Counted from the stretch's first letter, positions 1 to 64,000 are shown. The stretch is 64,000 nt of DNA from an uncultured Chloroflexia bacterium (GCA_963778955.1 CAVZWI010000001.1:1074383-1138382), one strand, 5' to 3'. Notes: generated by a model not told the origin, from the sequence alone. Translations and numbers: made by a program.

Positions 1-1114
1 GCGTACCTTCGGCTTGGATTCACTCTTCAAAGAGGTCGGCATCTACTCCGCCCTGGGTCAGCTCTACGACCCGGTCGACTCCAACCTGCTGTTCTCGTAT
101 CACGAGGCCAAGTCCGGCCAGATCCTCGAGGAGGGCCTCACGGAGGCCGGTTCCACCGCGTCGATGCAGGCGGCCGGCACGGCCTATGCCACCCATGCCG
201 AGCCGATGATCCCTTTCTACATCTTCTATTCGATGTTCGGCTTCCAGCGCACCGGGGACGAGATCTGGGCGTTCTCCGATGCCCGGGGCCGCGGTTTCAT
301 GCTCGGCGCCACCGCCGGCCGCACCACGCTCAACGGCGAGGGCCTGCAACACCAGGACGGCCACAGCCTGGTGTTCGCCTCAGCGTACCCGTCGTGCCGC
401 GCCTATGACCCGGCCTTCGCCTATGAGACGGCGGCCATCATCCGCGACGGCCTGCGACGGATGTACGGACCGGAGCCACAGGACCGCTTCTACTACCTGA
501 CGCTCTACAACGAGAACCATTTGATGCCGGCACGACCCGAAGGGGTCACTGACGAAGACATCATCAACGGGCTATACCGGTTCGCAGACGCTCCGGATCT
601 GGGTGAGGACGCGCCACGCGCCACCATCCTGGCCTCGGGTGTGATCATGCAGCAGGCGCTGGCGGCCCAGGCCATGTTGGCCGAGCAGCACGGTGTCGCG
701 GCGGCGGTGTACAGCGCGCCGTCGTTCCAGCTGCTACGAAACGAAGCCCTGGAGACAGAGCACTGGAATCTGCACAACCCCGGATCGGAACGTATCCCAT
801 ACGTCACCCGAGTGCTGGCCGAGGCCGCCGCGGCCGGGCCGGTGCTTGCGGTCTCGGATTGGATCGCGGCCTGGCCGGACATGGTCGCCCGTTGGGTGCC
901 GACGAAGGCTTGGCGCAGCATGGGCACCGACGGCTACGGCCGCAGTGACACGCGTGAGGCCTTGCGCCGCTTCTTCGACATCGATGCGCCGCACATCTGT
1001 GCAGGTGTCCTGGTCGAGCTTGCGCGCACCGGGGCGATGGATACGGGGGTCGCGGCGCGAGCCGTGGCCGCCCTGGACCTGGAGCCGGAAGCGCCCTTCG
1101 CCATCGACCGCTGA
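1..1114 (+). CDS. aceE: Pyruvate dehydrogenase E1 component, C-terminal part (5' end lies outside the window)
   Basis: ORF open to the window start. Translation (…IPFYIFYSMFGFQRTGD…GFMLGATAGRTTLNGEGLQHQDGHS…) matches the conserved AceE-type homodimeric E1 C-terminal half. Confidence 0.9.
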   Translation, partial: RTFGLDSLFKEVGIYSALGQLYDPVDSNLLFSYHEAKSGQILEEGLTEAGSTASMQAAGTAYATHAEPMIPFYIFYSMFGFQRTGDEIWAFSDARGRGFMLGATAGRTTLNGEGLQHQDGHSLVFASAYPSCRAYDPAFAYETAAIIRDGLRRMYGPEPQDRFYYLTLYNENHLMPARPEGVTDEDIINGLYRFADAPDLGEDAPRATILASGVIMQQALAAQAMLAEQHGVAAAVYSAPSFQLLRNEALETEHWNLHNPGSERIPYVTRVLAEAAAAGPVLAVSDWIAAWPDMVARWVPTKAWRSMGTDGYGRSDTREALRRFFDIDAPHICAGVLVELARTGAMDTGVAARAVAALDLEPEAPFAIDR

Positions 1115-1198
1115 GGTTCCCGCTCCCACGCTGACCGCGACCCGGCGAGTGCAGGCAGTCGTGCCCATGTCGGAGAGGGCCGCTACCATCGTGCTGAC

Positions 1199-1798
1199 AT
1201 GACCGGGACGACCTCCGCCCCAGCTGCCCCCAACGCTCTCGCCGCCCAGTTCGACGATGCCCTGGTCGAGGCTGCGAAGCGGGGTGACCTGCACGCCTGG
1301 GAGCGCCTGGTGCGTCGCTACCAGGAGCCGGTCTACCGGGTCGCCTGGCTGGTCGTCCGGGACACCGAGATGGCGGAGGCGGCGACGCTCTCCACCTTCG
1401 TGCGCGCCTTCCGCGCGCTGCCCTCGTATGCGCCCGACCTTGGCATCCTGCCTTGGCTCTTCCGTATCGCGGCCGGCGAATCCCGTCAGCAGCGTCGTGA
1501 ATCGAGCCGACCCACCCGTTCGTCGCGGCCGGTCGAACGGATGCAGGGCCCGCACCGCCCTGCCTCCGCCGTACCCGGGGTCGCCCATGCTGCGAGTCTG
1601 GCGCCGGCTGACAAGGCCGTCGTCGCTGAAGCCTTCGACCGCCTCGGTGAGGAGGATCGCATGGTCATCGCGGCGCGCTACCTCTTCGGGCTGAACCGGG
1701 ACGATGCAGCCAGCGCGCTGTCCATCTCATCGGCCCTGGTGGAGGAGCGGCTCAGCGGGGCTCTCAAGCAGCTGCGTGCGAGGATCTCGGGGTCGTGA
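1199..1798 (+). CDS. ECF-type RNA polymerase sigma-70 family factor
   Basis: Region 2 (LVRRYQEPVYRVAWLVVRD…AATLSTFVRAFRAL) and region 4 HTH (MVIAARYLFGLNRDDAASALSISSALVEERL). Stop overlaps the next start (ATGA at 1795-1798). Confidence 0.85.
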   Translation: MTGTTSAPAAPNALAAQFDDALVEAAKRGDLHAWERLVRRYQEPVYRVAWLVVRDTEMAEAATLSTFVRAFRALPSYAPDLGILPWLFRIAAGESRQQRRESSRPTRSSRPVERMQGPHRPASAVPGVAHAASLAPADKAVVAEAFDRLGEEDRMVIAARYLFGLNRDDAASALSISSALVEERLSGALKQLRARISGS

Positions 1799-3321
1799 TG
1801 CCGAACCAGGGCCCGTCCGCGCCATTCCTGGGCATGCCCGACGATCAGCTGGGCACGGTCGCGGTGTCACTGGCCGTCGCCGAGTTGCACTGGGCGCCTG
1901 ATGTGGCACCGGCGGTGATGGATCGCATCTCGCGCGACGCCGTCGCCTATCCCGAGCACTTCGATCGCCGCCCGCCGCCCCCACCGGCACCGGTGGTGCT
2001 GCCGCCGAGTGAGCGCTCGGCCAAGCGCGCCATCGGCCGCCTCGCGGTCTTCGCCGTCATCCTCGCCATCGTCGTGGCGCTCGTCGTCTTCGCCGCCGGT
2101 GGTACGACCGGCGCGTGGGGAGCAGACGCGACACCGGCACCGGATGAGAGTGCCTCGGACGGGACCGCGGCGAGTGTCCAGCCCAGCCCGGAGCCGACAC
2201 CATTCCCCTTCTTCGACCCCGCCACCGTGTCGCTGCGGACCGATCTCTTCGTGGACGGCCTGGATGCGCCGGTCTATCTGACCGATGATGGCACCGGCGC
2301 CCAGTGCCTCTACATCGTCGAGCGTGGCGGCACCGTGCGGATGGTCGGGCCCGACGGCGTACTGCTGCCGCGCCCCTTCCTCGACATCAGCGATCGCGTG
2401 GCGGTGGGGCCCGAGCAGGGCCTGCACTCGCTGGCTTTCCATCCGGGTTTCAAGAAGAACGGGCGCTTCTTCGTTCACTACGACTCACTACCCGATGGCC
2501 GCACGACGGTCATCGCCGAGTTCAAGGGCAAGCCCTGCAAGCCCGCCAGCAACAAGGCCACCAAGGCCTCCATCCTGACGGTCGACCAGCCATTCCCCAA
2601 CAACAACGCCGGCTGGATCGGCTTCGGGCCTGATGGCTACCTGTACATCCCGCTCGGGGACGGCGGTGGAGCCGATCCGGGCGACCCGCTGGGCTACGGT
2701 CAGCTGGCGGAGCCGCTCTACTCGAAGGTGCTGCGCATCGATGTCAACAAGGGCAAGCGCTACGGCATCCCCAGCGACAACCCCTACGCCAAGAAGCGCA
2801 AGGGCGGCTTTCCCCCGGCGATGTGGGCGCGGGGACTGCGTGACCCTCGCCGCTCCAGCTTCGACCGAGCCACCGGCGACCTCTGGATCGGCGATGTCGG
2901 GCAGCGCATCGAAGAGGTGGACCGCATCCCCGCGGGCGTGTCGGACCTCAACTTCGGCTGGTCCGACGTCGAGGGCGAGGCCACCTGCCACCCCAACGTG
3001 CCCGACTGTGATCCGTCGCAGTTCGAGCCACCGGTCGCCTTCTACGACAAGACGCCGCCGCAGCGCGCCATCACCGGCGGCTACGTCTATCGCGGTGAGG
3101 CGTTCCCGAAACTCGACGGCGTGTACCTCTTCAGCGACTTCGCCAGCGGCTACATCTGGGGGCTCGACGCAGACGCGGTCGCTGCCGGGCAGCCCGCCAC
3201 GGCCTATCAGCTGCTCGACGCACCCCAGGGCATCGTGTCCTTCGGTGAGGACGATGCCGGCGAGCTGTACGTGGTGTCCCTCGACGGCAGCATCTACCGC
3301 CTCGGCCTCGACGCGTCCTGA
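1795..3321 (+). CDS. Membrane-anchored PQQ-dependent sugar (glucose/sorbosone) dehydrogenase-like beta-propeller protein; candidate anti-sigma partner
   Basis: About 85 aa cytoplasmic N-terminus, one TM segment (LAVFAVILAIVVALVVFAAGG), a Pro/Ser-rich linker, then SGDH motifs (LHSLAFHPGF…GRFFVHY, GWIGFGPDGYLYIPLGDGGGADPGDP, WARGLRDPRRSSFD…LWIGDVGQ). Translationally coupled to the sigma gene. Confidence 0.8.
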   Translation: MMPNQGPSAPFLGMPDDQLGTVAVSLAVAELHWAPDVAPAVMDRISRDAVAYPEHFDRRPPPPPAPVVLPPSERSAKRAIGRLAVFAVILAIVVALVVFAAGGTTGAWGADATPAPDESASDGTAASVQPSPEPTPFPFFDPATVSLRTDLFVDGLDAPVYLTDDGTGAQCLYIVERGGTVRMVGPDGVLLPRPFLDISDRVAVGPEQGLHSLAFHPGFKKNGRFFVHYDSLPDGRTTVIAEFKGKPCKPASNKATKASILTVDQPFPNNNAGWIGFGPDGYLYIPLGDGGGADPGDPLGYGQLAEPLYSKVLRIDVNKGKRYGIPSDNPYAKKRKGGFPPAMWARGLRDPRRSSFDRATGDLWIGDVGQRIEEVDRIPAGVSDLNFGWSDVEGEATCHPNVPDCDPSQFEPPVAFYDKTPPQRAITGGYVYRGEAFPKLDGVYLFSDFASGYIWGLDADAVAAGQPATAYQLLDAPQGIVSFGEDDAGELYVVSLDGSIYRLGLDAS

Positions 3322-3391
3322 CGCGTCTCGACGGGCCCAGGAGCGATCCCGGCTGCGCATCGCGCCCAGTCACGGTCGGGCGTCTTGCCAT

Positions 3392-4261
3392 ATGTCTGAC
3401 CCCACCATGACGCCCGACCCCGATGGCCTGCGCTATGCGCGCCATTGGGAGCCCGTGCTGGCCGCTCCGGCGCGTCAAGTCCTGGCGCGGTTGGAGGCCG
3501 TTCCCGACGTGTTCCTCGATGTGGGCGCTGGCACGGGCGGTCTGGCGCTGGCCGCGGCCGAACGCTGGCCGGAGGCACGGATCGTGGCGCTGGACGCCTC
3601 GGCGGGCATGCTGTCGGTGGCCAAGCAGCGTACGGTGGACGAGCGACCTGTCGACGCCGCGCGCTTCGAGTGGCTGGTCGCCGACGCCCTGGCGATGCCG
3701 CTCACGGATGGCACGGTGGATGCGCTCGTGTCGTCCTTCGTCCTGTCGCTGGTGGACGACCGAGCAGCACTGCTGCGCGAGATGTGGCGGGTGCTGCGCC
3801 CAGGTGGGACGGTGGCGTTGGTGGCCTGGCTCGGTGACGATGTGACCGTGGTGGCCGACGAGGTCTTCGAGCGACTGGTCGCCGAACGCGGGTGGGCTCG
3901 CGACCGAGTCGACTCCCAGCCACCGCGCGGCAGCGACTACCTCTCCGGTGACGAGGTCGAGGGCGAGCTGGCCGCGACCGGATTCACCCGGCTCGATGTG
4001 CGGGCCGACGAGCTGCGCTACCGCTGGACCCGCGATGCGTACCTCGCCTTCAAGGCGGAGTACGACGAGCGAGACCTCTGGGTATCGCTCGATGCTTCCG
4101 ATCGCGAAGAGTTCCGCGATGAACTGCGCGCCCGTTTGGCCGCCCTGCCTGACTCGGCATTCGAGTTGCGCACGCCCCTTGTTTCCGCTATCGCAAGACG
4201 ACCTGTTCAGGCAGCGAAGGGCCTGCCTTCGAGCGGGCGGCAGACCTTGCAGGGCCGATAG
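3392..4261 (+). CDS. Class I SAM-dependent methyltransferase
   Basis: Motif I VFLDVGAGTGGLAL, then post-I IVALDAS and LRPGGTVAL. The listed ORF 2633-4261 is only credible from ATG 3392; upstream it overlaps the dehydrogenase gene out of frame. Confidence 0.8.
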   Translation: MSDPTMTPDPDGLRYARHWEPVLAAPARQVLARLEAVPDVFLDVGAGTGGLALAAAERWPEARIVALDASAGMLSVAKQRTVDERPVDAARFEWLVADALAMPLTDGTVDALVSSFVLSLVDDRAALLREMWRVLRPGGTVALVAWLGDDVTVVADEVFERLVAERGWARDRVDSQPPRGSDYLSGDEVEGELAATGFTRLDVRADELRYRWTRDAYLAFKAEYDERDLWVSLDASDREEFRDELRARLAALPDSAFELRTPLVSAIARRPVQAAKGLPSSGRQTLQGR

Positions 4262-5011
4262 CCTGCGGTCTGCGCTTCGAGAGCCGTACGAAAGCGGACC
4301 TCATGGTCCGCCGTGATGCGGCGCGCATGTCGACACGAGGGATAGCAGTAGATCATGGTGGAGTCGGACCCGCGATAGCGGACGCCGCCGGCGGCCATCC
4401 GCTCGAGCGCGGATGTGTCGATGCCTTCCAGGCTCAGCACCTTGCGCTTCGCCTCCGGGCCGCCGGCGCCGTAGTTGCCGATATGCCCATCGGCCCGTAC
4501 CACGCGGTGGCAGGGGATGATGAACGTGATCGGATTGCCCGCCAGCGCCGAGCCGACCGCACGCACCGCCCGCGGCCGGCCGATCTTCCCGTGCCACCCA
4601 CGAATACGGCCGCACCTCGCCGTAGGGGATCTCCATGGTCTTGTGCAGCACGGCCTGCTCAAAGTCGGTCAGCGTCGCCAGGTCCACGGCCGGACCGTCG
4701 GTGTGTCTGCCCTCAAGACGCTTGTGTACCTGCGTCTCGAGCTGCTCTGGCATCTCGGCCACGCGGCGCAGTGAGCGCCCGTGTCGTAGCTCGTACTCGG
4801 TCTCGAACCCGGCCGCGTCGCGGGCCGGCTCGGCGGCCGTGATCCCGTCGGGACCCCAGGCCACGTAGAGAGGCCCGATGGGCCCCTCGATGCGGGTCCA
4901 TGAATCGACCAGCCCGACGGCCGCCATGACCGAGTCGACCAGGCTGTCCGGTGCCGGGGTACCGATGGATCGCAGTGCCTTGACCATCTCGCGTGCCTCC
5001 TGTCTGTTCAT
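4207..5011 (-). pseudogene. Methylated-DNA-protein-cysteine methyltransferase (MGMT/Ogt domain) with C-terminal Ada-type zinc-binding domain; one frameshift
   Basis: Frame A: …LTDFEQAVLHKTMEIPYGEVRPYSWVARE. Frame B: IGRPRAVRAVGSALAGNPITFIIPCHRVV (active-site PCHR), then YCYPSCRHARRI…AGYRPCKVCRP (Ada Zn motif). The frames join if one A is removed from GGGAAGATC (about 4586). Confidence 0.8.
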
Positions 5012-5556
5012 CTCATCGCCTCGTCGATCGACTCGCGTAGCAGGCGAACGCCGCGGTGGACGTCCGACTTGACCGTGCCCAATGGCCGCTCCAGTGCCGC
5101 GGCTAGCTCGGGATAGGAGAGGCCGCTCACGTGGCGAAGCTCGACCGCCCGCCGGTAGCGCAAGGGGAGGGCGTCGAGCCGTTCGCGCCAGAAGCGCGCC
5201 GACTCCCGCTGCTCCGCGGTTCGCTCCGGTCCGGGCGAGTAGGTGTCGGGCCGATCCGCCAGCGTCTCAAGGTCGGCCGTGACCGGCGGTCGGCGTCGGG
5301 CGTGATTGCGCGACAGATTGCCGACGATGGCGGCCAGCCAACCGCGAGGTCGCAGTTCACCGATCCGCGCCGGGTCATAGCCGTCCAATGCCCGGTAGGC
5401 TCGGATGAAGGCCTCCTGGGCCAGGTCCTCGGCGTCGGACGGGCGCTTGGTCGAGCGCAGCGCGATGCCGTACACGAGGTCCTGGTGGTGGGCCAGGAAC
5501 AGCGGGAACGCCGCGTCGAGGTCGTCGGCGAGACGGGCAGGGCAGTCAGTGCACAC
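5008..5556 (-). CDS. ECF-type RNA polymerase sigma-70 family factor
   Basis: Region 2 (DLVYGIALRSTKRPSDAEDLAQEAFIRAYRAL) and region 4 (LRYRRAVELRHVSGLSYPELAAALERPLGTVKSDVHRG). ATGA overlap with the downstream MGMT gene at 5008-5011. Confidence 0.85.
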   Translation of the reverse strand: MCTDCPARLADDLDAAFPLFLAHHQDLVYGIALRSTKRPSDAEDLAQEAFIRAYRALDGYDPARIGELRPRGWLAAIVGNLSRNHARRRPPVTADLETLADRPDTYSPGPERTAEQRESARFWRERLDALPLRYRRAVELRHVSGLSYPELAAALERPLGTVKSDVHRGVRLLRESIDEAMR

Positions 5557-5651
5557 GCAAGCAAGAACACAAGGCGGAGGTCATCGGTTGCAGTGTGCTG
5601 CCTCCGGACGCATCACACCTATGCCGGGGGCCAGTGCCCGGCTGCTCAGGG

Positions 5652-7136
5652 CTACCGGTCGATGCCGAACTCGCGCCGAAGCGCCGACATGGCCGCGAGG
5701 TGGCCGCTCATGCCGTGGACGCCACCACCGGGGGGAGTCGATGACGAGCAGAGGTAGAGTCCACGGGCCGGCACCACGTACGGATCTCGGCGAAGTGTGG
5801 GACGAGCGATCATCTGGGGCAGGTCCTGCAGGCCGCCGTTGATGTCGCCGCCGACGTAGTTGGCATCGTAGGCCTCCATCGCAGGCGCGGTGCGCACGGC
5901 GCGGCCAAGGATGATGTCGCGGAAGCCAGGTGCGAACCGTTCGACCTGGCCCTCGATGTGTTCGCTGATGTCGGCCGGCGAGCCGTTGGGTACGTGGGCA
6001 TACGCCCACGCAGTGTGTCTCCCGGCCGGCGCTCGCAAGGGGTCGGCGATGGTGGCCTGTACCAGCAGCACGAATGGTCGCTCGGGCAGGCGACCGCGAT
6101 GCACGCTGCGCTCCGCCGCTTCCACCTCATCGAGCGCCCCACCCAGGTGGACCGTCCCGGCCCGTGCGAGTTCTGCCGAACGCCAGGGGATCGGCTCGGA
6201 CAGGGCCCAGTCCACCTTGCAGACGCCTGGCCCATAGCGGAAGCGCTCGAGCGCACGCCGGTAGCGTGCCGGAAGCTGATCACCGGCGATCCGAGCGACA
6301 TCGCGCGGGCTGAGGTCGAACAGCGTTGCCCGCGCGCCGGGGAGCTCATCGAGTGACGTCACCCGCCTGCCAGTGACGACCTCGCCGCCCAGGGACTCAA
6401 GTTCGGCCACGAGCGCATCGGCGAAGCGCTGCATCCCACCACGGATCACGGGCCAGCCGACGAGGTGGGCAGCGATCCCCAGGACGAGCCCGAAGGACGC
6501 CGTGGCCGGCTGACGCAGTGGGACCATGGCATGCGCCGACAGGCCAGCCAGCAACGCCCGCGCGGGGTCTTCGCGAAAGGCAAGCCGCCCGAGGCCGGTG
6601 CTCGAGGCCAGGGCTGGTACCCCGAAACGCGCCATAGCCACGGGGTGGCGCGGCGCGCGCAGGATCGGACCGAGTATCGAAGGCAGTAGCCGGCCAGCTG
6701 CAGCGTCGCGAACGAGTGGTCTCATCAGACGCCGATAGACCGTCCCGTCGCGCCCCAGCCCGTCGGCCGTAGCATCGATGTCCCGAAAGAGGAGGACCGC
6801 CCGATCGTCAAGCGCGTGTCCCACAGGGATCTCGGTCTGCGCGAACTCCACCCCGTGACGGTCGAGATCGAGGGTCGCCAGGAATGGCGAGATGCGCGCG
6901 GTGGCCGCCACCGTCGAGCACACATCATGGATGAACCCGGGAAGTGTCAGCTCTGCGGAACGTGTCCCGCCGCCGGGCGTGTCAGCGGCTTCATAGACGC
7001 GGACGCGCAAGCCTTGGCGGGCAAGGGTGATCGCGGCTGCCAGCCCATTGGGGCCAGCACCCACGACGACCGCATCGAGTGAGGCATCGCTGCCGCTCAC
7101 TCGTCCATCATGACCGCTGCTGCTGATGTCGGGCAC
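5652..7136 (-). CDS. Phytoene desaturase-family NAD(P)/FAD-dependent oxidoreductase
   Basis: N-terminal dinucleotide-binding fold DAVVVGAGPNGLAAAITLARQGLRVRVYEA…PGGG; 494 aa uninterrupted ORF. Confidence 0.8.
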   Translation of the reverse strand: MPDISSSGHDGRVSGSDASLDAVVVGAGPNGLAAAITLARQGLRVRVYEAADTPGGGTRSAELTLPGFIHDVCSTVAATARISPFLATLDLDRHGVEFAQTEIPVGHALDDRAVLLFRDIDATADGLGRDGTVYRRLMRPLVRDAAAGRLLPSILGPILRAPRHPVAMARFGVPALASSTGLGRLAFREDPARALLAGLSAHAMVPLRQPATASFGLVLGIAAHLVGWPVIRGGMQRFADALVAELESLGGEVVTGRRVTSLDELPGARATLFDLSPRDVARIAGDQLPARYRRALERFRYGPGVCKVDWALSEPIPWRSAELARAGTVHLGGALDEVEAAERSVHRGRLPERPFVLLVQATIADPLRAPAGRHTAWAYAHVPNGSPADISEHIEGQVERFAPGFRDIILGRAVRTAPAMEAYDANYVGGDINGGLQDLPQMIARPTLRRDPYVVPARGLYLCSSSTPPGGGVHGMSGHLAAMSALRREFGIDR

Positions 7137-7531
7137 GGGCCTGCACCGATCCTGGTGCCTGCGCGGCTGTGCTGGACTTCAGCCTCAGTCCCTGGAGCGG
7201 CGAAGCATCCTCTGCGGGTGGGTCATCGTCCAGATCCCTGAGGTCGTGACATCAAGCCGGAGACCCCGATCAGGGTGTGTGAGACGTCCACCAGTGCGGG
7301 CACGCCGAACGGGTTGTCGACTTGCGGTGTCTCGCCCAGAGGCCCGGGCATGACGATCGCGCCGATCAAACAAGCGGAGGGCCGACGGACAACAGGACCA
7401 ACGCTCCCATCGGCCGACGGGAGGAGGCGATGCCACACCTCGAGTACGCGGCAGCCGCGTTCGCTGAGGTCGGGGCTGCAAACGATGAGCTCGAGCCGGG
7501 GATCTGGATGCTCGAGAGCTGGTAGAACTGA

Positions 7532-8923
7532 TCAGCGCAGCAGGAAGCCGCGGCCCAGGCGGTCGCGCTCGTCGAGCACGAAGCGCTGGTGCCCGGTCAC
7601 GTAGCCGCTGCCCTCGATGCTGGTGATGATCGCCTCGTGTTCGCCCAGCATGGTCGTGCCCTCGATGCGAGCACTGAACGACTCACCGGTGACCCCGGCG
7701 TTGACGATGGTGTCGCCCACGTCGGACGCGCCCAGCGCATGGCGCGCGGCCAGCAGGGCGGAGGTGCCCGAGCCGCAGGGTGAACGGTCCACTTCAGCAT
7801 CGGCGAAGACGGTGACGTTGCGAATGGTGGCATCCGCCGCCAGGCCGTCGGGTGAGGAGGCTGGATCGCTGTCGACCAGGACGGTGCCGTAGACGAAGCC
7901 CAGCGACTCGTCGGTGGGATGGGTCGGCTCGTGCTCCTGGCGCAGCGCGTCGTTGATGGCGGCGCCGGCACGAGTGAGCTGCTCGATCTGCTCGGGCACC
8001 ACGCGCATGCCCAATTCGGCCACGTCCACGATGCCGTAGTAGGCGCCGCCGAAGGCGAGCTGGACGCTGAGGCCCTTGCGCTCGGCGGCCGCGCCGAAGA
8101 GACGGACGCCTCTGGGCCGCATCAGCAACCGCTCCGCATGCAGGTAGGCCGGCACGTTCACGAAGCGCACCGAACGCACCACCGGCGCGGCCCCCACGCC
8201 AACGCTGACGTCGGCCGACGCCGTCACCAACCCGGCCGGCGTCTCCCAGCGGATGTCAGTCGTCGGCGTCGTCGCTGGATACAGGCCTTCCTCGATGAGG
8301 CCCTGGGTGAGTGCGATGATGCCGTGGCCACACATGGTGCTGTAGCCCTCGTTGTGCATGAACAGCACCGCGATATCGGCGTCGCCGCGATGCGGTGCCA
8401 ACAGGACAGCGCCATACATGTCGCGGTGACCGCGTGGTTCGTACATCAGCAAGCGGCGGAACGCGTCGGCATGCTCCCGCACCCAGGCGCGTCGCTCATC
8501 GATGGAGAGCAGTGGGACTTCGGGGTAGCCGGTCCGGATGAGGCGCAGCGGCTCGCCGGCACAGTGCAGGTCGAGCGTCTCCACGACCACGCGCGAGGCA
8601 TCGCGTTCCTGGGCCTGGGCCGGTGTCCACGGCAGCGGCCGGCGGGTGATGGCCGCGATGCGCGAACGTACCTCCGGGTCTGCCCCGAAGGCGCCGGCGG
8701 GTGCACCGGCCGACTCGAAGACGACCGTCAGGACATGCTCCTGGCCCTCGGAGCGCCAGCGCCGCGACGTGGGCTCCCAGCCACGGGCGGCGGCCTGCTG
8801 GCGCTCACGCAGGAAGGAGCGTTCGGCCGAGGCGCGGTCAGCGGCCGCATAGGTGCGGATGACCGTGCTGGTGGGTCCCTTCGCGCTGGTCTTCGCCATC
8901 GTCCCCTTTGCCGCCTCCTGCAC
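7532..8923 (-). CDS. Proline racemase / 4-hydroxyproline epimerase family protein with about 110 aa N-terminal extension
   Basis: Family core starts at VVVETLDLHCAGEPLRLI. Both catalytic Cys motifs are present (STMCGHG and SPCGSGTSA). Start may be GTG 8923 or ATG 8899. Confidence 0.85.
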   Translation of the reverse strand: MQEAAKGTMAKTSAKGPTSTVIRTYAAADRASAERSFLRERQQAAARGWEPTSRRWRSEGQEHVLTVVFESAGAPAGAFGADPEVRSRIAAITRRPLPWTPAQAQERDASRVVVETLDLHCAGEPLRLIRTGYPEVPLLSIDERRAWVREHADAFRRLLMYEPRGHRDMYGAVLLAPHRGDADIAVLFMHNEGYSTMCGHGIIALTQGLIEEGLYPATTPTTDIRWETPAGLVTASADVSVGVGAAPVVRSVRFVNVPAYLHAERLLMRPRGVRLFGAAAERKGLSVQLAFGGAYYGIVDVAELGMRVVPEQIEQLTRAGAAINDALRQEHEPTHPTDESLGFVYGTVLVDSDPASSPDGLAADATIRNVTVFADAEVDRSPCGSGTSALLAARHALGASDVGDTIVNAGVTGESFSARIEGTTMLGEHEAIITSIEGSGYVTGHQRFVLDERDRLGRGFLLR

Positions 8924-9025
8924 TCCATGATAGCCAGCCGCTCAGGCCGAGGCCGCGTGCGCTCGACCCGGGGCTACTTGCGCGAACGCACGGCTACCGG
9001 GCGCGCTTTGGTCTACCGTCGCGCC

Positions 9026-10100
9026 ATGAGCGAGCACACGTCCCATGAACTCACCCAGCTGCGCCGTCGCATCGGCGATGTCTCGCAGCTCGTCTCCACC
9101 CGCGCCGCGCGCCTGGCCGATGGCAACGAGGATGGCGTCCGCGTCATCGACGCGCGTGCCTCCGGTGGCCTGTCGGCGCTGATCCTGGCCGATCGCGGAC
9201 TCGACCTTGGTTCTGTCTGGGCTGCCGGACACCAGGTCGGCTGGCAATCGACGACCGGGGCCGTGCACCCGGCCTACTTCGCGGAAGCGGACTGGCTGCG
9301 CTCGTTCCACGGCGGCATGCTGACCACTTGTGGCCTGCAGAACGTGGGCCTGCCCTCGGAGGAGGACGGCAAGACGTACGGACTGCACGGACGCATCTCC
9401 AACATCGCCGCGCGCAATGTGAGCCACCGCGTCATCGAGCAGGGTGGCCGCCTGGTGGCGGAGGTGACCGGGGAGATGCGCGAGACGGACGTGTTCGGGG
9501 CCGACCTGCTGCTGCGCCGGCGCATCACGCTGCCCATGGGCGAGACCGTCCTGCACGTCGAGGATGAGGTGACGAACCAGGGCTATGTGCCGACGGCCCT
9601 GATGCTGCTCTATCACATCAACCTGGGCTATCCGGTCGTGGCCGAGGGTTCCCGGCTCGATCACACCGGAGGCTGAGATCACCCCTCGCGACGATGCCGC
9701 TCGAGCCGGGCTCGCGGAGCGCGACACCTTCCCCGCCCCCGTCGATGGCTTCACCGAGAACGTCTTCCGCCACGAGTTGGCGGCGACGGACACGGCGCTG
9801 GTGAGCGCCTCGCTCGTCAACCCCGGGTTCGAGCCTACCGGCGGCATCGGCCTGACGGTCAGCTGGGATCCTCGTCAGCTGCCGCGCCTGTGGCAGTGGC
9901 GGATGCTGGGCCCGGGCATGTACCTTACCGGCCTGGAGCCGGCCAACTGCGGACTCGGCGGACGTGCTGCGGAGCGTGAAGCAGGCAGCATCACCGAGTT
10001 GGCTCCCGGCGAGTCGCGACCGTTCGGCATCTCCATCCGCGTCTCCCTTGGGGAGCAGGCCCAGGAGCTGGCCGCCCAGGCGCCGGCCGCGCAGGGCTGA
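9026..10100 (+). pseudogene. Aldose 1-epimerase family protein (DUF4432-like); one frameshift
   Basis: N-part MSEHTSHELTQLRRRIGD…YGLHGRISN…LLYHINLGYP ends at TGA 9676. The C-part continues in the frame of 9777-10100 (…ITPRDDAARAGL…WQWRMLGPGMYLTGLEPANC). The junction is at CTCGATCAC, about 9658. Confidence 0.75.
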
Positions 10101-10330
10101 CCCCCTTGGAGCCAGCCGACTCGGAGCGCCCCAGCCGATCCGACGGGCTGCGTGCTACGGTCGCGCTGAAGCACGATTCGCACAGGGGGGCTGGGCATGC
10201 CCGGACTGGGACTCCATCTGGTCGGTGACGAGGAGCTCATCGAACGCACCGCGCTCGTCGAGCTCGTCGAGGTCATCCGCAGCGGCCGGCTGTCCTGACA
10301 CCGGCCAGGCTACACGAGCTCGGTCGTGCA

Positions 10331-11425
10331 TTGAGTCGCCCTTCGCCCCTCCGGCTGCGGACATCGCTGGTGCTCGTCGGCCTCGGTCTCGTCGTGGGTG
10401 CCTGTGTGACCGTGCCGGGCCGAACCGGGGGTCCCTCGACGTCACCAGTCCCGACGAGTGCGTCCGCCCCTTCGGCTGTGGCGGGCTCGTCGCTCCCAGC
10501 GGGTCCATCGGCCGTGCCCAGCGCATCCGCGCCGTACCGCTCGGAACAGCCCAGCATCGGTTACATCGCGCTCGATGAGTCGCAGGTCTTCGTCCAGGCC
10601 GTCAGTGCCGGGATTCGTCAAGCGGCCGACGCGGCCGGCGTCGACCTCATCGAATGCGACTCGGGCTGGACCCGCGAAGGCGTGCAAACTTGTGCTGAGC
10701 AGCTGGCGGCGGCCGGGGTGCACGGCGTCCTCAGCTTCCAGCCCTTTGCCGACCTCGCTGCCGGTGTCTGCGAAACGACCGGCGACGTGCCCACCATCGG
10801 CATCGTCTATGACCAGGGTCCCTGCCAGGTGTCACTGCTGGAGATCGACCAGGCCGAATCGGGCCGCCTGGCCGGTTCGGCCATGGGTGCGTTCGCAGCC
10901 GACCGCTGGGATTGCGACGTGAAGGCCTGGGTCTCACTCGAATCCGGCGCGGACGACCCCATCGGCGGCGCCCGCATGGATGGCTTCCGAGGTGGCTACC
11001 AGGAGCATTGTGCGTTGCCTGATGACACGCGCGCCCTGGCCGATGCGCAGCACCTGGTCACGGCTCGAACCCAGGTGGCGACGGCCTTGGCGAAGATCAA
11101 GGGCAAGCCCATCCTCGTGGCGGGGGTGAGCGACATCGCCATCCTGGGCGCGATGCAGGCAGCCGCCGACGCCGGCCGTGGCAACCAGGTCTGGTACGGA
11201 GGGCAGCTGGCCGACCCGGCGATCCGTGCGGAGATCGCCTGCAACGATCACTACATCGCGTCGGTGGCTCAACTCCCTGAACGGTTCGGCTCGGCCCTCG
11301 TGCCGGCCCTCGTCGAGGCCATGGCCGGTCGAGAGGTGGCCCCGCGGATCGACGCCGCGTTGGAGGTGGTCACGGCCGCCAACGTCCGGACCCTGTTTCC
11401 GGACACCCCGGCGTGCGACGGGTAG
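10331..11425 (+). CDS. Lipoprotein, periplasmic sugar-binding (PBP1/LacI-like) domain protein
   Basis: Lipobox LVVGAC after a basic N-region. The PBP1 fold is inferred from IGYIALDESQVFVQAVSAGIRQAADAAGVDLIECD. No adjacent permease or ATPase. Confidence 0.7.
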   Translation: MSRPSPLRLRTSLVLVGLGLVVGACVTVPGRTGGPSTSPVPTSASAPSAVAGSSLPAGPSAVPSASAPYRSEQPSIGYIALDESQVFVQAVSAGIRQAADAAGVDLIECDSGWTREGVQTCAEQLAAAGVHGVLSFQPFADLAAGVCETTGDVPTIGIVYDQGPCQVSLLEIDQAESGRLAGSAMGAFAADRWDCDVKAWVSLESGADDPIGGARMDGFRGGYQEHCALPDDTRALADAQHLVTARTQVATALAKIKGKPILVAGVSDIAILGAMQAAADAGRGNQVWYGGQLADPAIRAEIACNDHYIASVAQLPERFGSALVPALVEAMAGREVAPRIDAALEVVTAANVRTLFPDTPACDG

Positions 11426-11552
11426 CAACAAGCTCGGGTAATGTAGCGCCACCATACCGTCGCCAAACTTGGCTAGCAGCTGGCTGTCGGTGACTTCAGG
11501 CAGGGGCAGGAGGGATCGAACCTTGGATAGGAACCGGACTCGCATCTCACGG

Positions 11553-12517
11553 GTGGCCAGATGGTCAGCCTTGATCGCCGTGGGAGCACTGGTCGTGGTG
11601 GCCTGCCGCCCCGACGATGCGACACCTGCGCCGACCGAGGTCCCGTCCGCCGCTGCCTCGACGGCTCCGGTCCTCGCGTCCATCGAGCCCATCGTGACGG
11701 CTGAGCCAACGGCCGCGCCAACGCCCAAGCCGACCAAGCAGCCCACGCCCAAGCCGACTGCTGCGCCCACCGGGCGCCGACCGCCGAACCGACCCTCGCG
11801 CCCACCGTGGCGCCGACCGCCGAACCGACCCTCGCGCCCACCGTGGCGCCGACCGCCGAACCGACCCTCGCGCCCACCGTGGCGCCGACCGCCGAACCGA
11901 CCCTCGCGCCCACCGTGGCGCCGACCGCCGAACCGACCCTCGCGCCCACCGTGGCGCCGACCGCCGAACCGACCCTCGCGCCCACCGTGGCGCCGACCGC
12001 CGAACCGACCCTCGCGCCCACCGTGGCGCCGACCGCCGAACCGACCCTCGCGCCCACCGTGGCGCCGACCGCCGAACCCACCGTTGCGCCGAGCATCGCG
12101 CCGGTGGCCAGCGACCAGCCGGTCGTCATCGAGGGTCCTGCTGTGACCGGCGCGATCACCCTGCCCGAGGACGCGGTCCTGACCGAGGGTGCCACCTGGT
12201 CGGTCGAGTTGCAGGACGCGTCCAAGATGGACGTGGCAGCCGTGACGATCGGTGCGGCGTCAGGGGAGGTCGCTGACACCGAGGCGACGGAGATCCCGTT
12301 CGCCATCACCTATGATTCCGCGGCCATCGACCCGCGTATCGCGTATACCTTGCGCGCCGAGGTCCTCGATGCCGATGGCAACGCCCTGTATGCCAGCGAC
12401 ACGGTGACCCCCGGCATCATCAACGGCGCATCCGTCGAGCAGGTCGTCGTCCAGGTGCAGGATGTCCCCGTCGCTGCCGAGTCGCCCGTCGCCGCCGTGG
12501 AGAGTCCGGCCGCCTAG
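11553..12517 (+). pseudogene. YbaY/YscW-like lipoprotein with APTAEPTLAPTV repeat linker; frameshift at first repeat unit
   Basis: Signal/lipobox (ALIAVGALVVVAC) lies in frame 0. The repeats and the C-terminal YbaY-like domain (…ITLPEDAVLTEGATWSVELQDASKMD…IPFAITYDSAAIDPRIAYTLRAEVLD) lie in frame 2. The first unit lacks a T (caccg-ggcg versus caccgtggcg) at about 11772. Start is uncertain. Confidence 0.6.
11763..12085. repeat. 36-bp tandem repeat, about 9 copies (7 perfect, first copy with 1-nt deletion, last diverging)
   Basis: Unit gcgcccaccgtggcgccgaccgccgaaccgaccctc repeats head to tail from 11798 to 12049 without a mismatch. Confidence 0.95.
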
Positions 12518-12745
12518 CCGTCCGCCGAGCGTGGCCGTCCTCTGGTCGCTCGACCGCCCCGCCAGAGTGCGAGACGCAGCCAGAGGACCGGTCAAGCATA
12601 GGCAGACTGACGCCGGCATCGGACGTCGATCGTTGCCCCGCGCGGGGGTCGTGGCTCGCACTCCGCGCGACTCACGGACGGTATCGTGCCGTCGCACACT
12701 CAGAGGGAGGCTGTTGCCCATGCTCGTGAGAAGGCACGCCCGCTG

Positions 12746-14825
12746 ATGGATGGGACACCTGCATTCATCATCGCCGCAGGCGCCGCCATCGCTGGTCTCA
12801 TCACCGCCTTCCTGGTGGCACGAAGCGTGCTGGCCCAGGACGCGGGACCGGAGATCGATCCAGAAGGTCGGACGGCTGATCCAGGAAGGCGCGATGGCCT
12901 TCATCCGCCGGGAATACATGATCCTCGCGGTGTTCGTGGCTGTGGTGGCTGCGCTCCTCGCACTCCTGATCGACTTCAACGTCACCGACAACGCGACCAT
13001 CAAGGGACTCAACGCCACCGTCCACGATCGCCTTGGCGCCGGTCCCTGGACAGCTACCACGTACATTCTCGGCGCCCTGGGCTCTGCGACGGCCGGCTTC
13101 ATCGGCATGAGCATCGCGGTGCGCGGCAACACCCGGACCGCGGCGGCGGCCATGAAGGGATTGGATCCAGCCCTGCGGGTCGCCTTCAACACCGGCACCG
13201 TCATGGGTCTGACCGTCGTCGGCATCGGCCTGCTCGGGATCACCTCCCTCTGGGTCGTCTTCCAGGATGCGACGATCGTGGCCGGCTTCGCCTTCGGCGC
13301 CTCGTCGATCGCACTATTCGCACGCGTCGGCGGTGGCATCTACACCAAGGCTGCCGATGTCGGTGCTGACCTCGTGGGCAAGGTCGAAGCGGGCATCCCC
13401 GAGGATGACCCGCGCAACCCGGCCACCATCGCCGACAACGTCGGTGACAACGTGGGGGACGTGGCCGGCATGGGCGCCGACCTCTTCGAGTCCTACGTCG
13501 GCGGCATGGTGTCTGCGCTCACCTTGGTCGCCGTAGGCGCCGGGTTCTTCACCATCACCGACGTCGGTTGGGACAGCGCACTCGCCGTGCTGCCGCTGGT
13601 GATCGCGGGTGCGGGCATCCTCTGCTCCATCATCGGCACCTTCTTCGTACGCACCAGGGATGACGCCAGGATGTCACAGCTCCTGTGGTCTCTGCGGTTC
13701 GGCGTCTTCGGTGCCGCGGGGCTGGCGCTCGTCGCGACCGCCGCGGTGCTGTTCGCCTTGGAGCTTCCATTGGAACTCTTCTGGGTCGTCCTGACCGGCC
13801 TCGTCGTGGGCCAGGTCATCGGCGCCTCCACCGAGTTCTTCACCTCGTACGAATACCGCCCCACCCGGTGGATCGCCGGGCAGGCGGCCACCGGTCCCGC
13901 CTCGGTCGTCATCGGCGGCATCGGGGTCGGCCTCGTGAGCGTGGTCATCCCGACCATCGCGGTCGTCGTGGGTATCTTCGTGGCCGAGTACTTCGCTGGT
14001 CTGTACGGCGTCGCGCTGGCCGCGGTCGGCATGCTCTCGACCCTCGGTATCACCCTCGCCACCGACGCCTATGGTCCGGTCGCTGACAACGCCGGGGGCC
14101 TCGCCGAGCAGGGGCGGCTGCCGCCCGAGGTCCGGGAGCGCACGGACGCTCTCGACTCGCTGGGCAACACCACGGCCGCCACCGGCAAGGGCTTCGCGAT
14201 CGGCTCGGCCGTGCTGACCGCGCTGGCACTGCTCGTCGCCTACGTCGAGGTCACCGGTGTCGCCACCCTGGAACTGACCGATAGCGATGTGCTCATCGGC
14301 ATCCTGTTGGGCGCGATGCTGCCGTTCCTCTTCGCCGGCCTGACGATGTATGCGGTGGGCACGGCCGCCTACGCCATGATCGAAGAGGTTCGACGCCAAT
14401 TCCGCGAGATCCCCGGACTGCGCGAGGGCCAGGAAGGCGTGGAGCCGGATGCGGCCCGAGCGGTCGACATCTCCACCCAGGGCGCCCTGCGCGCGATGAT
14501 CCTGCCCGGAGCCATCGCGGTGCTCTCGCCCATCATCGTCGGAATCTTGCTGGGTGCCGAGGCGCTCGGCGGCATGCTCGCCGGCTCGATCGCGGCAGGA
14601 TTCCTGCTGGCGCTGTTCATGGCCAACACCGGCGGTGCCTGGGACAACGCCAAGAAGTGGGTCGAGTCGGGACAGCACGGTGGCAAGGGCTCTGCGGCCC
14701 ACGCCGCCACCGTCGTCGGCGATACCATCGGCGATCCATTCAAGGACACCTCCGGTCCATCGATCAACATCCTGTTGAAGTTGATGGCCATCGTGTCGCT
14801 CATCTTCGGCCCACTGTTCATCTAG
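12746..14825 (+). pseudogene. hppA: Membrane-bound proton-translocating pyrophosphatase; one frameshift near the 5' end
   Basis: Hallmarks IYTKAADVGADLVGKVEAGIPEDDPRNPATIADNVGDNVGDVAGMGADLFESY and GGAWDNAKK. The N-terminal TM1 (MDGTPAFIIAAGAAIAGLITAFLVARSVLAQDAGPE) is in another frame. Removing C at 12856 (GAGATCGATCC) restores …GPEMIQKVGRLIQEGAMAF. Confidence 0.9.
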
Positions 14826-14855
14826 GCCAAGCAGCCAAGCACTCGAGCGGCCAAG

Positions 14856-14881
14856 CACTCGAGCGGCCGAGCGCTCGAGTG
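14856..14881 (+). terminator. 10-bp perfect stem / 6-nt loop hairpin within a 16-nt tandem repeat just after hppA (factor-independent terminator candidate, no U-tract)
   Basis: cactcgagcg-gccgag-cgctcgagtg. It is embedded in three copies of ccaagcactcgagcgg / ccgagcgctcgagtgg (14835-14886). Confidence 0.4.
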
Positions 14882-14892
14882 GAGCGGACCTC

Positions 14893-15564
14893 TTGAACGA
14901 CTACGATGGAGCCGGCATGGAACGCAGCCTCTACTACGTCCGACTCTTCCCAGGCACCGAGGCACGCTATGACGCCCTGCACGCCGAGCTTCCGGCGGAG
15001 GTCGCGGCCGAGATGCGCGATGCCGGTCTGCGCAACGTCACCGGCTTCAGGCGCGGTACGGACGTGTGGTGGTACGCCGAGTGCGAGCCCGACCGCATCA
15101 GCGCTTTCCGGGGTTATGCCGGGGGCAGCGCCAACAGGCGTTGGGGCAGACAGTTCCGCGACGTCATCGCAGAGGTCGAGGCTCCCGGTGGCGGGCTCAT
15201 CTGGTACGACGAGGTCTTCCACACCGATGCCCCGCGGCCCGACGGACACTGGGAGTGGGGCTGCTTCAGCCTGGTCATCGACCCGCGGGCGGCGGTCTAC
15301 TACGACAATCTCCACGCCGAGCCTTGGCCGGAGATGCTCCAGGCCATCGCCGATGCCGGCTATCGCGACTACACCGGCTTCCGCCGTGGCGCCCACGTCG
15401 TCTATGTGGGGCGCTACTACCCCGACTTTCAGACCGTCATCGACAAGATCGATGCGACCGAGGTGGCGGCACGCTGGGGAGCGGCCTTCGAGGGCACCAT
15501 CACCACGTTCGTAGATGAGCAGGGCCTGAATCACACGGCCGATCTCATCTACCACCAGGAGTAG
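14893..15564 (+). CDS. Tandem double L-rhamnose mutarotase (RhaM/DUF718-like) domain protein
   Basis: Two internal repeats of the pattern Y…LH…(W)PE…DAG(L/Y)R(N/D)(V/Y)TGFRRG…V(W/V)Y. Start is TTG 14893 or ATG 14917. Confidence 0.65.
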   Translation: MNDYDGAGMERSLYYVRLFPGTEARYDALHAELPAEVAAEMRDAGLRNVTGFRRGTDVWWYAECEPDRISAFRGYAGGSANRRWGRQFRDVIAEVEAPGGGLIWYDEVFHTDAPRPDGHWEWGCFSLVIDPRAAVYYDNLHAEPWPEMLQAIADAGYRDYTGFRRGAHVVYVGRYYPDFQTVIDKIDATEVAARWGAAFEGTITTFVDEQGLNHTADLIYHQE

Positions 15565-15857
15565 GTCGGTTCGGCCGGAGGCGCGTCCGATCTGCCTGGC
15601 AGTCACCCGACTGACGTCAGAGTCCCATCCCTCGTCGCTCCCTTGCCTGGGATGCAGATCGCCGGCACCACGTGTGGGAATCGGGCGTCCCAGGCAAACG
15701 AGCGCCCGGCGATGTCCCAGTCTCGTCGGCTATGTGACTTCCAGGCAAGCGCGGGCTGGGACTGCACGCCGGGGAGTCCACGCGGTGGCACGCCGGAGTC
15801 CGGGCAGGCCGACCCGGCCAGTGACAGATCTGACGTGAGCGCCTATGGTTCGGCGTC

Positions 15858-16814
15858 GTGACCGCTGATCGGACAGATGTGCTGGCGCCGCCTCGGCGAT
15901 CCTGGCCCGCCGCCATCGCGCGCCGTGTGAGCGCCGCGTTCCTGATCGTGTCACTCGCGCCGGGGCTGGTCGTGTCCCATCCAGGGCCTGCTATTGCCGC
16001 CTCACCCAAAGCTGACCCCGAGGCGCCAGTCTCCTGGTCCCAGCCTTCCCTGGATGAAGTCGTCCTGGGTACCGGCGACGCCCTCGCGATCGCCCCACCC
16101 CCCACGATCGCCCCACCCCAGACGATCGACCTTCGCCCGTGGCCCAGGCCCGGCCCGTTCTCGATGAACCTCTATTCGGCCGGCGACTTCGTGCACCAGA
16201 AGACGGCCTACTGGTGCGTGGCCGCGTCGGTACAGACGATGATCAACATCATCGAGGATGACGAGCCGGATCGGACGAAGCGCTCCCAGCGGCGCCTTCA
16301 CCTCGACGGTCGCAGCCTCGATCCCGGTCACGCCGAGTACTGGCGCCAGTTGCCTGATGGTTCGCCCATGAAGCGTGGCCTGCACGGGCTGGGGTTGGCC
16401 GATTGGACCGCCATGCTGGATGCGGCCGGCCACGGGCCGTACGTGATCGATCGGGCGGAGACACGCAAGAAGGCCATCCGCATGGCCGCCCGGGCGCTGC
16501 GCACGACTGGCAAGCCGGTCGGCCTGGTCGTGTGGAAGGGTGCGCATGCCTGGGTCATGTCGGGCTTCGTCGCCACGGCGGATCCGGCCTACACGGACGA
16601 CTTCAAGGTCACCAAGGTCTTCATCGAGGACCCCTGGTACCCCGACGTCAGCGCCATCTGGGGTGCCTCTCGTCCACCGAACTCGGCCGTCGCCGTCGCG
16701 ACCCTCGACGGTGACTACCTGCCATATGATCGTCCGGGCCGGGTCCATCCCAAGCGCGACGGCCGCTACATGCTCATCCTGCCGACCCTGCCGGAGGGGA
16801 CGCTGGTTCACTGA
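15858..16814 (+). CDS. Secreted papain-like (peptidase C39-like) cysteine peptidase domain protein
   Basis: Signal-like N-terminus (…AAFLIVSLAPGLVVSHPGPAIAAS). Candidate catalytic Q…C (HQKTAYWCVAASVQTMINII) and His (GAHAWVMSGF). The family assignment is tentative. Confidence 0.5.
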   Translation: MTADRTDVLAPPRRSWPAAIARRVSAAFLIVSLAPGLVVSHPGPAIAASPKADPEAPVSWSQPSLDEVVLGTGDALAIAPPPTIAPPQTIDLRPWPRPGPFSMNLYSAGDFVHQKTAYWCVAASVQTMINIIEDDEPDRTKRSQRRLHLDGRSLDPGHAEYWRQLPDGSPMKRGLHGLGLADWTAMLDAAGHGPYVIDRAETRKKAIRMAARALRTTGKPVGLVVWKGAHAWVMSGFVATADPAYTDDFKVTKVFIEDPWYPDVSAIWGASRPPNSAVAVATLDGDYLPYDRPGRVHPKRDGRYMLILPTLPEGTLVH

Positions 16815-16821
16815 GGCGGGG

Positions 16822-17236
16822 CTACGCCTCGTCGGGGTCCAGCTGCAGCGATGCCGAGTTGATGCAGTAGCGCTTGCCGGTGGGCTTGGGCCCGTCGTCG
16901 AAGACGTGGCCCAAGTGGCCGCCACACGCTGAGCACATCACTTCCGTGCGGACCATGCCCAGCGAGCCGTCCGTCTCGTAGGCGATGGCGCCGTCCCCGG
17001 CCGGCTGCCAGAAGCTGGGCCAGCCCGATCCCGAGTCGTACTTGGTGTCGGAGCTGAAGAGCTCGGCGCCGCAACCGGCACATCGGTAAGTGCCCCCGCG
17101 CTTCTCGTGGACGTACTCGCCGGTGAAGGCACGTTCGGTACCCTTCTCGCGGAGGATGCGGTACTGGTCGGTACTCAGACGCTGCCGCCATTCCTGCTCG
17201 GAGGTCGGCTGCGCGGTGGTCTTCGGATCGACTCAT
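16822..17236 (-). pseudogene. msrB: Peptide-methionine (R)-S-oxide reductase; frameshift two codons after the start
   Basis: Reverse translation gives …[29 protein letters not shown]…[27 protein letters not shown]…[18 protein letters not shown]…RYCINS. The only ATG (17236) is out of frame. Removing C from ATGAGTCGATCC restores MSDPKTT…. Confidence 0.85.
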
Positions 17237-17279
17237 GCGCAGCATCGTACGCGCTGGCCGTGACGAGGCGATGACCGCG

Positions 17280-18119
17280 TCACTCTTCCATCCAGGGCCG
17301 GTCGTCCGACGGTGGGTCCCAACTGGGGATCGGCGCCTGCAACGGATCCTCGATCCAGCAGAACCGGCCGTTGGTGTCCGCGCCGGCCTCCGAGGTCAGG
17401 TGCAGCACCAGGGCCACGGCCTTCTCTGGCGGGTCGCCACCGGTCTCTTCGACCCAGTCGGCCCAGGAGACGTAGTTCTGTGCGATCGCACCGAGGCCGG
17501 CCACTCGTTCCCGGATATCGGCCCACATCGCCGTCTTGACGTCACCGGGATGGATGACGTTGGCGGTCACGCCCGAGCCGGCGACCTCCGCGGCGAGGTG
17601 GCGGGTGAACTGGTTGAGTGCGGCCTTGGCCGTGCCGTAGGCGCTGTTGATGGGTCCGGGCGGATGGAGCGAGGCTGCCGAAGTCACGTTCACGATACGG
17701 CCCCAGCCGGCCTCGAGCATGTCGCCGAGGAACGCGTTGGTGGTGAAGAACGGGGCCACCGCATCGACCATGATCGCACGTTGCCACTGCTCCGGGTCGG
17801 CATCGCGCACCAGGTCGATGGGGCCGAAGATGCCGGCAGCGTTGACCAGGATGGATGGCGCACCAAAGCGCTGCCGGATCTCCTCCGCCAAGGCAGCCAC
17901 GCGACGGTGATCGGCCACATCGCAGACGATGCCAACGACACCACCAGCGGTATCCGCCGCGAGCCGCTCCGACTCGCGCAGTTGCTCCGCTGAACGGGCT
18001 ACGGCCACCACGCGGACGCCCCGTTCGGCAAGACCACATGCGAATGCCTGGCCGAGCCCACGGCCACCACCGGTGACCACGGCCAGGCGAGCACCATGAT
18101 CGGCGGAGGTATGGGGCAC
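17280..18119 (-). CDS. SDR family oxidoreductase
   Basis: VVTGGGRGLGQAF cofactor motif and the YGTAKAAL catalytic motif. GTG 18119 is preceded by AGGAGG; the listed ORF extends to 18194. Confidence 0.85.
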   Translation of the reverse strand: MPHTSADHGARLAVVTGGGRGLGQAFACGLAERGVRVVAVARSAEQLRESERLAADTAGGVVGIVCDVADHRRVAALAEEIRQRFGAPSILVNAAGIFGPIDLVRDADPEQWQRAIMVDAVAPFFTTNAFLGDMLEAGWGRIVNVTSAASLHPPGPINSAYGTAKAALNQFTRHLAAEVAGSGVTANVIHPGDVKTAMWADIRERVAGLGAIAQNYVSWADWVEETGGDPPEKAVALVLHLTSEAGADTNGRFCWIEDPLQAPIPSWDPPSDDRPWMEE

Positions 18120-18200
18120 GTGGATCTCCTCCTGAAGGATGTCGATGTGGCCAGTGTATGGCGGCTCACGCCACGGAGGTGAGGGTGCGACCATAGCTCC

Positions 18201-18575
18201 ATGACCCTTGTCCTCATCGCCGTCGGCGGCGCAGCTGGTGCCGTGTCGCGCTATCTGTTGCAGGGTTGGGTCCAGGAGCTCAGCGGCGGGCGCTTCCCGT
18301 GGGGGACGTTTGCGGTGAACATCTCCGGCTCATTCCTGCTCGGCCTTGTCTTCGCCCTGGCCATCGACCGTGCCATCCTGACCCCGGAGGTGCGCGTACC
18401 GGTGATGATCGGCTTCATCGGCTCGTACACCACGTTCTCCACGCTGATGCTGGAGTCGTGGCGGCTGGTCGAGGAGGGCGACTACCTATTCATGTTCGGC
18501 AACCTCATCGGCTCGGTCGTCATCGGCATGCTGGCGGTCGTAGCCGGTCTGGCACTGGGGAGGCTCCTGCCATGA
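18201..18575 (+). CDS. crcB: Fluoride ion channel CrcB/FluC
   Basis: 124 aa with 4 TM segments. Motifs GGAAGAVSRY, WGTFAVNISGSFLLG and GFIGSYTTFST. Confidence 0.9.
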   Translation: MTLVLIAVGGAAGAVSRYLLQGWVQELSGGRFPWGTFAVNISGSFLLGLVFALAIDRAILTPEVRVPVMIGFIGSYTTFSTLMLESWRLVEEGDYLFMFGNLIGSVVIGMLAVVAGLALGRLLP

Positions 18576-18940
18576 AGCTCGACGGGACCGCGCTGCTGGC
18601 GCGCATCTACATCGGTGAGTCGGATCACCACGACGGCCGGCCGCTCTACGAGGCGATCGTGGCGCTGTTGCGAGAGCGAGGCATCGCTGGCGCCACCGTC
18701 CTGCGAGGCATCGAGGGCTACGGTCGCGCCGCCCGCCTGCACACCAGCCGCATCCTCCGCCTGTCGGAGGACCTGCCCATCCTGATCGAGGTCGTCGATC
18801 TCGAGGACCGCTTGCGTTCCGTCTTGCCGGAGATCGATGCTCTGGTCGGGGAGGGCCTCATCACGCTCGAACACGTCGAAGTCATCGCCTACCGCTCGCC
18901 GGAGAGGCCGGACCGGCCGAAGGAGGAGGATCCCGTATGA
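18572..18940 (+). CDS. DUF190 domain protein (commonly crcB-associated)
   Basis: MKLDGTALLARIYIGESDHHDGRPLYEAIVALLRERGIAGATVLRGIEGYG. ATGA overlap with crcB (18572-18575). Confidence 0.8.
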   Translation: MKLDGTALLARIYIGESDHHDGRPLYEAIVALLRERGIAGATVLRGIEGYGRAARLHTSRILRLSEDLPILIEVVDLEDRLRSVLPEIDALVGEGLITLEHVEVIAYRSPERPDRPKEEDPV

Positions 18941-20511
18941 TCCCGCATCGTATGTTCCCGCATCGCACGCTCACCATCATCGTGGCGCTCTGCCTGGCCC
19001 TGGCCGCTACGGTCACGCCCGTCGCGGCGCAGGAGATCGAACGCCGCCCCGTGGAAGACCCGCTCTACGGCGTCGCTTCGGTGGTTCCGGCCGACTGGCA
19101 GGACCTTGGCGGCGGTATCTACTCGCGCGGTACACCACCCGATGACATCGCGCTCATCGCCATCCAGTCGGCCGCTGCCACGGTCGACCAGCTGTGGCCC
19201 AGCTTGCTGCCGCAGTTCGCCCTGACCGAGGTGCCCGAGATCACCGGCGAGTACCACAGCGACCGCTTCGACTGGACGCTCTACCGCTTCGATGTGCAGC
19301 TTGGCGAGATGGTCATCGCTGTCGAGTTGGCCGCGGCACAGGATGGCGGCACGACCCATCTGCTCCTGCTGCAGTCGGACCCGGCCGAGTTCGACGTCTT
19401 GCGCGAGCAGGTCCTCATGCCCGCCATCGACGCCTTCGCTGTGCTGGAACCCGTGCCCACGCCCGACCCATCCACCTTCGACTATCAGATCGAGGAGGTG
19501 AGCTTCCCCGGTGGTGCCGAGGGCGTGGAGCTGGCGGGCACGCTGACGCTGCCCAACGGCCCCGGTCCACACCCGGTCGTCGTCACCATGAGCGGCAGCG
19601 GCGCCCAGGACCGCGACGAGTCGATGCGGCCGATCACGACCTTGAAGCCGTTCGCCATCCTCGCCGATGCCCTCACCTCTGCCGGCGTGGGCGTGCTGCG
19701 CTACGACGACCGCGGCGTGGGTGGCTCCACCGGTGACTACGGATCGGCCACGATCGCCGAGCTGGCCGAGGATGCTCGTGCGGCCATCGACTACCTCGAG
19801 ACCCGCGACGATATCGACCCGGCTCGCATCGGCCTGTTCGGCCACAGTGAGGGCGGCCTGTATTCGGCCATCCTGGGTGCCAGCGACCCACGCGTCGCCT
19901 GGATCGGGATGATGGCGCCGGCGGTCATCGACGGCGTCACCCTCATCGTGGAGCAGAACCAGGCACTGCTGCGCTCTTCCGGCGCCGATGACGCGACGGT
20001 CGAGAAGTACGCCGCCTATACCGCTGAGGCCGCGCCATTGGCGCGCGACGGTGAGTTCGAGGCGCTCGAAGCGGTCATCCGCGACTTCCATGGACGGGCC
20101 TGGGACGAGTTGGCCCCAGAGGACCAGGTCATCGCCGGCGACCGCGAGGCCTTCATCCAGCGCCAGGTGGACGCCGAGCTGCTCGTCTACACCTCCGACT
20201 GGTTCCGTTCCCTCCTGGCTTACGACCCGGCCTCCGACTGGCAGCAGGTGAGCGTGCCGGTGCTGGCGATCTTCGGCGGCAAGGATGCGCAGGTGCTGGC
20301 CGACTCGAACGCGGCCGCGTTGCGAACGGCGCTGGAAGCCGGTGGCAACGAGGATGTCGAGATCATCACCATCGCCGATGCCAATCACCTCTTCCAGAAG
20401 GCGGACACGGGCTCCGTCGGCGAGTACGGCAAGCTGGAGCCCGTCTTCGTCGACGGCTTCATCGATGCCGTCGTGGACTGGACGACGAAGCAGGCAGGCG
20501 TGGCCGGCTAG
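18937..20511 (+). CDS. Secreted alpha/beta hydrolase
   Basis: Signal peptide (TLTIIVALCLALAATVTPVAAQE) and nucleophile elbow GLFGHSEGG. ATGA overlap with the DUF190 gene. Confidence 0.75.
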   Translation: MIPHRMFPHRTLTIIVALCLALAATVTPVAAQEIERRPVEDPLYGVASVVPADWQDLGGGIYSRGTPPDDIALIAIQSAAATVDQLWPSLLPQFALTEVPEITGEYHSDRFDWTLYRFDVQLGEMVIAVELAAAQDGGTTHLLLLQSDPAEFDVLREQVLMPAIDAFAVLEPVPTPDPSTFDYQIEEVSFPGGAEGVELAGTLTLPNGPGPHPVVVTMSGSGAQDRDESMRPITTLKPFAILADALTSAGVGVLRYDDRGVGGSTGDYGSATIAELAEDARAAIDYLETRDDIDPARIGLFGHSEGGLYSAILGASDPRVAWIGMMAPAVIDGVTLIVEQNQALLRSSGADDATVEKYAAYTAEAAPLARDGEFEALEAVIRDFHGRAWDELAPEDQVIAGDREAFIQRQVDAELLVYTSDWFRSLLAYDPASDWQQVSVPVLAIFGGKDAQVLADSNAAALRTALEAGGNEDVEIITIADANHLFQKADTGSVGEYGKLEPVFVDGFIDAVVDWTTKQAGVAG

Positions 20512-20513
20512 GG

Positions 20514-22089
20514 ATGGAGAGAGAACGAGACCAGCCGCGCCAACAGAGTGGCAAAGGTTGGCATCCGGAGCCGGAGCTGCTCGACATCCGCGACGAGGCC
20601 ACCTCCCGGCCGGCGCTGGAGCGGCTGGGGGAGGGGATCTGGGCGGCCGCGCTCGACTACGTCTACGACCACGGCATGGAGCGTGCCATCGGGGAACCGG
20701 CCGACTACGCCCAGCTGCGTGGTGTGTTCTTCGGGCCGTCCGGCGAGCCCGCTCCAGCACCTGAACATCCGACCCCGTCCGAGGCGCTCATCGAGGAGTT
20801 CCGGACTCGCCTGGCCCCACACCAGACGAACGCTTGGCATCCCTTGGCGTTCGCCTACTTCACGCCCATCCCGTCCTGGGCGTCGATCATGGGCGAGGTC
20901 CTGGGCCAGGTCGTGCACCAGGGTGTTGATGTCTGGCACTGCAGCCCCTCGGCCACGCTGGTGGAAGAGGAGGTCGTGCGCTGGCTATGCGACCTCGTCG
21001 GCTACGACGAGCGCGGCTTCGGCCTGTTCACATCGGGCGGCGTCATGGCCAACATCATGGCGCTCAACGTGGTGCGTGACATCGCCTTGCGCCGCGTTCG
21101 TTCGCTTGACCACCCGCCGCGCGGGGCGGACCTCGAGGGTGTCCGCGTTTATGTGTCGGACCAGGCCCACTTCTCCATCAAGCGCAGCCTGGCCACGCTG
21201 GGCTTTCCCGATGAGACGTTGGTGGTGCTCCCCAGCGACGCTTGCTTTCGACTGCGGGCCGAGCCGGTGGCTGCGGCCGTGGCACGCGATCGGGCCGCCG
21301 GCCTGACGCCCCTGGCGATCGTGGCCACGGCGGGCACCACCAACACCGGCTCCGTCGATGTCCTGCCCGAGTTGGCCGACCTGGCCGAAGGCGAGGGGCT
21401 TTGGTTCCACGTGGATGCCGCGTACGGCGGTGCGGCGCGCCTGTCTGAGCGTCTCGCGGTCGAAGTCGAAGGTCTGGCCCGGGCCAATTTCGATCACCAT
21501 CGACCCACACAAGTGGTTCTTCCAGGCCTACGACATCGGTGGTCTGCTGCTGCGCGATGGCTCGTTGCTGGAGGCGACGTTCTCATATCGGCCCGAGTAC
21601 TACCGCGGCTCAGGCGATCCGGGACGTGCGCCCGATGCGCATGGATCGGACGAACTGGACTTCTACCGACTGAGCATGGAGGGCACGCGCCGCCAACGTG
21701 CGCTGAAGCTGTGGCTCTCGTGGAAGCACCTGGGCACGCGCGGTCTGGGCCGACTGATCGAGCAGACGGTGGACCTGGCCGCGGCTCTGGCAGCTCGCAT
21801 CGAGTCGGCCGGTGACCTCGAGTTGCTGGAAGCGCCGGCGTTGTCGGTGGTGTGCTTCCGCCATCTGCCCGATGGGCACGACGGCACCGACCCGGCTGGT
21901 CGCGATGCGGTCGACATCCACCAGGACGCGCTCCAGGTGCGGCTCCAGCACAGCGGCCGAGCGTTCCTCACTACGACTCGCCTGCGGGGCCGGACGTGGT
22001 TGCGCGCCGGCATCCTCAACCACACCACCACCGAGGCCGACCTCGAAACCCTGCTCGAGGCGATCCGGGACCTGGCGGGAGAGGCGTAG
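20514..22089 (+). pseudogene. Group II pyridoxal-dependent (amino acid) decarboxylase; one frameshift
   Basis: FTSGGVMANIMAL, VYVSDQAHFSIKRS and WFHVDAAYGG in frame 1; SITIDPHKWFFQAYDIGGLL (PLP-Lys) in frame 2. Removing one T from AATTTCGATCACC (about 21488-21490) joins them. Confidence 0.85.
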
Positions 22090-22137
22090 CCGATCGACTC
22101 GGCCGGTTCAGCGTCGCCCGACTCAGCGTCGGGCCGT

Positions 22138-22506
22138 TCAGCGTCGGCCGGGACCCTGCAGCTCGCGCAGGCGCTCATCGCTGATGCCGAGATGGTGGGC
22201 GACCTCGTGGTCGAGCGTCTCGCGTACGCCTTCCATCAGTCCGTCGTGGGTCCGGTATGCGCGCATCAGCGGGCCCCGGAACAGGGTGATCTTGCTGGCG
22301 AAGGCCATGCGGTCGGCTCCGTATGCCGTGCGCGGAACGCCCTGGTAGAGCCCGAACAGGCCGCGCGCATGCACGCTCGCCAGTTGCTCGGCGTCAGGTT
22401 CATCCTGGATGACGATGGCCACGCTACCCAGCGCCTCCCGGTACGGCGCGGGCAATGCGTCGATCGCCGCCTCCAGCGCGGCCTCGAAGCGATCAGGCTC
22501 CGGCAT
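22138..22506 (-). CDS. Zinicin-like metallopeptidase family protein (HExxH)
   Basis: 122 aa with C-terminal ETLDHEVAHHLGISD. The start overlaps the fur-family stop by 14 nt. Confidence 0.65.
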   Translation of the reverse strand: MPEPDRFEAALEAAIDALPAPYREALGSVAIVIQDEPDAEQLASVHARGLFGLYQGVPRTAYGADRMAFASKITLFRGPLMRAYRTHDGLMEGVRETLDHEVAHHLGISDERLRELQGPGRR

Positions 22507-22984
22507 CGGCGTCATCCGCGCAGGCGTCCGCCTCATCTCGGCAATCACGGCAGATGCCAACGACGCTGAGGTGGCCCAGGTCGATGTGGAAGCCGCGCTT
22601 TCGGTCGAAGTCGGCCAGCAGGCCCCGCACGTCATCGGCCCCGATCTCCCAGGCGCGATGACACACCGAGCAGTGCATGTGGCCGTGCTCGCGCGCTGGA
22701 CGCACGTGGAACTCCTCGCGTCCGTCGAGTCCATGGGCGTGACGGACCAGGCCGATGTCCTCCAGCACATCCAGGGTGCGATACACGGTGGAGGGCGTGG
22801 TCTCGGCGTCCTGTTCGCGGCAGCGCTCGACCAGCTCCGCGCCCGTGATGTGGCCGTCCGTATCGGCCAGCACATCCACCAGCAGCCTTCGCTGGGGGGT
22901 CCAGCGAAGCCCACGCTCGTGGAGGCGCTGGCGGACCTGGTCCCAGGTGACACCGGGAGTCGTGGAGCGCTGCGTCGTCGCCAT
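22493..22984 (-). CDS. Fur family metal-responsive transcriptional regulator
   Basis: Winged helix (RWTPQRRLLVDVLADTDGHITGAELVE…STVYRTLDVLEDIGLV) and metal sites (HAHG, HMHCSVC, CRDC). ATG 22984 was chosen within the longer listed ORF. Confidence 0.85.
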   Translation of the reverse strand: MATTQRSTTPGVTWDQVRQRLHERGLRWTPQRRLLVDVLADTDGHITGAELVERCREQDAETTPSTVYRTLDVLEDIGLVRHAHGLDGREEFHVRPAREHGHMHCSVCHRAWEIGADDVRGLLADFDRKRGFHIDLGHLSVVGICRDCRDEADACADDADAGA

Positions 22985-23046
22985 CTCCGAAAGGATAGTC
23001 CCGATGGTCGTGGTGTCTCGATCACACCGTACGAGTATCGCTGCGA

Positions 23047-23280
23047 CCCACCCCACGGGCGAAGCGACGGAGCAGTGCATCGCCGCGGCCTCCGGAGCCG
23101 TCGGTTCACCGCCCCATGGGTCAAACGACGGAGCCACGGGCGCAGCGCTGTCTGATGACCCGCCCCACGGGTGAACCAGCAGAGCTACCGGCGCAGCTCC
23201 GTCGGTTCACCCGCCCCATGGGTCAAACGACGTAGCCACGGGCGCACTTCCGTCCGATGACCCGCCCCACGGGTCGGATC
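23047..23280. repeat. Intergenic array of five CCCGCCCCAYGGGT hairpin motifs organised as an approximately 102-bp unit x about 2.3
   Basis: gtcggttcac(c)cgccccatgggtcaaacgacg(g/t)agccacgggcgca occurs at 23100 and 23201. gatgacccgccccacgggt occurs at 23153 and 23255. A degenerate copy lies at 23047. Confidence 0.8.
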
Positions 23281-23328
23281 GAGTGCCGGGGCGGGCTGCC
23301 GCTGGTCTTTCTGTGTTATCACAACGGC

Positions 23329-23357
23329 TTGCAATAGCGAAGGGTAGCGAATATCAT
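23329..23357 (+). promoter_or_regulatory. Candidate sigma-70-type promoter for the cbiM operon with a 7-nt direct repeat in the spacer
   Basis: TTGCAA-N17-TATCAT in an AT-enriched patch about 60 nt upstream of cbiM. The spacer reads TAGCGAA-ggg-TAGCGAA. Confidence 0.4.
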
Positions 23358-23419
23358 CAGGGACGATGTCACTCGCGCTGATTCTGCCGCCCACGCTCGA
23401 TCCATCGGTGGTCTTCGAC

Positions 23420-24097
23420 ATGCATGCGCCAGATGGCTTCCTGTCGGTGCCGGTGGCGTTGCTCCTGTGGGCCGTGGCCATCGTCGCGGTGGCGGTCTCG
23501 GTCGATCGCGCCGGTCGCTCGCTCGACGAACGAGCCGTGCCCTTGATGGGTGTCACCGCGGCGTTCATCTTCGCTGCCCAGATGATCAACTTCCCCGTAG
23601 TCGGCGGCACCAGCGGACACATGCTGGGCGCGGTCCTGGCGGCCGTACTGCTGGGCCCCTGGGCGGGCACGCTGGTGATGGCCAGTGTCATCGCGGTGCA
23701 GGCGTTGCTCTTCGGGGATGGCGGCCTGCTGGCGATGGGCGCCAACATCGTGAACATGGGCATCATCGGCACCATGGGCGGCTATGCCATCTATCGGTCG
23801 CTCTGCCCGCTCTTTGGGGGAGAGGAGCGTGGGCGCCTGCCGGCGGCGGCCATCGCTGCCTGGTCGGCGGTGATGCTGGGAGCGGCTGCCACATCGGTGG
23901 AGCTGGCGGTCAGTGGCGCGAGTCCGCTGACGGTGGTGCTGCCGGCGATGCTGGGCACGCACGCCCTCATCGGCATCGGTGAGGCACTCATCACCGTCGG
24001 AGCCCTGGCGCTCATCGCCAGCGTGCGGCCGGATCTGCTGCGCTTGCGCGATGCGGGCCATGGCTCGCGTGCCACCCTTGAGGCGAGCCGACCATGA
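23420..24097 (+). CDS. cbiM: ECF transporter substrate-capture component CbiM/NikM (cobalt/nickel)
   Basis: MHAPDGFLS… N-terminus (Met-His metal-binding end typical of CbiM), FIFAAQMINFPV, GTSGHMLG. The listed ORF starts 18 codons earlier (23366). Confidence 0.85.
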   Translation: MHAPDGFLSVPVALLLWAVAIVAVAVSVDRAGRSLDERAVPLMGVTAAFIFAAQMINFPVVGGTSGHMLGAVLAAVLLGPWAGTLVMASVIAVQALLFGDGGLLAMGANIVNMGIIGTMGGYAIYRSLCPLFGGEERGRLPAAAIAAWSAVMLGAAATSVELAVSGASPLTVVLPAMLGTHALIGIGEALITVGALALIASVRPDLLRLRDAGHGSRATLEASRP

Positions 24098-24119
24098 AGC
24101 CGACCATGGTCAGCCGTTC

Positions 24120-24416
24120 ATGATGCGCCGCTATTGGTGGGTCGCCGGCCTGCTCATCGCGGCAGCGGTCGTCATCATCCTCGCGCCGCTTGCCTCGTCC
24201 GACCCCGATGGCCTGGAGCGTGTGGCCATCGACAAGGGTTTCATCGAGCAGGGACAGGGTCCGGCGTACGAGTTGCTGCCTGACTACAGCGTGCCCTTCC
24301 TCGGTGATGGCACGCTCTCGCTGATCGTGGCCGGACTGGTCGGTGTGATGCTGCTCTTCGGCGTCATGTGGCTGCTTGGCCGCGTCCTCTCGCGCCGCGC
24401 TCACCCGACAGACTGA
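24120..24416 (+). CDS. PDGLE domain membrane protein (CbiN-like accessory component)
   Basis: 98 aa with two TM segments flanking a literal SSDPDGLERVA motif. Confidence 0.75.
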   Translation: MMRRYWWVAGLLIAAAVVIILAPLASSDPDGLERVAIDKGFIEQGQGPAYELLPDYSVPFLGDGTLSLIVAGLVGVMLLFGVMWLLGRVLSRRAHPTD

Positions 24417-24434
24417 CCACCTCCGCAGCAGCCC

Positions 24435-25229
24435 GTGGAGCTCGACCGCTTCATCCCTCGCCGGAGCCCTGTGCATCGAGCCGACGCGCGGCTGAAGACC
24501 GTGCTGATCATGGCCGCCGTGATCGGCATCGCGCTGCTGCCGGTCGGCGCCTTCAGGGCCTATGGACTGGTGTGGCTGGCGCTGCTGGCGGCATCGACGA
24601 TCGCCCGCCTGGGCCCGCTGCGCCTGGTACGTGGCTCGTGGGTGGTGCTGCCGTTCGCCCTGGTGGCCCTGCCACTGCTGTTCACTCGACCCGGTGAGGT
24701 GCTGCTGACGCTCGACTTCGGCCCGTTGAGCCTGAGAGTGACCGACGCCGGCTTGCGTGACGCTCTCTCGATCGTGGCCAAGTCGTGGCTGAGCGTGCAG
24801 GCCGCGCTGCTACTCGCCTACACGACGGCCTTTGCCGACCTCATCGACGCACTCGGTGCGCTGCGGGTGCCGGCCATCATCGTCGGCATCATCAGCTTCA
24901 TGTATCGCTACCTGTCGGTCCTGACCGACGAAGCGGGCCGCATGTCGCGCGCGCGGCAGTCCCGCTCGGCTGCCGCTCCGAGCGGCCGCAGCGGCGGTTC
25001 GATCGCCTGGCGGGCAAGGGTCACCGGGGCCATGGTGGGCTCGCTCTTCATCCGCTCCTACGAGCGCTCCGAACGCATCTATGCGGCCATGCTGGCGCGC
25101 GGCTTCAGCGGCACCTTCCACGCGACTGCCGCACCTCGACCCGATGGTCGGAGCCTGATCTGGTTCGGGCTCGCGCTGGTCGCGATGGCGGCCTTCGTCG
25201 TCGCCGTCAACCTCCGGGCCGTCGGATGA
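24435..25229 (+). CDS. cbiQ: ECF transporter transmembrane (T) component CbiQ
   Basis: Family-typical start …PVHRADARLKTVL and the signature region ARQSRS…GSLFIRSYERSERIYAAMLARGF. Confidence 0.85.
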   Translation: MELDRFIPRRSPVHRADARLKTVLIMAAVIGIALLPVGAFRAYGLVWLALLAASTIARLGPLRLVRGSWVVLPFALVALPLLFTRPGEVLLTLDFGPLSLRVTDAGLRDALSIVAKSWLSVQAALLLAYTTAFADLIDALGALRVPAIIVGIISFMYRYLSVLTDEAGRMSRARQSRSAAAPSGRSGGSIAWRARVTGAMVGSLFIRSYERSERIYAAMLARGFSGTFHATAAPRPDGRSLIWFGLALVAMAAFVVAVNLRAVG

Positions 25230-26014
25230 CCGCGACCGAGAACCCTGTCGGGCGTATCGCCATCGAGCACCTCCACTTCAGCTACCCCGACGGCACCGAG
25301 GCCCTGCGCGGTATCGAGCTGACCGTCGGAGCGGGCGAGAAGGTGGCGCTGGTGGGACCCAACGGGGCGGGCAAGTCCACGTTGCTGCTGCACCTCAACG
25401 GCATCCTCGGTGGTGGGCATGGCAACGTCAGCATCGACGGCACTCGCGTGGAGCCCGCGAGCGTGCGGCGCATCCGCGCGCAGGTGGGCCTGGTCTTCCA
25501 GGATCCCGACGACCAGCTGTTCAGTCCCACGGTATGGGAGGACGTCGCCTTCGGCCCCATCCACATGGGCGTCCCGGAGGGTGAGATCCACCATCGCGTG
25601 GAGCGGGCGCTGGCGGCGGTGGGCATGAGTGGCTTCGAGCGGCGCGTGCCGCACCATCTCTCGCTGGGCCAACGCAAGCGCGTCTCCGTGGCCACGGTGC
25701 TCTCGATGGACCCCAGCGTGCTGGTGTTCGATGAGCCCACCGCCGGACTTGACCCCCGTGGCCGGCGCGAGCTGATGAGCGTGATGGCGTCCCGTTCGGA
25801 GACGCTGCTGGTGAGCACGCATGACCTGGCCATGGTGGCCGAGACGCTACCGCGGACGATCGTCCTCGACGAAGGTGTCGTGGTCGCCGATGGTCCGTCC
25901 GACGAGCTGCTCCGGGATGAGGGGCTCCTGGAGGCACACGGGCTGGAGTCGCCCTGGCGGACGCCATCGAGACCGCACGCCCCGGACGTCAGGGTCGTGG
26001 GCCGCTCAGCTTGA
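25226..26014 (+). CDS. cbiO: ECF transporter ATP-binding component CbiO
   Basis: Walker A GPNGAGKST, signature LSLGQRKR, Walker B LVFDEPTAGLD. ATGA overlap with cbiQ. Confidence 0.9.
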   Translation: MTATENPVGRIAIEHLHFSYPDGTEALRGIELTVGAGEKVALVGPNGAGKSTLLLHLNGILGGGHGNVSIDGTRVEPASVRRIRAQVGLVFQDPDDQLFSPTVWEDVAFGPIHMGVPEGEIHHRVERALAAVGMSGFERRVPHHLSLGQRKRVSVATVLSMDPSVLVFDEPTAGLDPRGRRELMSVMASRSETLLVSTHDLAMVAETLPRTIVLDEGVVVADGPSDELLRDEGLLEAHGLESPWRTPSRPHAPDVRVVGRSA

Positions 26015-27194
26015 CGCGGTAGACCCTGCCTGCCAAAAGGTCGGTCGCGAAGAGCCGTCCAGCGGCATCTTCCCCGAACGACGCGATGCGGCGGTCGGTG
26101 ACCCGCGATGCCTTGACCCGGCCCTTCTGGTCGAGGACGAACAGCCGTCCGCAGAAGTCGCCGGCCACGTAGAGCCCACGCCAGGCCGGCGCGTCGGGCC
26201 CGCGATGGACATAGCCGCCGGTGACCGAGCAGCGGCCGTTGCCATGGAGATAGTCGTTGATCGGTGGCACACCGAAGGTGCAGCGCCGGCTGGTGCCCGG
26301 ATAGCGACGCGTGCCCTCGCAGCGGCTCCAGCCGAAGTTCCTGCCCTTGCCGGCCGCCCGGCCACGTACGTTGGCGCGTGCGCGATCCACCTCTTCCCGC
26401 TGGCTCTGGCCCACATCACCGATCCAGAGGTTTCCGGTCTTGCGATCGAACGAGAAGCGCCAGGGGTTGCGCAGGCCCCAGGCCCAGATATCGTCGATGC
26501 CGGACTTGCCGACGCGCGGGTTGGAGCTCGGGGTGCGGTAGCGTCGTGGCCCGGCGCCATCGGGATCGCGCGGATCGATGCGCAGCAGCTTGCCCAAACG
26601 CGTGTTGAGCTTCTGGCCGTTGCCACTGGGGTCACCGGCACCGCCGCCGTCACCGGTCCCGATGTAGAGCATGCGGTCCGGGCCGAAGGCCAGGTGCCCG
26701 CCGTTGTGGTTGGCCTGCGGCTGGTCGATCACCAGCAGCGTGCGAGCCGAGCCCGGATCGCCCGAGCCTGCGCTCTGGCGGCGGTACTCGGCGACCACCG
26801 TGTCGCCGTTCCTCGCACCACTGGCGGCACGGGTGTAGTCGACGTAGAAGACACCGTTGGACTGGTAGTCGGGGTGGAAGGCGAGACCCAGCAAACCGCG
26901 CTCGCCACCTGCGGTGGCAGGATCGTTGACCTTGTTGCTGAGGTCCAGGAAGGTTCCCAGCTTCTTCCAGCTGCCGCCCTCGAACGTGGCACGCTTGATC
27001 TTGCCGGTCTGTTCCACGATGAAGATGACGCGGCCGTCGCCGGGGGCATGGGTGACCAGCACCGGTCGCGCGTAGCCACCGAGCACCTGCTTGAGTGACA
27101 CCTTGCTGCGGGCCGCGGCGACTGGTGAGGCCAGCATGCCCCCGGCGAGCGAAACCATGAGCAATATCGCGAAGACTCGAAACGACTGGCGCAT
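25989..27194 (-). CDS. Secreted PQQ-dependent sugar (glucose/sorbosone) dehydrogenase family protein
   Basis: Signal peptide MRQSFRVFAILLMVSLAGGMLASPVAA preceded by AAGGAG. GLLGLAFHPDY, NHNGGHLAFGPDRMLYIGTGDGGGAGDP, WAWGLRNPWRFSFD…LWIGDVGQ. The 3' end overlaps cbiO convergently by 26 nt. Confidence 0.85.
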   Translation of the reverse strand: MRQSFRVFAILLMVSLAGGMLASPVAAARSKVSLKQVLGGYARPVLVTHAPGDGRVIFIVEQTGKIKRATFEGGSWKKLGTFLDLSNKVNDPATAGGERGLLGLAFHPDYQSNGVFYVDYTRAASGARNGDTVVAEYRRQSAGSGDPGSARTLLVIDQPQANHNGGHLAFGPDRMLYIGTGDGGGAGDPSGNGQKLNTRLGKLLRIDPRDPDGAGPRRYRTPSSNPRVGKSGIDDIWAWGLRNPWRFSFDRKTGNLWIGDVGQSQREEVDRARANVRGRAAGKGRNFGWSRCEGTRRYPGTSRRCTFGVPPINDYLHGNGRCSVTGGYVHRGPDAPAWRGLYVAGDFCGRLFVLDQKGRVKASRVTDRRIASFGEDAAGRLFATDLLAGRVYRVKLSGPRP

Positions 27195-27226
27195 TTCCAC
27201 TCCTTGACCTGTGGTGGTGCTGGGGG

Positions 27227-27817
27227 CTAGTGGACGAGGTCCTCGAAGTCGCGGTGGCAGAAGTGGCCAGTGCGCTGCAGGACCCGGCCACAGAATGGGC
27301 ACACCGGCTGGCCGCCGGCCACGACACTGTTGGCGCGGCGCGCGAACTGCTGGGCCATGAACGGGGTCAGCCGCACGCGCAGGACGTCAGGCCCGATGGG
27401 TGCGTCGTCGGGGATGTCGTCCTCGTCGGGTTCGTCACCTTCCCGCAATGCCGACTCGCCGGCGCCCGCGTCGAAGGTCATCGATCGAGCCTCGACGATG
27501 AGCCGGTCGATATCGTCATCCCAGGCGATGACCAGCGTGCCCACCCGGAACTCCTCCAGCAAGGGCTGTTGCAACGGTCGCTCGTCTGGGATGCCGGCAG
27601 GTCCGGCGTCGATGGCTGCCAGGCCGCGCCGCTCGATCTCATCGACGATGGCGAGGACGCGGTCCGCGAGGATCGACACCTGCTCCCTTTCAAGCATCAC
27701 CGATACCACCCGTCGCCCCTGCACCGCTTGCAGAAAGAACGTGCGATCGCCCGGTTCGCCGACGGTCCCGGTGGCGAAGCGGTCGGGCAGATCGAAGTCC
27801 ATGATGTGGCGCGCCAT
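27227..27817 (-). CDS. DUF3090 family protein
   Basis: MARHIMDFDLPDRFATGTVGEPGDRTFFLQA… and C-terminal CPFCGRVLQRTGHFCHR, as conserved in actinobacterial DUF3090 proteins. Confidence 0.7.
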   Translation of the reverse strand: MARHIMDFDLPDRFATGTVGEPGDRTFFLQAVQGRRVVSVMLEREQVSILADRVLAIVDEIERRGLAAIDAGPAGIPDERPLQQPLLEEFRVGTLVIAWDDDIDRLIVEARSMTFDAGAGESALREGDEPDEDDIPDDAPIGPDVLRVRLTPFMAQQFARRANSVVAGGQPVCPFCGRVLQRTGHFCHRDFEDLVH

Positions 27818-27849
27818 GACCCCTAATCTAGCCCACCAGCCCGGGTCGG

Positions 27850-28254
27850 TCAGCGCCCGATCTCGGGCTCGATGATGGCCTCTGCCTCCATCTCCACCTT
27901 CCAACGCGGATCGAGGAGGCCGGCCACGACGACCATCGTGGAGGCCGGTCTGACGGCACCGAACGCTCGGCCGTGCGCGCGCCCCACGGCTTCCCAGTCG
28001 GCGGTATCGACCAGGTAGATGCGGGTGCGCGCCACGTCCGCGGCCGAGGCCCCGGCCTGTGCCAGCGCGTCGAGCATGATCTCGATGCAGCGGTCGGCCT
28101 GCCGTTCCACGTCAGCATCAACCTGGCCGTCGGGCCAGACGGGGGCGGTCCCGGCCACGAGCACCTGGTCACCGACGCGCACGGCACGGCTGAAGCCGAT
28201 GGGCTCCTCGTAGGGCGAGTCCGAGCTGATGAGCCGGCGATCGTGAGCACCCAT
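27850..28254 (-). CDS. RidA/YjgF family protein
   Basis: 134 aa: PIGFSRAVRVGDQVLVAGTAP…TRIYLVD…STMVVVAGLLDPRWKVEMEAEAI. Confidence 0.85.
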   Translation of the reverse strand: MGAHDRRLISSDSPYEEPIGFSRAVRVGDQVLVAGTAPVWPDGQVDADVERQADRCIEIMLDALAQAGASAADVARTRIYLVDTADWEAVGRAHGRAFGAVRPASTMVVVAGLLDPRWKVEMEAEAIIEPEIGR

Positions 28255-28274
28255 GCCTTCCCTCCTCGGTTCTT

Positions 28275-28682
28275 TCAGCCCTCGGGGATGAGGACCAGCA
28301 ATGCGGTCGAGACGGTGCTGATGATGAACGAGCCGACCGCGGCGGTGATGAGAGCCTGGAGGCCCAGGTCGGGTGGGTAGCCGCCGATGACGATGAGCGG
28401 ACCCCAGGCCAGGTCGACGAGGAAGGCAACCGCCAGCAGCATGGCCGCGTTCAGCACGACCGAGAACAGGCCCAGCGTGGCGATGTTCAAGGGGATACTG
28501 ACGAGTCGGGCGATGGGCCGGATGAACGCGTTGACCAGCCCGAAGACCAGCGCCAGCGCCAGCAGCGAGACTCCGATGCTCGCCGCGTCATCGGCCCAGT
28601 CGATGGTGATGTCCGGCACCAGCAGCGCCGTCAACAGGAGTGCCACCGCGATGACGGCGACGCGGATGCCCTGCCTGATCAC
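28275..28682 (-). CDS. Phage holin family IV-like (DUF360) 4-TM membrane protein
   Basis: GTG 28682 start. Hydrophobic profile and LVNAFIRPIARLVSIPLNIATLGLFSVVLNAAML are typical of the family. The longer listed ORF overlaps the HAD gene. Confidence 0.65.
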   Translation of the reverse strand: MIRQGIRVAVIAVALLLTALLVPDITIDWADDAASIGVSLLALALVFGLVNAFIRPIARLVSIPLNIATLGLFSVVLNAAMLLAVAFLVDLAWGPLIVIGGYPPDLGLQALITAAVGSFIISTVSTALLVLIPEG

Positions 28683-28689
28683 CGGCCGC

Positions 28690-29400
28690 CTACAGCAGCT
28701 CCGCGAGCGAAGCGACCACGTAGTCGGCCTCGGGCAGCGGGTGGTTGGCATCACTGGGCACGCCGATGCAGGCGAGGCCTGCCGCCTGGGCGGCCTTGAC
28801 GCCGGTCGGTGAATCCTCGACGGCGACGGCCGACGTGGGATCGACGCCCAACCGCTCGCAGGCCAGCAGGTAGACGTCGGGCGCGGGCTTGGGTGCGACC
28901 TCATCACCGGTGGCGACGGCGTCGAACCAGCGGCCGAAGGGCGTCTGGCGCAGCACCCGGTCGACCAGCGATCGGCGCGTGTTGGAGGCCAGGCCCACGG
29001 GCACGTCGCGTTTCAGTCGGCCGATCAACTCTGTCGAGCCATCGGTCAACTCCACGCCGTCGTCGATGAGGTCACCGATGATGGCGAGGTATTCATCCTG
29101 GAGATCCGGGATACGTTCGGCGAGAATGCCGAATCGCCCTGCGAAGTAGGTGACCGACTGCAGGTCGGCGGCCCCGAAGACGGCGGCCTTGTCGGCGTCG
29201 GTCAAGTCGGCCCCGTAGCGTTCGAAGAGGATGATCTTGGCCCTGAGCCACTGTCGTTCGGTGTGCACCAGCAGCCCGTCCATGTCGAAGACCACACCCT
29301 TGAAGGGGCCGGGCAGCTGGGGTGGTGGGGCAAGGTCGGTCAAGGGGAGACTCCGTGGTCGAGCGTGGTGGGTCCTAATCGTATCCGCTCCATCGGCCAT
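28690..29400 (-). CDS. HAD superfamily hydrolase (beta-phosphoglucomutase-like subfamily IA)
   Basis: Motif I VVFDMDGLLV, motif II GLASN, motif III/IV KPAPDVY…AVEDSPTGVKAAQAAG. The start may be internal. Confidence 0.85.
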   Translation of the reverse strand: MADGADTIRTHHARPRSLPLTDLAPPPQLPGPFKGVVFDMDGLLVHTERQWLRAKIILFERYGADLTDADKAAVFGAADLQSVTYFAGRFGILAERIPDLQDEYLAIIGDLIDDGVELTDGSTELIGRLKRDVPVGLASNTRRSLVDRVLRQTPFGRWFDAVATGDEVAPKPAPDVYLLACERLGVDPTSAVAVEDSPTGVKAAQAAGLACIGVPSDANHPLPEADYVVASLAELL

Positions 29401-29420
29401 TGCCCGTAGACTGGCGCCCG

Positions 29421-30833
29421 ATGGATGAACGAGTCGCGCACGAGCCCTTCAGCGACGCGACGCTGATCTGGGATGGCGAGCCCATGCGCGGGGCCGCTGC
29501 TTCACCGTCGGCCGAACCTGACCAGCCGGACGGCGAGCCTTACGACCCCGGCCGCATCACGATGCGCTTCCGCGATGGCAACCAGGACTTCGTGGCCATG
29601 CCCTGGGATGCGCCGCTGGCCCGCTGGTCGAGTCCCGATATCGAGTTCGTGGACCTGCCGGTCGGTGCCAGCCGACATACCGTGCGCTTCGTGATCGTCG
29701 GCGGCAACATCACCGCCCTCAAGGAACTGCCGCTCGAGGTGGGCCAGCGTGAGTACGAGGTTCTCCGTGAACTGGAGGCGCGCGGTGCGCTCTCGGTCAA
29801 GGCCCGCGGCCTGGTCACGCGCAGTGGCGACGCCAGTTCGATCATCCTGACTCGCTACCTGGCGCGCTCCTTCCAGTTCCGCCGCCTCTTCATGCGCCTG
29901 CCCGAGGGCGCCAAGCGCTATCGGGACCAACTCCTCAATTCGATGACCGGCCTGCTCGTCGAGCTGCATCGCCTGGGCGTCTTCTGGGGTGACTGCTCGC
30001 TCGCCAACACGCTGCTCATGCGGGACGGACAGCGGCTCCAGGCCTTCCTCGTGGACGGCGAGACCAGCGAGATCCACGAGCGACTCTCGGATGGGCAGCG
30101 TGAGGCCGACCTGGAGATCGCCATCGAGAACGTGGCCGGGGACCTGGCCGACATGGCAGTGCTCAACGGCAAGTCCATCGAAGACATCGACGACGACTTC
30201 GAGGCGGCCCTCTCCCTGCGCGACCGCTACGAGCGGCTCTGGGACGTACTCCACCAGGACGTGACCATCCACCCCGACAAGCGCTACCGCGTGGACAAGC
30301 GGCTGAAGGCGCTGCATGAGCTGGGCTATGTGGTCGACGAGGTCATCCTCGAGCCGGGCGAGGACGGGACCGAGGACCTGCGGCTGCGGGTGGCCGTGGC
30401 CGGGCGCGACTATCACTCGCGTCGCCTGCGCCAGCTCACCGGCATCGAGGCCGGCGAGGGGCAGTCGGCCATCCTGTTGAACGACCTCACCGCCTGGGCA
30501 GGGTTGGGCTGGGCCGGTGACTGGGATTCCAAGGAGGGCGAGAGCGGGCGCACCCTGACGCGGCACGACGGCGCGCGCTGGACGCTGGAGATCTTCGAGC
30601 CGGTGGTGGCGCAGCTCATCGATGCGCTGGGTGACGACATCGACCACGTGCAGACCTATTGCGACCTGCTGGAGGTGCGTTGGCTGCTGTCCGAGCGAGC
30701 CGGGCACGATGTCGGCAATGTCGCGGCACTGCGCTCGATGGCCACTGCAGAGACGCCGGCCGGCTCGGCGGCGCAGATGGCTGGCGTGGAGACACCATCA
30801 CAGCCGCGTCGGCTAGGCTGGAAGCGACCATGA
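29421..30833 (+). CDS. DUF4032 domain protein (protein-kinase-like / LPS-kinase-like fold)
   Basis: …ALKELPLEVGQREYEVLRELEARG…IILTRYL…LHRLGVFWGDCSLANTLL…AFLVDGETSE. An alternative TTG start lies at 29400. Confidence 0.7.
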   Translation: MDERVAHEPFSDATLIWDGEPMRGAAASPSAEPDQPDGEPYDPGRITMRFRDGNQDFVAMPWDAPLARWSSPDIEFVDLPVGASRHTVRFVIVGGNITALKELPLEVGQREYEVLRELEARGALSVKARGLVTRSGDASSIILTRYLARSFQFRRLFMRLPEGAKRYRDQLLNSMTGLLVELHRLGVFWGDCSLANTLLMRDGQRLQAFLVDGETSEIHERLSDGQREADLEIAIENVAGDLADMAVLNGKSIEDIDDDFEAALSLRDRYERLWDVLHQDVTIHPDKRYRVDKRLKALHELGYVVDEVILEPGEDGTEDLRLRVAVAGRDYHSRRLRQLTGIEAGEGQSAILLNDLTAWAGLGWAGDWDSKEGESGRTLTRHDGARWTLEIFEPVVAQLIDALGDDIDHVQTYCDLLEVRWLLSERAGHDVGNVAALRSMATAETPAGSAAQMAGVETPSQPRRLGWKRP

Positions 30834-31735
30834 GCAGGAAGATCCCCAACGTTTCGACATTCACGCGCGCGCGTCGCCGTGCCGTCCGTTTCGCGACCCG
30901 TCGGCGCGACGAGAAGGCTACCGGCGGACACTTGCATTCACGCTATGACCGACTCCAGCCGGTGCCCGAGCATCCGCCCGACTGGCAGACCGGCCCGCCC
31001 GACTTCGTCATCATCGGCGCCCAGAAGTCCGGCACCACCTGGTGGCACGGCCTGATGGAGACGCACGTGCAGATCCACCGGCCGCCGCGCGGCAAGCGCG
31101 AACTCCACTTCTTCGATCACTTCTGGGACCGCTGGCCCAACCAGAAGCAGTTCGAACGCTACCGGCGCTACTTCCCGCGCCCGACCGGCTCGCTGGCCGG
31201 GGAGAAGACGCCGGGCTACCTGTACCAGCCGTGGGTGGCGCCGATGCTCAAGGAGGTCGCGCCGCAGGTGAAGCTCATCGTGCTGATGCGCGATCCGGTG
31301 GCGCGGTTCGTCTCTGGCGTCGGTCTGCTGGAGCGGTCGGGCTCGCTCAAGGGTGAGGTCGGTGGTGGCCTGGTGGGCACGCGAGAGCACCGTATCGTGG
31401 AAGCCATCGACCGCGGCCGCTATGCCGACCAGCTCGAGTGGTGGCTGACGCACTTCCCACGTGAGCAGTTCCTGCTGCTGCAATACGAGCAGTGCGTGGC
31501 CGATCCGCAGGGTCAGCTGAATCGAACGTTCGAGTTCCTGGGGCTGCGCCCGCAACACGTCACGCCGGCGCAGATCTCGCGGGCCCGCAAGAAGGCCACC
31601 AGCCAGGTGGAGGTGTCGGTGGAGACGCGCCGCATGCTGGCGACCCGCTACGCCGCCGACGTGACCCGCTTGCAGGAGTTGATGCCGGACCTCGACGTCT
31701 CGCTCTGGAAGAGTCTGGCCCGGCCGGAGTCGTAG
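30830..31735 (+). CDS. Sulfotransferase family protein
   Basis: 5'-PSB loop FVIIGAQKSGTTWW and 3'-PB region VLMRDPVARFVS. ATGA overlap with the DUF4032 stop (30830-30833). Confidence 0.8.
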   Translation: MSRKIPNVSTFTRARRRAVRFATRRRDEKATGGHLHSRYDRLQPVPEHPPDWQTGPPDFVIIGAQKSGTTWWHGLMETHVQIHRPPRGKRELHFFDHFWDRWPNQKQFERYRRYFPRPTGSLAGEKTPGYLYQPWVAPMLKEVAPQVKLIVLMRDPVARFVSGVGLLERSGSLKGEVGGGLVGTREHRIVEAIDRGRYADQLEWWLTHFPREQFLLLQYEQCVADPQGQLNRTFEFLGLRPQHVTPAQISRARKKATSQVEVSVETRRMLATRYAADVTRLQELMPDLDVSLWKSLARPES

Positions 31736-31738
31736 ATG

Positions 31739-32015
31739 CCGGTCCCAGCCGATGGGAGGACTGACGCCCAATGCGTATCGGCGGTCGGAGCCGACGCCAA
31801 CGCCGTCGAGCTCAAGGACTCCATCAAGGCACACCTCATCGGCCACGCGTCGGTCCAGGAGATCACCAAGGCGCGCAAGAGGTCCACGGACAAGGTCGCC
31901 CTGCCGGACAGCGGACGGAAGTGGCTGGCGCAGTATCATGCGCAGGACGTGGCCCGGCTGTGTGAGGTCATGTCTGATCCGGACGCCACACAGTGGAAGA
32001 GCGTCGCCTGCGACG
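31739..32015 (+). pseudogene. Chimeric gene remnant: rpiB 5' fragment (with its RBS) fused in frame to a sulfotransferase C-terminal fragment
   Basis: 31739-31846 is about 90% identical to 36507-36618 (the rpiB upstream region plus its first ~27 codons). Downstream, …QEITKARKRSTDKVALPDSGRKWLAQYHAQDVARLCEVMSDPDATQWKSVA aligns with the tail of the intact sulfotransferase (…AQISRARKKATSQVEVSVETRRMLATRYAADVTRLQELMPDLDVSLWKSLA). Confidence 0.65.
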
Positions 32016-32086
32016 GGTCTTCCGCCACCGCCGTGACATCCGGTCGCCGTTGATGACATCCTCCCGCCCTTGATGGAGACTGCGCC

Positions 32087-33378
32087 GTGAACCGCTTCGG
32101 TGACGTCAGCCTGGTGATCGTGGGCGCAGGGCAGCGCGGCAGCCAATACGCCGAGCTGGTTGTTCGGGAAGGGGCCACGATCGTGGCTATCGCCGATCCA
32201 TCCAGCGAGCGTCGTGAGCGCTTGGCGGATGTGGTGGGCGTGAGCCATGACCGCTGTTTCGATGACTGGTCTGACCTGGCTGCGCGTGGCCGCTTGTCCA
32301 TGGCTGCGATCGTCGCGACCCCCGATCGGCTCCACCGGGATCCGGCGGTCGCGCTCCTTGACCTGGGCTACGACGTCCTGCTCGAGAAACCCATGGCGCC
32401 GAACGAGCCGGATGCCGAGATGATCGTCGCGGCGGCAGAGCGACGTGGTGCTCACCTCGCGGTGGCACATGTCATGCGCTACCAGCCCCTGACCCGGGCG
32501 ATCGAGGCGCAGCTTGGTGCTGGCGGCATCGGGGAGATCGTCTCCATCCAACACCTCGAGCCGATCGGGGACTGGCACTTCACACACTCCTTCGTGCGCG
32601 GGAATTGGCGCAATGAAGAGCAGTCGGCATCGGTGCTGCTCGCGAAGTCGTGCCATGACATCGACTGGCTATCGCATCTCGTGCGTTCGAGGCCCGTGCG
32701 GGTCTCGTCATTCGGCGGTCTCTACGAGTTCCGACCGGAGCGAGCCCCGGATGGTGCCGGGGAGCGATGTCTGGATTGCACCATCGAGCCCGACTGTCCC
32801 TTCTCCGCCAAGCGTGCCTACCTGCCCTATCTCGATCTGCCTAATCGTGAATCGGCCGGTCAGCGCGGTGACCGATGTGCGCACCGCGGAAGGGCTGGTT
32901 GCTGCCCTGAGACCGGCCCCTATGGCCGTTGCGTGTACCACTCGGACAACGATGTGCTCGACCACCAGGCTGTGAACATCGAGTACGAGTCTGGCGTCGT
33001 GGCCAGCTTCCTGATGTCCGCCTTCACGCCCATGGGTGGGCGCGAGACCCGCATCGGTGGCACCAAGGGTCACCTGGAAGTGGCCGGTGACGAACTGAAG
33101 GTCTACCGCTTCCTCGATCGTTCGGTGACCATGGTCCCGATCCTCGAAGACGAGATCAGCCAGCAGGACGCCGCCGCAGGACACTCAGGCGGTGACATCG
33201 GTCTGATCCGCGCCTTCGTCGGCGCGGTGCGGAGTGGGGAATCGTTGCGGGTACCAACCGACGGCGCGAAAGCCTGCGCACCCATCGCATCGTCTGGGCC
33301 GCTGAGGAGGCCCGCCGGGAAGAGAAGGTGGTCACCTTCGAAGTCGAGAGAGTGCTAGTCCAGCCCCACGCGACTTGA
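32087..33378 (+). pseudogene. Gfo/Idh/MocA family oxidoreductase; at least 3 frameshifts
   Basis: VIVGAGQRGSQYA, LLEKPMA, SCHDIDWL, GPYGRCVYHSDNDVLDHQ. Frame changes near 32855 (expected …NREWPVSAVTDV), near 32908, and near 33270 (AAA run; the tail …ESLRTHRIVWAAEEARREEKVVTFEV is in another frame). Confidence 0.8.
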
Positions 33379-33447
33379 CCACCGAGTGATGCTGATCCAC
33401 CGCGTGAGCCAGCCCTCGCCCGGACACAGCCCCTGGTTTCGGGAGGT

Positions 33448-34972
33448 CTATCGGGCGCTCCCTCCTCCCTGCTGCAGCCCCCGTTCCCTGGCGAACCGGG
33501 CCAGGGCGTGGACCGTCTCGGCCGTGGCCGGGTAGAGCTGTCGGAACCAGCCGTAGAGGTCGGCGTAGACCCCGCAGGCGGCCAGGGTCGGCGAATCTGA
33601 AGACGCGACCCTCGACCAGTCGGTGTCCTGGCCGAGCAGGCCCGCGGCCATGCCACCGAACAAGGCATCGCCGTAGCTTGCCCCGATGGTCTCGGCGGGA
33701 GCTGCTGGGCGATGCCGGTGGTCGCTGACGATCTGCGGCCAGAGGGGATGCGTCGTTCCGCTGCGCTGGCGACGGCCACCAGCCGGCGTGGTATCTGCCC
33801 GCCCCGGCGAGCGACTCGAGCATGTGGCGTGCACCGTAGGCGGAGCCTTAAGATAGCCCGGTAGAGGTGCCCGCGGCCGTGACGCAGCGTCAGGCCGGGC
33901 TATACCCCGCGCGCGTCCGGGTCGTAGAAGGGGTTGCGCTCACCCATAAGTAGGGGAGCACGATGAGCCCATCCGAACCGGGCGACACCTCGGCGGCTTC
34001 AGCCAGCAGCGTCTCGTAGGGCACCTCACCGACCAAACGCCGCAGCCACTCGGTCAGCGCCCCCGCGGTGGTGACGCCGCCGGCCAGGGTCCGAGGTGCC
34101 AGGCAACGCCCCAGACGACTCCCCACATCGAGGGCACCGGTCGGAACGGGGCCAGCATGTGGACCAGGGTAAGGGCCGTGCCGTACATGAGCATGGCCTC
34201 ACCGGGCATGCGCACACCGATGCTGGTGGCCTCGGCCCAGGCATCGATGGTGCCGACCGCGACGGGGGTCCCCGCACGAAGCCCACACTCGTCGGCCGCT
34301 GGCGCCCGGATGGTGCCTGCCGGGTCCGACGCCCAGCCGAGGCGCGGCATCTTGAGCCCGGGAGTGACATCGTCCAGTCGGTCCGCGATCCAGGCGCGCT
34401 CGTCGAGGTCGAGAGCGGCGTGCAGTGGCTGGCCGATTGATGGTCCAGCACGTACTCGCCGGTCAGGCGCAGCACCAGGTAGGACGCGACCATCCCGAAC
34501 CGCCGCGTCCGGGCCCAGACCTCGGGTTCATGGTGCCGGACCCAGAGGGCCTTGGGGCCGACCGACTGGCTGGTGACCTGGGCGCCGCATCGCTCGAGAC
34601 CCGTTCGGCACCGTAGCGCTCGGTGAGCTCCTCGATCTCTGCCGAGGCGCGTGTGTCGATGCCGTAGAGGATGGCCGGCCGCAGTGGCCGGTCGTGGGCG
34701 TCTAGGGGCACGAATGCCGGTCCCAGGCCACTGACGCCCAGCGCCACGACACGGTCCGCATCGACCGCCGCCGTCAGCTCCCTGGTGATGGTGCAGAGGT
34801 CATTCCACCAGACGGCGTCAGCATCGTGCTCGGCCCAGCCCGGGTGGGGCATCGACACATCGTGCGCCCGGCTGGCCCGGGCCACGACGGTGCCATCCAA
34901 CGTCGATACGACGCCCTTGGAGTAGGACGTGCCGATGTCCACGCCCATGAGCAGCTCCGCGCCCTGCGCCAT
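33448..34972 (-). pseudogene. FGGY family carbohydrate kinase (xylulokinase-like); about 7 frameshifts
   Basis: Pieces lie in all three minus frames: MGVDIGTSYSKGVV, MVASYLVLRLTGEYVLDH, VAVGTIDAWAEA…MLMYGTAL, LAGGVTTAGALTEWL, DGLIVLPYL, ETIGASYGDALFGGMAAG. Confidence 0.8.
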
Positions 34973-35255
34973 CGCTCGAGTGTGCCTGTCCGCGGACGCT
35001 GATGCTGGCGCACTTCGCGGGTCGATGGAACCGGGCTCGGCCGGGCTGACCGTATCATCGTGGTCATCTGGGCGATTTCGCGACGCCGACATTCGGCTGC
35101 CGGTAAATTCCGTGGGAATGACTGCGATGATGGGATACGCGCTATCCAGGGCCGGGCCTGACCCAGGGAAATGACTGGCTCCGTGCCTTTGGCTTGATCT
35201 GTCGACCCGTGCCCCGGATGGCGCGCTGGTCGCCGGCAAGACGAGCAGTGACCTC

Positions 35256-36447
35256 ATAGGAGCCTGGACAAGAGGCCCCATCGCAGTCCTGTCCGCTCGC
35301 CCTCCGGCCGTGGCCATCACCACCATCGAGCAGGACGGAGGAGACGACCATGAGCAGCATGACGCACCGGGCGGCGGAACGCCACATCACCGTCGGCGTC
35401 GACACCCACAAGGATGTCCACGTCGCGGTCGCGCTCGACTGGCTCGGCGCTCGCATCGGGGAGCTGCACCTGCCGACGACACCGGCGGGTTACGCTGACC
35501 TCGAACGGTGGGCGGCCGGACTCGGTGCTGTCGAGGCCTTCGGGATCGAGGGCACCGGTTGCTACGGGGCGGGTCTGGCCCGCTACCTCGACGGCCTCGG
35601 CCACCGCATCGTCGAGGTGAACCGCCCCGATCGGGCCACCCGATATCGCCTCGGCAAGGCGATCCATCGATGCCGAGATGGCGGCTCGCTCGGTCCTCTC
35701 GGCACCGCGGTCGGCATCCCCAAGCGGGCCGATGGGAGCGTCGAGATGATCCGCATGCTCAAGGTGGCCAGGGCTTCGGCGGTCAAGGCACGGACCCAGT
35801 CGCTCGACCAGATCAAGGCGTTGCTGGTCACGGCACCCGCAGAGCTGCGTGAGTCCGTCCGCGGTCTGTCGACCCGCGCCTGCTCGACCGTTGTTCCGCG
35901 TTCCGTCCCGGTGTGCTCGACTCACCGACGGCGGCAGCGAAGGTCGCGCTGCGCAGCCTGGCCCGTCGCAACCTCGCGCTCCGGGACGAGGCAAAGGAGT
36001 TGGACGTGGGGATCGGGCGGCTCATGGCCGGCTCGGCGCCCGGGCTGCTCGCCGCGTTCGGCGTGGGTCCTGACAGTGCGGCGACCCTCCTCGTCAGCGC
36101 CGGGGACAACCCCTCGCGGATGCGTTCCGAGGCCGCCTTCGCCGCCCTCTGTGGATCAAGCCCGATCCCGGCCTCGTCGGGCAAGACGACGCGACACCGC
36201 CTCAACCGCGGCGGGGACCGTCAAGCCAACGCCGCCCTGTACCGCGTGGTCGTGGTCCGTCTTCGCTGGCACCAGCCCACCCAGGCCTACATGGCCCGCC
36301 GCACCGCCGAGGGCAAGACGAAAGCCGAGGTCATGCGTTGCCTGAAGCGCTATGTCGCCCGGGAGATCTTCGGTCTGCTGAGCGCCGCTGGGCAGACGTC
36401 GACTGCTCCAGCATCCGGGCTGGGGTCAGCTTGACATCTATAGGAGC
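35256..36447 (+). mobile_element. IS110 family insertion sequence (boundaries tentative)
   Basis: Contains an IS110-type transposase. The 8-mer ATAGGAGC occurs at 35256-35263 and 36440-36447, bracketing about 1.18 kb. No terminal inverted repeats, as expected for IS110. Confidence 0.6.
35350..36434 (+). pseudogene. IS110 family transposase; at least 3 frameshifts
   Basis: N-terminal DEDD domain ITVGVDTHKDVHVAVAL…AFGIEGTGCYGAGLARYL. C-terminal domain in another frame: FGVGPDSAATLLVSAGDNPSRMRSEAAFAALCGSSPIPASSGKTTRHRLNRGGDRQANAALY. Breaks at about 35661, about 35700 and about 35878. Confidence 0.85.
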
Positions 36448-36537
36448 ATCAAGGCAGGTTCTCGCGGTCGTCGCAACAACCGGCGGATCTTCGGGAGTCG
36501 TCAATTCCGGTCCCAGCCGATGGAGGACTGACCCCCA

Positions 36538-37051
36538 ATGCGTATCGCGGTCGGAGCCGACGCCAACGCCGTCGAGCTAAGCGACCTCATCAAGGCACAC
36601 CTCATCAATCGGGGCCACGAGGTCATCGACTTCGGCCTGCAGGCAGGGAGGACGTCGACTATCCCGATGTCGGCGAGCCGGTGGCCCGCGCCGTGGCCGC
36701 GGGCGAGGTCGAGCGGGCGGTGCTCATCTGCGGCACGGGGTTGGGCATGGCCATCGTGGCCAACAAGGTCCACGGCGTGCGTGCTGCCCCCGTGACCGAT
36801 CCTACTCCGCGGAACGGGCCATCAAGTCGAACAACGCCCAGGTGCTCTGCCTGGGCAGCCTGGTGGTGGGCTGGAACGTGGCCCCGCTGCTGGTCGACCA
36901 CTGGCTCGACGGGGAGTTCGCCGGTGGTGGCTCGGCTCGCAAGGTGGCCAAGCTCGAGGCCCTCGACGAGCGCGAACGAGGTCAGCAGCGCCTCCCGGTC
37001 GCCGACCGCCGGACCGTCCCCGCTCAGGCCCGGGCGCTGCCGTCCCAGTAG
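36538..37051 (+). pseudogene. rpiB: Ribose-5-phosphate isomerase B (RpiB/LacAB family); at least 2 frameshifts
   Basis: MRIAVGADANAVELSDLIKAHLINRGHEVIDFG; then VLICGTGLGMAIVANKVHGVRAA and NAQVLCLGSLVVG in other frames. One break is at GATCC(C)TAC, about 36801. Confidence 0.8.
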
Positions 37052-40000
37052 CGATTGGCCAGGGCCCAGGCTTCGCGTCCGCAGGCGGCGCCCATGACGC
37101 GGCCGTTGAGGTCATCGGCCCTGATGTGGATACCCCCCCACAGCCGGCTGATGCCGGCCTGGTCCGAGGCGTCGAAGTAGGTCGCCCACTGCAGCACGAT
37201 GTCCTGTTCCGGACCGCGCTCGAACTTGAGCGAGCCGGCCGGGATGGTCCACGTGCCAATCCCGCCGGGGAAGTACGCGCTCCCGGTCATCGCCGCGAGC
37301 ACCTCGGCCGCGGCGCGGCTGAACGACGAGTGCCCGCTGACATAGCCGGCGAAGGCCGGCGTCACGAAGGTCGCCTTCTGGTAGGGCACCCACTCGACCG
37401 CGCGGATCCACTCCACCCCACCGAGGTCATTGACGGGGTCGTCGGGGCCACCGCTCCAGGCGTAGATGGCGACCTCGCCGATGTGGTCGGCCAGGTGCGC
37501 ATGGCGCTCACCGGGGGCTGCCGACTCGGGGGTGATGAGCTCGACCTCGCCGGGGATGAGCGGCAGTCCCTCGGGGTCGTACGAAGGCAGGTCCGGGTCG
37601 CTCGACTGGCCCAGGCCGCCCATGTAGCGGATCATGGCGATGGGCCTCGTGAAGTCGTGATAGCCCTTCGCGCCCCAGGCGGCGACCGCGGCATCGTGCA
37701 CCGCGCCGTTGAGCGCGAGGTACATCTTCACGTCCCACTCGAGGGGGTCCAGTTCCTCGCCGCTGCCGCCGATGCGACGCTCGAAGCCGGCCGAGTCGGT
37801 CACGGCGTTGGCGAGCGTGTTCCAATGGCCGGGCGGTGTCTCGGAGCTGGGTCCGTCGGCCCAGAACTCGGCCACCGCGCGGCCGAAGTCGGCCTGGAGC
37901 ACCGGCTCGGGCGTGTAGGGCTCGCCGGTGACCGGGTTCTGCGCGTACCCGGTGCCATCGTTGGTGCCCAGCGGATTGCCGCCCTGGGTCGCGGGCGAGA
38001 TGTCGATGACGATGCCGTCGCGCGGATCGAGCTGACCGCTCAAGGCGACGACCTCCTCGGCCATGGCCTTGAACTCGGCGTCGCTGGCCGGGTCGCCGAG
38101 GTAGGGCGGTGGCCCCGGGTCAACGGGCACGCCGGTGTCGGACGGCGGTAGGGCGAACGAGGTGACGTGGCCCCAGTGCTGGCCCACGAAGTGCTGCGGT
38201 CCGAAGGGCAGGAGCTGGCCGTTCTGGGCGATGGCCGTCGCGAGCGCCAGCGGCTGCCAGTGGTTGGGGTCCTTCATGACCGTCCCCGGATTCCGCCACG
38301 ACCATGGGCTCGTTGACCGGCTGGTAGCCCTGCTTGGGGTAGGCGTAGCCGTGCTGCTCGCGTGAACCGTCCTTGAGGCCGGCCTCGATGATGGTGGCGG
38401 CGATGCGGTTGCCCAGGGCGGCCGCCGAGTCGCCACGCGTGCCGGTGCGATCGGTGGGGTAGCAGAGGGCGGCCATCAGCTCGTCGAACTCATGCAGGCT
38501 GACCTCGCCGCCGACGGCCTCCCGGTAGCGGTGCGACAGCACCCGATAGGCGGCATAGCTGACGGCCTTGTCGCGGGCCGCGGCGGGGTCGCGCGCCGTG
38601 GCCTTCTCGGTGACGAAGACGCCGTCCGCGACCGGATCATAGGCCGCCCAGGCATCCCACATGGCGGCGGACGCGTGATAGAGGTTGCGTGCGTGCACCG
38701 TAGGGGCCGGGAAATCACGGCGGATGGCATCGAGCAGCGCCTCGTCCCAGAGCCGCGCCACCGACTTGCCCGGATCGGCGCTGCGCACGCAGGTGGCGGG
38801 GTCGATCGGTTCGAGAGGCTCGACCGCGGGCGAGATCGGTGTCTCGGGTTCGTCGGCGGTGTCGACAGCGTCGACGGCGTTAGCCGTGGACGGAGTGCCA
38901 CTCAGGACTGCGGCGGGGTCGAGCACCAGCGGCTGAGCGTCACGTCGGATGAGTACCTGCGCATCTGCAGAGACCAGCTGCCACGGGCCCCGCTCGCCGT
39001 CCGGCCACTGCACCCGTACCTGCACCTTCTTCGCCTGGCCCAGGCCGAAGTGGTGCGGCCCAAGCTGGCCACTGCCATGCCCGCCCCCGATGGTCACCTC
39101 CAGCCGCTGGGTGCGGCCCTTGCTCTTGACCTCGATCCAGGCGCCGACGGCGTCGCGATTGTCGCCCTCCTGCTCGAGACCGACAGCCAGCCAGTGACCC
39201 ATCGGTCGAGGTTCCTGGACCGTCCCGGAGCCGACGTTGCGCCACACCTCGGCCGGCTCGCCGAGCTTGACCTCGACGATATCGAGCAGGCCGTCGAGGT
39301 TGAGATCGACCACCGCCGCTCCACGTCCGCGTGCGTAGTCGACGAGGCCTGCCTGCTTGGTCCGTTCGACGAACCGGCCGTCCGGGGTGCCCAGCATCAG
39401 GCTGCTGGGATTCGACGTGGCGCGATCGGGCATGGCATCGACGTTGCCCTTCGAGACGAACAGGTCGACGCGGCCGTCGTTGTTGACGTCCTTGAACTCG
39501 GGATGCCATGAGGTCGACGGCCGCTCATCATCTCCGGCGACCGGGCGGCCCAAATCCACGCCGCGTTCCCTGGCGATGTTCTCGAAGCTGGGTTGCGCCG
39601 GACCATCGGCCAGGGTCTCGAGGCGGTTGCCGAACATGCTGGTGAGATAGGTCTCCGGGTAGCCGTCGTCGCCGAAGATCCTGGCTGGCGATGCCCATGC
39701 CCCAGATGTTGACCCGCTGCCAGCCATCCTCCTCGGAATACAGCGTTGGTTGCTCGCCGTCGCCCATGCGCCAGAGTTGCTCCTGGCCATCCTGCACGTA
39801 GAACTCGCGATCGTTGCTGATGCGCAGGTCGCGTCGGCCGGAGCGGTCCCAGTCGCTGAACAGCATCGAGAGGGCACACCAGCCTGGCGAGAGCGTGAGC
39901 GCGGGCCCATATGTGGTGGCGTCCGGTATGAGGTCGGAAGAGCCGGTGGTCCGAGCAGCCCGCGGCGAGCGCCCGGATTCCGTCCACCGCCTGGTAGTTG

Positions 40001-40568
40001 CCGAAGGCGAGCGTCGGTAACGCGGCGCCGTCGTCCCAGGTGGCACTGAAGGCCGTGGTCCAGTCGTTGCCGGGTCCAGGCCCATAGTTTCGTTGGCCCG
40101 CTCGAAGCGGCAGTCGCCCAGCCCCCGGAGCAGGACGTTCTCGCCGCGGCGCAGCACGATGAGGTCCGCACGGCCATCGCTGTCGACGTCGATCGGATAC
40201 GCGCCCGAGACCTGTGCCAAGTCCGTCTCGTCGCCGGCCAGGCGTCTGAACTGCAGTGGGCCACCGGGCTCGCTCTCGTTGCGGTACAGCGAGGCCGGGC
40301 CGCTGCCGCCGGCGAAGTACAGATCCGGCCGGCCGTCGTCGTCGCAGTCGAGCACGGACATGCCGCCGCCGACCACGAATTCGAAGCCGCCATCCGGCAC
40401 CTCCGGCGTGGGCTGATACTGGTAGACGTGTCGCAGCCCGGACGAGGCTGTCTCATCGATAAATCGTGGCGTCTGGACATCGGCGGCCGCCACGACCGCC
40501 GACGGCAGCGTCGCCGCCGCCATGGCGGTCGCGAGGGCCGCGGTCAGTCCTTTGAGCCAGATGCTCAT
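37024..40568 (-). pseudogene. Secreted CRTAC1-family (FG-GAP/VCBS repeats + ASPIC/UnbV) protein fused to a C-terminal vanadium-haloperoxidase/PAP2-like domain; at least 5 frameshifts
   Basis: Signal MSIWLKGLTAALATAMAAATLPSAVVAAA. DCDDDGRPDLYFAGG, DVDSDGRADL, DVNNDGRVDLFV, DLNLDGLLDIV, GAWIEVKSKGRTQRLEV. Then ARLWDEALLDAIRRDFPAPTVHARNLYH and the PAP2/VHPO motifs KGYHDFTRP, YVSGHSS, SRLWGGIHIRADD. Confidence 0.8.
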
Positions 40569-41807
40569 GACTGGATCACAGTGGTCGCTGCCCTGACGGG
40601 GAGGCCTCGGACACAGCGGAAGAGCGCCTTCTCGTCCTGCCACTCCACTCGCTCGTCGGCCAGCTCGATCGAGGGCATGCGCTCGAGGATCGTGCGCAGC
40701 GCCGTTCTCGCTTCCAGGCGCGCGAGGGGAGCGCCGATGCAGAAGTGCACGCCACTGCCGAAGGCGATGTGGCGGTTGGGCTTGCGGCTGACATCGAAGC
40801 CGTCCGGCTGGTCGAAGTGGTCAGGATCACGGTTCGCGGCGCCCAGGAGCTGGATGACGATCTGGTCCTCCCGGAGTTCGCGGCCACCCAGCTGCGTCGT
40901 CTCGGTGACCCTGCGGAAGGTGCGCTGGATGGGGCTGTCGAAACGCAGGGTTTCCTCGATCGCACCGGTCAGCCCGCCGCTCATCCGTGCGCGCTCGAGC
41001 TGCTCGGGGTTGGTGAGCAATCGATAGAGAGCGTTGGCGATGAGGCTGGTGGTGGTCTCGTGGCCGCCGATCAGGAAGGTCACACAGGTCGAATGAGTCT
41101 CGTCGATGGTGAGCTGCTCACCCGCCTCTTCGACACTGACCAGCTGGCCGAGCAGGTCATCCCGCTCTTGCTCGCGACGTTCGGTCATCAGCTCGCCGAT
41201 ATAGGCGCGCATCCCGGTCACCGCGGCCGCTGACGTGGGTACCGCCTCGGGGATGGCCCGGCCCTGACCCTGGAAGGCGACGATGCCGTCGGACCAGCCT
41301 TTGAAGCGATTGGAATGCTCGGGCCGCGCCCCGAGCAGCTCGGCGATCACGATGGCGGGGAGGGGATAGGCCAGGTCGGCCACCACGTCGAAGCTCGAAC
41401 CGGGGTCGACCTCGTCGAGCAGTCGGTCGACGATGCTCTGGATGCGTGGCTCCATGGCCGCGATGACGCGCGGTGAGAAGGCCTTCTTGATGAGCCCACG
41501 CATGCGCGTGTGGTCAGGCGGGTCGGTGTGGATGAGGCCCGACGTTGAGAAGTGCTCTCGCAACGGTCCCGCCTCGGCGAGGGCATCCTCAGGCAATGCG
41601 TGGATGAGCTCGAGGAGCCGGCCCTTGCTGGAGAAGCGTTCGTGGTCTCGCAAGGTCTCCACCACGTCGTCGTACCGGGTCACGTGATGCGCCCCAGGCA
41701 TCGCTCCAGTACACCGGCTCCTGCTCGGACAGCGCCCGATAGGCCGGGTACGGATCCTGCGCGAAGCCGGGGTCGGTCAGGAGCGCGTCAAGGGTGGCTC
41801 GAGTCAT
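40565..41807 (-). pseudogene. Cytochrome P450; one frameshift near the N-terminus
   Basis: GGHETT, EETLRF, heme loop FGSGVHFCIGAPLA. The N-terminus MTRATLDALLTDPGFAQDPYPAYRALSEQEPVYWSDAWG is in another frame (break about 41700). The stop overlaps the CRTAC1-fusion start (ATGA, 40565-40568). Confidence 0.85.
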
Positions 41808-41916
41808 CGATCATCGCCTCGGGTGGTGGCGCGTACCTCGCTCGTGCGTCGAACACTAGCTGTGTGAATGCCAATATACAGGCTGTCCCGGCCCGCTGAC
41901 ACCGGCGTGGCCGCGG

Positions 41917-43160
41917 TCACGCGGGTACGCAGCTTGGCATGGAAGACGGCAGCTGGCGCGTGAGGACGATTGCCGAGGCTACGACCTTGGCAGAGCCCAC
42001 GGCGCCGATCACATCCAGCCGATGGGTACGAACCATCTCCAGGGCGGCCTCGAACATGGCTACTACGTTCTCCGGTGGGACCTCTGACTGGATGTTGTGG
42101 CCGGGGGCGAGGACGTAGCCGCCGCCGGGCCGAAGGTCTCGATGCGCCGCTTGACCTCGTCCTTCACCTCCTGCGGTGTGCCAAAGGGCAGGACTCGCTG
42201 GGTGTCGATGGCGCCCCAGAAGACGAGGTCGTCGCCGAACTCGGCCTTGAGAGGGCCGTATCGCCCATGCCGTCCGCCGAGACCTGGACCGGGTTGAGCG
42301 CCTACACGCCGATGTCGATGTAGTCGCCGAGCATCTCGTGGATGGCGCCGTCGTTGTGCATCATGATCACGCATCGGTCTTGGCGCGGACCCGCTCCAGG
42401 AAACGGGCGTGGTAGGGCTTGACCAGTTCTGGATACATCTCCGGCTTCATGTAAGGCCGGTCCTGGAAGCCCATGTCGTCGGCGAACCAGAACACGTCGA
42501 TCTCGTCGCCCACCTGGTCGAGCGCGAGCTCGGCGATGGCGGAGATGGTGTCCACGACCTTGATCATGATGGCTTCGGCCCGCTCGGGGTCCGCGATGAG
42601 GTCCATCAGCCAGGGAGCGAACCCGCGCAGGCGTTGGCACTCGCGGACGACTCCGTAGTGGAAATCGAAGACGATGGCGTGTCCGTATCGGCCCGGACTG
42701 GCTACTCGTTCGACCATGCCTGGGTAGCGGCGCGGGTCGTCAGCCACCGGGTAGCCGTCCCAGTCGAGTATCTCCTTCGCGGTGATGTCATCGCGCTCGA
42801 GCGGCCCGGCCAGCGCCGCCGGCTCGCCGTCACCCGAGCGCATCCAGGTTACGCCCCATTCGTCGAGGAATGAGCCATCATCCAGCCGCTCCCAGGCCTC
42901 CAGCGACACCAGGCCGATGTGCGCGACGAAGTCGGCTCCGAGGCGCGCTGGCGAGACGCTCGCCGGGAACGACGAGCCCGGAGGCGGTGAAGGTACCGGC
43001 GTCGTCCTCTTCGGGCAGGCCCAGAGTGCGCGGGCGCCGTCGTAGGGCTCGTGGCGGATGAGGCTCACACATGTGGAGTACCCAGGTGGATGGGGACGCG
43101 ATCTGGTTCCCGGTGTGTCAATGCCGCCAGCGCTCGCTCTCGTGAGGTCATTGCCGCCAT
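41917..43160 (-). pseudogene. Uroporphyrinogen decarboxylase (URO-D) family protein, copy 1; several frameshifts and an in-frame TAG
   Basis: AGGAGG-N9-ATG, MAAMTSRERALAALTHREPDRVP, …VFWFADDMGFQDRPYM, VIMMHNDGAIHEMLGDYIDIGV-TAG-ALNPVQVSADG, DLVFWGAIDTQRVLPFGTPQEV, GGGYVLAPGHNIQSEVPPENVVAM. Confidence 0.75.
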
Positions 43161-43369
43161 CGATTGATCCCTCCTAGTGAGGCGTGTCCGCCCGAGTCGC
43201 GGAGCTGGACTGATCCGACATGGTCATCGCCGCTGAGTTGCCGCGCCCTCGCCGCCCCATGTATTGTACTCATGATGCCCGCATACACACCATGCTTCGA
43301 CAGCAGCATCGCGACGCTGTCGCGGGATTTGGCACGAGTTTGAACGTCGAGCACCTTGACCACGCATCC

Positions 43370-44067
43370 GTGTCGTCAGCCCACTCCCTCCGGGTCTGCG
43401 TGGTCGGCGACTCGATCGCCACCGGGACAGGTGACCGTCGCGCCCTCAGCTGGCATCGCCACCTCGCAACCGGCGCCCTCTCCGCTGGTGCTGACCTGAC
43501 CCATGTACGAATTACTATTGGGGTGCGCGAGTGGTTGCAGCGACCGGCTCCGAGGTGGCCGACCGGTGGCGCAGCGAAACGTCAGCGCGCCTGCCTGAGC
43601 TATCAGGCAGCGGTCTGGTCTTCCACTTTGGGCTCAACGATTGCACCATCCGAACCTGGCCCGATGGCCGCTCCGAGCGCCGCGTCCCGGTGGAGACGTC
43701 CGTGGACATCACCAGCCGTCTGCTCTCGGAGGCATAGGGGCCGGAGCACGTACCGCACGCTGATCCATGGACCGGCACCCATGGATCATTCACAAGCCGC
43801 GGACCGCGGCTTCATCCCCCAGCAGGTGCGCAGGCCACCGCCAACGAGGACATCCGCGCGCTCGACCGGAGCCTCGAGGCTGTGGCAGCCGGGGTGGGTG
43901 TGCCGTACTTCGCCACCTTTCCGATGTCCTCGGCAACGATGAACGGTGGTCGGCTGCAGACGCGAGCCGGAGACGGCATCCACCCGACCGACATGGGCTA
44001 TGAGGCCCTCGCCGAGCTGGTCGCCCGATGGCCGGCGTGGCAGGCCTTGAGCCGGAGTTTGACCTGA
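43370..44067 (+). pseudogene. SGNH/GDSL hydrolase family protein; several frameshifts
   Basis: Block I VCVVGDSIATGTGD, block III LVFHFGLNDC, block V GDGIHPTDMGYEALA, each in a different frame. Confidence 0.65.
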
Positions 44068-44115
44068 GAGACGCCCGGCGGCCAGCCGCATCCTCGCACT
44101 GACAGGGAGGACCCC

Positions 44116-45236
44116 GTGACCATGCGACGTCTCCGCCGCAGTGCTCAGACGGGTGAACGATCCGCTCCCGCGTCGAGCGTCTCGAGCTAGCCGAGCCCGG
44201 GCCGCGCGATGTGCTCGTGCGCATGGGTGCCGCCGGGCTCTGCCACACCGACCTGGAGGTGATGCGCGGCGCCATCTCCATGCCCCTGCCCATGGTCCTC
44301 GGGCATGAGGGGGCAGGGGTCGTCGTCGCGGTCGGCGCGGCCCGTCCACAGCGTCGCTCCCGGTGATGATGTCATCTGCTCCGTGGAACCCAGCCTGCGG
44401 GTCCTGTTTCTACTGCAGTCGCCGCCAGCCGCTGCTGTGCGAGACCTGCGCTCGGGCGGCCGGCGCGGGCACGCTGCCCGACGGCCGCTGGCCGGGCCGA
44501 GATGCCGACGGACCGGTCAGGAGACCAGTTCATGTTCGTGGGCTCACACGCCGACCACGCCGTCATCACCGAGGCCGCGGCAGTGAAGGTGCCTGTCGAC
44601 TTGCCTTTCAGGAATAGATTTCGTCATCGGCTACGGTGTTCACCACGGGCCTGGTCCCGGCGCTGCAGTCGCCCGCCGCCTCCGTCCCGGGGTCGCTCAT
44701 CGCGGTCGTGGGCTGTGGCATCGTGGGCCTGTCGGTGATCATCGGCGGTCGCCTTGCCGGTGCCTCGAAGATCGTGGCCATCGAACGTTCGGCAGCACGA
44801 TTCGAGCTGGCCGGGCGCCTCGGCGCGGACGTGGTCGTCGATAGCAGCCGCGAGGATCCGCTGGCGACGATCCGGGGACCTCAGCTCGGGGTCGCTGCGC
44901 CGACCATGTCTCGAGGCGGCCGGCAACCCTGCAGCCATGCGCGCGGCCTTCGAGCTGGTGCGGCCCGGGGGCGAGTTCACGATGCTGGGCAAGGTCACGC
45001 TGGATGACGACCTGCCCGTCCGCTTCGGCTCGATGATGGGTAACAAGACCATTCGGCGTCTCGCTTACGGTGGCGCCAGTCCCCAGCGGGACTTCCCGGC
45101 CATCGCGCGCGCCTACCTCGAGGGCCACCTGCCACTGGATGCTCTCGTCGACCGTGCAGTCTCGCTACGGGATATCGACGACACGTTCGCCGCTGTCGCG
45201 CGGGGCGACGTCGTTCGGGCCGCGGTGGAGTTCTAG
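44116..45236 (+). pseudogene. Zinc-dependent alcohol dehydrogenase family protein, copy 1; at least 5 frameshifts
   Basis: [12 protein letters not shown]…[38 protein letters not shown], and the tail …RDIDDTFAAVARGDVVRAAVEF are spread over three frames. Confidence 0.75.
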
Positions 45237-45289
45237 GCGCCGCGTCGCCTCGCCAGGACAGGGCGGGACAGGAGAGGGGGGTCATCGAC

Positions 45290-45591
45290 ATGCGACACGA
45301 AGTGCAGGACGGAAACGTGCCATCGTCGGTGAGCCGTTCGCTGACGATGCCCTTGAAGTGCTCCGACCAGCGCTGGTCGCTTCCAGCGGTTCAGGCGCCC
45401 GTCAGCAGGTCACCGGATGAGGGTCGCATTCGGCGTAGTAGAAGACCCCGAAAGGCCGTCGGAAGCCCGTCGAACTGGTGATGCCGCAGGCGTGCATGGC
45501 CTCCACCATCTCCGGCCAGACCTGCGCGTGCCGACGTCGTCCTCCTGTTCCGTGCCCGGCTCGAGTCGGATCGAGAACAGGGAGTCTGCAT
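45290..45591 (-). pseudogene. L-rhamnose mutarotase-like small protein remnant; frameshifted
   Basis: Reconstructed MQTP(L)FSIRLEPGTEQE…HAQVWPEMVEAMHACGITS…FGVFYYAE needs at least 2 frame corrections. The 3' end is uncertain. Confidence 0.4.
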
Positions 45592-45770
45592 ACTGCCTAC
45601 CTCCACCTTGGCACCGGCGCGGCGGCCGGTGCTCTCGCCTGTCGGGGATGCGCTGGGCCGCACGATCGGCTTGTGCGGGTGGCTCCGGCCGGTATGGTAG
45701 CACGCATGCATACAGGCTCCCCTGAGGAGTCGGCTGCGGCAGCAGCCGGGGATCCTCCGACACCTCTTTG

Positions 45771-47263
45771 ATGGCGCCACCAGTCCTTGAGATGCAGGGC
45801 ATCAGCAAGGGCTTTCCTGGCGTGCAGGCGCTCGACGACGTCAGCCTGACCTGCCTTGCGGGGAGATCCACGCCATCGTCGGTGAGAACGGTGCAGGCAA
45901 GTCGACCCTGATGAAGATCCTCGCCGGCGCGTATCACGCGGATGGCGGCAGCATCCGGATGGACGGGCAGGAGGTCAGGTTCGCGTCTCCGCAGGATTCA
46001 CAGGCCCGCGGCGTCGGCATGGTCTACCAGGAGCTGAACCTCGTGCCGGACCTCTCGGTCGCGGAGAACATCTACTTGGGTCGGCAGCCCGTGGGTCGCC
46101 TCGGCATCGTCGATCGTCGCAAGCTGCGCAGTCAGGCCACCGACCTGCTTGAGGCGCTAGGGACCAAGATCGACACTCGATTGCTCATCCGCGACCTGTC
46201 GGTGGGCCAGCAGCAGATGGTCGAGATCGCCAAGGTGTACAGCCAGAACCCTCGAGTCCTGGTCCTGGACGAGCCGACCTCGGCGCTGACAGAGCACGAG
46301 ACGCATCTGCTCTTCGAGACGCTGGGTCGCTTGCGGGACGAGGGCATCGCCATCATCTTCATCTCCCACCGGCTCAAGGAGGTCATGGATATCGCCGCCC
46401 GGGTAACGGTGCTGCGCGACGGCAAGTACGTTGGCTCCAAGCCCATCGGCGAGCTCACTGCCGGCGAGATCCGTGGTCATGATGGTCGGTCGCGATGTGA
46501 CTGAGCTCTTCCCAAACGAACGGTCGTGGTCGGCGAGGTCGTGCTCAAGATATCGGCTTCGCGCGCTCCGGCGTCTTCCATGATGTCTCGTTCGAGGTCC
46601 GTGAGGGCGAGGTCCTGGGGCTCGCGGGCCTGGTCGGTGCGGGCCGGACGGAGGTGGCGCGCTCCATCTTCGGGCTCGATCCGCACGACGCCGGTGAGGT
46701 CTGGATCGATGGCCGGAAGGTGCACATCCGGAGTCCACGCGATGCCGTCAAGGCGCACATGGCGATGCGCCGGAGATCGCAAGCGCGACGGTCTGGTGCT
46801 GGGCCTGTCGGTACGCAGCAATGCGGTCATGAGCATCCTCTCCGAGCTGGCTCGCGTCGGGCTGAATACCAAGCGTATGGAGATGCCTACCGTAACGCTC
46901 TCATCGAGCGCTTCGCCTTGCGCCCGCCAGACCCCGAGCGGACCGTAGCCACCCTGTCAGGCGGCAATCAACAGAAGGTGGTCATCGGCCGCTGGACCGC
47001 GGCCACGCCGCGGGTGCTGTTCCTCGACGAGCCGACCCGTGGGGTGGACGTGGGCGCCAAGGCGGAGAAATCGACGCGCCGACGGGGGAGCTGGCCGCCC
47101 AGGGCGCGGCCATCGTCACGACCCTCTGAGCCGCCCGAAGCACCTCTCGGCCAGCGACCGACCTGGTCATCCACGAGGGACGGATCAGCGCCGAGCTCCC
47201 GCCGACGAGGCCACGGAGGAGCTCACCATGATGGCAGCGACCGGCCAGGAGACGGCGGCCTAG
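45771..47263 (+). pseudogene. Sugar (ribose/galactoside-type) ABC transporter ATP-binding protein with two NBDs; many frameshifts
   Basis: [37 protein letters not shown] (NBD1); GLVGAGRTE, LSGGNQQKVVIGR, LFLDEPTRGVDVGAK (NBD2). The first break is at GGGGAGATCC, about 45861. Confidence 0.8.
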
Positions 47264-47304
47264 CATGGTCCACCTGGCCACGCAGCCCGGCGTCGAAGTC
47301 GACC

Positions 47305-48245
47305 ATGACCGTGCCCTGAAGGGGGCAGGCGCGCGCGCGCGTCTTGGTCCAGAACTACGCGATCTACCTGGTCTTCATCGCGCCGCCCGTGGCGCGGCAC
47401 CTACCTCCGACCGATTTCCTCGAGCGAGAAAATGCCCAACATCGGGCAGTCGCTGCCTTCACCGGTTTGCCGCGCTGGGCATGCTCCGCTTGACCACCAA
47501 CTGCGGCTTCGTCGATCCGTCCATCCTGCCAGCACGGCCGCGTCGGCATCATCGCGCTGGCGTTCATGCCCATCATGGCGTCGCCGGCGGCGTCATCGCC
47601 GGCATCGTGGCCGGCATGATCCTGGGCTCGGTGAACGGCGTCCTCATCGGCATCTTCCGTACGAACCCGGTACTGACCACGCTGGGCACGAATGTCGCGG
47701 CCATCGGACATCCTGATCTTCACCAGGGGGACATCGTCTACAGCGAGAGCGGTACTTCTCGCAGTTCGCCCAGGACCGGACACTGGGCATCCCCGACCCG
47801 CTGTGGGTCCTTGCCGGCGTCGCCGTCGTCGCGCACCTCATCCTTTCGCACACGGTGCTCGGCCGCTGGATCTGATCCCGACGGCGGCAACTATGCAGCT
47901 GCCCGTGCTGCCGTCCCCCGGTCCGCCGCGTGATGGTCTCCGTCTTCGTCGTCTGTTGCCACCTTCGCCGCCATCGGCGGCATCCTGCTGGCCTCGACCA
48001 ACGAGAGCGCCCGTTCCAACGCCGGTATCGGCCAGGAGTTCAATGCCATCTCCGCGGTGGCCATCGGAGGCAACAGCATCTTCGGCGGTGCCGGGACGGT
48101 GCCGCGCACCATCATCGGCGTGCTCATCGTGGGTGTCCTCAACAACCTCATGGTCCTGCTGGGGCTCCCCGCCGAATCCCAGAACATCGTCAAGGGTGCG
48201 CTGATCGTCGGCGCGGTTATGCTCGACCTGAGGTTGCGCCGATGA
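47305..48245 (+). pseudogene. Sugar ABC transporter permease (RbsC/AraH-like), copy 1; many frameshifts
   Basis: Fragments VLVQNYAIYLVFIA…, and an intact C-terminus AIGGNSIFGGAGTVPRTIIGVLIVGVLNNLMVLLGLPAESQNIVKGALIVGAVMLD. Confidence 0.65.
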
Positions 48246-49256
48246 CGTCCATCAGCCCGCGGACCCTGCGCTTCATCGCCGAGAACCGCATCTACATCTT
48301 CCTAGCTGTCGCCTTCGTCATCGCCCTGGTCTTCATCCCCGACATCCGCAGCGTGCCGGCCCTGAAGAACGTGCTGGCTCGCGCGTCGATCGAAGGCATC
48401 ATGGCGGTCGGGGTGACCATCGTCATCCTTTCCGGCCAGCTCGACCTCTCGCTGGGCTCGGTCCTGGCGCTGAGCGGCGTCGTGGCCCTGGGTCTGCAGG
48501 GCGATATGGGGCCGGTGCCGGCCGCCGCCGTCGGCATCCTGGCGGGCGGGCTGGTGGGCATCATCAACGGTGTCTTCGTGGTCCGCTTCGGCATCAACTC
48601 GTTCATCGTCACGCTGGCCGCGATTGACGATCGGGTATGGCCATGACCCTCTCCAATGCCGCGCCCATCCGTGGCGCCGATTCCTCGTTCGGGCCGAGCG
48701 TGGACCGGGCCATCTTCGGGCCGCTGTGGGAGCAGCTGGGCACCTTCCTCACGCCTCGCATCCTCATCTTCCTGGGGCTCCTGTTCATCGCCCACCTGTT
48801 CCTACTGTTCGTTCGCCAGGTCGCAACATCTACGCCGTCGGCGGCGACCCGGAGGCTTCGCGGCTGTCGGGTATCCCGACCTCGACGTATGTCTTTGGGG
48901 CCTTCGTCTCGAGTGGCCTGTGTGGTGGCCTCGCCGGGACGCTCCTGGGCTTGAGCCTGAACACAGGGTCGCCGGTCGTCGGTGCGGACAGCATCCTGCG
49001 CGTCATCGCCGCGGTGGTCATCGGCGGGACGGCGCTCACGGGTGGCTCGGGGTCCATGCTCAAGACGCTCATGGGCGTGCTGCTCTTGGCGCTTGTGAAC
49101 ACGGCCATGAACCAGGCTCGCGTGGAGGTCTACGTCCAGGGCATCGTCCTCGGCGCCATCCTCATCATCGTCGTACTCATCGATTCCCTCTACAGCGCGT
49201 GGCGCACGCGCCTCGTCATCGCCGGTCAGCTCGGATCCACGCGGGCTGCCGATTGA
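48242..49256 (+). pseudogene. Sugar ABC transporter permease, copy 2; about 3 frameshifts
   Basis: MTSISPRTLRFIAENRIYIFLAVAF…ILSGQLDLSLGSVLAL, then RNIYAVGGDPEASRLSGI…IGGTALTGGSGSMLKTLMGVLLLALVNTAMN. ATGA overlap with the preceding permease. Confidence 0.75.
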
Positions 49257-49383
49257 CGGCGAAATCCGGTCGAAGATAGGAGGAGGACACCGCGAGAACA
49301 CCCGTCTTGCCTCGTGAAACGGAGGAGTCACGAGCACCGGTCTCTTTAGGGTTCGCACATGTAACAAGGAGTTTCAGATCAAG

Positions 49384-50362
49384 ATGATGAGAAACCTCAA
49401 GATCCTCAGCATCGTCGCGGCGCTTGCGTTCGCGGCCATGGCCTCCGCGGTCCCCGCGGTCGCCCAGGACGAGTCGATGGCTCCCGCGGAGATGACGTAT
49501 GACGTCTGCCTGCTGGCACCGGCCTCGACGACTCCTTACTCCGCCCGCATCAACAAGCAGATCCAGGACTACGGCGCCCAGATGGGTATCGCCGTGACGG
49601 TGCTGTCTGCTGAGCAGGACCCCGCCGTTCAGGTCGACCAGATGCGCGACTGCATCGCCAAGGGTGTGGACGCCATCATCCTCATCGCCGCCGACCTGGA
49701 AGCCCCTTGTCCGGTGCTCCAGGAGGCCAAGGACGCGGGCATCCCGGTACTCACCTCGAACGCCGGTGTGAGCTGCACGGACCTTGTGCAGGGCTTCACC
49801 GGCCCCAACTACACCCTCCAGGCCCAGATCATGGGCAATTACACCTGTGACACGCTGCTGCCTGACGGCGGTAACGTGGCCATCGTCTCGGGTGCCCTCG
49901 GCTACTCGGCCACGGTCGAGCGGACCGACGGCTTCACGTCGACCGTCGCTGAGAACTGCCCCGACGTCACCGTCATCGACACCCAGCCAACCGACTGGTC
50001 CCGACAGAGCGCGACGCAGATCGCGCGTGACTACGTCACCAAGTACGGCGCCGACGGTATCGACATGATCTATGCCGAGGACGATACCCTGGCCGCAGGC
50101 GTGGCCGAAGGCCTCGAGCAGTCCGGCGTCACGCCCGGTCGAGATCCTGCTCACGGGCATCGGCGGCAACGTCGACGGCTTCGACCTCATGACCAACGGC
50201 TGGATGCAGGCCACCATCTACCAGTCCCCCGTCATCGACGGCACGCTGGCCGTGGACACCATCCTGCGCGTCCTCGCCGGTGAGACCATCGAGCCCAACA
50301 TCCCCATCAATTCCCCGGTCATCACGCCCGACAACATGGCCGACTTCGAGCCGGCCTACTAG
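49384..50362 (+). pseudogene. Sugar ABC transporter periplasmic substrate-binding protein; one frameshift
   Basis: Signal MMRNLKILSIVAALAFAAMASAVPAVAQ and a PBP1 fold. The C-terminal 75 aa (…VEILLTGIGGNVDGFDLMTNGWMQATIYQSP) is in another frame; the break is at GGTCGAGATCC, about 50140. Confidence 0.8.
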
Positions 50363-50522
50363 TCAGGCCCCAGCGCACGACTGACGGGTGGTCGCCCATC
50401 GATCACCCGTCGGTTCGGACTTTCCCGAGGGCGAGCCGGCCACATCCTCCAGACTGGCTCGCCATCGAGCCATCATCCACATCCCCACTCGACTTCCTAC
50501 ACGCACCGGAGGCGATCGAACC

Positions 50523-51304
50523 ATGGAGCCTCGACTGGCCATCGTCACCGGCTCATCCAAGGGCATCGGGGAGGCCTGCGCTCGCCGCTTCCTCGACGAG
50601 GGCCTGTCGGTCGTCGGATCTCCACGTCTCCACCTGCCGAGCCGCTGGCATCGCACGCGAATTTCCATGCTGTCGTCGGCGACGTGGCCGATCCGGAAGC
50701 CTGGACGCGCGTCGTTGATGCCTACCGTGAAGTAGGGGTGCCTCCAACCACTCTCGTCCTCAATGCTGCCCGAGCGCACATCGGCACGGTCCTTTCGCTG
50801 GAGATGGAAGACTGGCGCCAGCAGTTCAACGACAACTTCTTCGGGGCCGTCCTCGGCACCAAGACCTGCCTGCCGGACATGATCGCGGGCGGCGGCGGCT
50901 CGGTCGTCGTGGTCTCTTCCGTGAACGGCTGGATGGCCGAGCAGGGCTTGATCGCCTATTCATCGACGAAGGCGACGCTCATCGAGTTCGCCAAGAGCCT
51001 GGCCGTGGATACGCACGACAGGGCATCCGTGCCAACGTCGTGGCGCCCGGCACGACCGACACACCGGCCTTCCGCCGTGCCATGGGCACCGCAGACGACC
51101 CGATGCATGGATCGCTGAGCGCGCCGCCCGCAACCCGTTGGGCCGGATCTCACTGCCGACGAGGTCGCCAGCGTCGTCTGGTTCCTCTCGACGGACCAGT
51201 CGGCAGGCATGACCGGGGCGGTCGTGCCCGTGGATGCTGGTCTTTCGGTCTCGTTCGACTTCCGCGACCCGGACGGCCACGGCTATCGAGACACCGAGTC
51301 GTGA
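50523..51304 (+). pseudogene. SDR family oxidoreductase, copy 2; at least 4 frameshifts
   Basis: AIVTGSSKGIGEA, LVLNAA, VVVSSVNG, YSSTKATL, VAPGTTDTP, MTGAVVPVDAG in alternating frames. Confidence 0.75.
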
Positions 51305-51382
51305 CGTCTCGGTCCGAACCGCTTTGTCGCCGACACGTGCCACGATGGGCACGTGTCTTCCCCGCTCCCCCAGGAGGCGAAC

Positions 51383-52617
51383 ATGGCGCTCCCTGAGCCG
51401 GGTGTCTTCGATCCGCTGTTGGCGTCTGCGCAGTACGCCCAGGACCCCTATCCCGCGCTCGCCGCCATCCGTGAGGCAACGCCGGTGTACTGGAGCGATG
51501 CGTGGGGCGTCTGGATCGTGACGCGCCACGAGGACGTCGTGGCCATCCTCAAGGAGCCGCAACGGTTCTCGAATGCCGGCCGGTTCAGTGTCTACCTTGA
51601 CCAGTTACCGTCCGAAGCTGCGCCGTACGTCCAGCCGCTGCGGCGCCACTACGCATCAGGGATGCTGCAGTCCGATCCGCCGGCCCACTCGCGTCTGCGT
51701 CCGCTCATCAACAAGGCCTTCACGCCCCGTGTCGTCGAGGGCTCTCGTGACCGCATCGCCGGCATCATCGACGAGCTCATCGCGGGATTCCGCCAGCGCG
51801 GGAGTGGGGACCTCCAGCGTGAGTTCGCCTACCCGCTGCCGGCCATCGTCATCGCCGAGCTGATGGGGGTCCCGGTGAGCGACCGCGATCTGCTCATTGG
51901 ACTCTCTGACGGTGTGGTCGGGATCCAGCGTTCCGGCAAAGCTGCGGTCGATGAACCTGGTGCGTTCGGCCGAAGCGATCGTGGCCATGGAGGACTACTT
52001 CGGTGACCTGTGCCGGGAGCGCAGGGCGCATCCCGGTGACGATCCATCACCGCTCTCGTCGAGGCCGAGGAGGCCGGTGATCGGCTGGATGAAGCTGAGC
52101 TGATCTCCATGTGTACGACACTGATGATCGCCGGCCACGAGACCACGCGGAACCTCATCGCCAACGGCATGCTGACACTCATGCGGCGTCCTGACGACCT
52201 GCAACGACTGCGGCAGGACGAATCCCTCCTCCTGAACGCGATCGAGGAGATGCTTCGCTACGAGAGCCCCATCCAGCGTGGTTGGCGACGCATCGCTCAA
52301 GACACGGAGCTGCACGGTCAGCAGTTACGCGAGGGCCAGCTCCTTTACCTCATGCTGGGCGCGGCCAATCGCGACCCACGTGTCTTCGACGAACCTGACG
52401 CCTTCCGCATGGAACGCAAGCCCAACCGCCACGTCGCGTTCGGGTTGGGGGTCCACTTCTGCGTGGGGGCCCCGCTCTCCAGACTGGAGGCCGGTCGACC
52501 GCATTCCCGGCGCTGCTGGCCCTGCCCGGACTGGCACTCGCGACAGAGGAGCTGGAATGGACGGCTAGCGTCACTCATCGCGGCCTCGAGTCCCTCCCGG
52601 TGGCGTTCGATGCCTGA
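51383..52617 (+). pseudogene. Cytochrome P450, copy 2 (paralog of 40565-41807); frameshifted
   Basis: AGGAGG-N5-ATG. DPYPALAAIREATPVYWSDAWGVWIVTRHEDV, MIAGHETTRNL, EEMLRYESP, FGLGVHFCVGAPLSRLEA. Breaks at about 51970-52100 and about 52495. Confidence 0.8.
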
Positions 52618-53403
52618 GCCCCATCCGCTGCTCACTCAACATCGCGTTCCACTTTCCGGGGCTGCCGCTCCATGACGCACTCGATGGGGCCGCGGCGGCC
52701 GGGTTCGGACCATCGAGCTGCTGGACCCCTACAGCACCGACCTTGATGAACTGGTGCAAGCCCTGGACCGTCGCGACTTGAAGGTAGACCTCTTCAACCT
52801 GCCCATGGGCGATTTCGCGGCCGGAGACCGCGGTTTCGCCGGTGACCCGCGGCGGCGTGAGGAATTCCAGGCCGGCGTGGAGCAGGCCGCGCGGATCGGG
52901 GCACGGCTGGGCGCAAGCAAGGTGAACGCACTGTAGGGCGTCTGGTCGACGGCGAGACCGGATCCGCGCAATACGACTGTCTCGTCGAGCAGCTCGGCTG
53001 GGCGGCGGGCCGGCTTGCCGACCAGGGTGTGCGACTGGTCACCGAGCTGCTCAACCCCGTCGAGACACCTGGCTTCCTCCTCTCCTCGCTCGGACAGGTC
53101 CGCTCGACCCTGGCTCAGCTCGATGGCCGGGTCGGGTTCCAGTTGGACGTCTATCACCTCCAGCGCACGCACGGCGAGCTCATCCCGACCATCCACCAGA
53201 TGGCGCATCTCACCAGCCACTACCAGATCGCGGATCATCCCACGCGGACCGAGCCGGGTACCGGTGAGGTCAACTACCGCAACGTCCTCTCTGCCATCGC
53301 CGCGACTGGCTACCAGGGGCTGGTCGGATGCGAGTACAAGCCCAGTGCGCCGGACGTCGATGCCTTCGCGTGGATGGACGAGCTAGGCGTCCTGAAGGCG
53401 TAG
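52610..53403 (+). pseudogene. Hydroxypyruvate isomerase-like (xylose isomerase-like TIM barrel) protein; at least 3 frameshifts
   Basis: …LNIAFHFPGLPLHDALDGAAAAGF, DLFNLPMGDFAAGDRGFAGDP, VRLVTELLNPVETPGFLL, FQLDVYHLQ, HYQIADHPTRTEPGTGEVNY, GCEYKP. Confidence 0.7.
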
Positions 53404-53482
53404 GCGAGGCGCCAGTGCGGACTAATCGCGACCGGCCGGGCAAGGAGGGGCAGGCGAGGCGAGAGGCTCGTCCACTTCCGCG

Positions 53483-54727
53483 ATGCCACCGCCCGCTATG
53501 CTTGCGGGCGTGTCACGCTCCCGCCGAGGTGCCAGCGCCTACGTCCCGCAGTACGTTCGCATCCGCGATGAGATCGGTCGCCGCATCGAGGCCGGTGAGC
53601 TCAAGCAGGGTGAGCGCAGCCCCTCGTTGCGCGAGATGTGTGACGAGTTCGGCGTCTCTTCGATCACTGCGCGCCGCGCACTCCTCGACCTGCTCAACGA
53701 GGGCATCGTCGAGCGACGCGGCGGCCTCGGAGCATTCGTCACCGGTATGCGTCGCCATTACGCATCGCCGTCATCATCATCGGCTATAGCGAGAGTGCGT
53801 GGCGCCAGAACAGCGGCTCCTTCGGACAGCTGGTCGGTGGCATCGCGTCCTCAATGTGGGAGCACGAAGCACTCCTGACCGTGTTGCCCGTGAATAATCC
53901 CCTGACCGCCTCTGTGGCCTTGCGCCAGCTGCTGCACGACCAGCCGGTTGACGGGCTGCTCTTCCGTGTCGCGGGTGACGTGGACTGGCGCGTCGTGGAC
54001 ATTCCCGCCGAGCAGGAGATCGGAGCCGTCCTCATCAAGCGCACGCCCCCGGCCACCGGCGTACCCGCAGTGCTGTCTGACGCGCGAACCGCCGGCTCCA
54101 GTGCCGTCGAACATCTCGTCGCCCTAGGTCATCGCCGTATCGGTCTGCTCTCGGCAACTGCCTCGACCGACACCTACCGCGACCACAAAGCGGGCTTCAT
54201 CGAGGCGCTTGACAGCCACGGCATCCGCGTGGGGCGGGAGTTGGTCTCCGCGGTCCAGAGCGTGTTCGCCGAGGACCAAGTGTTGCCGCGGAACGCCTTC
54301 TCGATCCTGCTAAGAAGCCTTGTCCGACGGCGATCGTCTGCAACGCCGATTTCCTGGCGCTGGATGTCTACGAGGTGGCGGCAGCACGAGGCCTTCCGCA
54401 TCCCGCAGGACCTCTCGGTGGTCAGCTTCGACGACATGGAGTTTGCGCAGCACCTGCAGCCACCGCTGACGACCGTGCGGCTCTCCTACTACGACCTTGG
54501 GGGTGAGCCGCCGCCGTCAACGCTCTTCCGCGTCCTCGATGGTGACGAGGTCCCCACGGTGCAGGAAGACCCCCGTCGAGCTCATCGTCCGGGAGTTGAC
54601 TGCTGCCGGTCTTCTGCTGAGGACGACCGGCCGGCGGGCCGCCCATATGTCGCAGGCGCCGGGCGTATACTTGCAAGGTGTGTATACACACATCGCATAC
54701 CAGCCTGCCCCTGCAGGGGCTCCCTGA
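53483..54727 (+). pseudogene. GntR-type HTH regulator fused to a LacI/PBP1-type sugar-binding domain; frameshifted
   Basis: YVRIRDEIGRRIEAGELKQGERSPSLREMCDEFGVSSITARRALLDLLNEGIVERRGGLGAFV; then …LVALGHRRIGLLS…SVVSFDDMEFAQHLQPPLTTV. The 3' end is uncertain. Confidence 0.65.
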
Positions 54728-55899
54728 CCTCTCGTGAGCGCGTCCTCCCACGGCCCTCGACCACCGAGAGCCTGACCGGGTGCCCTACGACTTCGGTGGT
54801 ACGTTCGTCACCAGCAGTCATCTACGTCGCCTATCGCCGCCTACGTGAGCACCTGGGGCTGTCGCCAGACGTCCGGTGTCGCGGACATCCGCCTCGGCCT
54901 CGCCTGGACCGACCGCGACGTCCAGGGATGCCTGCGGGGGGCGGATGTCGGCATCGTGGCCACAGGCCCACCAAAAATCCTGCCCAGCTGGCAGCTCGAG
55001 ATCGGGGACGCCGGCGCGTACCGTGAGCTCACCGATGAGTACGGCATGGGTTGGCGGCAGCCCGGGAGAGGGCGGTCTCTACTACGACCTCTTCCACAGC
55101 CCATTGGCCGACGTGGAGACGCCGGCGGAGGTGGCCTGCATATCCTTGGCCGGAATCCGACTGACCCTTATCGGTTCACCAACATCAGGGCTGACTGCGA
55201 GCGCGTGGTGTTCGAGGAGAAGCGCGCGTCCGCCTGCAAAGGCATTATCGCAGGCACGCTGGAAGTCTCGTCTCTGGATGCGGGGAATTCCAGCGGTTCT
55301 TCATGGACCTTGTCCAGGACCAGGTGCTCGCCGGAGCCATCCTTGACAAGGCACCCTAAGATCAAGTTGCGCTTCTGGGAAACTGTCTTCGCCGAGATCG
55401 GTGACATCCTCGACGTCATCTACGACGCCGACGACTACGGTAGCCAGATGGCTCCTGTTGATCGCCCCGCACCCTCTGGCGCAAGATGATCAAGCCGCGT
55501 ATCTCGGAGCTTGTATGCCTTCGTCCACGGCAACAGCCGGGCGAAGGTCTTCCTGCACTCGGACGGCGCCATCAAGTCGCTGATCCTCGGACCTCATCGA
55601 GGCGGGTGTGGACGGGCTCAACCCCGTCCAATTCACCGCGGAGGGCATGGACCTGCCGGAGCTGAAGCGGGAGTTTGGGCGGGAGAATCGCCTTCTGGGG
55701 AGGAGGCGTGGATACGCAGAAAGTGCTGCCGAGAGGCACACCCGAACAGGTGCGTGAGCAGGTGCTCCGCAACGTCGAGACGCTGATGCCTGGTGGCGGC
55801 TACATCTTCGCCACCGTCCACAACATCCAGGCCGATGTCCCCCCGGAGAACATCGTGGCCATGGTCGAGGCCCTCCGGGAGGCCGGCGTCTACCGCTAG
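54725..55899 (+). pseudogene. URO-D family protein, copy 2 (paralog of 41917-43160); many frameshifts, start codon position reads CTG
   Basis: (L)TSRERVL…DRVPYDFGGTFVTS…AYRRLREHLGL, VDGLNPVQFTAEGMD, IAFWGGGVDTQKVLPRGTPEQV, GGGYIFATVHNIQADVPPENIVAM. Confidence 0.7.
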
Positions 55900-56949
55900 T
55901 CCAGGCTGCCGCTCGCGGCCTCCGCTTCGACGGCCTCACGCACCGCGTTCCAGCCGCTGATGAAGGCATCCCTGAAGTGCTGCACGGGGCCAACTCTTCG
56001 AACTCGGTGGGGCTCAGCGCAGTGACGTCCAGCGCCCGGCGGAAATCATCGAAAGAGTTCGAGAGCTGCTCCTCGATCGCCGCGGGCGCCGATCAGCAAT
56101 CGTCTCGCGACGTTCCGGATCTGCTCGAGGCCGCAGCGTAGGTCGACCAGTTGATGGTCGCCGCATGTGGCCCGCCCACCAGGCCGGTGAGGTCGGCAGT
56201 GGTCCGGGCGCCACCGTAGAGAAGTTGCACCGGATAGTCGCGCTCGTCGACCAACCGCTTGGCAGCGCGAGCCCAGATGACCCCCGCCCACGGCACGGCC
56301 TCCGGCGCGATGTCGATGCCATCCCGGGCCGCGACCTTCTTGAGGTGATCGCCGAAGATCCCCGTGATGGGGGCCATGATGAACACGGGCGTGTTGCCGC
56401 TCTGCGCCGATGCCCGCTGGTACCGCTCGCAGGTCTCGGCGACCTGGGCGAGACTGAAGACCTCCGTCATGAGCACCGGCTGGTCGTCCTGCACCAGTTC
56501 ATCGAGAGCCGCGAGACCCGGGAGGGTCAGCGGAAACCTGGGGGATGCAGTTGGCGGCAACAGAACGGGCGACGCGCGCCGCCGCGAGGATCGGCTCTGC
56601 CGAAGTATCGAGTTCCGGTGCCCCCTGCATCGAGACCCATCCCTCACGGCCGTTGGAGCGCTCATAGATGTTGGTGAAATCGGGCAGGATGCGCTCGACC
56701 AATCGCCGCTGGACGAGAGCCACGGCTTCGTCGCCGCGAGCACCCCCGGCTAACCACGGCGGCGATGTCTGGGCAAATCTCACCGGGAGCCCGACCGAGC
56801 AGGTTTCCACCGAACGCGGAATTCGTCGTGCAGGCGACAGCGCCCTGTGCCAGGGAGAGGTCAAGTACTTCGGCGGCGGGGTGGGGTTGGTTGATCCAGA
56901 CGCGGCTGCGTGTCTCCTGCCGCAGCCACTCGAAGTACGTTTCGCTCAT
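55896..56949 (-). pseudogene. Transaldolase family protein; many frameshifts
   Basis: MSETYFEWLRQETRSRVWINQP…GAVACTTNSAF, …VFIMAPITGIFGDHLKK…, …LLYGGARTTADLTGLVGG. The stop shares a CTAG palindrome with the URO-D-2 stop. Confidence 0.65.
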
Positions 56950-57196
56950 GGGCTTCTGCTTGGCTCCTCACGCGTTACGTTGATAACCTGTCCGTCGGAC
57001 CCTGATATGCTTGCATGCACACTTGTCCCGCAGGCAAGTCCCGGCATCGCCGTAAGACGCGGGTACCATGCCGGGGCACTTGAGGGACGATTGGACATGA
57101 CTACTCCAACACCGTCAAGCAACGCCATTGGCTGCGGGTGCCCCTGTGGGGCTCTCACAGAATTGCCTCGTTCGGGCTAAGCACTCCAGGCTCTTC

Positions 57197-57864
57197 TTGG
57201 CCGTGCCGCCACCCATCGTGCAGGTCTCCATCGACGTGCCCACGGTCAAATAAGGCCATCGGAGATCGGGCACATGGCCAAGCGTGCCGGCGTCGACCTT
57301 CTCGAGTTCGGGACGCCGCTGGTGCTTGTACCAGGGTCTGTCGGTGATCGAGTCCGTTCAAGGCGGCGTTCCCCGACGATCCCGTGCTGGCCGATGTCAA
57401 GATCGTCGATGGTGCCAGGAAGTACGTCGTCTCCGCGGCCAGGATGGGGGCAGACTTCGTCACCATCTGTGGCGTCGCACATGACGCCAGCATCCGGCAG
57501 GCGCTCGAGGGTCAGGCCGAGACGGGCATCACCGTCGTGGTCGATTTGTATGCGGCTCCCGATCCGGTGCGAGCGCGCACGTGAGGTCGTGGAGATGGGT
57601 GCGCAGGTGGTGCTCGTTCACTACGGTGGCGATGCCCGGCTCGGAGAAGCCGGATGCGGACGACACCATCGAGATGCTCACCCGCACCAAGACGGCCGTC
57701 GACGTGCCGGTGGGCATCGTGACCTTCGACCCGGCCGGTGGTGAGAGCGGCTGTGGCAGCAGGCGCTGACATCGTGCTGATCGGGCATCCCTACCTGTTT
57801 GGGCCCTGACGCCGAACCGATGTTGACCGAGTACGTGCAGCGAGTGAAGGCCGTCCGCGCCTGA
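57197..57864 (+). pseudogene. Orotidine-5'-phosphate decarboxylase-fold enzyme (3-hexulose-6-phosphate synthase / 3-keto-L-gulonate-6-P decarboxylase-like); many frameshifts
   Basis: VQVSIDVPTV, GVDLLEFGTPL, LADVKIVDGARKYVVSAARMGADFVTICG, VPVGIV…GADIVLIGHP in different frames. Confidence 0.6.
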
Positions 57865-57914
57865 ACGACAGATCGGGTCCGGCACCACGGATGGCCACAG
57901 GGGGGACTGGTGAC

Positions 57915-58959
57915 ATGAAAGCGATGCTGCTCAGCGCACCGTTGACGCTGGAGGGATCGTAGAGCAACCGGACCCTGTCATCGCGCGCGAGGACGATGTC
58001 CTGGTGCGTGTCCAGGGCAGCGAGCGTATGCGGCTCGGATACACACGGCTACGACGGCAAAAACGGCCGCCGTGTGGCGCCGCTCGTGATGGGACATGAG
58101 GCCAGCGGCGAGGTCGTCGCGGTCGAGGCCGGCGGTCACCGCGGTCGCCCCCGGTGACCGGGTCTTCGTCATGCCCATGCACTGGTGCGGCAGCTGCGAT
58201 GCCTGCCGCAATGGCCAGATTCGGACCTCTCTCCCAACCGCAAGGTCTACGGTGGGCGGGGACCTGCCCGGGGCCTTCGCCGAGCTGTTCCTGGTGAGCG
58301 AGCGGACGGCCATTCCCATCCCCGACGCAGGTCAGCTTCCAGCAGGCTGCCCTTATCGAGCCCCTGGCCGTGGTCGTCAAGGGCCTCTCGCGCGCGAAGA
58401 TGGACGCCGGTGACAGCGCTGCCGTCATCGGCGGCGGCCCGATCGGGCTCATCGCCACCGCGGTCTTGGCCCTGCACCGTCCACGCCAACTGATCGTCCT
58501 TGAGCCGCTGTTTGCCGCCAGGCGCGAGATCGCCCGGCAGAATGGGCGCTACGCTCGTCCTCGATCCCACGGCCGACGACGCCATGGACGCCCTCATGCA
58601 GGCCACCGCTGGTCTGGGCACCAGACCTGACCGTCGAGGCTGTGGGGCTCCACGGCCTCTGTCGCCTCGGCGGTGGGTGCGACGGCACGCCGGCGGTCAG
58701 CTCGTGTGGCGGGCTAGGGCAACGTCGGTCGAGTCGTTGAGGATCGACGAGTTCAAGGTCGTGTGGAACCAGCTGACAATTCACGCGAGCGTCGGTGTCA
58801 GCCGCCAGTCGGTCGAACGGGCGATCAAGCTCATCGCCGATGGCTCGGTGCCGGTGGGTGAACATCCTGACGCTGGATGTGCCCCTGGACGACGCCGTGG
58901 AGGCATTCCACCGAACCGCGCGCGACCCTGACGTGGTGAAGACCATCATCCGCCCCTGA
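57915..58959 (+). pseudogene. Zinc-dependent alcohol/polyol dehydrogenase family protein, copy 2; many frameshifts
   Basis: VCGSDTHGYDG…MGHEASGEVV, GDRVFVMPMHWCGSCDACRNGQ, AAVIGGGPIGLIA, tail DDAVEAFHRTARDPDVVKTIIRP. The first break is at GAGGGATCG, about 57955. Confidence 0.75.
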
Positions 58960-58965
58960 GGGTGG

Positions 58966-60635
58966 TCAGCCGGGGCGGGGAGAGGATTCAGTCAGCCCTC
59001 CGACGAGCAGCTGCCGGCATCGCCCCGGCCATCGCGCTTGAGCGGAGGGGCCAGCACGAGGTGGCGCCGGCGTCGAGCGCGCCCCGCGACGCTCGCCCAG
59101 CCGGCTCGCCCGGCCAACCGGGCGACCAGTCTCGCGTCGACTCGGCCCCGCTCGGCCGCCGCGGCCATGCCTCGAGCGCCTCCGCAAACGAGTCGCCGGC
59201 ATCGACCGCGGCGAGGCCCGGCCGCGGGCACCAGCACGTCGAGCAGCGTCTTGTCGCCGACGCGCGCTCGCCGATGTCACGGCCGCGCGGCCGGCGTCGA
59301 GCATCCGGCCGAGACGCGGCGCGTCGACTGGCGCTCGGCGCCTGCCGGCGGCGGCCATGTCGAGGAAGAGTGCCGTAGAGCGGGCCCATGGCGCCGCCGA
59401 TCTCGGTGATCAGCACTCACCGAGGACTCAGGCCCTCGCCAGGCCGACGGGTCGCGCCCGACTGCTCCGCGCGCACGCCAGAAGCCCTTGTCCATGTTGA
59501 CGCCGTGATCGCCGTCCCCGTCGCGCCGTCGATCTCGCTGAGCCGCACGGCGTTGTCGTGGATCGCCTCGATGAGGGCGTCCACGACGGCGCGTCCCTCG
59601 GTTGCCGGGACAGGACTTCACGTCGCGTCATGCCGCAACTGGCCAGGCCGACGCATCGGCATCCGCGTCGATCAGCGTCCTGAGCTCGTCGTCGAGTCGC
59701 ATCACGGTCAGCGGTCACGCCCATCATCTCGAGCGAGGTGAAGTAGTTGCCGACGTACGCACGATGGACGCGCAGCCCTGCGTCGTCGAGGAGTGCCCGC
59801 GATGTCGACCGAACAGGATGTACAGCTCCATCACGGGCGTCGCGCCGAGACCGGACAGAGGACCACGACGTCGTCGCCCGCCGCGAACGGCAGGTCCGGC
59901 AGGACGAGTCGAGCATCATGCGCGGCCATCTCGCGCGCCGGGCAGCGGCTCGACCGCGACGCCCGGCTCGCCGTGGTGGCCGATGCCGACCTCCATCGTC
60001 CCGGGCTCGATGCTGAAGTTGGGCTTGCCGACGGCCGGGATCGTGCACGGCGTCAGCCCGATGCCGACGCTCCGGGTCTTGTCGATCGCGTGCTGCGCCG
60101 CCGCGATGACCTCGTCGAGCGTGCCGCCGGCGGCGGCCTTGCGCCCCCGACCTTCCACATGCAGGACCTCGCCGGCGACACCGCGCCGTTTCTCGCGCTC
60201 GTCTGCGGCGGCGCCGAGGGCACGTCGTCGTTCGCGACAACGGTCTCGACCCGAATCCCTTCGCCTGCGGCCATCCGGCGGGCCAGCTTGACGTTCATGT
60301 TGTCGCCGGCGTAGTTGCCGTACAGGCAGGCGACGCCCCTGGCCGCCGTCCGCGGCCTGGAAGGCATCGAGGAACGCTTTGGCCGACGGGCGACGAGAAG
60401 ATCTCGCCGATGGCGACGGCATCGACCATGTTGCGGCCGAGGTAGCCGATGAAGGCTGGCTCGTGGCCGGAGCCGCCGCCCGTCACGAGGCCGACCTTGC
60501 CGTCGACTGGGCGCTCGGACGGTAGCGCAGGACCCGAGGGTTCTCGGTCGCGGCGACGACGTCGCGATGCGCGCGCAGGAAGCCCCTGAGCATGTCCTCG
60601 ACAACCTGCGACGGGTCGTTGATGATCCGTTGCAT
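58966..60635 (-). pseudogene. Dihydroxyacetone kinase (fused DhaK-DhaL type); many frameshifts
   Basis: [71 protein letters not shown], and DhaL-type GGAMGPLYGT and GDKT-like segments, spread across frames. Confidence 0.75.
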
Positions 60636-60735
60636 GGGTCTCTCCCTGATCGGCTCCTACTGCTGGTTCGCAGGTATGCATACACGCTTGCTTCCAGCCT
60701 AACGTCCTACGCCGGGCTGGGCAAGTGCGTGGCCG

Positions 60736-61618
60736 TCAGATGCGGAAGTAGCGCTCGAGCGTTTCCGCTGAACATGGCCGTCTGCTCTTGGTGGGGGAGT
60801 CGCGGATGAGCGTCGCCCAGGTGTCCACCACGTCGGGGTAGGAGGCGAAGAGCCGCCCGAAGGGCCAATTCGAGGCGAAGATCGCGCGCTCAGGCCCGAA
60901 CGCCTCGATGCACGCCATCACCCACGGGCGCACGAAATCGATGGTCCAGCGTGGTATCGCCGATGTCGAGCCCAAAATCTTCACGATGACGTTGGGGGCC
61001 TCGGCCAAGTCCAATCTGTCGCCGCCAGAAGTCGAAGTACGCGTCGTCGCGCTGGCGTGGGAAGCCTGCGTGGTCCAGGCACACGCGCATGTCCGGGTAG
61101 TCGCTGGCAAGCCGTTTGACGTCGGGATACGTCTCCGGCTTGGCGTGGACGCAGCTGACGAGCTGATGCTTCCCGAGGAGGGCGAAGCCCCGCCGCCAGG
61201 CGGCGTCGCCCAGATATCTGCATCGTCTCGATACTCGCGCACACCGCGTACGTTCGGAAAGGCCATGTGACGCTCGATCACGGCCTCTGCGTCCGGCTGT
61301 GCGAGGTGGACCTCGGCGACGATGCCGTGCGGGTGGCCGAGCCGGTCGGCGAACGCCTGGATTCAGCGAGTCTCCTCGACGGGATCGAGATCCGCCCGCG
61401 CATTGGACGTGGATGGATTTCACGACGTTGGCGAAGCGCGTCTCGGCGAGCCAGTCGTCGGCCCAGTAGCGCGAGGCCTTGATGGCGCGGATGTCCTCGA
61501 TGATCTCGTGCTGCGCCCCGGGCTTCAGGAGGTCGTACCGGAGGTCGGGTTCCTCCAGGTCGTAGAAGTGGACATGCGTATCGATGAAGGGCAGATGAGC
61601 CACGCGGAAGCTCCTCAT
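60736..61618 (-). pseudogene. Amidohydrolase-2 (TIM-barrel metal-dependent hydrolase) family protein; at least 4 frameshifts
   Basis: FIDTHVHFYDL, RVCLDHAGFP, ERAIFASNWPF…TLERYFRI in different frames. Confidence 0.7.
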
Positions 61619-61676
61619 TGAGTCCAACTCGAACAGGCGCCCCACCCGGCTGGATGAGGCGTCTGCGTCGATCAGG

Positions 61677-62864
<1,188 letters not shown>

Positions 62865-63015
62865 GACGGCACACCTCCACCTCCGCCAGGTCGCGGGTCA
62901 CTTGCATCTGCTGGCCGATCGACCAGCTGGACGGACCCCATACGCCTCACGGTGGGTGCCTCCATCGTAGCAAACGAATGCATTCGGGTCGCCTCGGGGC
63001 CGACGGACCCATAGG

Positions 63016-63642
63016 CTACGGCTCCGGTAGACAGCGATCCTGTTCCACGCCCTGGGGGCCACCCTGGCTGACCCGGTAGTAGACGTAGCGCAGCTTCGTC
63101 GACCCCTGCACCTTCCTGCTGGAGCCCGGCTTGTACCAGCGCATCTCGACGACGGCGCGGAACTGGTAGCCCTGATCGAACGGCACCAGCCACGAGCGTT
63201 TGCCGAACCTGGCCGCCTTGTCGTCGAAGGCCGTCTTCTTGACGAGCTTGCTGGCCTTGGCAGTGACCCAGCCACCTGTCCCGCCCTCGTTGACCGAGCG
63301 CTGGAAGCGCACCCGGACGCCGACCGTCTGGGGATCTCGGGCGCCACTTCGGTCTCGCGCGAAGAGGCGGGGCCCCGTGGCCTCCATCAGATCGATGTCG
63401 TTGCCCTGGTCGCCGGGACCGCCGGCATCGTAGGTGCAGACGACGCCGGGCGTCGTGCTGCTGTCGCTCAGGACGTATGGTCCGATCTTGCCCGTGGTGC
63501 TGAGCGGAATGGCCGCCAGCATCGATTGCGAGCCCAGGGCCATCGCGAGCAAGGCGATGGCCAGGGCAGAGAGACGTCGATGCTCGCGACACGTGATACC
63601 TCCAAGGCGTGGGTGGGATCGGGCCGCTGCGAGTCCCCGCAA
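63016..63642 (-). CDS. Secreted hypothetical protein
   Basis: Hydrophobic signal-like segment LSALAIALLAMALGSQSMLAA and an uninterrupted ORF; no family recognised. The start is uncertain (a GGAGGT-N5-GTG at about 63585 is in another frame). Confidence 0.45.
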   Translation of the reverse strand: MRGLAAARSHPRLGGITCREHRRLSALAIALLAMALGSQSMLAAIPLSTTGKIGPYVLSDSSTTPGVVCTYDAGGPGDQGNDIDLMEATGPRLFARDRSGARDPQTVGVRVRFQRSVNEGGTGGWVTAKASKLVKKTAFDDKAARFGKRSWLVPFDQGYQFRAVVEMRWYKPGSSRKVQGSTKLRYVYYRVSQGGPQGVEQDRCLPEP

Positions 63643-63676
63643 CGGCCCGAACGGACGACCTGACGATCAGGCTGGA

Positions 63677-64000
63677 CTACTTGTATTGCCACTCCACCAG
63701 GAGCAGGCAACCTTGCGTATCGGTTGCCTTGCGCGCCGTCGATCCGACCGCCAACGGGGGGTCGAACAGCAGCGTGTGGTCACCACCACTGCCGCAGCGG
63801 AGTGTCCCCGTGCGCTTGGCCTTGATGGCGATGCGATCGCCCTTGTGGACCTGGAAGCTGCTGGCGAAGGACTCGATCTTGTAGACGAAGTCATCGTCAT
63901 CGCCGCAGCCCTGCGGGTCGCCCTGGTACTTGATGGTCGGGCCATTGAGCACGACGCGGTACTTGTTCGATGCGGGCGACTTGCGGGCGACCTGGACCTT
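63677..64000 (-). CDS. Hypothetical protein, 5' end probably beyond the window edge
   Basis: The ORF frame remains open upstream of Met 63952 to the window end. No recognisable motifs. Confidence 0.35.
   Translation of the reverse strand, partial: KVQVARKSPASNKYRVVLNGPTIKYQGDPQGCGDDDDFVYKIESFASSFQVHKGDRIAIKAKRTGTLRCGSGGDHTLLFDPPLAVGSTARKATDTQGCLLLVEWQYK

Follow-up and report, generated by a model that had tools for sequence, protein, structure and literature searches.

Does a 30-kb block in which nearly every gene is frame-broken record gene decay in an uncultured Chloroflexia bacterium, or the way in which its genome was assembled? The window, by which we mean the whole 64,000-nucleotide stretch of DNA that was analysed, holds such a block at ~31.75-61.76 kb. 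The original prediction had placed it between an intact sulfotransferase and an intact ugpC-like ATPase and had offered two explanations, a segment of a long-read assembly that has low coverage or varies between strains and a recently silenced catabolic island undergoing slippage-driven decay. The bounding coordinates were reproduced exactly, with the sulfotransferase ending at 31735 and the ugpC-like ORF starting at 61677. The features of the block and of its immediate neighbours are listed below; "indels" from the first cytochrome P450 onwards are private non-3n indels as defined after the list.

30830..31735, plus strand: intact sulfotransferase that closes the clean left flank (100% identical to P0001, 301 aa; Pfam PF00685/PF13469)
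31736..31775: left junction, of which ~35-40 nt resemble, by eye, the sequence downstream of the sulfotransferase in relatives
31776..32053, plus strand: ~90-aa 3' fragment of another, diverged sulfotransferase, which by eye matches the C-terminus of the preceding gene at ~50% identity
32087..33345, plus strand: Gfo/Idh/MocA oxidoreductase, at least 3 frameshifts (tblastn of P0125/P0127/P0130)
33448..35000, minus strand: FGGY carbohydrate kinase, at least 4 frame segments (FGGY_N matched only at 2-120 of 245; codon-model segmentation with 3 frame switches)
35350..36434, plus strand: IS110-family transposase, frameshift between its two domains (DEDD_Tnp_IS110 1-78/155 and Transposase_20 8-85/87 in different frames)
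36542..37030, plus strand: RpiB/LacAB sugar-phosphate isomerase, 3 frame segments (LacAB_rpiB matched only at 35-87 of 138; codon-model segmentation)
37024..40646, minus strand: large FG-GAP / UnbV_ASPIC / DUF6851 / VCPO_2nd-PAP2 protein, at least 4 frames (Pfam, frame segmentation, alignment and tblastn of the L007 ORF)
40589..41800, minus strand: cytochrome P450, first copy, 1 indel (Pfam p450 on the L007 orthologue)
42034..43180, minus strand: URO-D-like decarboxylase, first copy, 9 indels
43358..44085, plus strand: GDSL-like lipase/acylhydrolase, 6 indels
44172..45233, plus strand: Zn-dependent alcohol dehydrogenase (Zn-ADH), first copy, 7 indels
45310..45689, minus strand: RhaM-like mutarotase, 5 deletions
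45682..50362, plus strand: ribose-type ABC transporter, with 15 indels in the ATPase, 14 in permease 1, 2 in permease 2 and 1 in the Peripla_BP_4 binding protein
50363..51292, plus strand: short-chain dehydrogenase, 7 indels
51362..52614, plus strand: cytochrome P450, second copy, 3 indels (p450 annotation in L017)
52620..54579, plus strand: AP_endonuc_2 (xylose-isomerase-like TIM barrel) protein, 2 indels, and GntR/periplasmic-binding-type regulator, 6 indels
54709..55896, plus strand: URO-D-like decarboxylase, second copy, 15 indels of which 14 are insertions
55923..56951, minus strand: transaldolase (TAL_FSA), 6 indels
57082..58959, plus strand: OMPdecase-family protein, 10 insertions and 0 deletions, and Zn-ADH, second copy, 13 insertions and 0 deletions
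59018..60700, minus strand: dihydroxyacetone kinase, Dak2 with 16 indels (14 deletions; 25 per kb) and Dak1 with 11
60735..61645, minus strand: Amidohydro_2 TIM-barrel hydrolase, the final gene in the block, 7 indels plus a change from TGG to TGA (alignment with L017, L018, L001 and L002)
61677..62864, minus strand: MalK/UgpC-like ABC ATPase, with which the right flank begins (98% aa identical to the L014 MalK over 364 residues)

All testable genes between the sulfotransferase and the MalK/UgpC-like ORF were frame-broken, in the right two-thirds of the block, in its last gene and in its left part. The Gfo/Idh/MocA gene carries a compensating pair of frameshifts near 32.84-32.92 kb and another at 33265, and its 423-aa ORF is the database protein P0124; the next best match in the homologue search was only 64% identical, on contig L019, whose neighbouring genes have none in common with those around the gene in the window. 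Private indels of the FG-GAP / UnbV_ASPIC / DUF6851 gene lie at 39674, 39921 and 40072, with a 4-nt and a 1-nt deletion at 40519.

The alignments of plain tblastn crossed the frameshifts at low identity and so missed part of them; lesions were therefore counted at the DNA level, as indels whose length is not a multiple of three (non-3n) and which occur in the window only when it is compared with nine syntenic loci (private). MAFFT alignments of anchored chunks of ~1.2 kb over 39.3-60.4 kb gave 168 such indels in 21.1 kb, or 8.0 per kb, versus 0.17-2.1 per kb for the same measure in the nine syntenic relatives. This comparison with orthologous regions, which had been proposed as a check, makes the case for a multi-frameshift block stronger than it was when first described. 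The indels were small (153 of the 168 were 1-2 nt long) and 154 of them fell inside 20 genes, with 1 to 16 per gene. Density in the right two-thirds of the block was ~1 per 125 nt, well above the one per 300-500 nt originally estimated, whereas in 32-42 kb it was ~1-4 per kb; for this reason the transition is more gradual at the left edge of the block than at the right. The 48.8-50.1 kb stretch, within the ABC transporter, was almost clean. The 10.9 kb of flank that could be aligned contained 10 private non-3n events, mostly between called genes, and only those at 21488 and 61762 were clearly coding. The latter is an extra G that replaces the C-terminal ~25 aa of the MalK/UgpC-like protein, a gene that had been taken as intact.

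When the indels were removed, the genes became full-length ORFs with very few nonsense codons, so that an excess of small indels goes together with reading frames that are restored once it is taken away. The second Zn-ADH, for example, is a perfect 339-aa ORF without its 13 insertions, and it lies in a 57-59 kb stretch that holds 27 insertions. The window projected on the L007 reading frame had 8 in-frame stops in ~6,400 codons; the other loci on the same projection had 2-5, mostly natural earlier stops. Private nonsense codons in the window numbered only 2-5 in >6,000 codons and were concentrated in the deletion-rich patches. On the window branch, change at codon position 2, measured away from gaps, was 5.2% versus an expected 2.4-3.3%, and the position-2 to position-3 ratio was 0.24 versus 0.11-0.16. 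The position-2 excess was modest and patchy, however, and it was absent from the densest insertion run, where singleton differences at codon positions 1 and 2 were 0.5% (57.5-59.0 kb) with no nonsynonymous excess. Between 59.0 and 60.4 kb, codon positions 1, 2 and 3 all showed high substitution noise. The few window-specific nonsense codons and the position-2 excess would also fit relaxed selection.

The lesions had been described as mostly one-base deletions in short homopolymers or as GATC-adjacent indels, and neither description survived the count. Insertions (90) and deletions (78) were about equally frequent among the private non-3n indels, as were one-base insertions (64) and one-base deletions (61). 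The inserted bases were equiprobable (A18, T18, G16, C11) in a genome of 68% GC, and 30 of 63 matched a neighbouring base, which is about chance by our own estimate rather than by a computed control. A run of at least three was created by 7 of the 63 scorable insertions, and 15 of the 60 scorable deletions fell in such a run. Adjacency to GATC was marginal (16 of 153 events versus 9.8 expected, p = 0.047) and, among the same 153 events, no 4-mer survived multiple testing; a methylation motif, GATC or another 4-mer, is therefore not supported as the driver. Insertions and deletions segregated into kb-scale runs (47 runs versus 84.6 expected, z = -5.84) and per-kb counts were over-dispersed (index 3.0, p = 9e-6), so that by both tests the lesions are not randomly spread along the block. 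Large deletions relative to the syntenic loci were not seen anywhere in the block, as the original prediction had said. A few insertion columns common to the window, L008 and L002 were considered as systematic error hot-spots, and were set aside because MAFFT tends to merge nearby gaps.

Real decay is accompanied by nonsense and missense changes, with a bias towards deletions, some of them larger, and slippage at repeats. Loci decaying under reductive evolution, as in Mycobacterium leprae and recent symbionts, resemble the block in their many consecutive frameshifted genes and in being missing from relatives, but the block lacks the nonsense and missense load, the deletion bias, the larger deletions and the repeat slippage that such loci would be expected to have. 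Real pseudogenisation, in which a locus dispensable in this lineage and deleted in its sisters is decaying here through accumulated frameshifts, would account for the absence of the whole segment from the closest relatives (L014, L015 and L016), for the IS110 element and truncated sulfotransferase at the left end, for the raised position-2 to position-3 ratio and for the few private nonsense codons. We nevertheless consider it very unlikely. Some 8 indels per kb with so few nonsense codons are unlike neutral decay; inserted bases that are not neighbour copies, with no deletion, homopolymer or repeat bias, do not resemble slippage; and neither the separation of insertions and deletions into kb-scale runs, nor a densest insertion run lacking any excess at codon positions 1 and 2, nor the absence of large deletions is expected. 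Thus relaxed selection, a slippage or deletion-bias spectrum and a random spread of lesions, the three marks of a decaying island, were all wanting, and the silenced-island explanation is not sustained. Also very unlikely is a reading in which the frameshifts are real and a native 30-kb sugar/polyol catabolic locus, which sister lineages have already lost, has only begun to decay, mainly by indels, through an unusual non-slippage mutational process that inserts random bases in kb-scale tracts.

The boundaries give information on the history of the locus. The left flank aligns with L011-L016 at 86-94% nucleotide identity up to 31735-31745, and synteny with all close relatives stops at the left junction (the L014 alignment ends at 31745); beyond it, blastn matched L010 10722-10882 to window 31845-32005 at 69%. 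A distance of 97-350 nt separates the sulfotransferase from malK in L014, L015 and L016, where the block is absent, and window 31745-61715 is therefore a strain-variable segment. The content of this interval differs between relatives, with nothing in L014-L016, another sugar-transport and transketolase region in L010 and L011, and the block in the window, as in flexible catabolic loci at a chromosomal hotspot. Such variability is ordinary biology but offers no explanation for the frameshifts; it explains only where the poorly supported stretch starts and ends. The order malK-amidohydrolase-Dak1-Dak2-ADH and onward is kept in L017 and L018, which argues that the block is native rather than foreign DNA; judged from this gene order, the amidohydrolase-malK junction at the right is the ancestral arrangement. 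Against an assembly artefact tied to strain variability, the CbiMNQO operon at 23.0-26.0 kb, which also varies between strains, is not noisy.

Two further explanations depend on these junctions. In a chimeric misassembly, the block would come from a different, rarer organism in the sample and have been joined into the main genome, with the sulfotransferase on one side and malK on the other, as might be suspected from synteny with the relatives of 86-93% identity that breaks exactly at the left edge, a partial second sulfotransferase at the junction, and an error level sharply unlike that of the flanks. We judge this extremely improbable: the right junction is conserved in L017 and L018, block and flank are equally diverged (~78%) from the sole genome that has both (flank, L010, 77-78%; block, L003, 77.8%), GC content is equal across the edges with no compositional difference between block and flanks, and two precise joins returning to the same genome would be needed. 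A mobile genomic island, recently integrated and then inactivated, would fit the absence of the 30-kb segment from the closest relatives and its IS110 transposase, which is the only mobile gene and is internal. This is the least credible of the explanations, with next to no chance in our estimation, given a composition like that of the flanks and a chromosomal gene order, malK junction included, that is conserved in at least nine related genomes. A search of the block revealed no integrase, and at its ends no tRNA or Rfam feature and no terminal repeat except a single 10-mer, which is at chance level and lies away from the right junction. When 24 kb of the block were compared with a plasmid collection by megablast, the matches were trivial (IS110, ABC motif), and in a scan of metagenome contigs with the corrected Zn-ADH the closest relative had 68% aa identity.

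The pattern recurs in sister assemblies. Insertion-only patches were found in L009, L008 and L002, at places that correspond to window 46.8-50.0, 55.1-59.5 and 55.9-58.6 kb, respectively, and L011 shows the same noise over the whole left-flank region, where the window is clean. Identical noise patches in other Nanopore MAG contigs of the catalogue hit different, conserved genes, a further argument against pseudogenisation. The cleanest comparators, L004 with no one-base events and L007 with 5, have MEGAHIT-like k-mer contig names, which suggests that they are short-read assemblies; the pattern is thus shared by L002, L008, L009 and L011 but not by short-read assemblies, as assigned by name. 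The relatives are MFD MAGs, and all close relatives with Flye-style "contig_N" names are either ENA ERZ250394xx-ERZ250396xx records or MFD MAGs. The MFD catalogue uses Nanopore reads only; its MAGs were built with Flye --meta --nano-hq and polished in one Medaka round, and symptoms of error at lower coverage are mentioned by the authors themselves (PMC12313526). We infer that the contig of the window comes from this same catalogue. Nanopore bins below 40x need short-read polishing (PMC9262707), and low-coverage Nanopore-only assemblies (Flye and Medaka; the problem measured by the IDEEL test) resemble the block in that 1-2-base indels break ORFs while protein similarity within segments stays high. 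Such fragmentation varies with read support and affects MAGs of lower coverage (PMC12313526, PMC9262707), and the sister contigs of the catalogue share the patches. The classic description is nevertheless of homopolymer indels over a whole low-coverage genome, whereas the block is 30 kb inside a 1.75-Mb contig, its errors are mostly outside homopolymers, random-base insertions are as many as deletions, and the errors form insertion-only and deletion-rich runs.

Taken with the absence of the block from the closest relatives and its random indel spectrum, these patches support the first of the two explanations originally offered. Very probably, the block is a badly polished consensus of a long-read-only metagenome assembly, lying in a native, strain-variable sugar/polyol catabolic locus. 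It would be a genuine stretch of a Chloroflexota (Limnocylindria-like) genome, native next to malK, over which effective read support was probably much poorer than over the flanks, either because few reads carried the block or because diverged haplotypes were collapsed into one consensus; the direct cause of the errors would then be read depth or haplotype mixing. With such poor support the consensus would keep raw-read or polisher errors, in patches of kb size that differ in bias, some insertion-only, some deletion-rich and some nearly clean, and the flanks, being common to variants without the block, would have been polished normally. For large datasets the reported assembler setting is min_read_cov_cutoff 8 (PMC12313526), which makes a plain 1-3x explanation less straightforward and points to collapsed strain heterogeneity.

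Since the block is very probably a badly polished consensus, no biological meaning should be given to its frameshifts. Within a publicly available MAG, a 1.75-Mb contig may thus conceal 30 kb with ~1% indel error, and similar patches of 3-13 kb occur in sister MAGs, including loci from the GTDB one-genome-per-species collection. Such patches fragment gene calls, and the protein database already lists broken ORFs as "proteins" (P0124, P0282); they can also inflate pseudogene counts and mimic gene decay or the silencing of an island. A scan for private non-3n indels against syntenic relatives flags them without reads. As biology, the block is an ordinary strain-variable catabolic cluster.

We used the reconstructed sugar-binding protein (49384-50362) to query one genome per species and found nine loci syntenic with the block of frame-broken genes (about 31.75-61.76 kb of the window), all in Chloroflexota MAGs. 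Seven belong to 'MFD...' MAGs, and the k-mer contig names of the other two (L004 and L007) suggest MEGAHIT short-read assemblies. Loci L003, L005, L006, L007 and L009 are colinear with the window from about 39.2 to 60.5 kb; the colinear part is shorter in L001, L002 and L008. Nucleotide identity is 72-81%. The aligned region was cut into anchored chunks of about 1.2 kb, each of which was run in MAFFT L-INS-i, and an indel was counted as private if one sequence deviated and at least 80% of the other sequences agreed against it.

Private indels of a length not divisible by three, per kb
Window: 8.0 (168 events in 21.1 kb)
L002, L008, L009: 2.0-2.1
L007: 1.26 (mostly longer indels; only five of 1 nt)
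L001: 0.94
L003, L005, L006: 0.5-0.65
L004: 0.17

The flanks were compared with closer relatives (L010-L016, 75-94% nucleotide identity), and the 10.9 kb of flank that could be aligned held 10 such events in the window, most of them between called genes and only two (21488 and 61762) clearly in coding sequence. The first of these frameshifts a pyridoxal-dependent decarboxylase gene of the clean left flank by one additional T (CCAA[T]TTCG) and illustrates a background of roughly one error in several kb. The step in indel density between block and flanks is at least tenfold, so the step change originally noted is real. The sharp edges that went with it hold on the right, where the step lies no more than about 100 nt from the amidohydrolase-malK boundary, and less so on the left, where 32-42 kb, the first third of the block, has a lower density of about 1-4 events per kb. 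Within the alignment, 154 of the 168 window events lie in 20 genes (1-16 per gene), with 16 in Dak2 (59.02-59.66 kb). The amidohydrolase gene at the right end has seven further events and a TGG>TGA change, while in the left part a Gfo/Idh/MocA gene has at least three frameshifts, and the FGGY kinase, IS110 transposase and RpiB give only partial matches to their Pfam profiles. Thus the observation of a block of broken genes, with roughly 190 frameshifts in total, was confirmed, but the lesion density and spectrum first ascribed to it needed correction.

The lesions had been described as mostly deletions in homopolymers or indels next to GATC, and neither description fits. By size there were 64 one-base insertions, 61 one-base deletions and 28 two-base events. 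The inserted bases (A18, T18, G16, C11) are equiprobable despite the 68% GC of the genome; 30 of 63 match a neighboring base, where about 44% is estimated for a random base, and only seven of 63 create a run of three or more. Deleted bases match the genome composition, and only 15 of 60 lie within runs of three or more. Of 153 events, 16 have a GATC no more than 3 nt away, where 9.8 would be expected (p = 0.047), and no 4-mer survives multiple testing. The events are also patchy: counts per kb are over-dispersed (index 3.0, p = 9e-6), and insertions and deletions are segregated (runs test, 47 runs against 84.6 expected, z = -5.84). Deletion-only stretches are found at 45.3-45.9, 46.5-46.9, 47.4-47.75 and 59.09-59.43 kb, insertion-only stretches at 54.4-55.7 and 56.5-59.0 kb, and 48.8-50.1 kb is nearly free of indels.

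The same noise is present in sister assemblies. In the equivalent of window 46.8-50.0 kb, L009 shows 24 one-base insertions without a single deletion; L008 shows 22 insertions across the equivalent of 55.1-59.5 kb, and a comparable patch occupies the equivalent of 55.9-58.6 kb in L002. Inserted bases are nearly equiprobable in these three as well. L011, which is 90-94% identical to the left flank of the window, is noisy across the whole of a region that is clean in the window, with 27 private events of a length not divisible by three, 19 of them one-base insertions, and many split gene calls. One-base events number none in L004 and five in L007. The noise is therefore a property of the data set and not specific to this locus.

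On the sister contigs themselves, patches of 3-13 kb of one-base, random-base, insertion-only events lie at about 7.3-10.0 kb in L009, about 16.5-19.4 kb in L008, in L002 and throughout L011, where they fragment ABC transporter, ADH and housekeeping genes of public Nanopore MAGs in the GTDB one-genome-per-species collection. A few insertion columns are shared with the window (57572, 58131 and 59466 with L008; 56751 with L002); these could be systematic error hot-spots, although merging of nearby gaps by MAFFT can also explain them, and for that reason no weight was placed on them.

When each sequence was projected onto the L007 reading frames, the window had eight in-frame stops in about 6,400 codons and the relatives 2-5, mostly natural stops placed slightly earlier; discounting such stops leaves 2-4 that are specific to the window. 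Removal of 13 insertions from the second Zn-ADH (57.88-58.96 kb) restores a complete protein of 339 amino acids. Substitutions were estimated for three branches by the three-point method, restricted to columns 10 nt or more away from any gap.

Change per branch at codon positions 2 and 3, and their ratio
Window: 5.2%, 21.4%, 0.24
L009: 2.1%, 13.5%, 0.16
L008: 1.6%, 14.4%, 0.11

The window branch shows a modest and patchy excess of change at constrained codon positions. The excess is absent between 57.5 and 59.0 kb, which belongs to the stretch richest in insertions (0.5% for positions 1 and 2), and is extreme and flat over codon positions in the deletion-rich 59.0-60.4 kb (10.5%, 10.5% and 17.9%), so the patches differ in error profile. 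This is expected of tiled, poorly supported consensus segments and not of one mutational history. Genuine pseudogenisation, originally proposed as a recently silenced island decaying by slippage, could draw on this excess, on the few nonsense codons and on the loss of the block in sister lineages, but we consider it very unlikely: it is contradicted by random inserted bases, by the segregation of insertions from deletions, by clean codon positions in a stretch crowded with insertions, and by the facts that larger deletions are lacking and that other contigs repeat the pattern.

The edges of the block involve three features.

30830-31735, + strand: intact sulfotransferase
31776-32053, + strand: second, diverged sulfotransferase 3' fragment of about 90 aa, about 50% identical to the intact one by eye
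61677-62864, - strand: malK/ugpC-like ATPase

In L014, L015 (GCA_038251965.1) and L016, malK directly follows the sulfotransferase at a distance of 97-350 nt, and their alignments break off at window 31720-31745 and resume at 61710-61715; on L014 the gap measures 29,970 nt. In L010 and L011 the sulfotransferase is followed by a different region of sugar-transport, aldo-keto-reductase and transketolase genes, and the genome that contains L010 carries its homologue of the block (L003) about 47 kb further along the same contig. Two right-junction comparators, L017 (from the L006 genome) and L018, have the order malK, Amidohydro_2, Dak1, Dak2, ADH, OMPdecase, TAL, URO-D, GntR-type regulator, AP_endonuc_2, P450, SDR, which is that of the window read from 62.9 kb back to 50.4 kb. 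Since this order is kept from malK, the block is native and ancestral beside malK and has been lost by the close relatives, and rearrangement specific to the window's lineage is confined to the left junction. There, some 35-40 nt of native sequence from downstream of the sulfotransferase give way to the diverged fragment, which marks the lineage-specific breakpoint. A Dak2-Dak1-amidohydrolase segment (window 59.0-61.6 kb) is inverted in L001 (19.5-21.0 kb) and L002 (19.4-20.9 kb) and has the window's orientation in L003, L005, L006, L017 and L018.

A chimeric join would be less probable still than pseudogenisation, and a mobile island the least probable of the three. Both are opposed by the conserved right junction, by a divergence that block and flank share, by base composition (65-71% GC throughout the window, without a step at the edges of the block) and by missing hallmarks of integration: the block ends show no tRNA, no Rfam match and no meaningful terminal repeat. 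A cross-species chimera in particular is disfavored because block and flank are equally distant (about 78% each) from the only genome that holds both (L003/L010). A 10-nt direct repeat, ATGCGTATCG, occurs at 31771, near the left junction, and at 61574, inside the amidohydrolase gene; it was rejected as a terminal repeat, being at about chance level and absent from the right junction.

The ATPase thought to be intact is not quite so. Its protein is 98% identical to that of L014, but an extra G at 61762 that L014 and L015 lack puts the gene out of frame and gives it a different final ~25 residues, and the noisy zone therefore extends about 50-65 nt beyond the structural boundary. A second strain-variable segment, a CbiM-PDGLE-CbiQ-ABC (cobalt/ECF-type) operon at 23002-25987, is shared with L010 but missing in L011, L012 and L014, the closest relatives; in contrast to those of the block, its ORFs look unbroken when listed.

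The MFD long-read catalogue was built from Nanopore reads alone, with Flye --meta --nano-hq for assembly and a single round of Medaka for polishing, and its authors report symptoms of Nanopore error in MAGs of lower coverage (PMC12313526); the same group had earlier found short-read polishing necessary for Nanopore bins below about 40x (PMC9262707). The window's own sulfotransferase, Gfo/Idh/MocA ORF and amidohydrolase fragment have entries of 100% identity in the protein database, all from a single contig of 1,746,884 bp in NCBI and ENA. The noisy stretch coincides exactly with the segment that is structurally variable among related genomes, and the conserved flanks, malK included, are clean. 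In the simplest reading, read support would be good wherever all variants in the sample agree and poor where a minority carries the block or diverged haplotypes were collapsed, and the polisher may then have left, or itself created, random small indels. Collapsed strain heterogeneity is no less likely than simple low depth, because the reported assembler cut-off is 8 (MFD catalogue; PMC12313526). The random indel spectrum, its patchiness and the same noise in L002, L008, L009 and L011 make a low-coverage or strain-variable segment of a long-read assembly, the other explanation first offered, almost certainly the correct one. The frameshift block is almost certainly not a biological feature.

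One very large predicted protein (37024-40646, - strand) combines FG-GAP repeats, UnbV_ASPIC, DUF6851 and a vanadium-haloperoxidase-like VCPO_2nd/PAP2 domain, an unusual architecture of which at least the N-terminal part is conserved in L003, L005 and L009. The P450 and URO-D-like decarboxylase pairs at 40.6-43.2 and 51.4-55.9 kb are paralogous, with about 46% protein identity between the P450s. The locus under the noise is an ordinary flexible catabolic cluster, encoding a ribose-type ABC transporter, two P450/URO-D pairs, two Zn-ADHs, an SDR, a RhaM-like mutarotase, a GDSL hydrolase, transaldolase, an OMPdecase-family enzyme, dihydroxyacetone kinase, the amidohydrolase and a GntR-type regulator. 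The presence of two P450/URO-D pairs and two Zn-ADHs suggests that these may be duplicated modules for related substrates.
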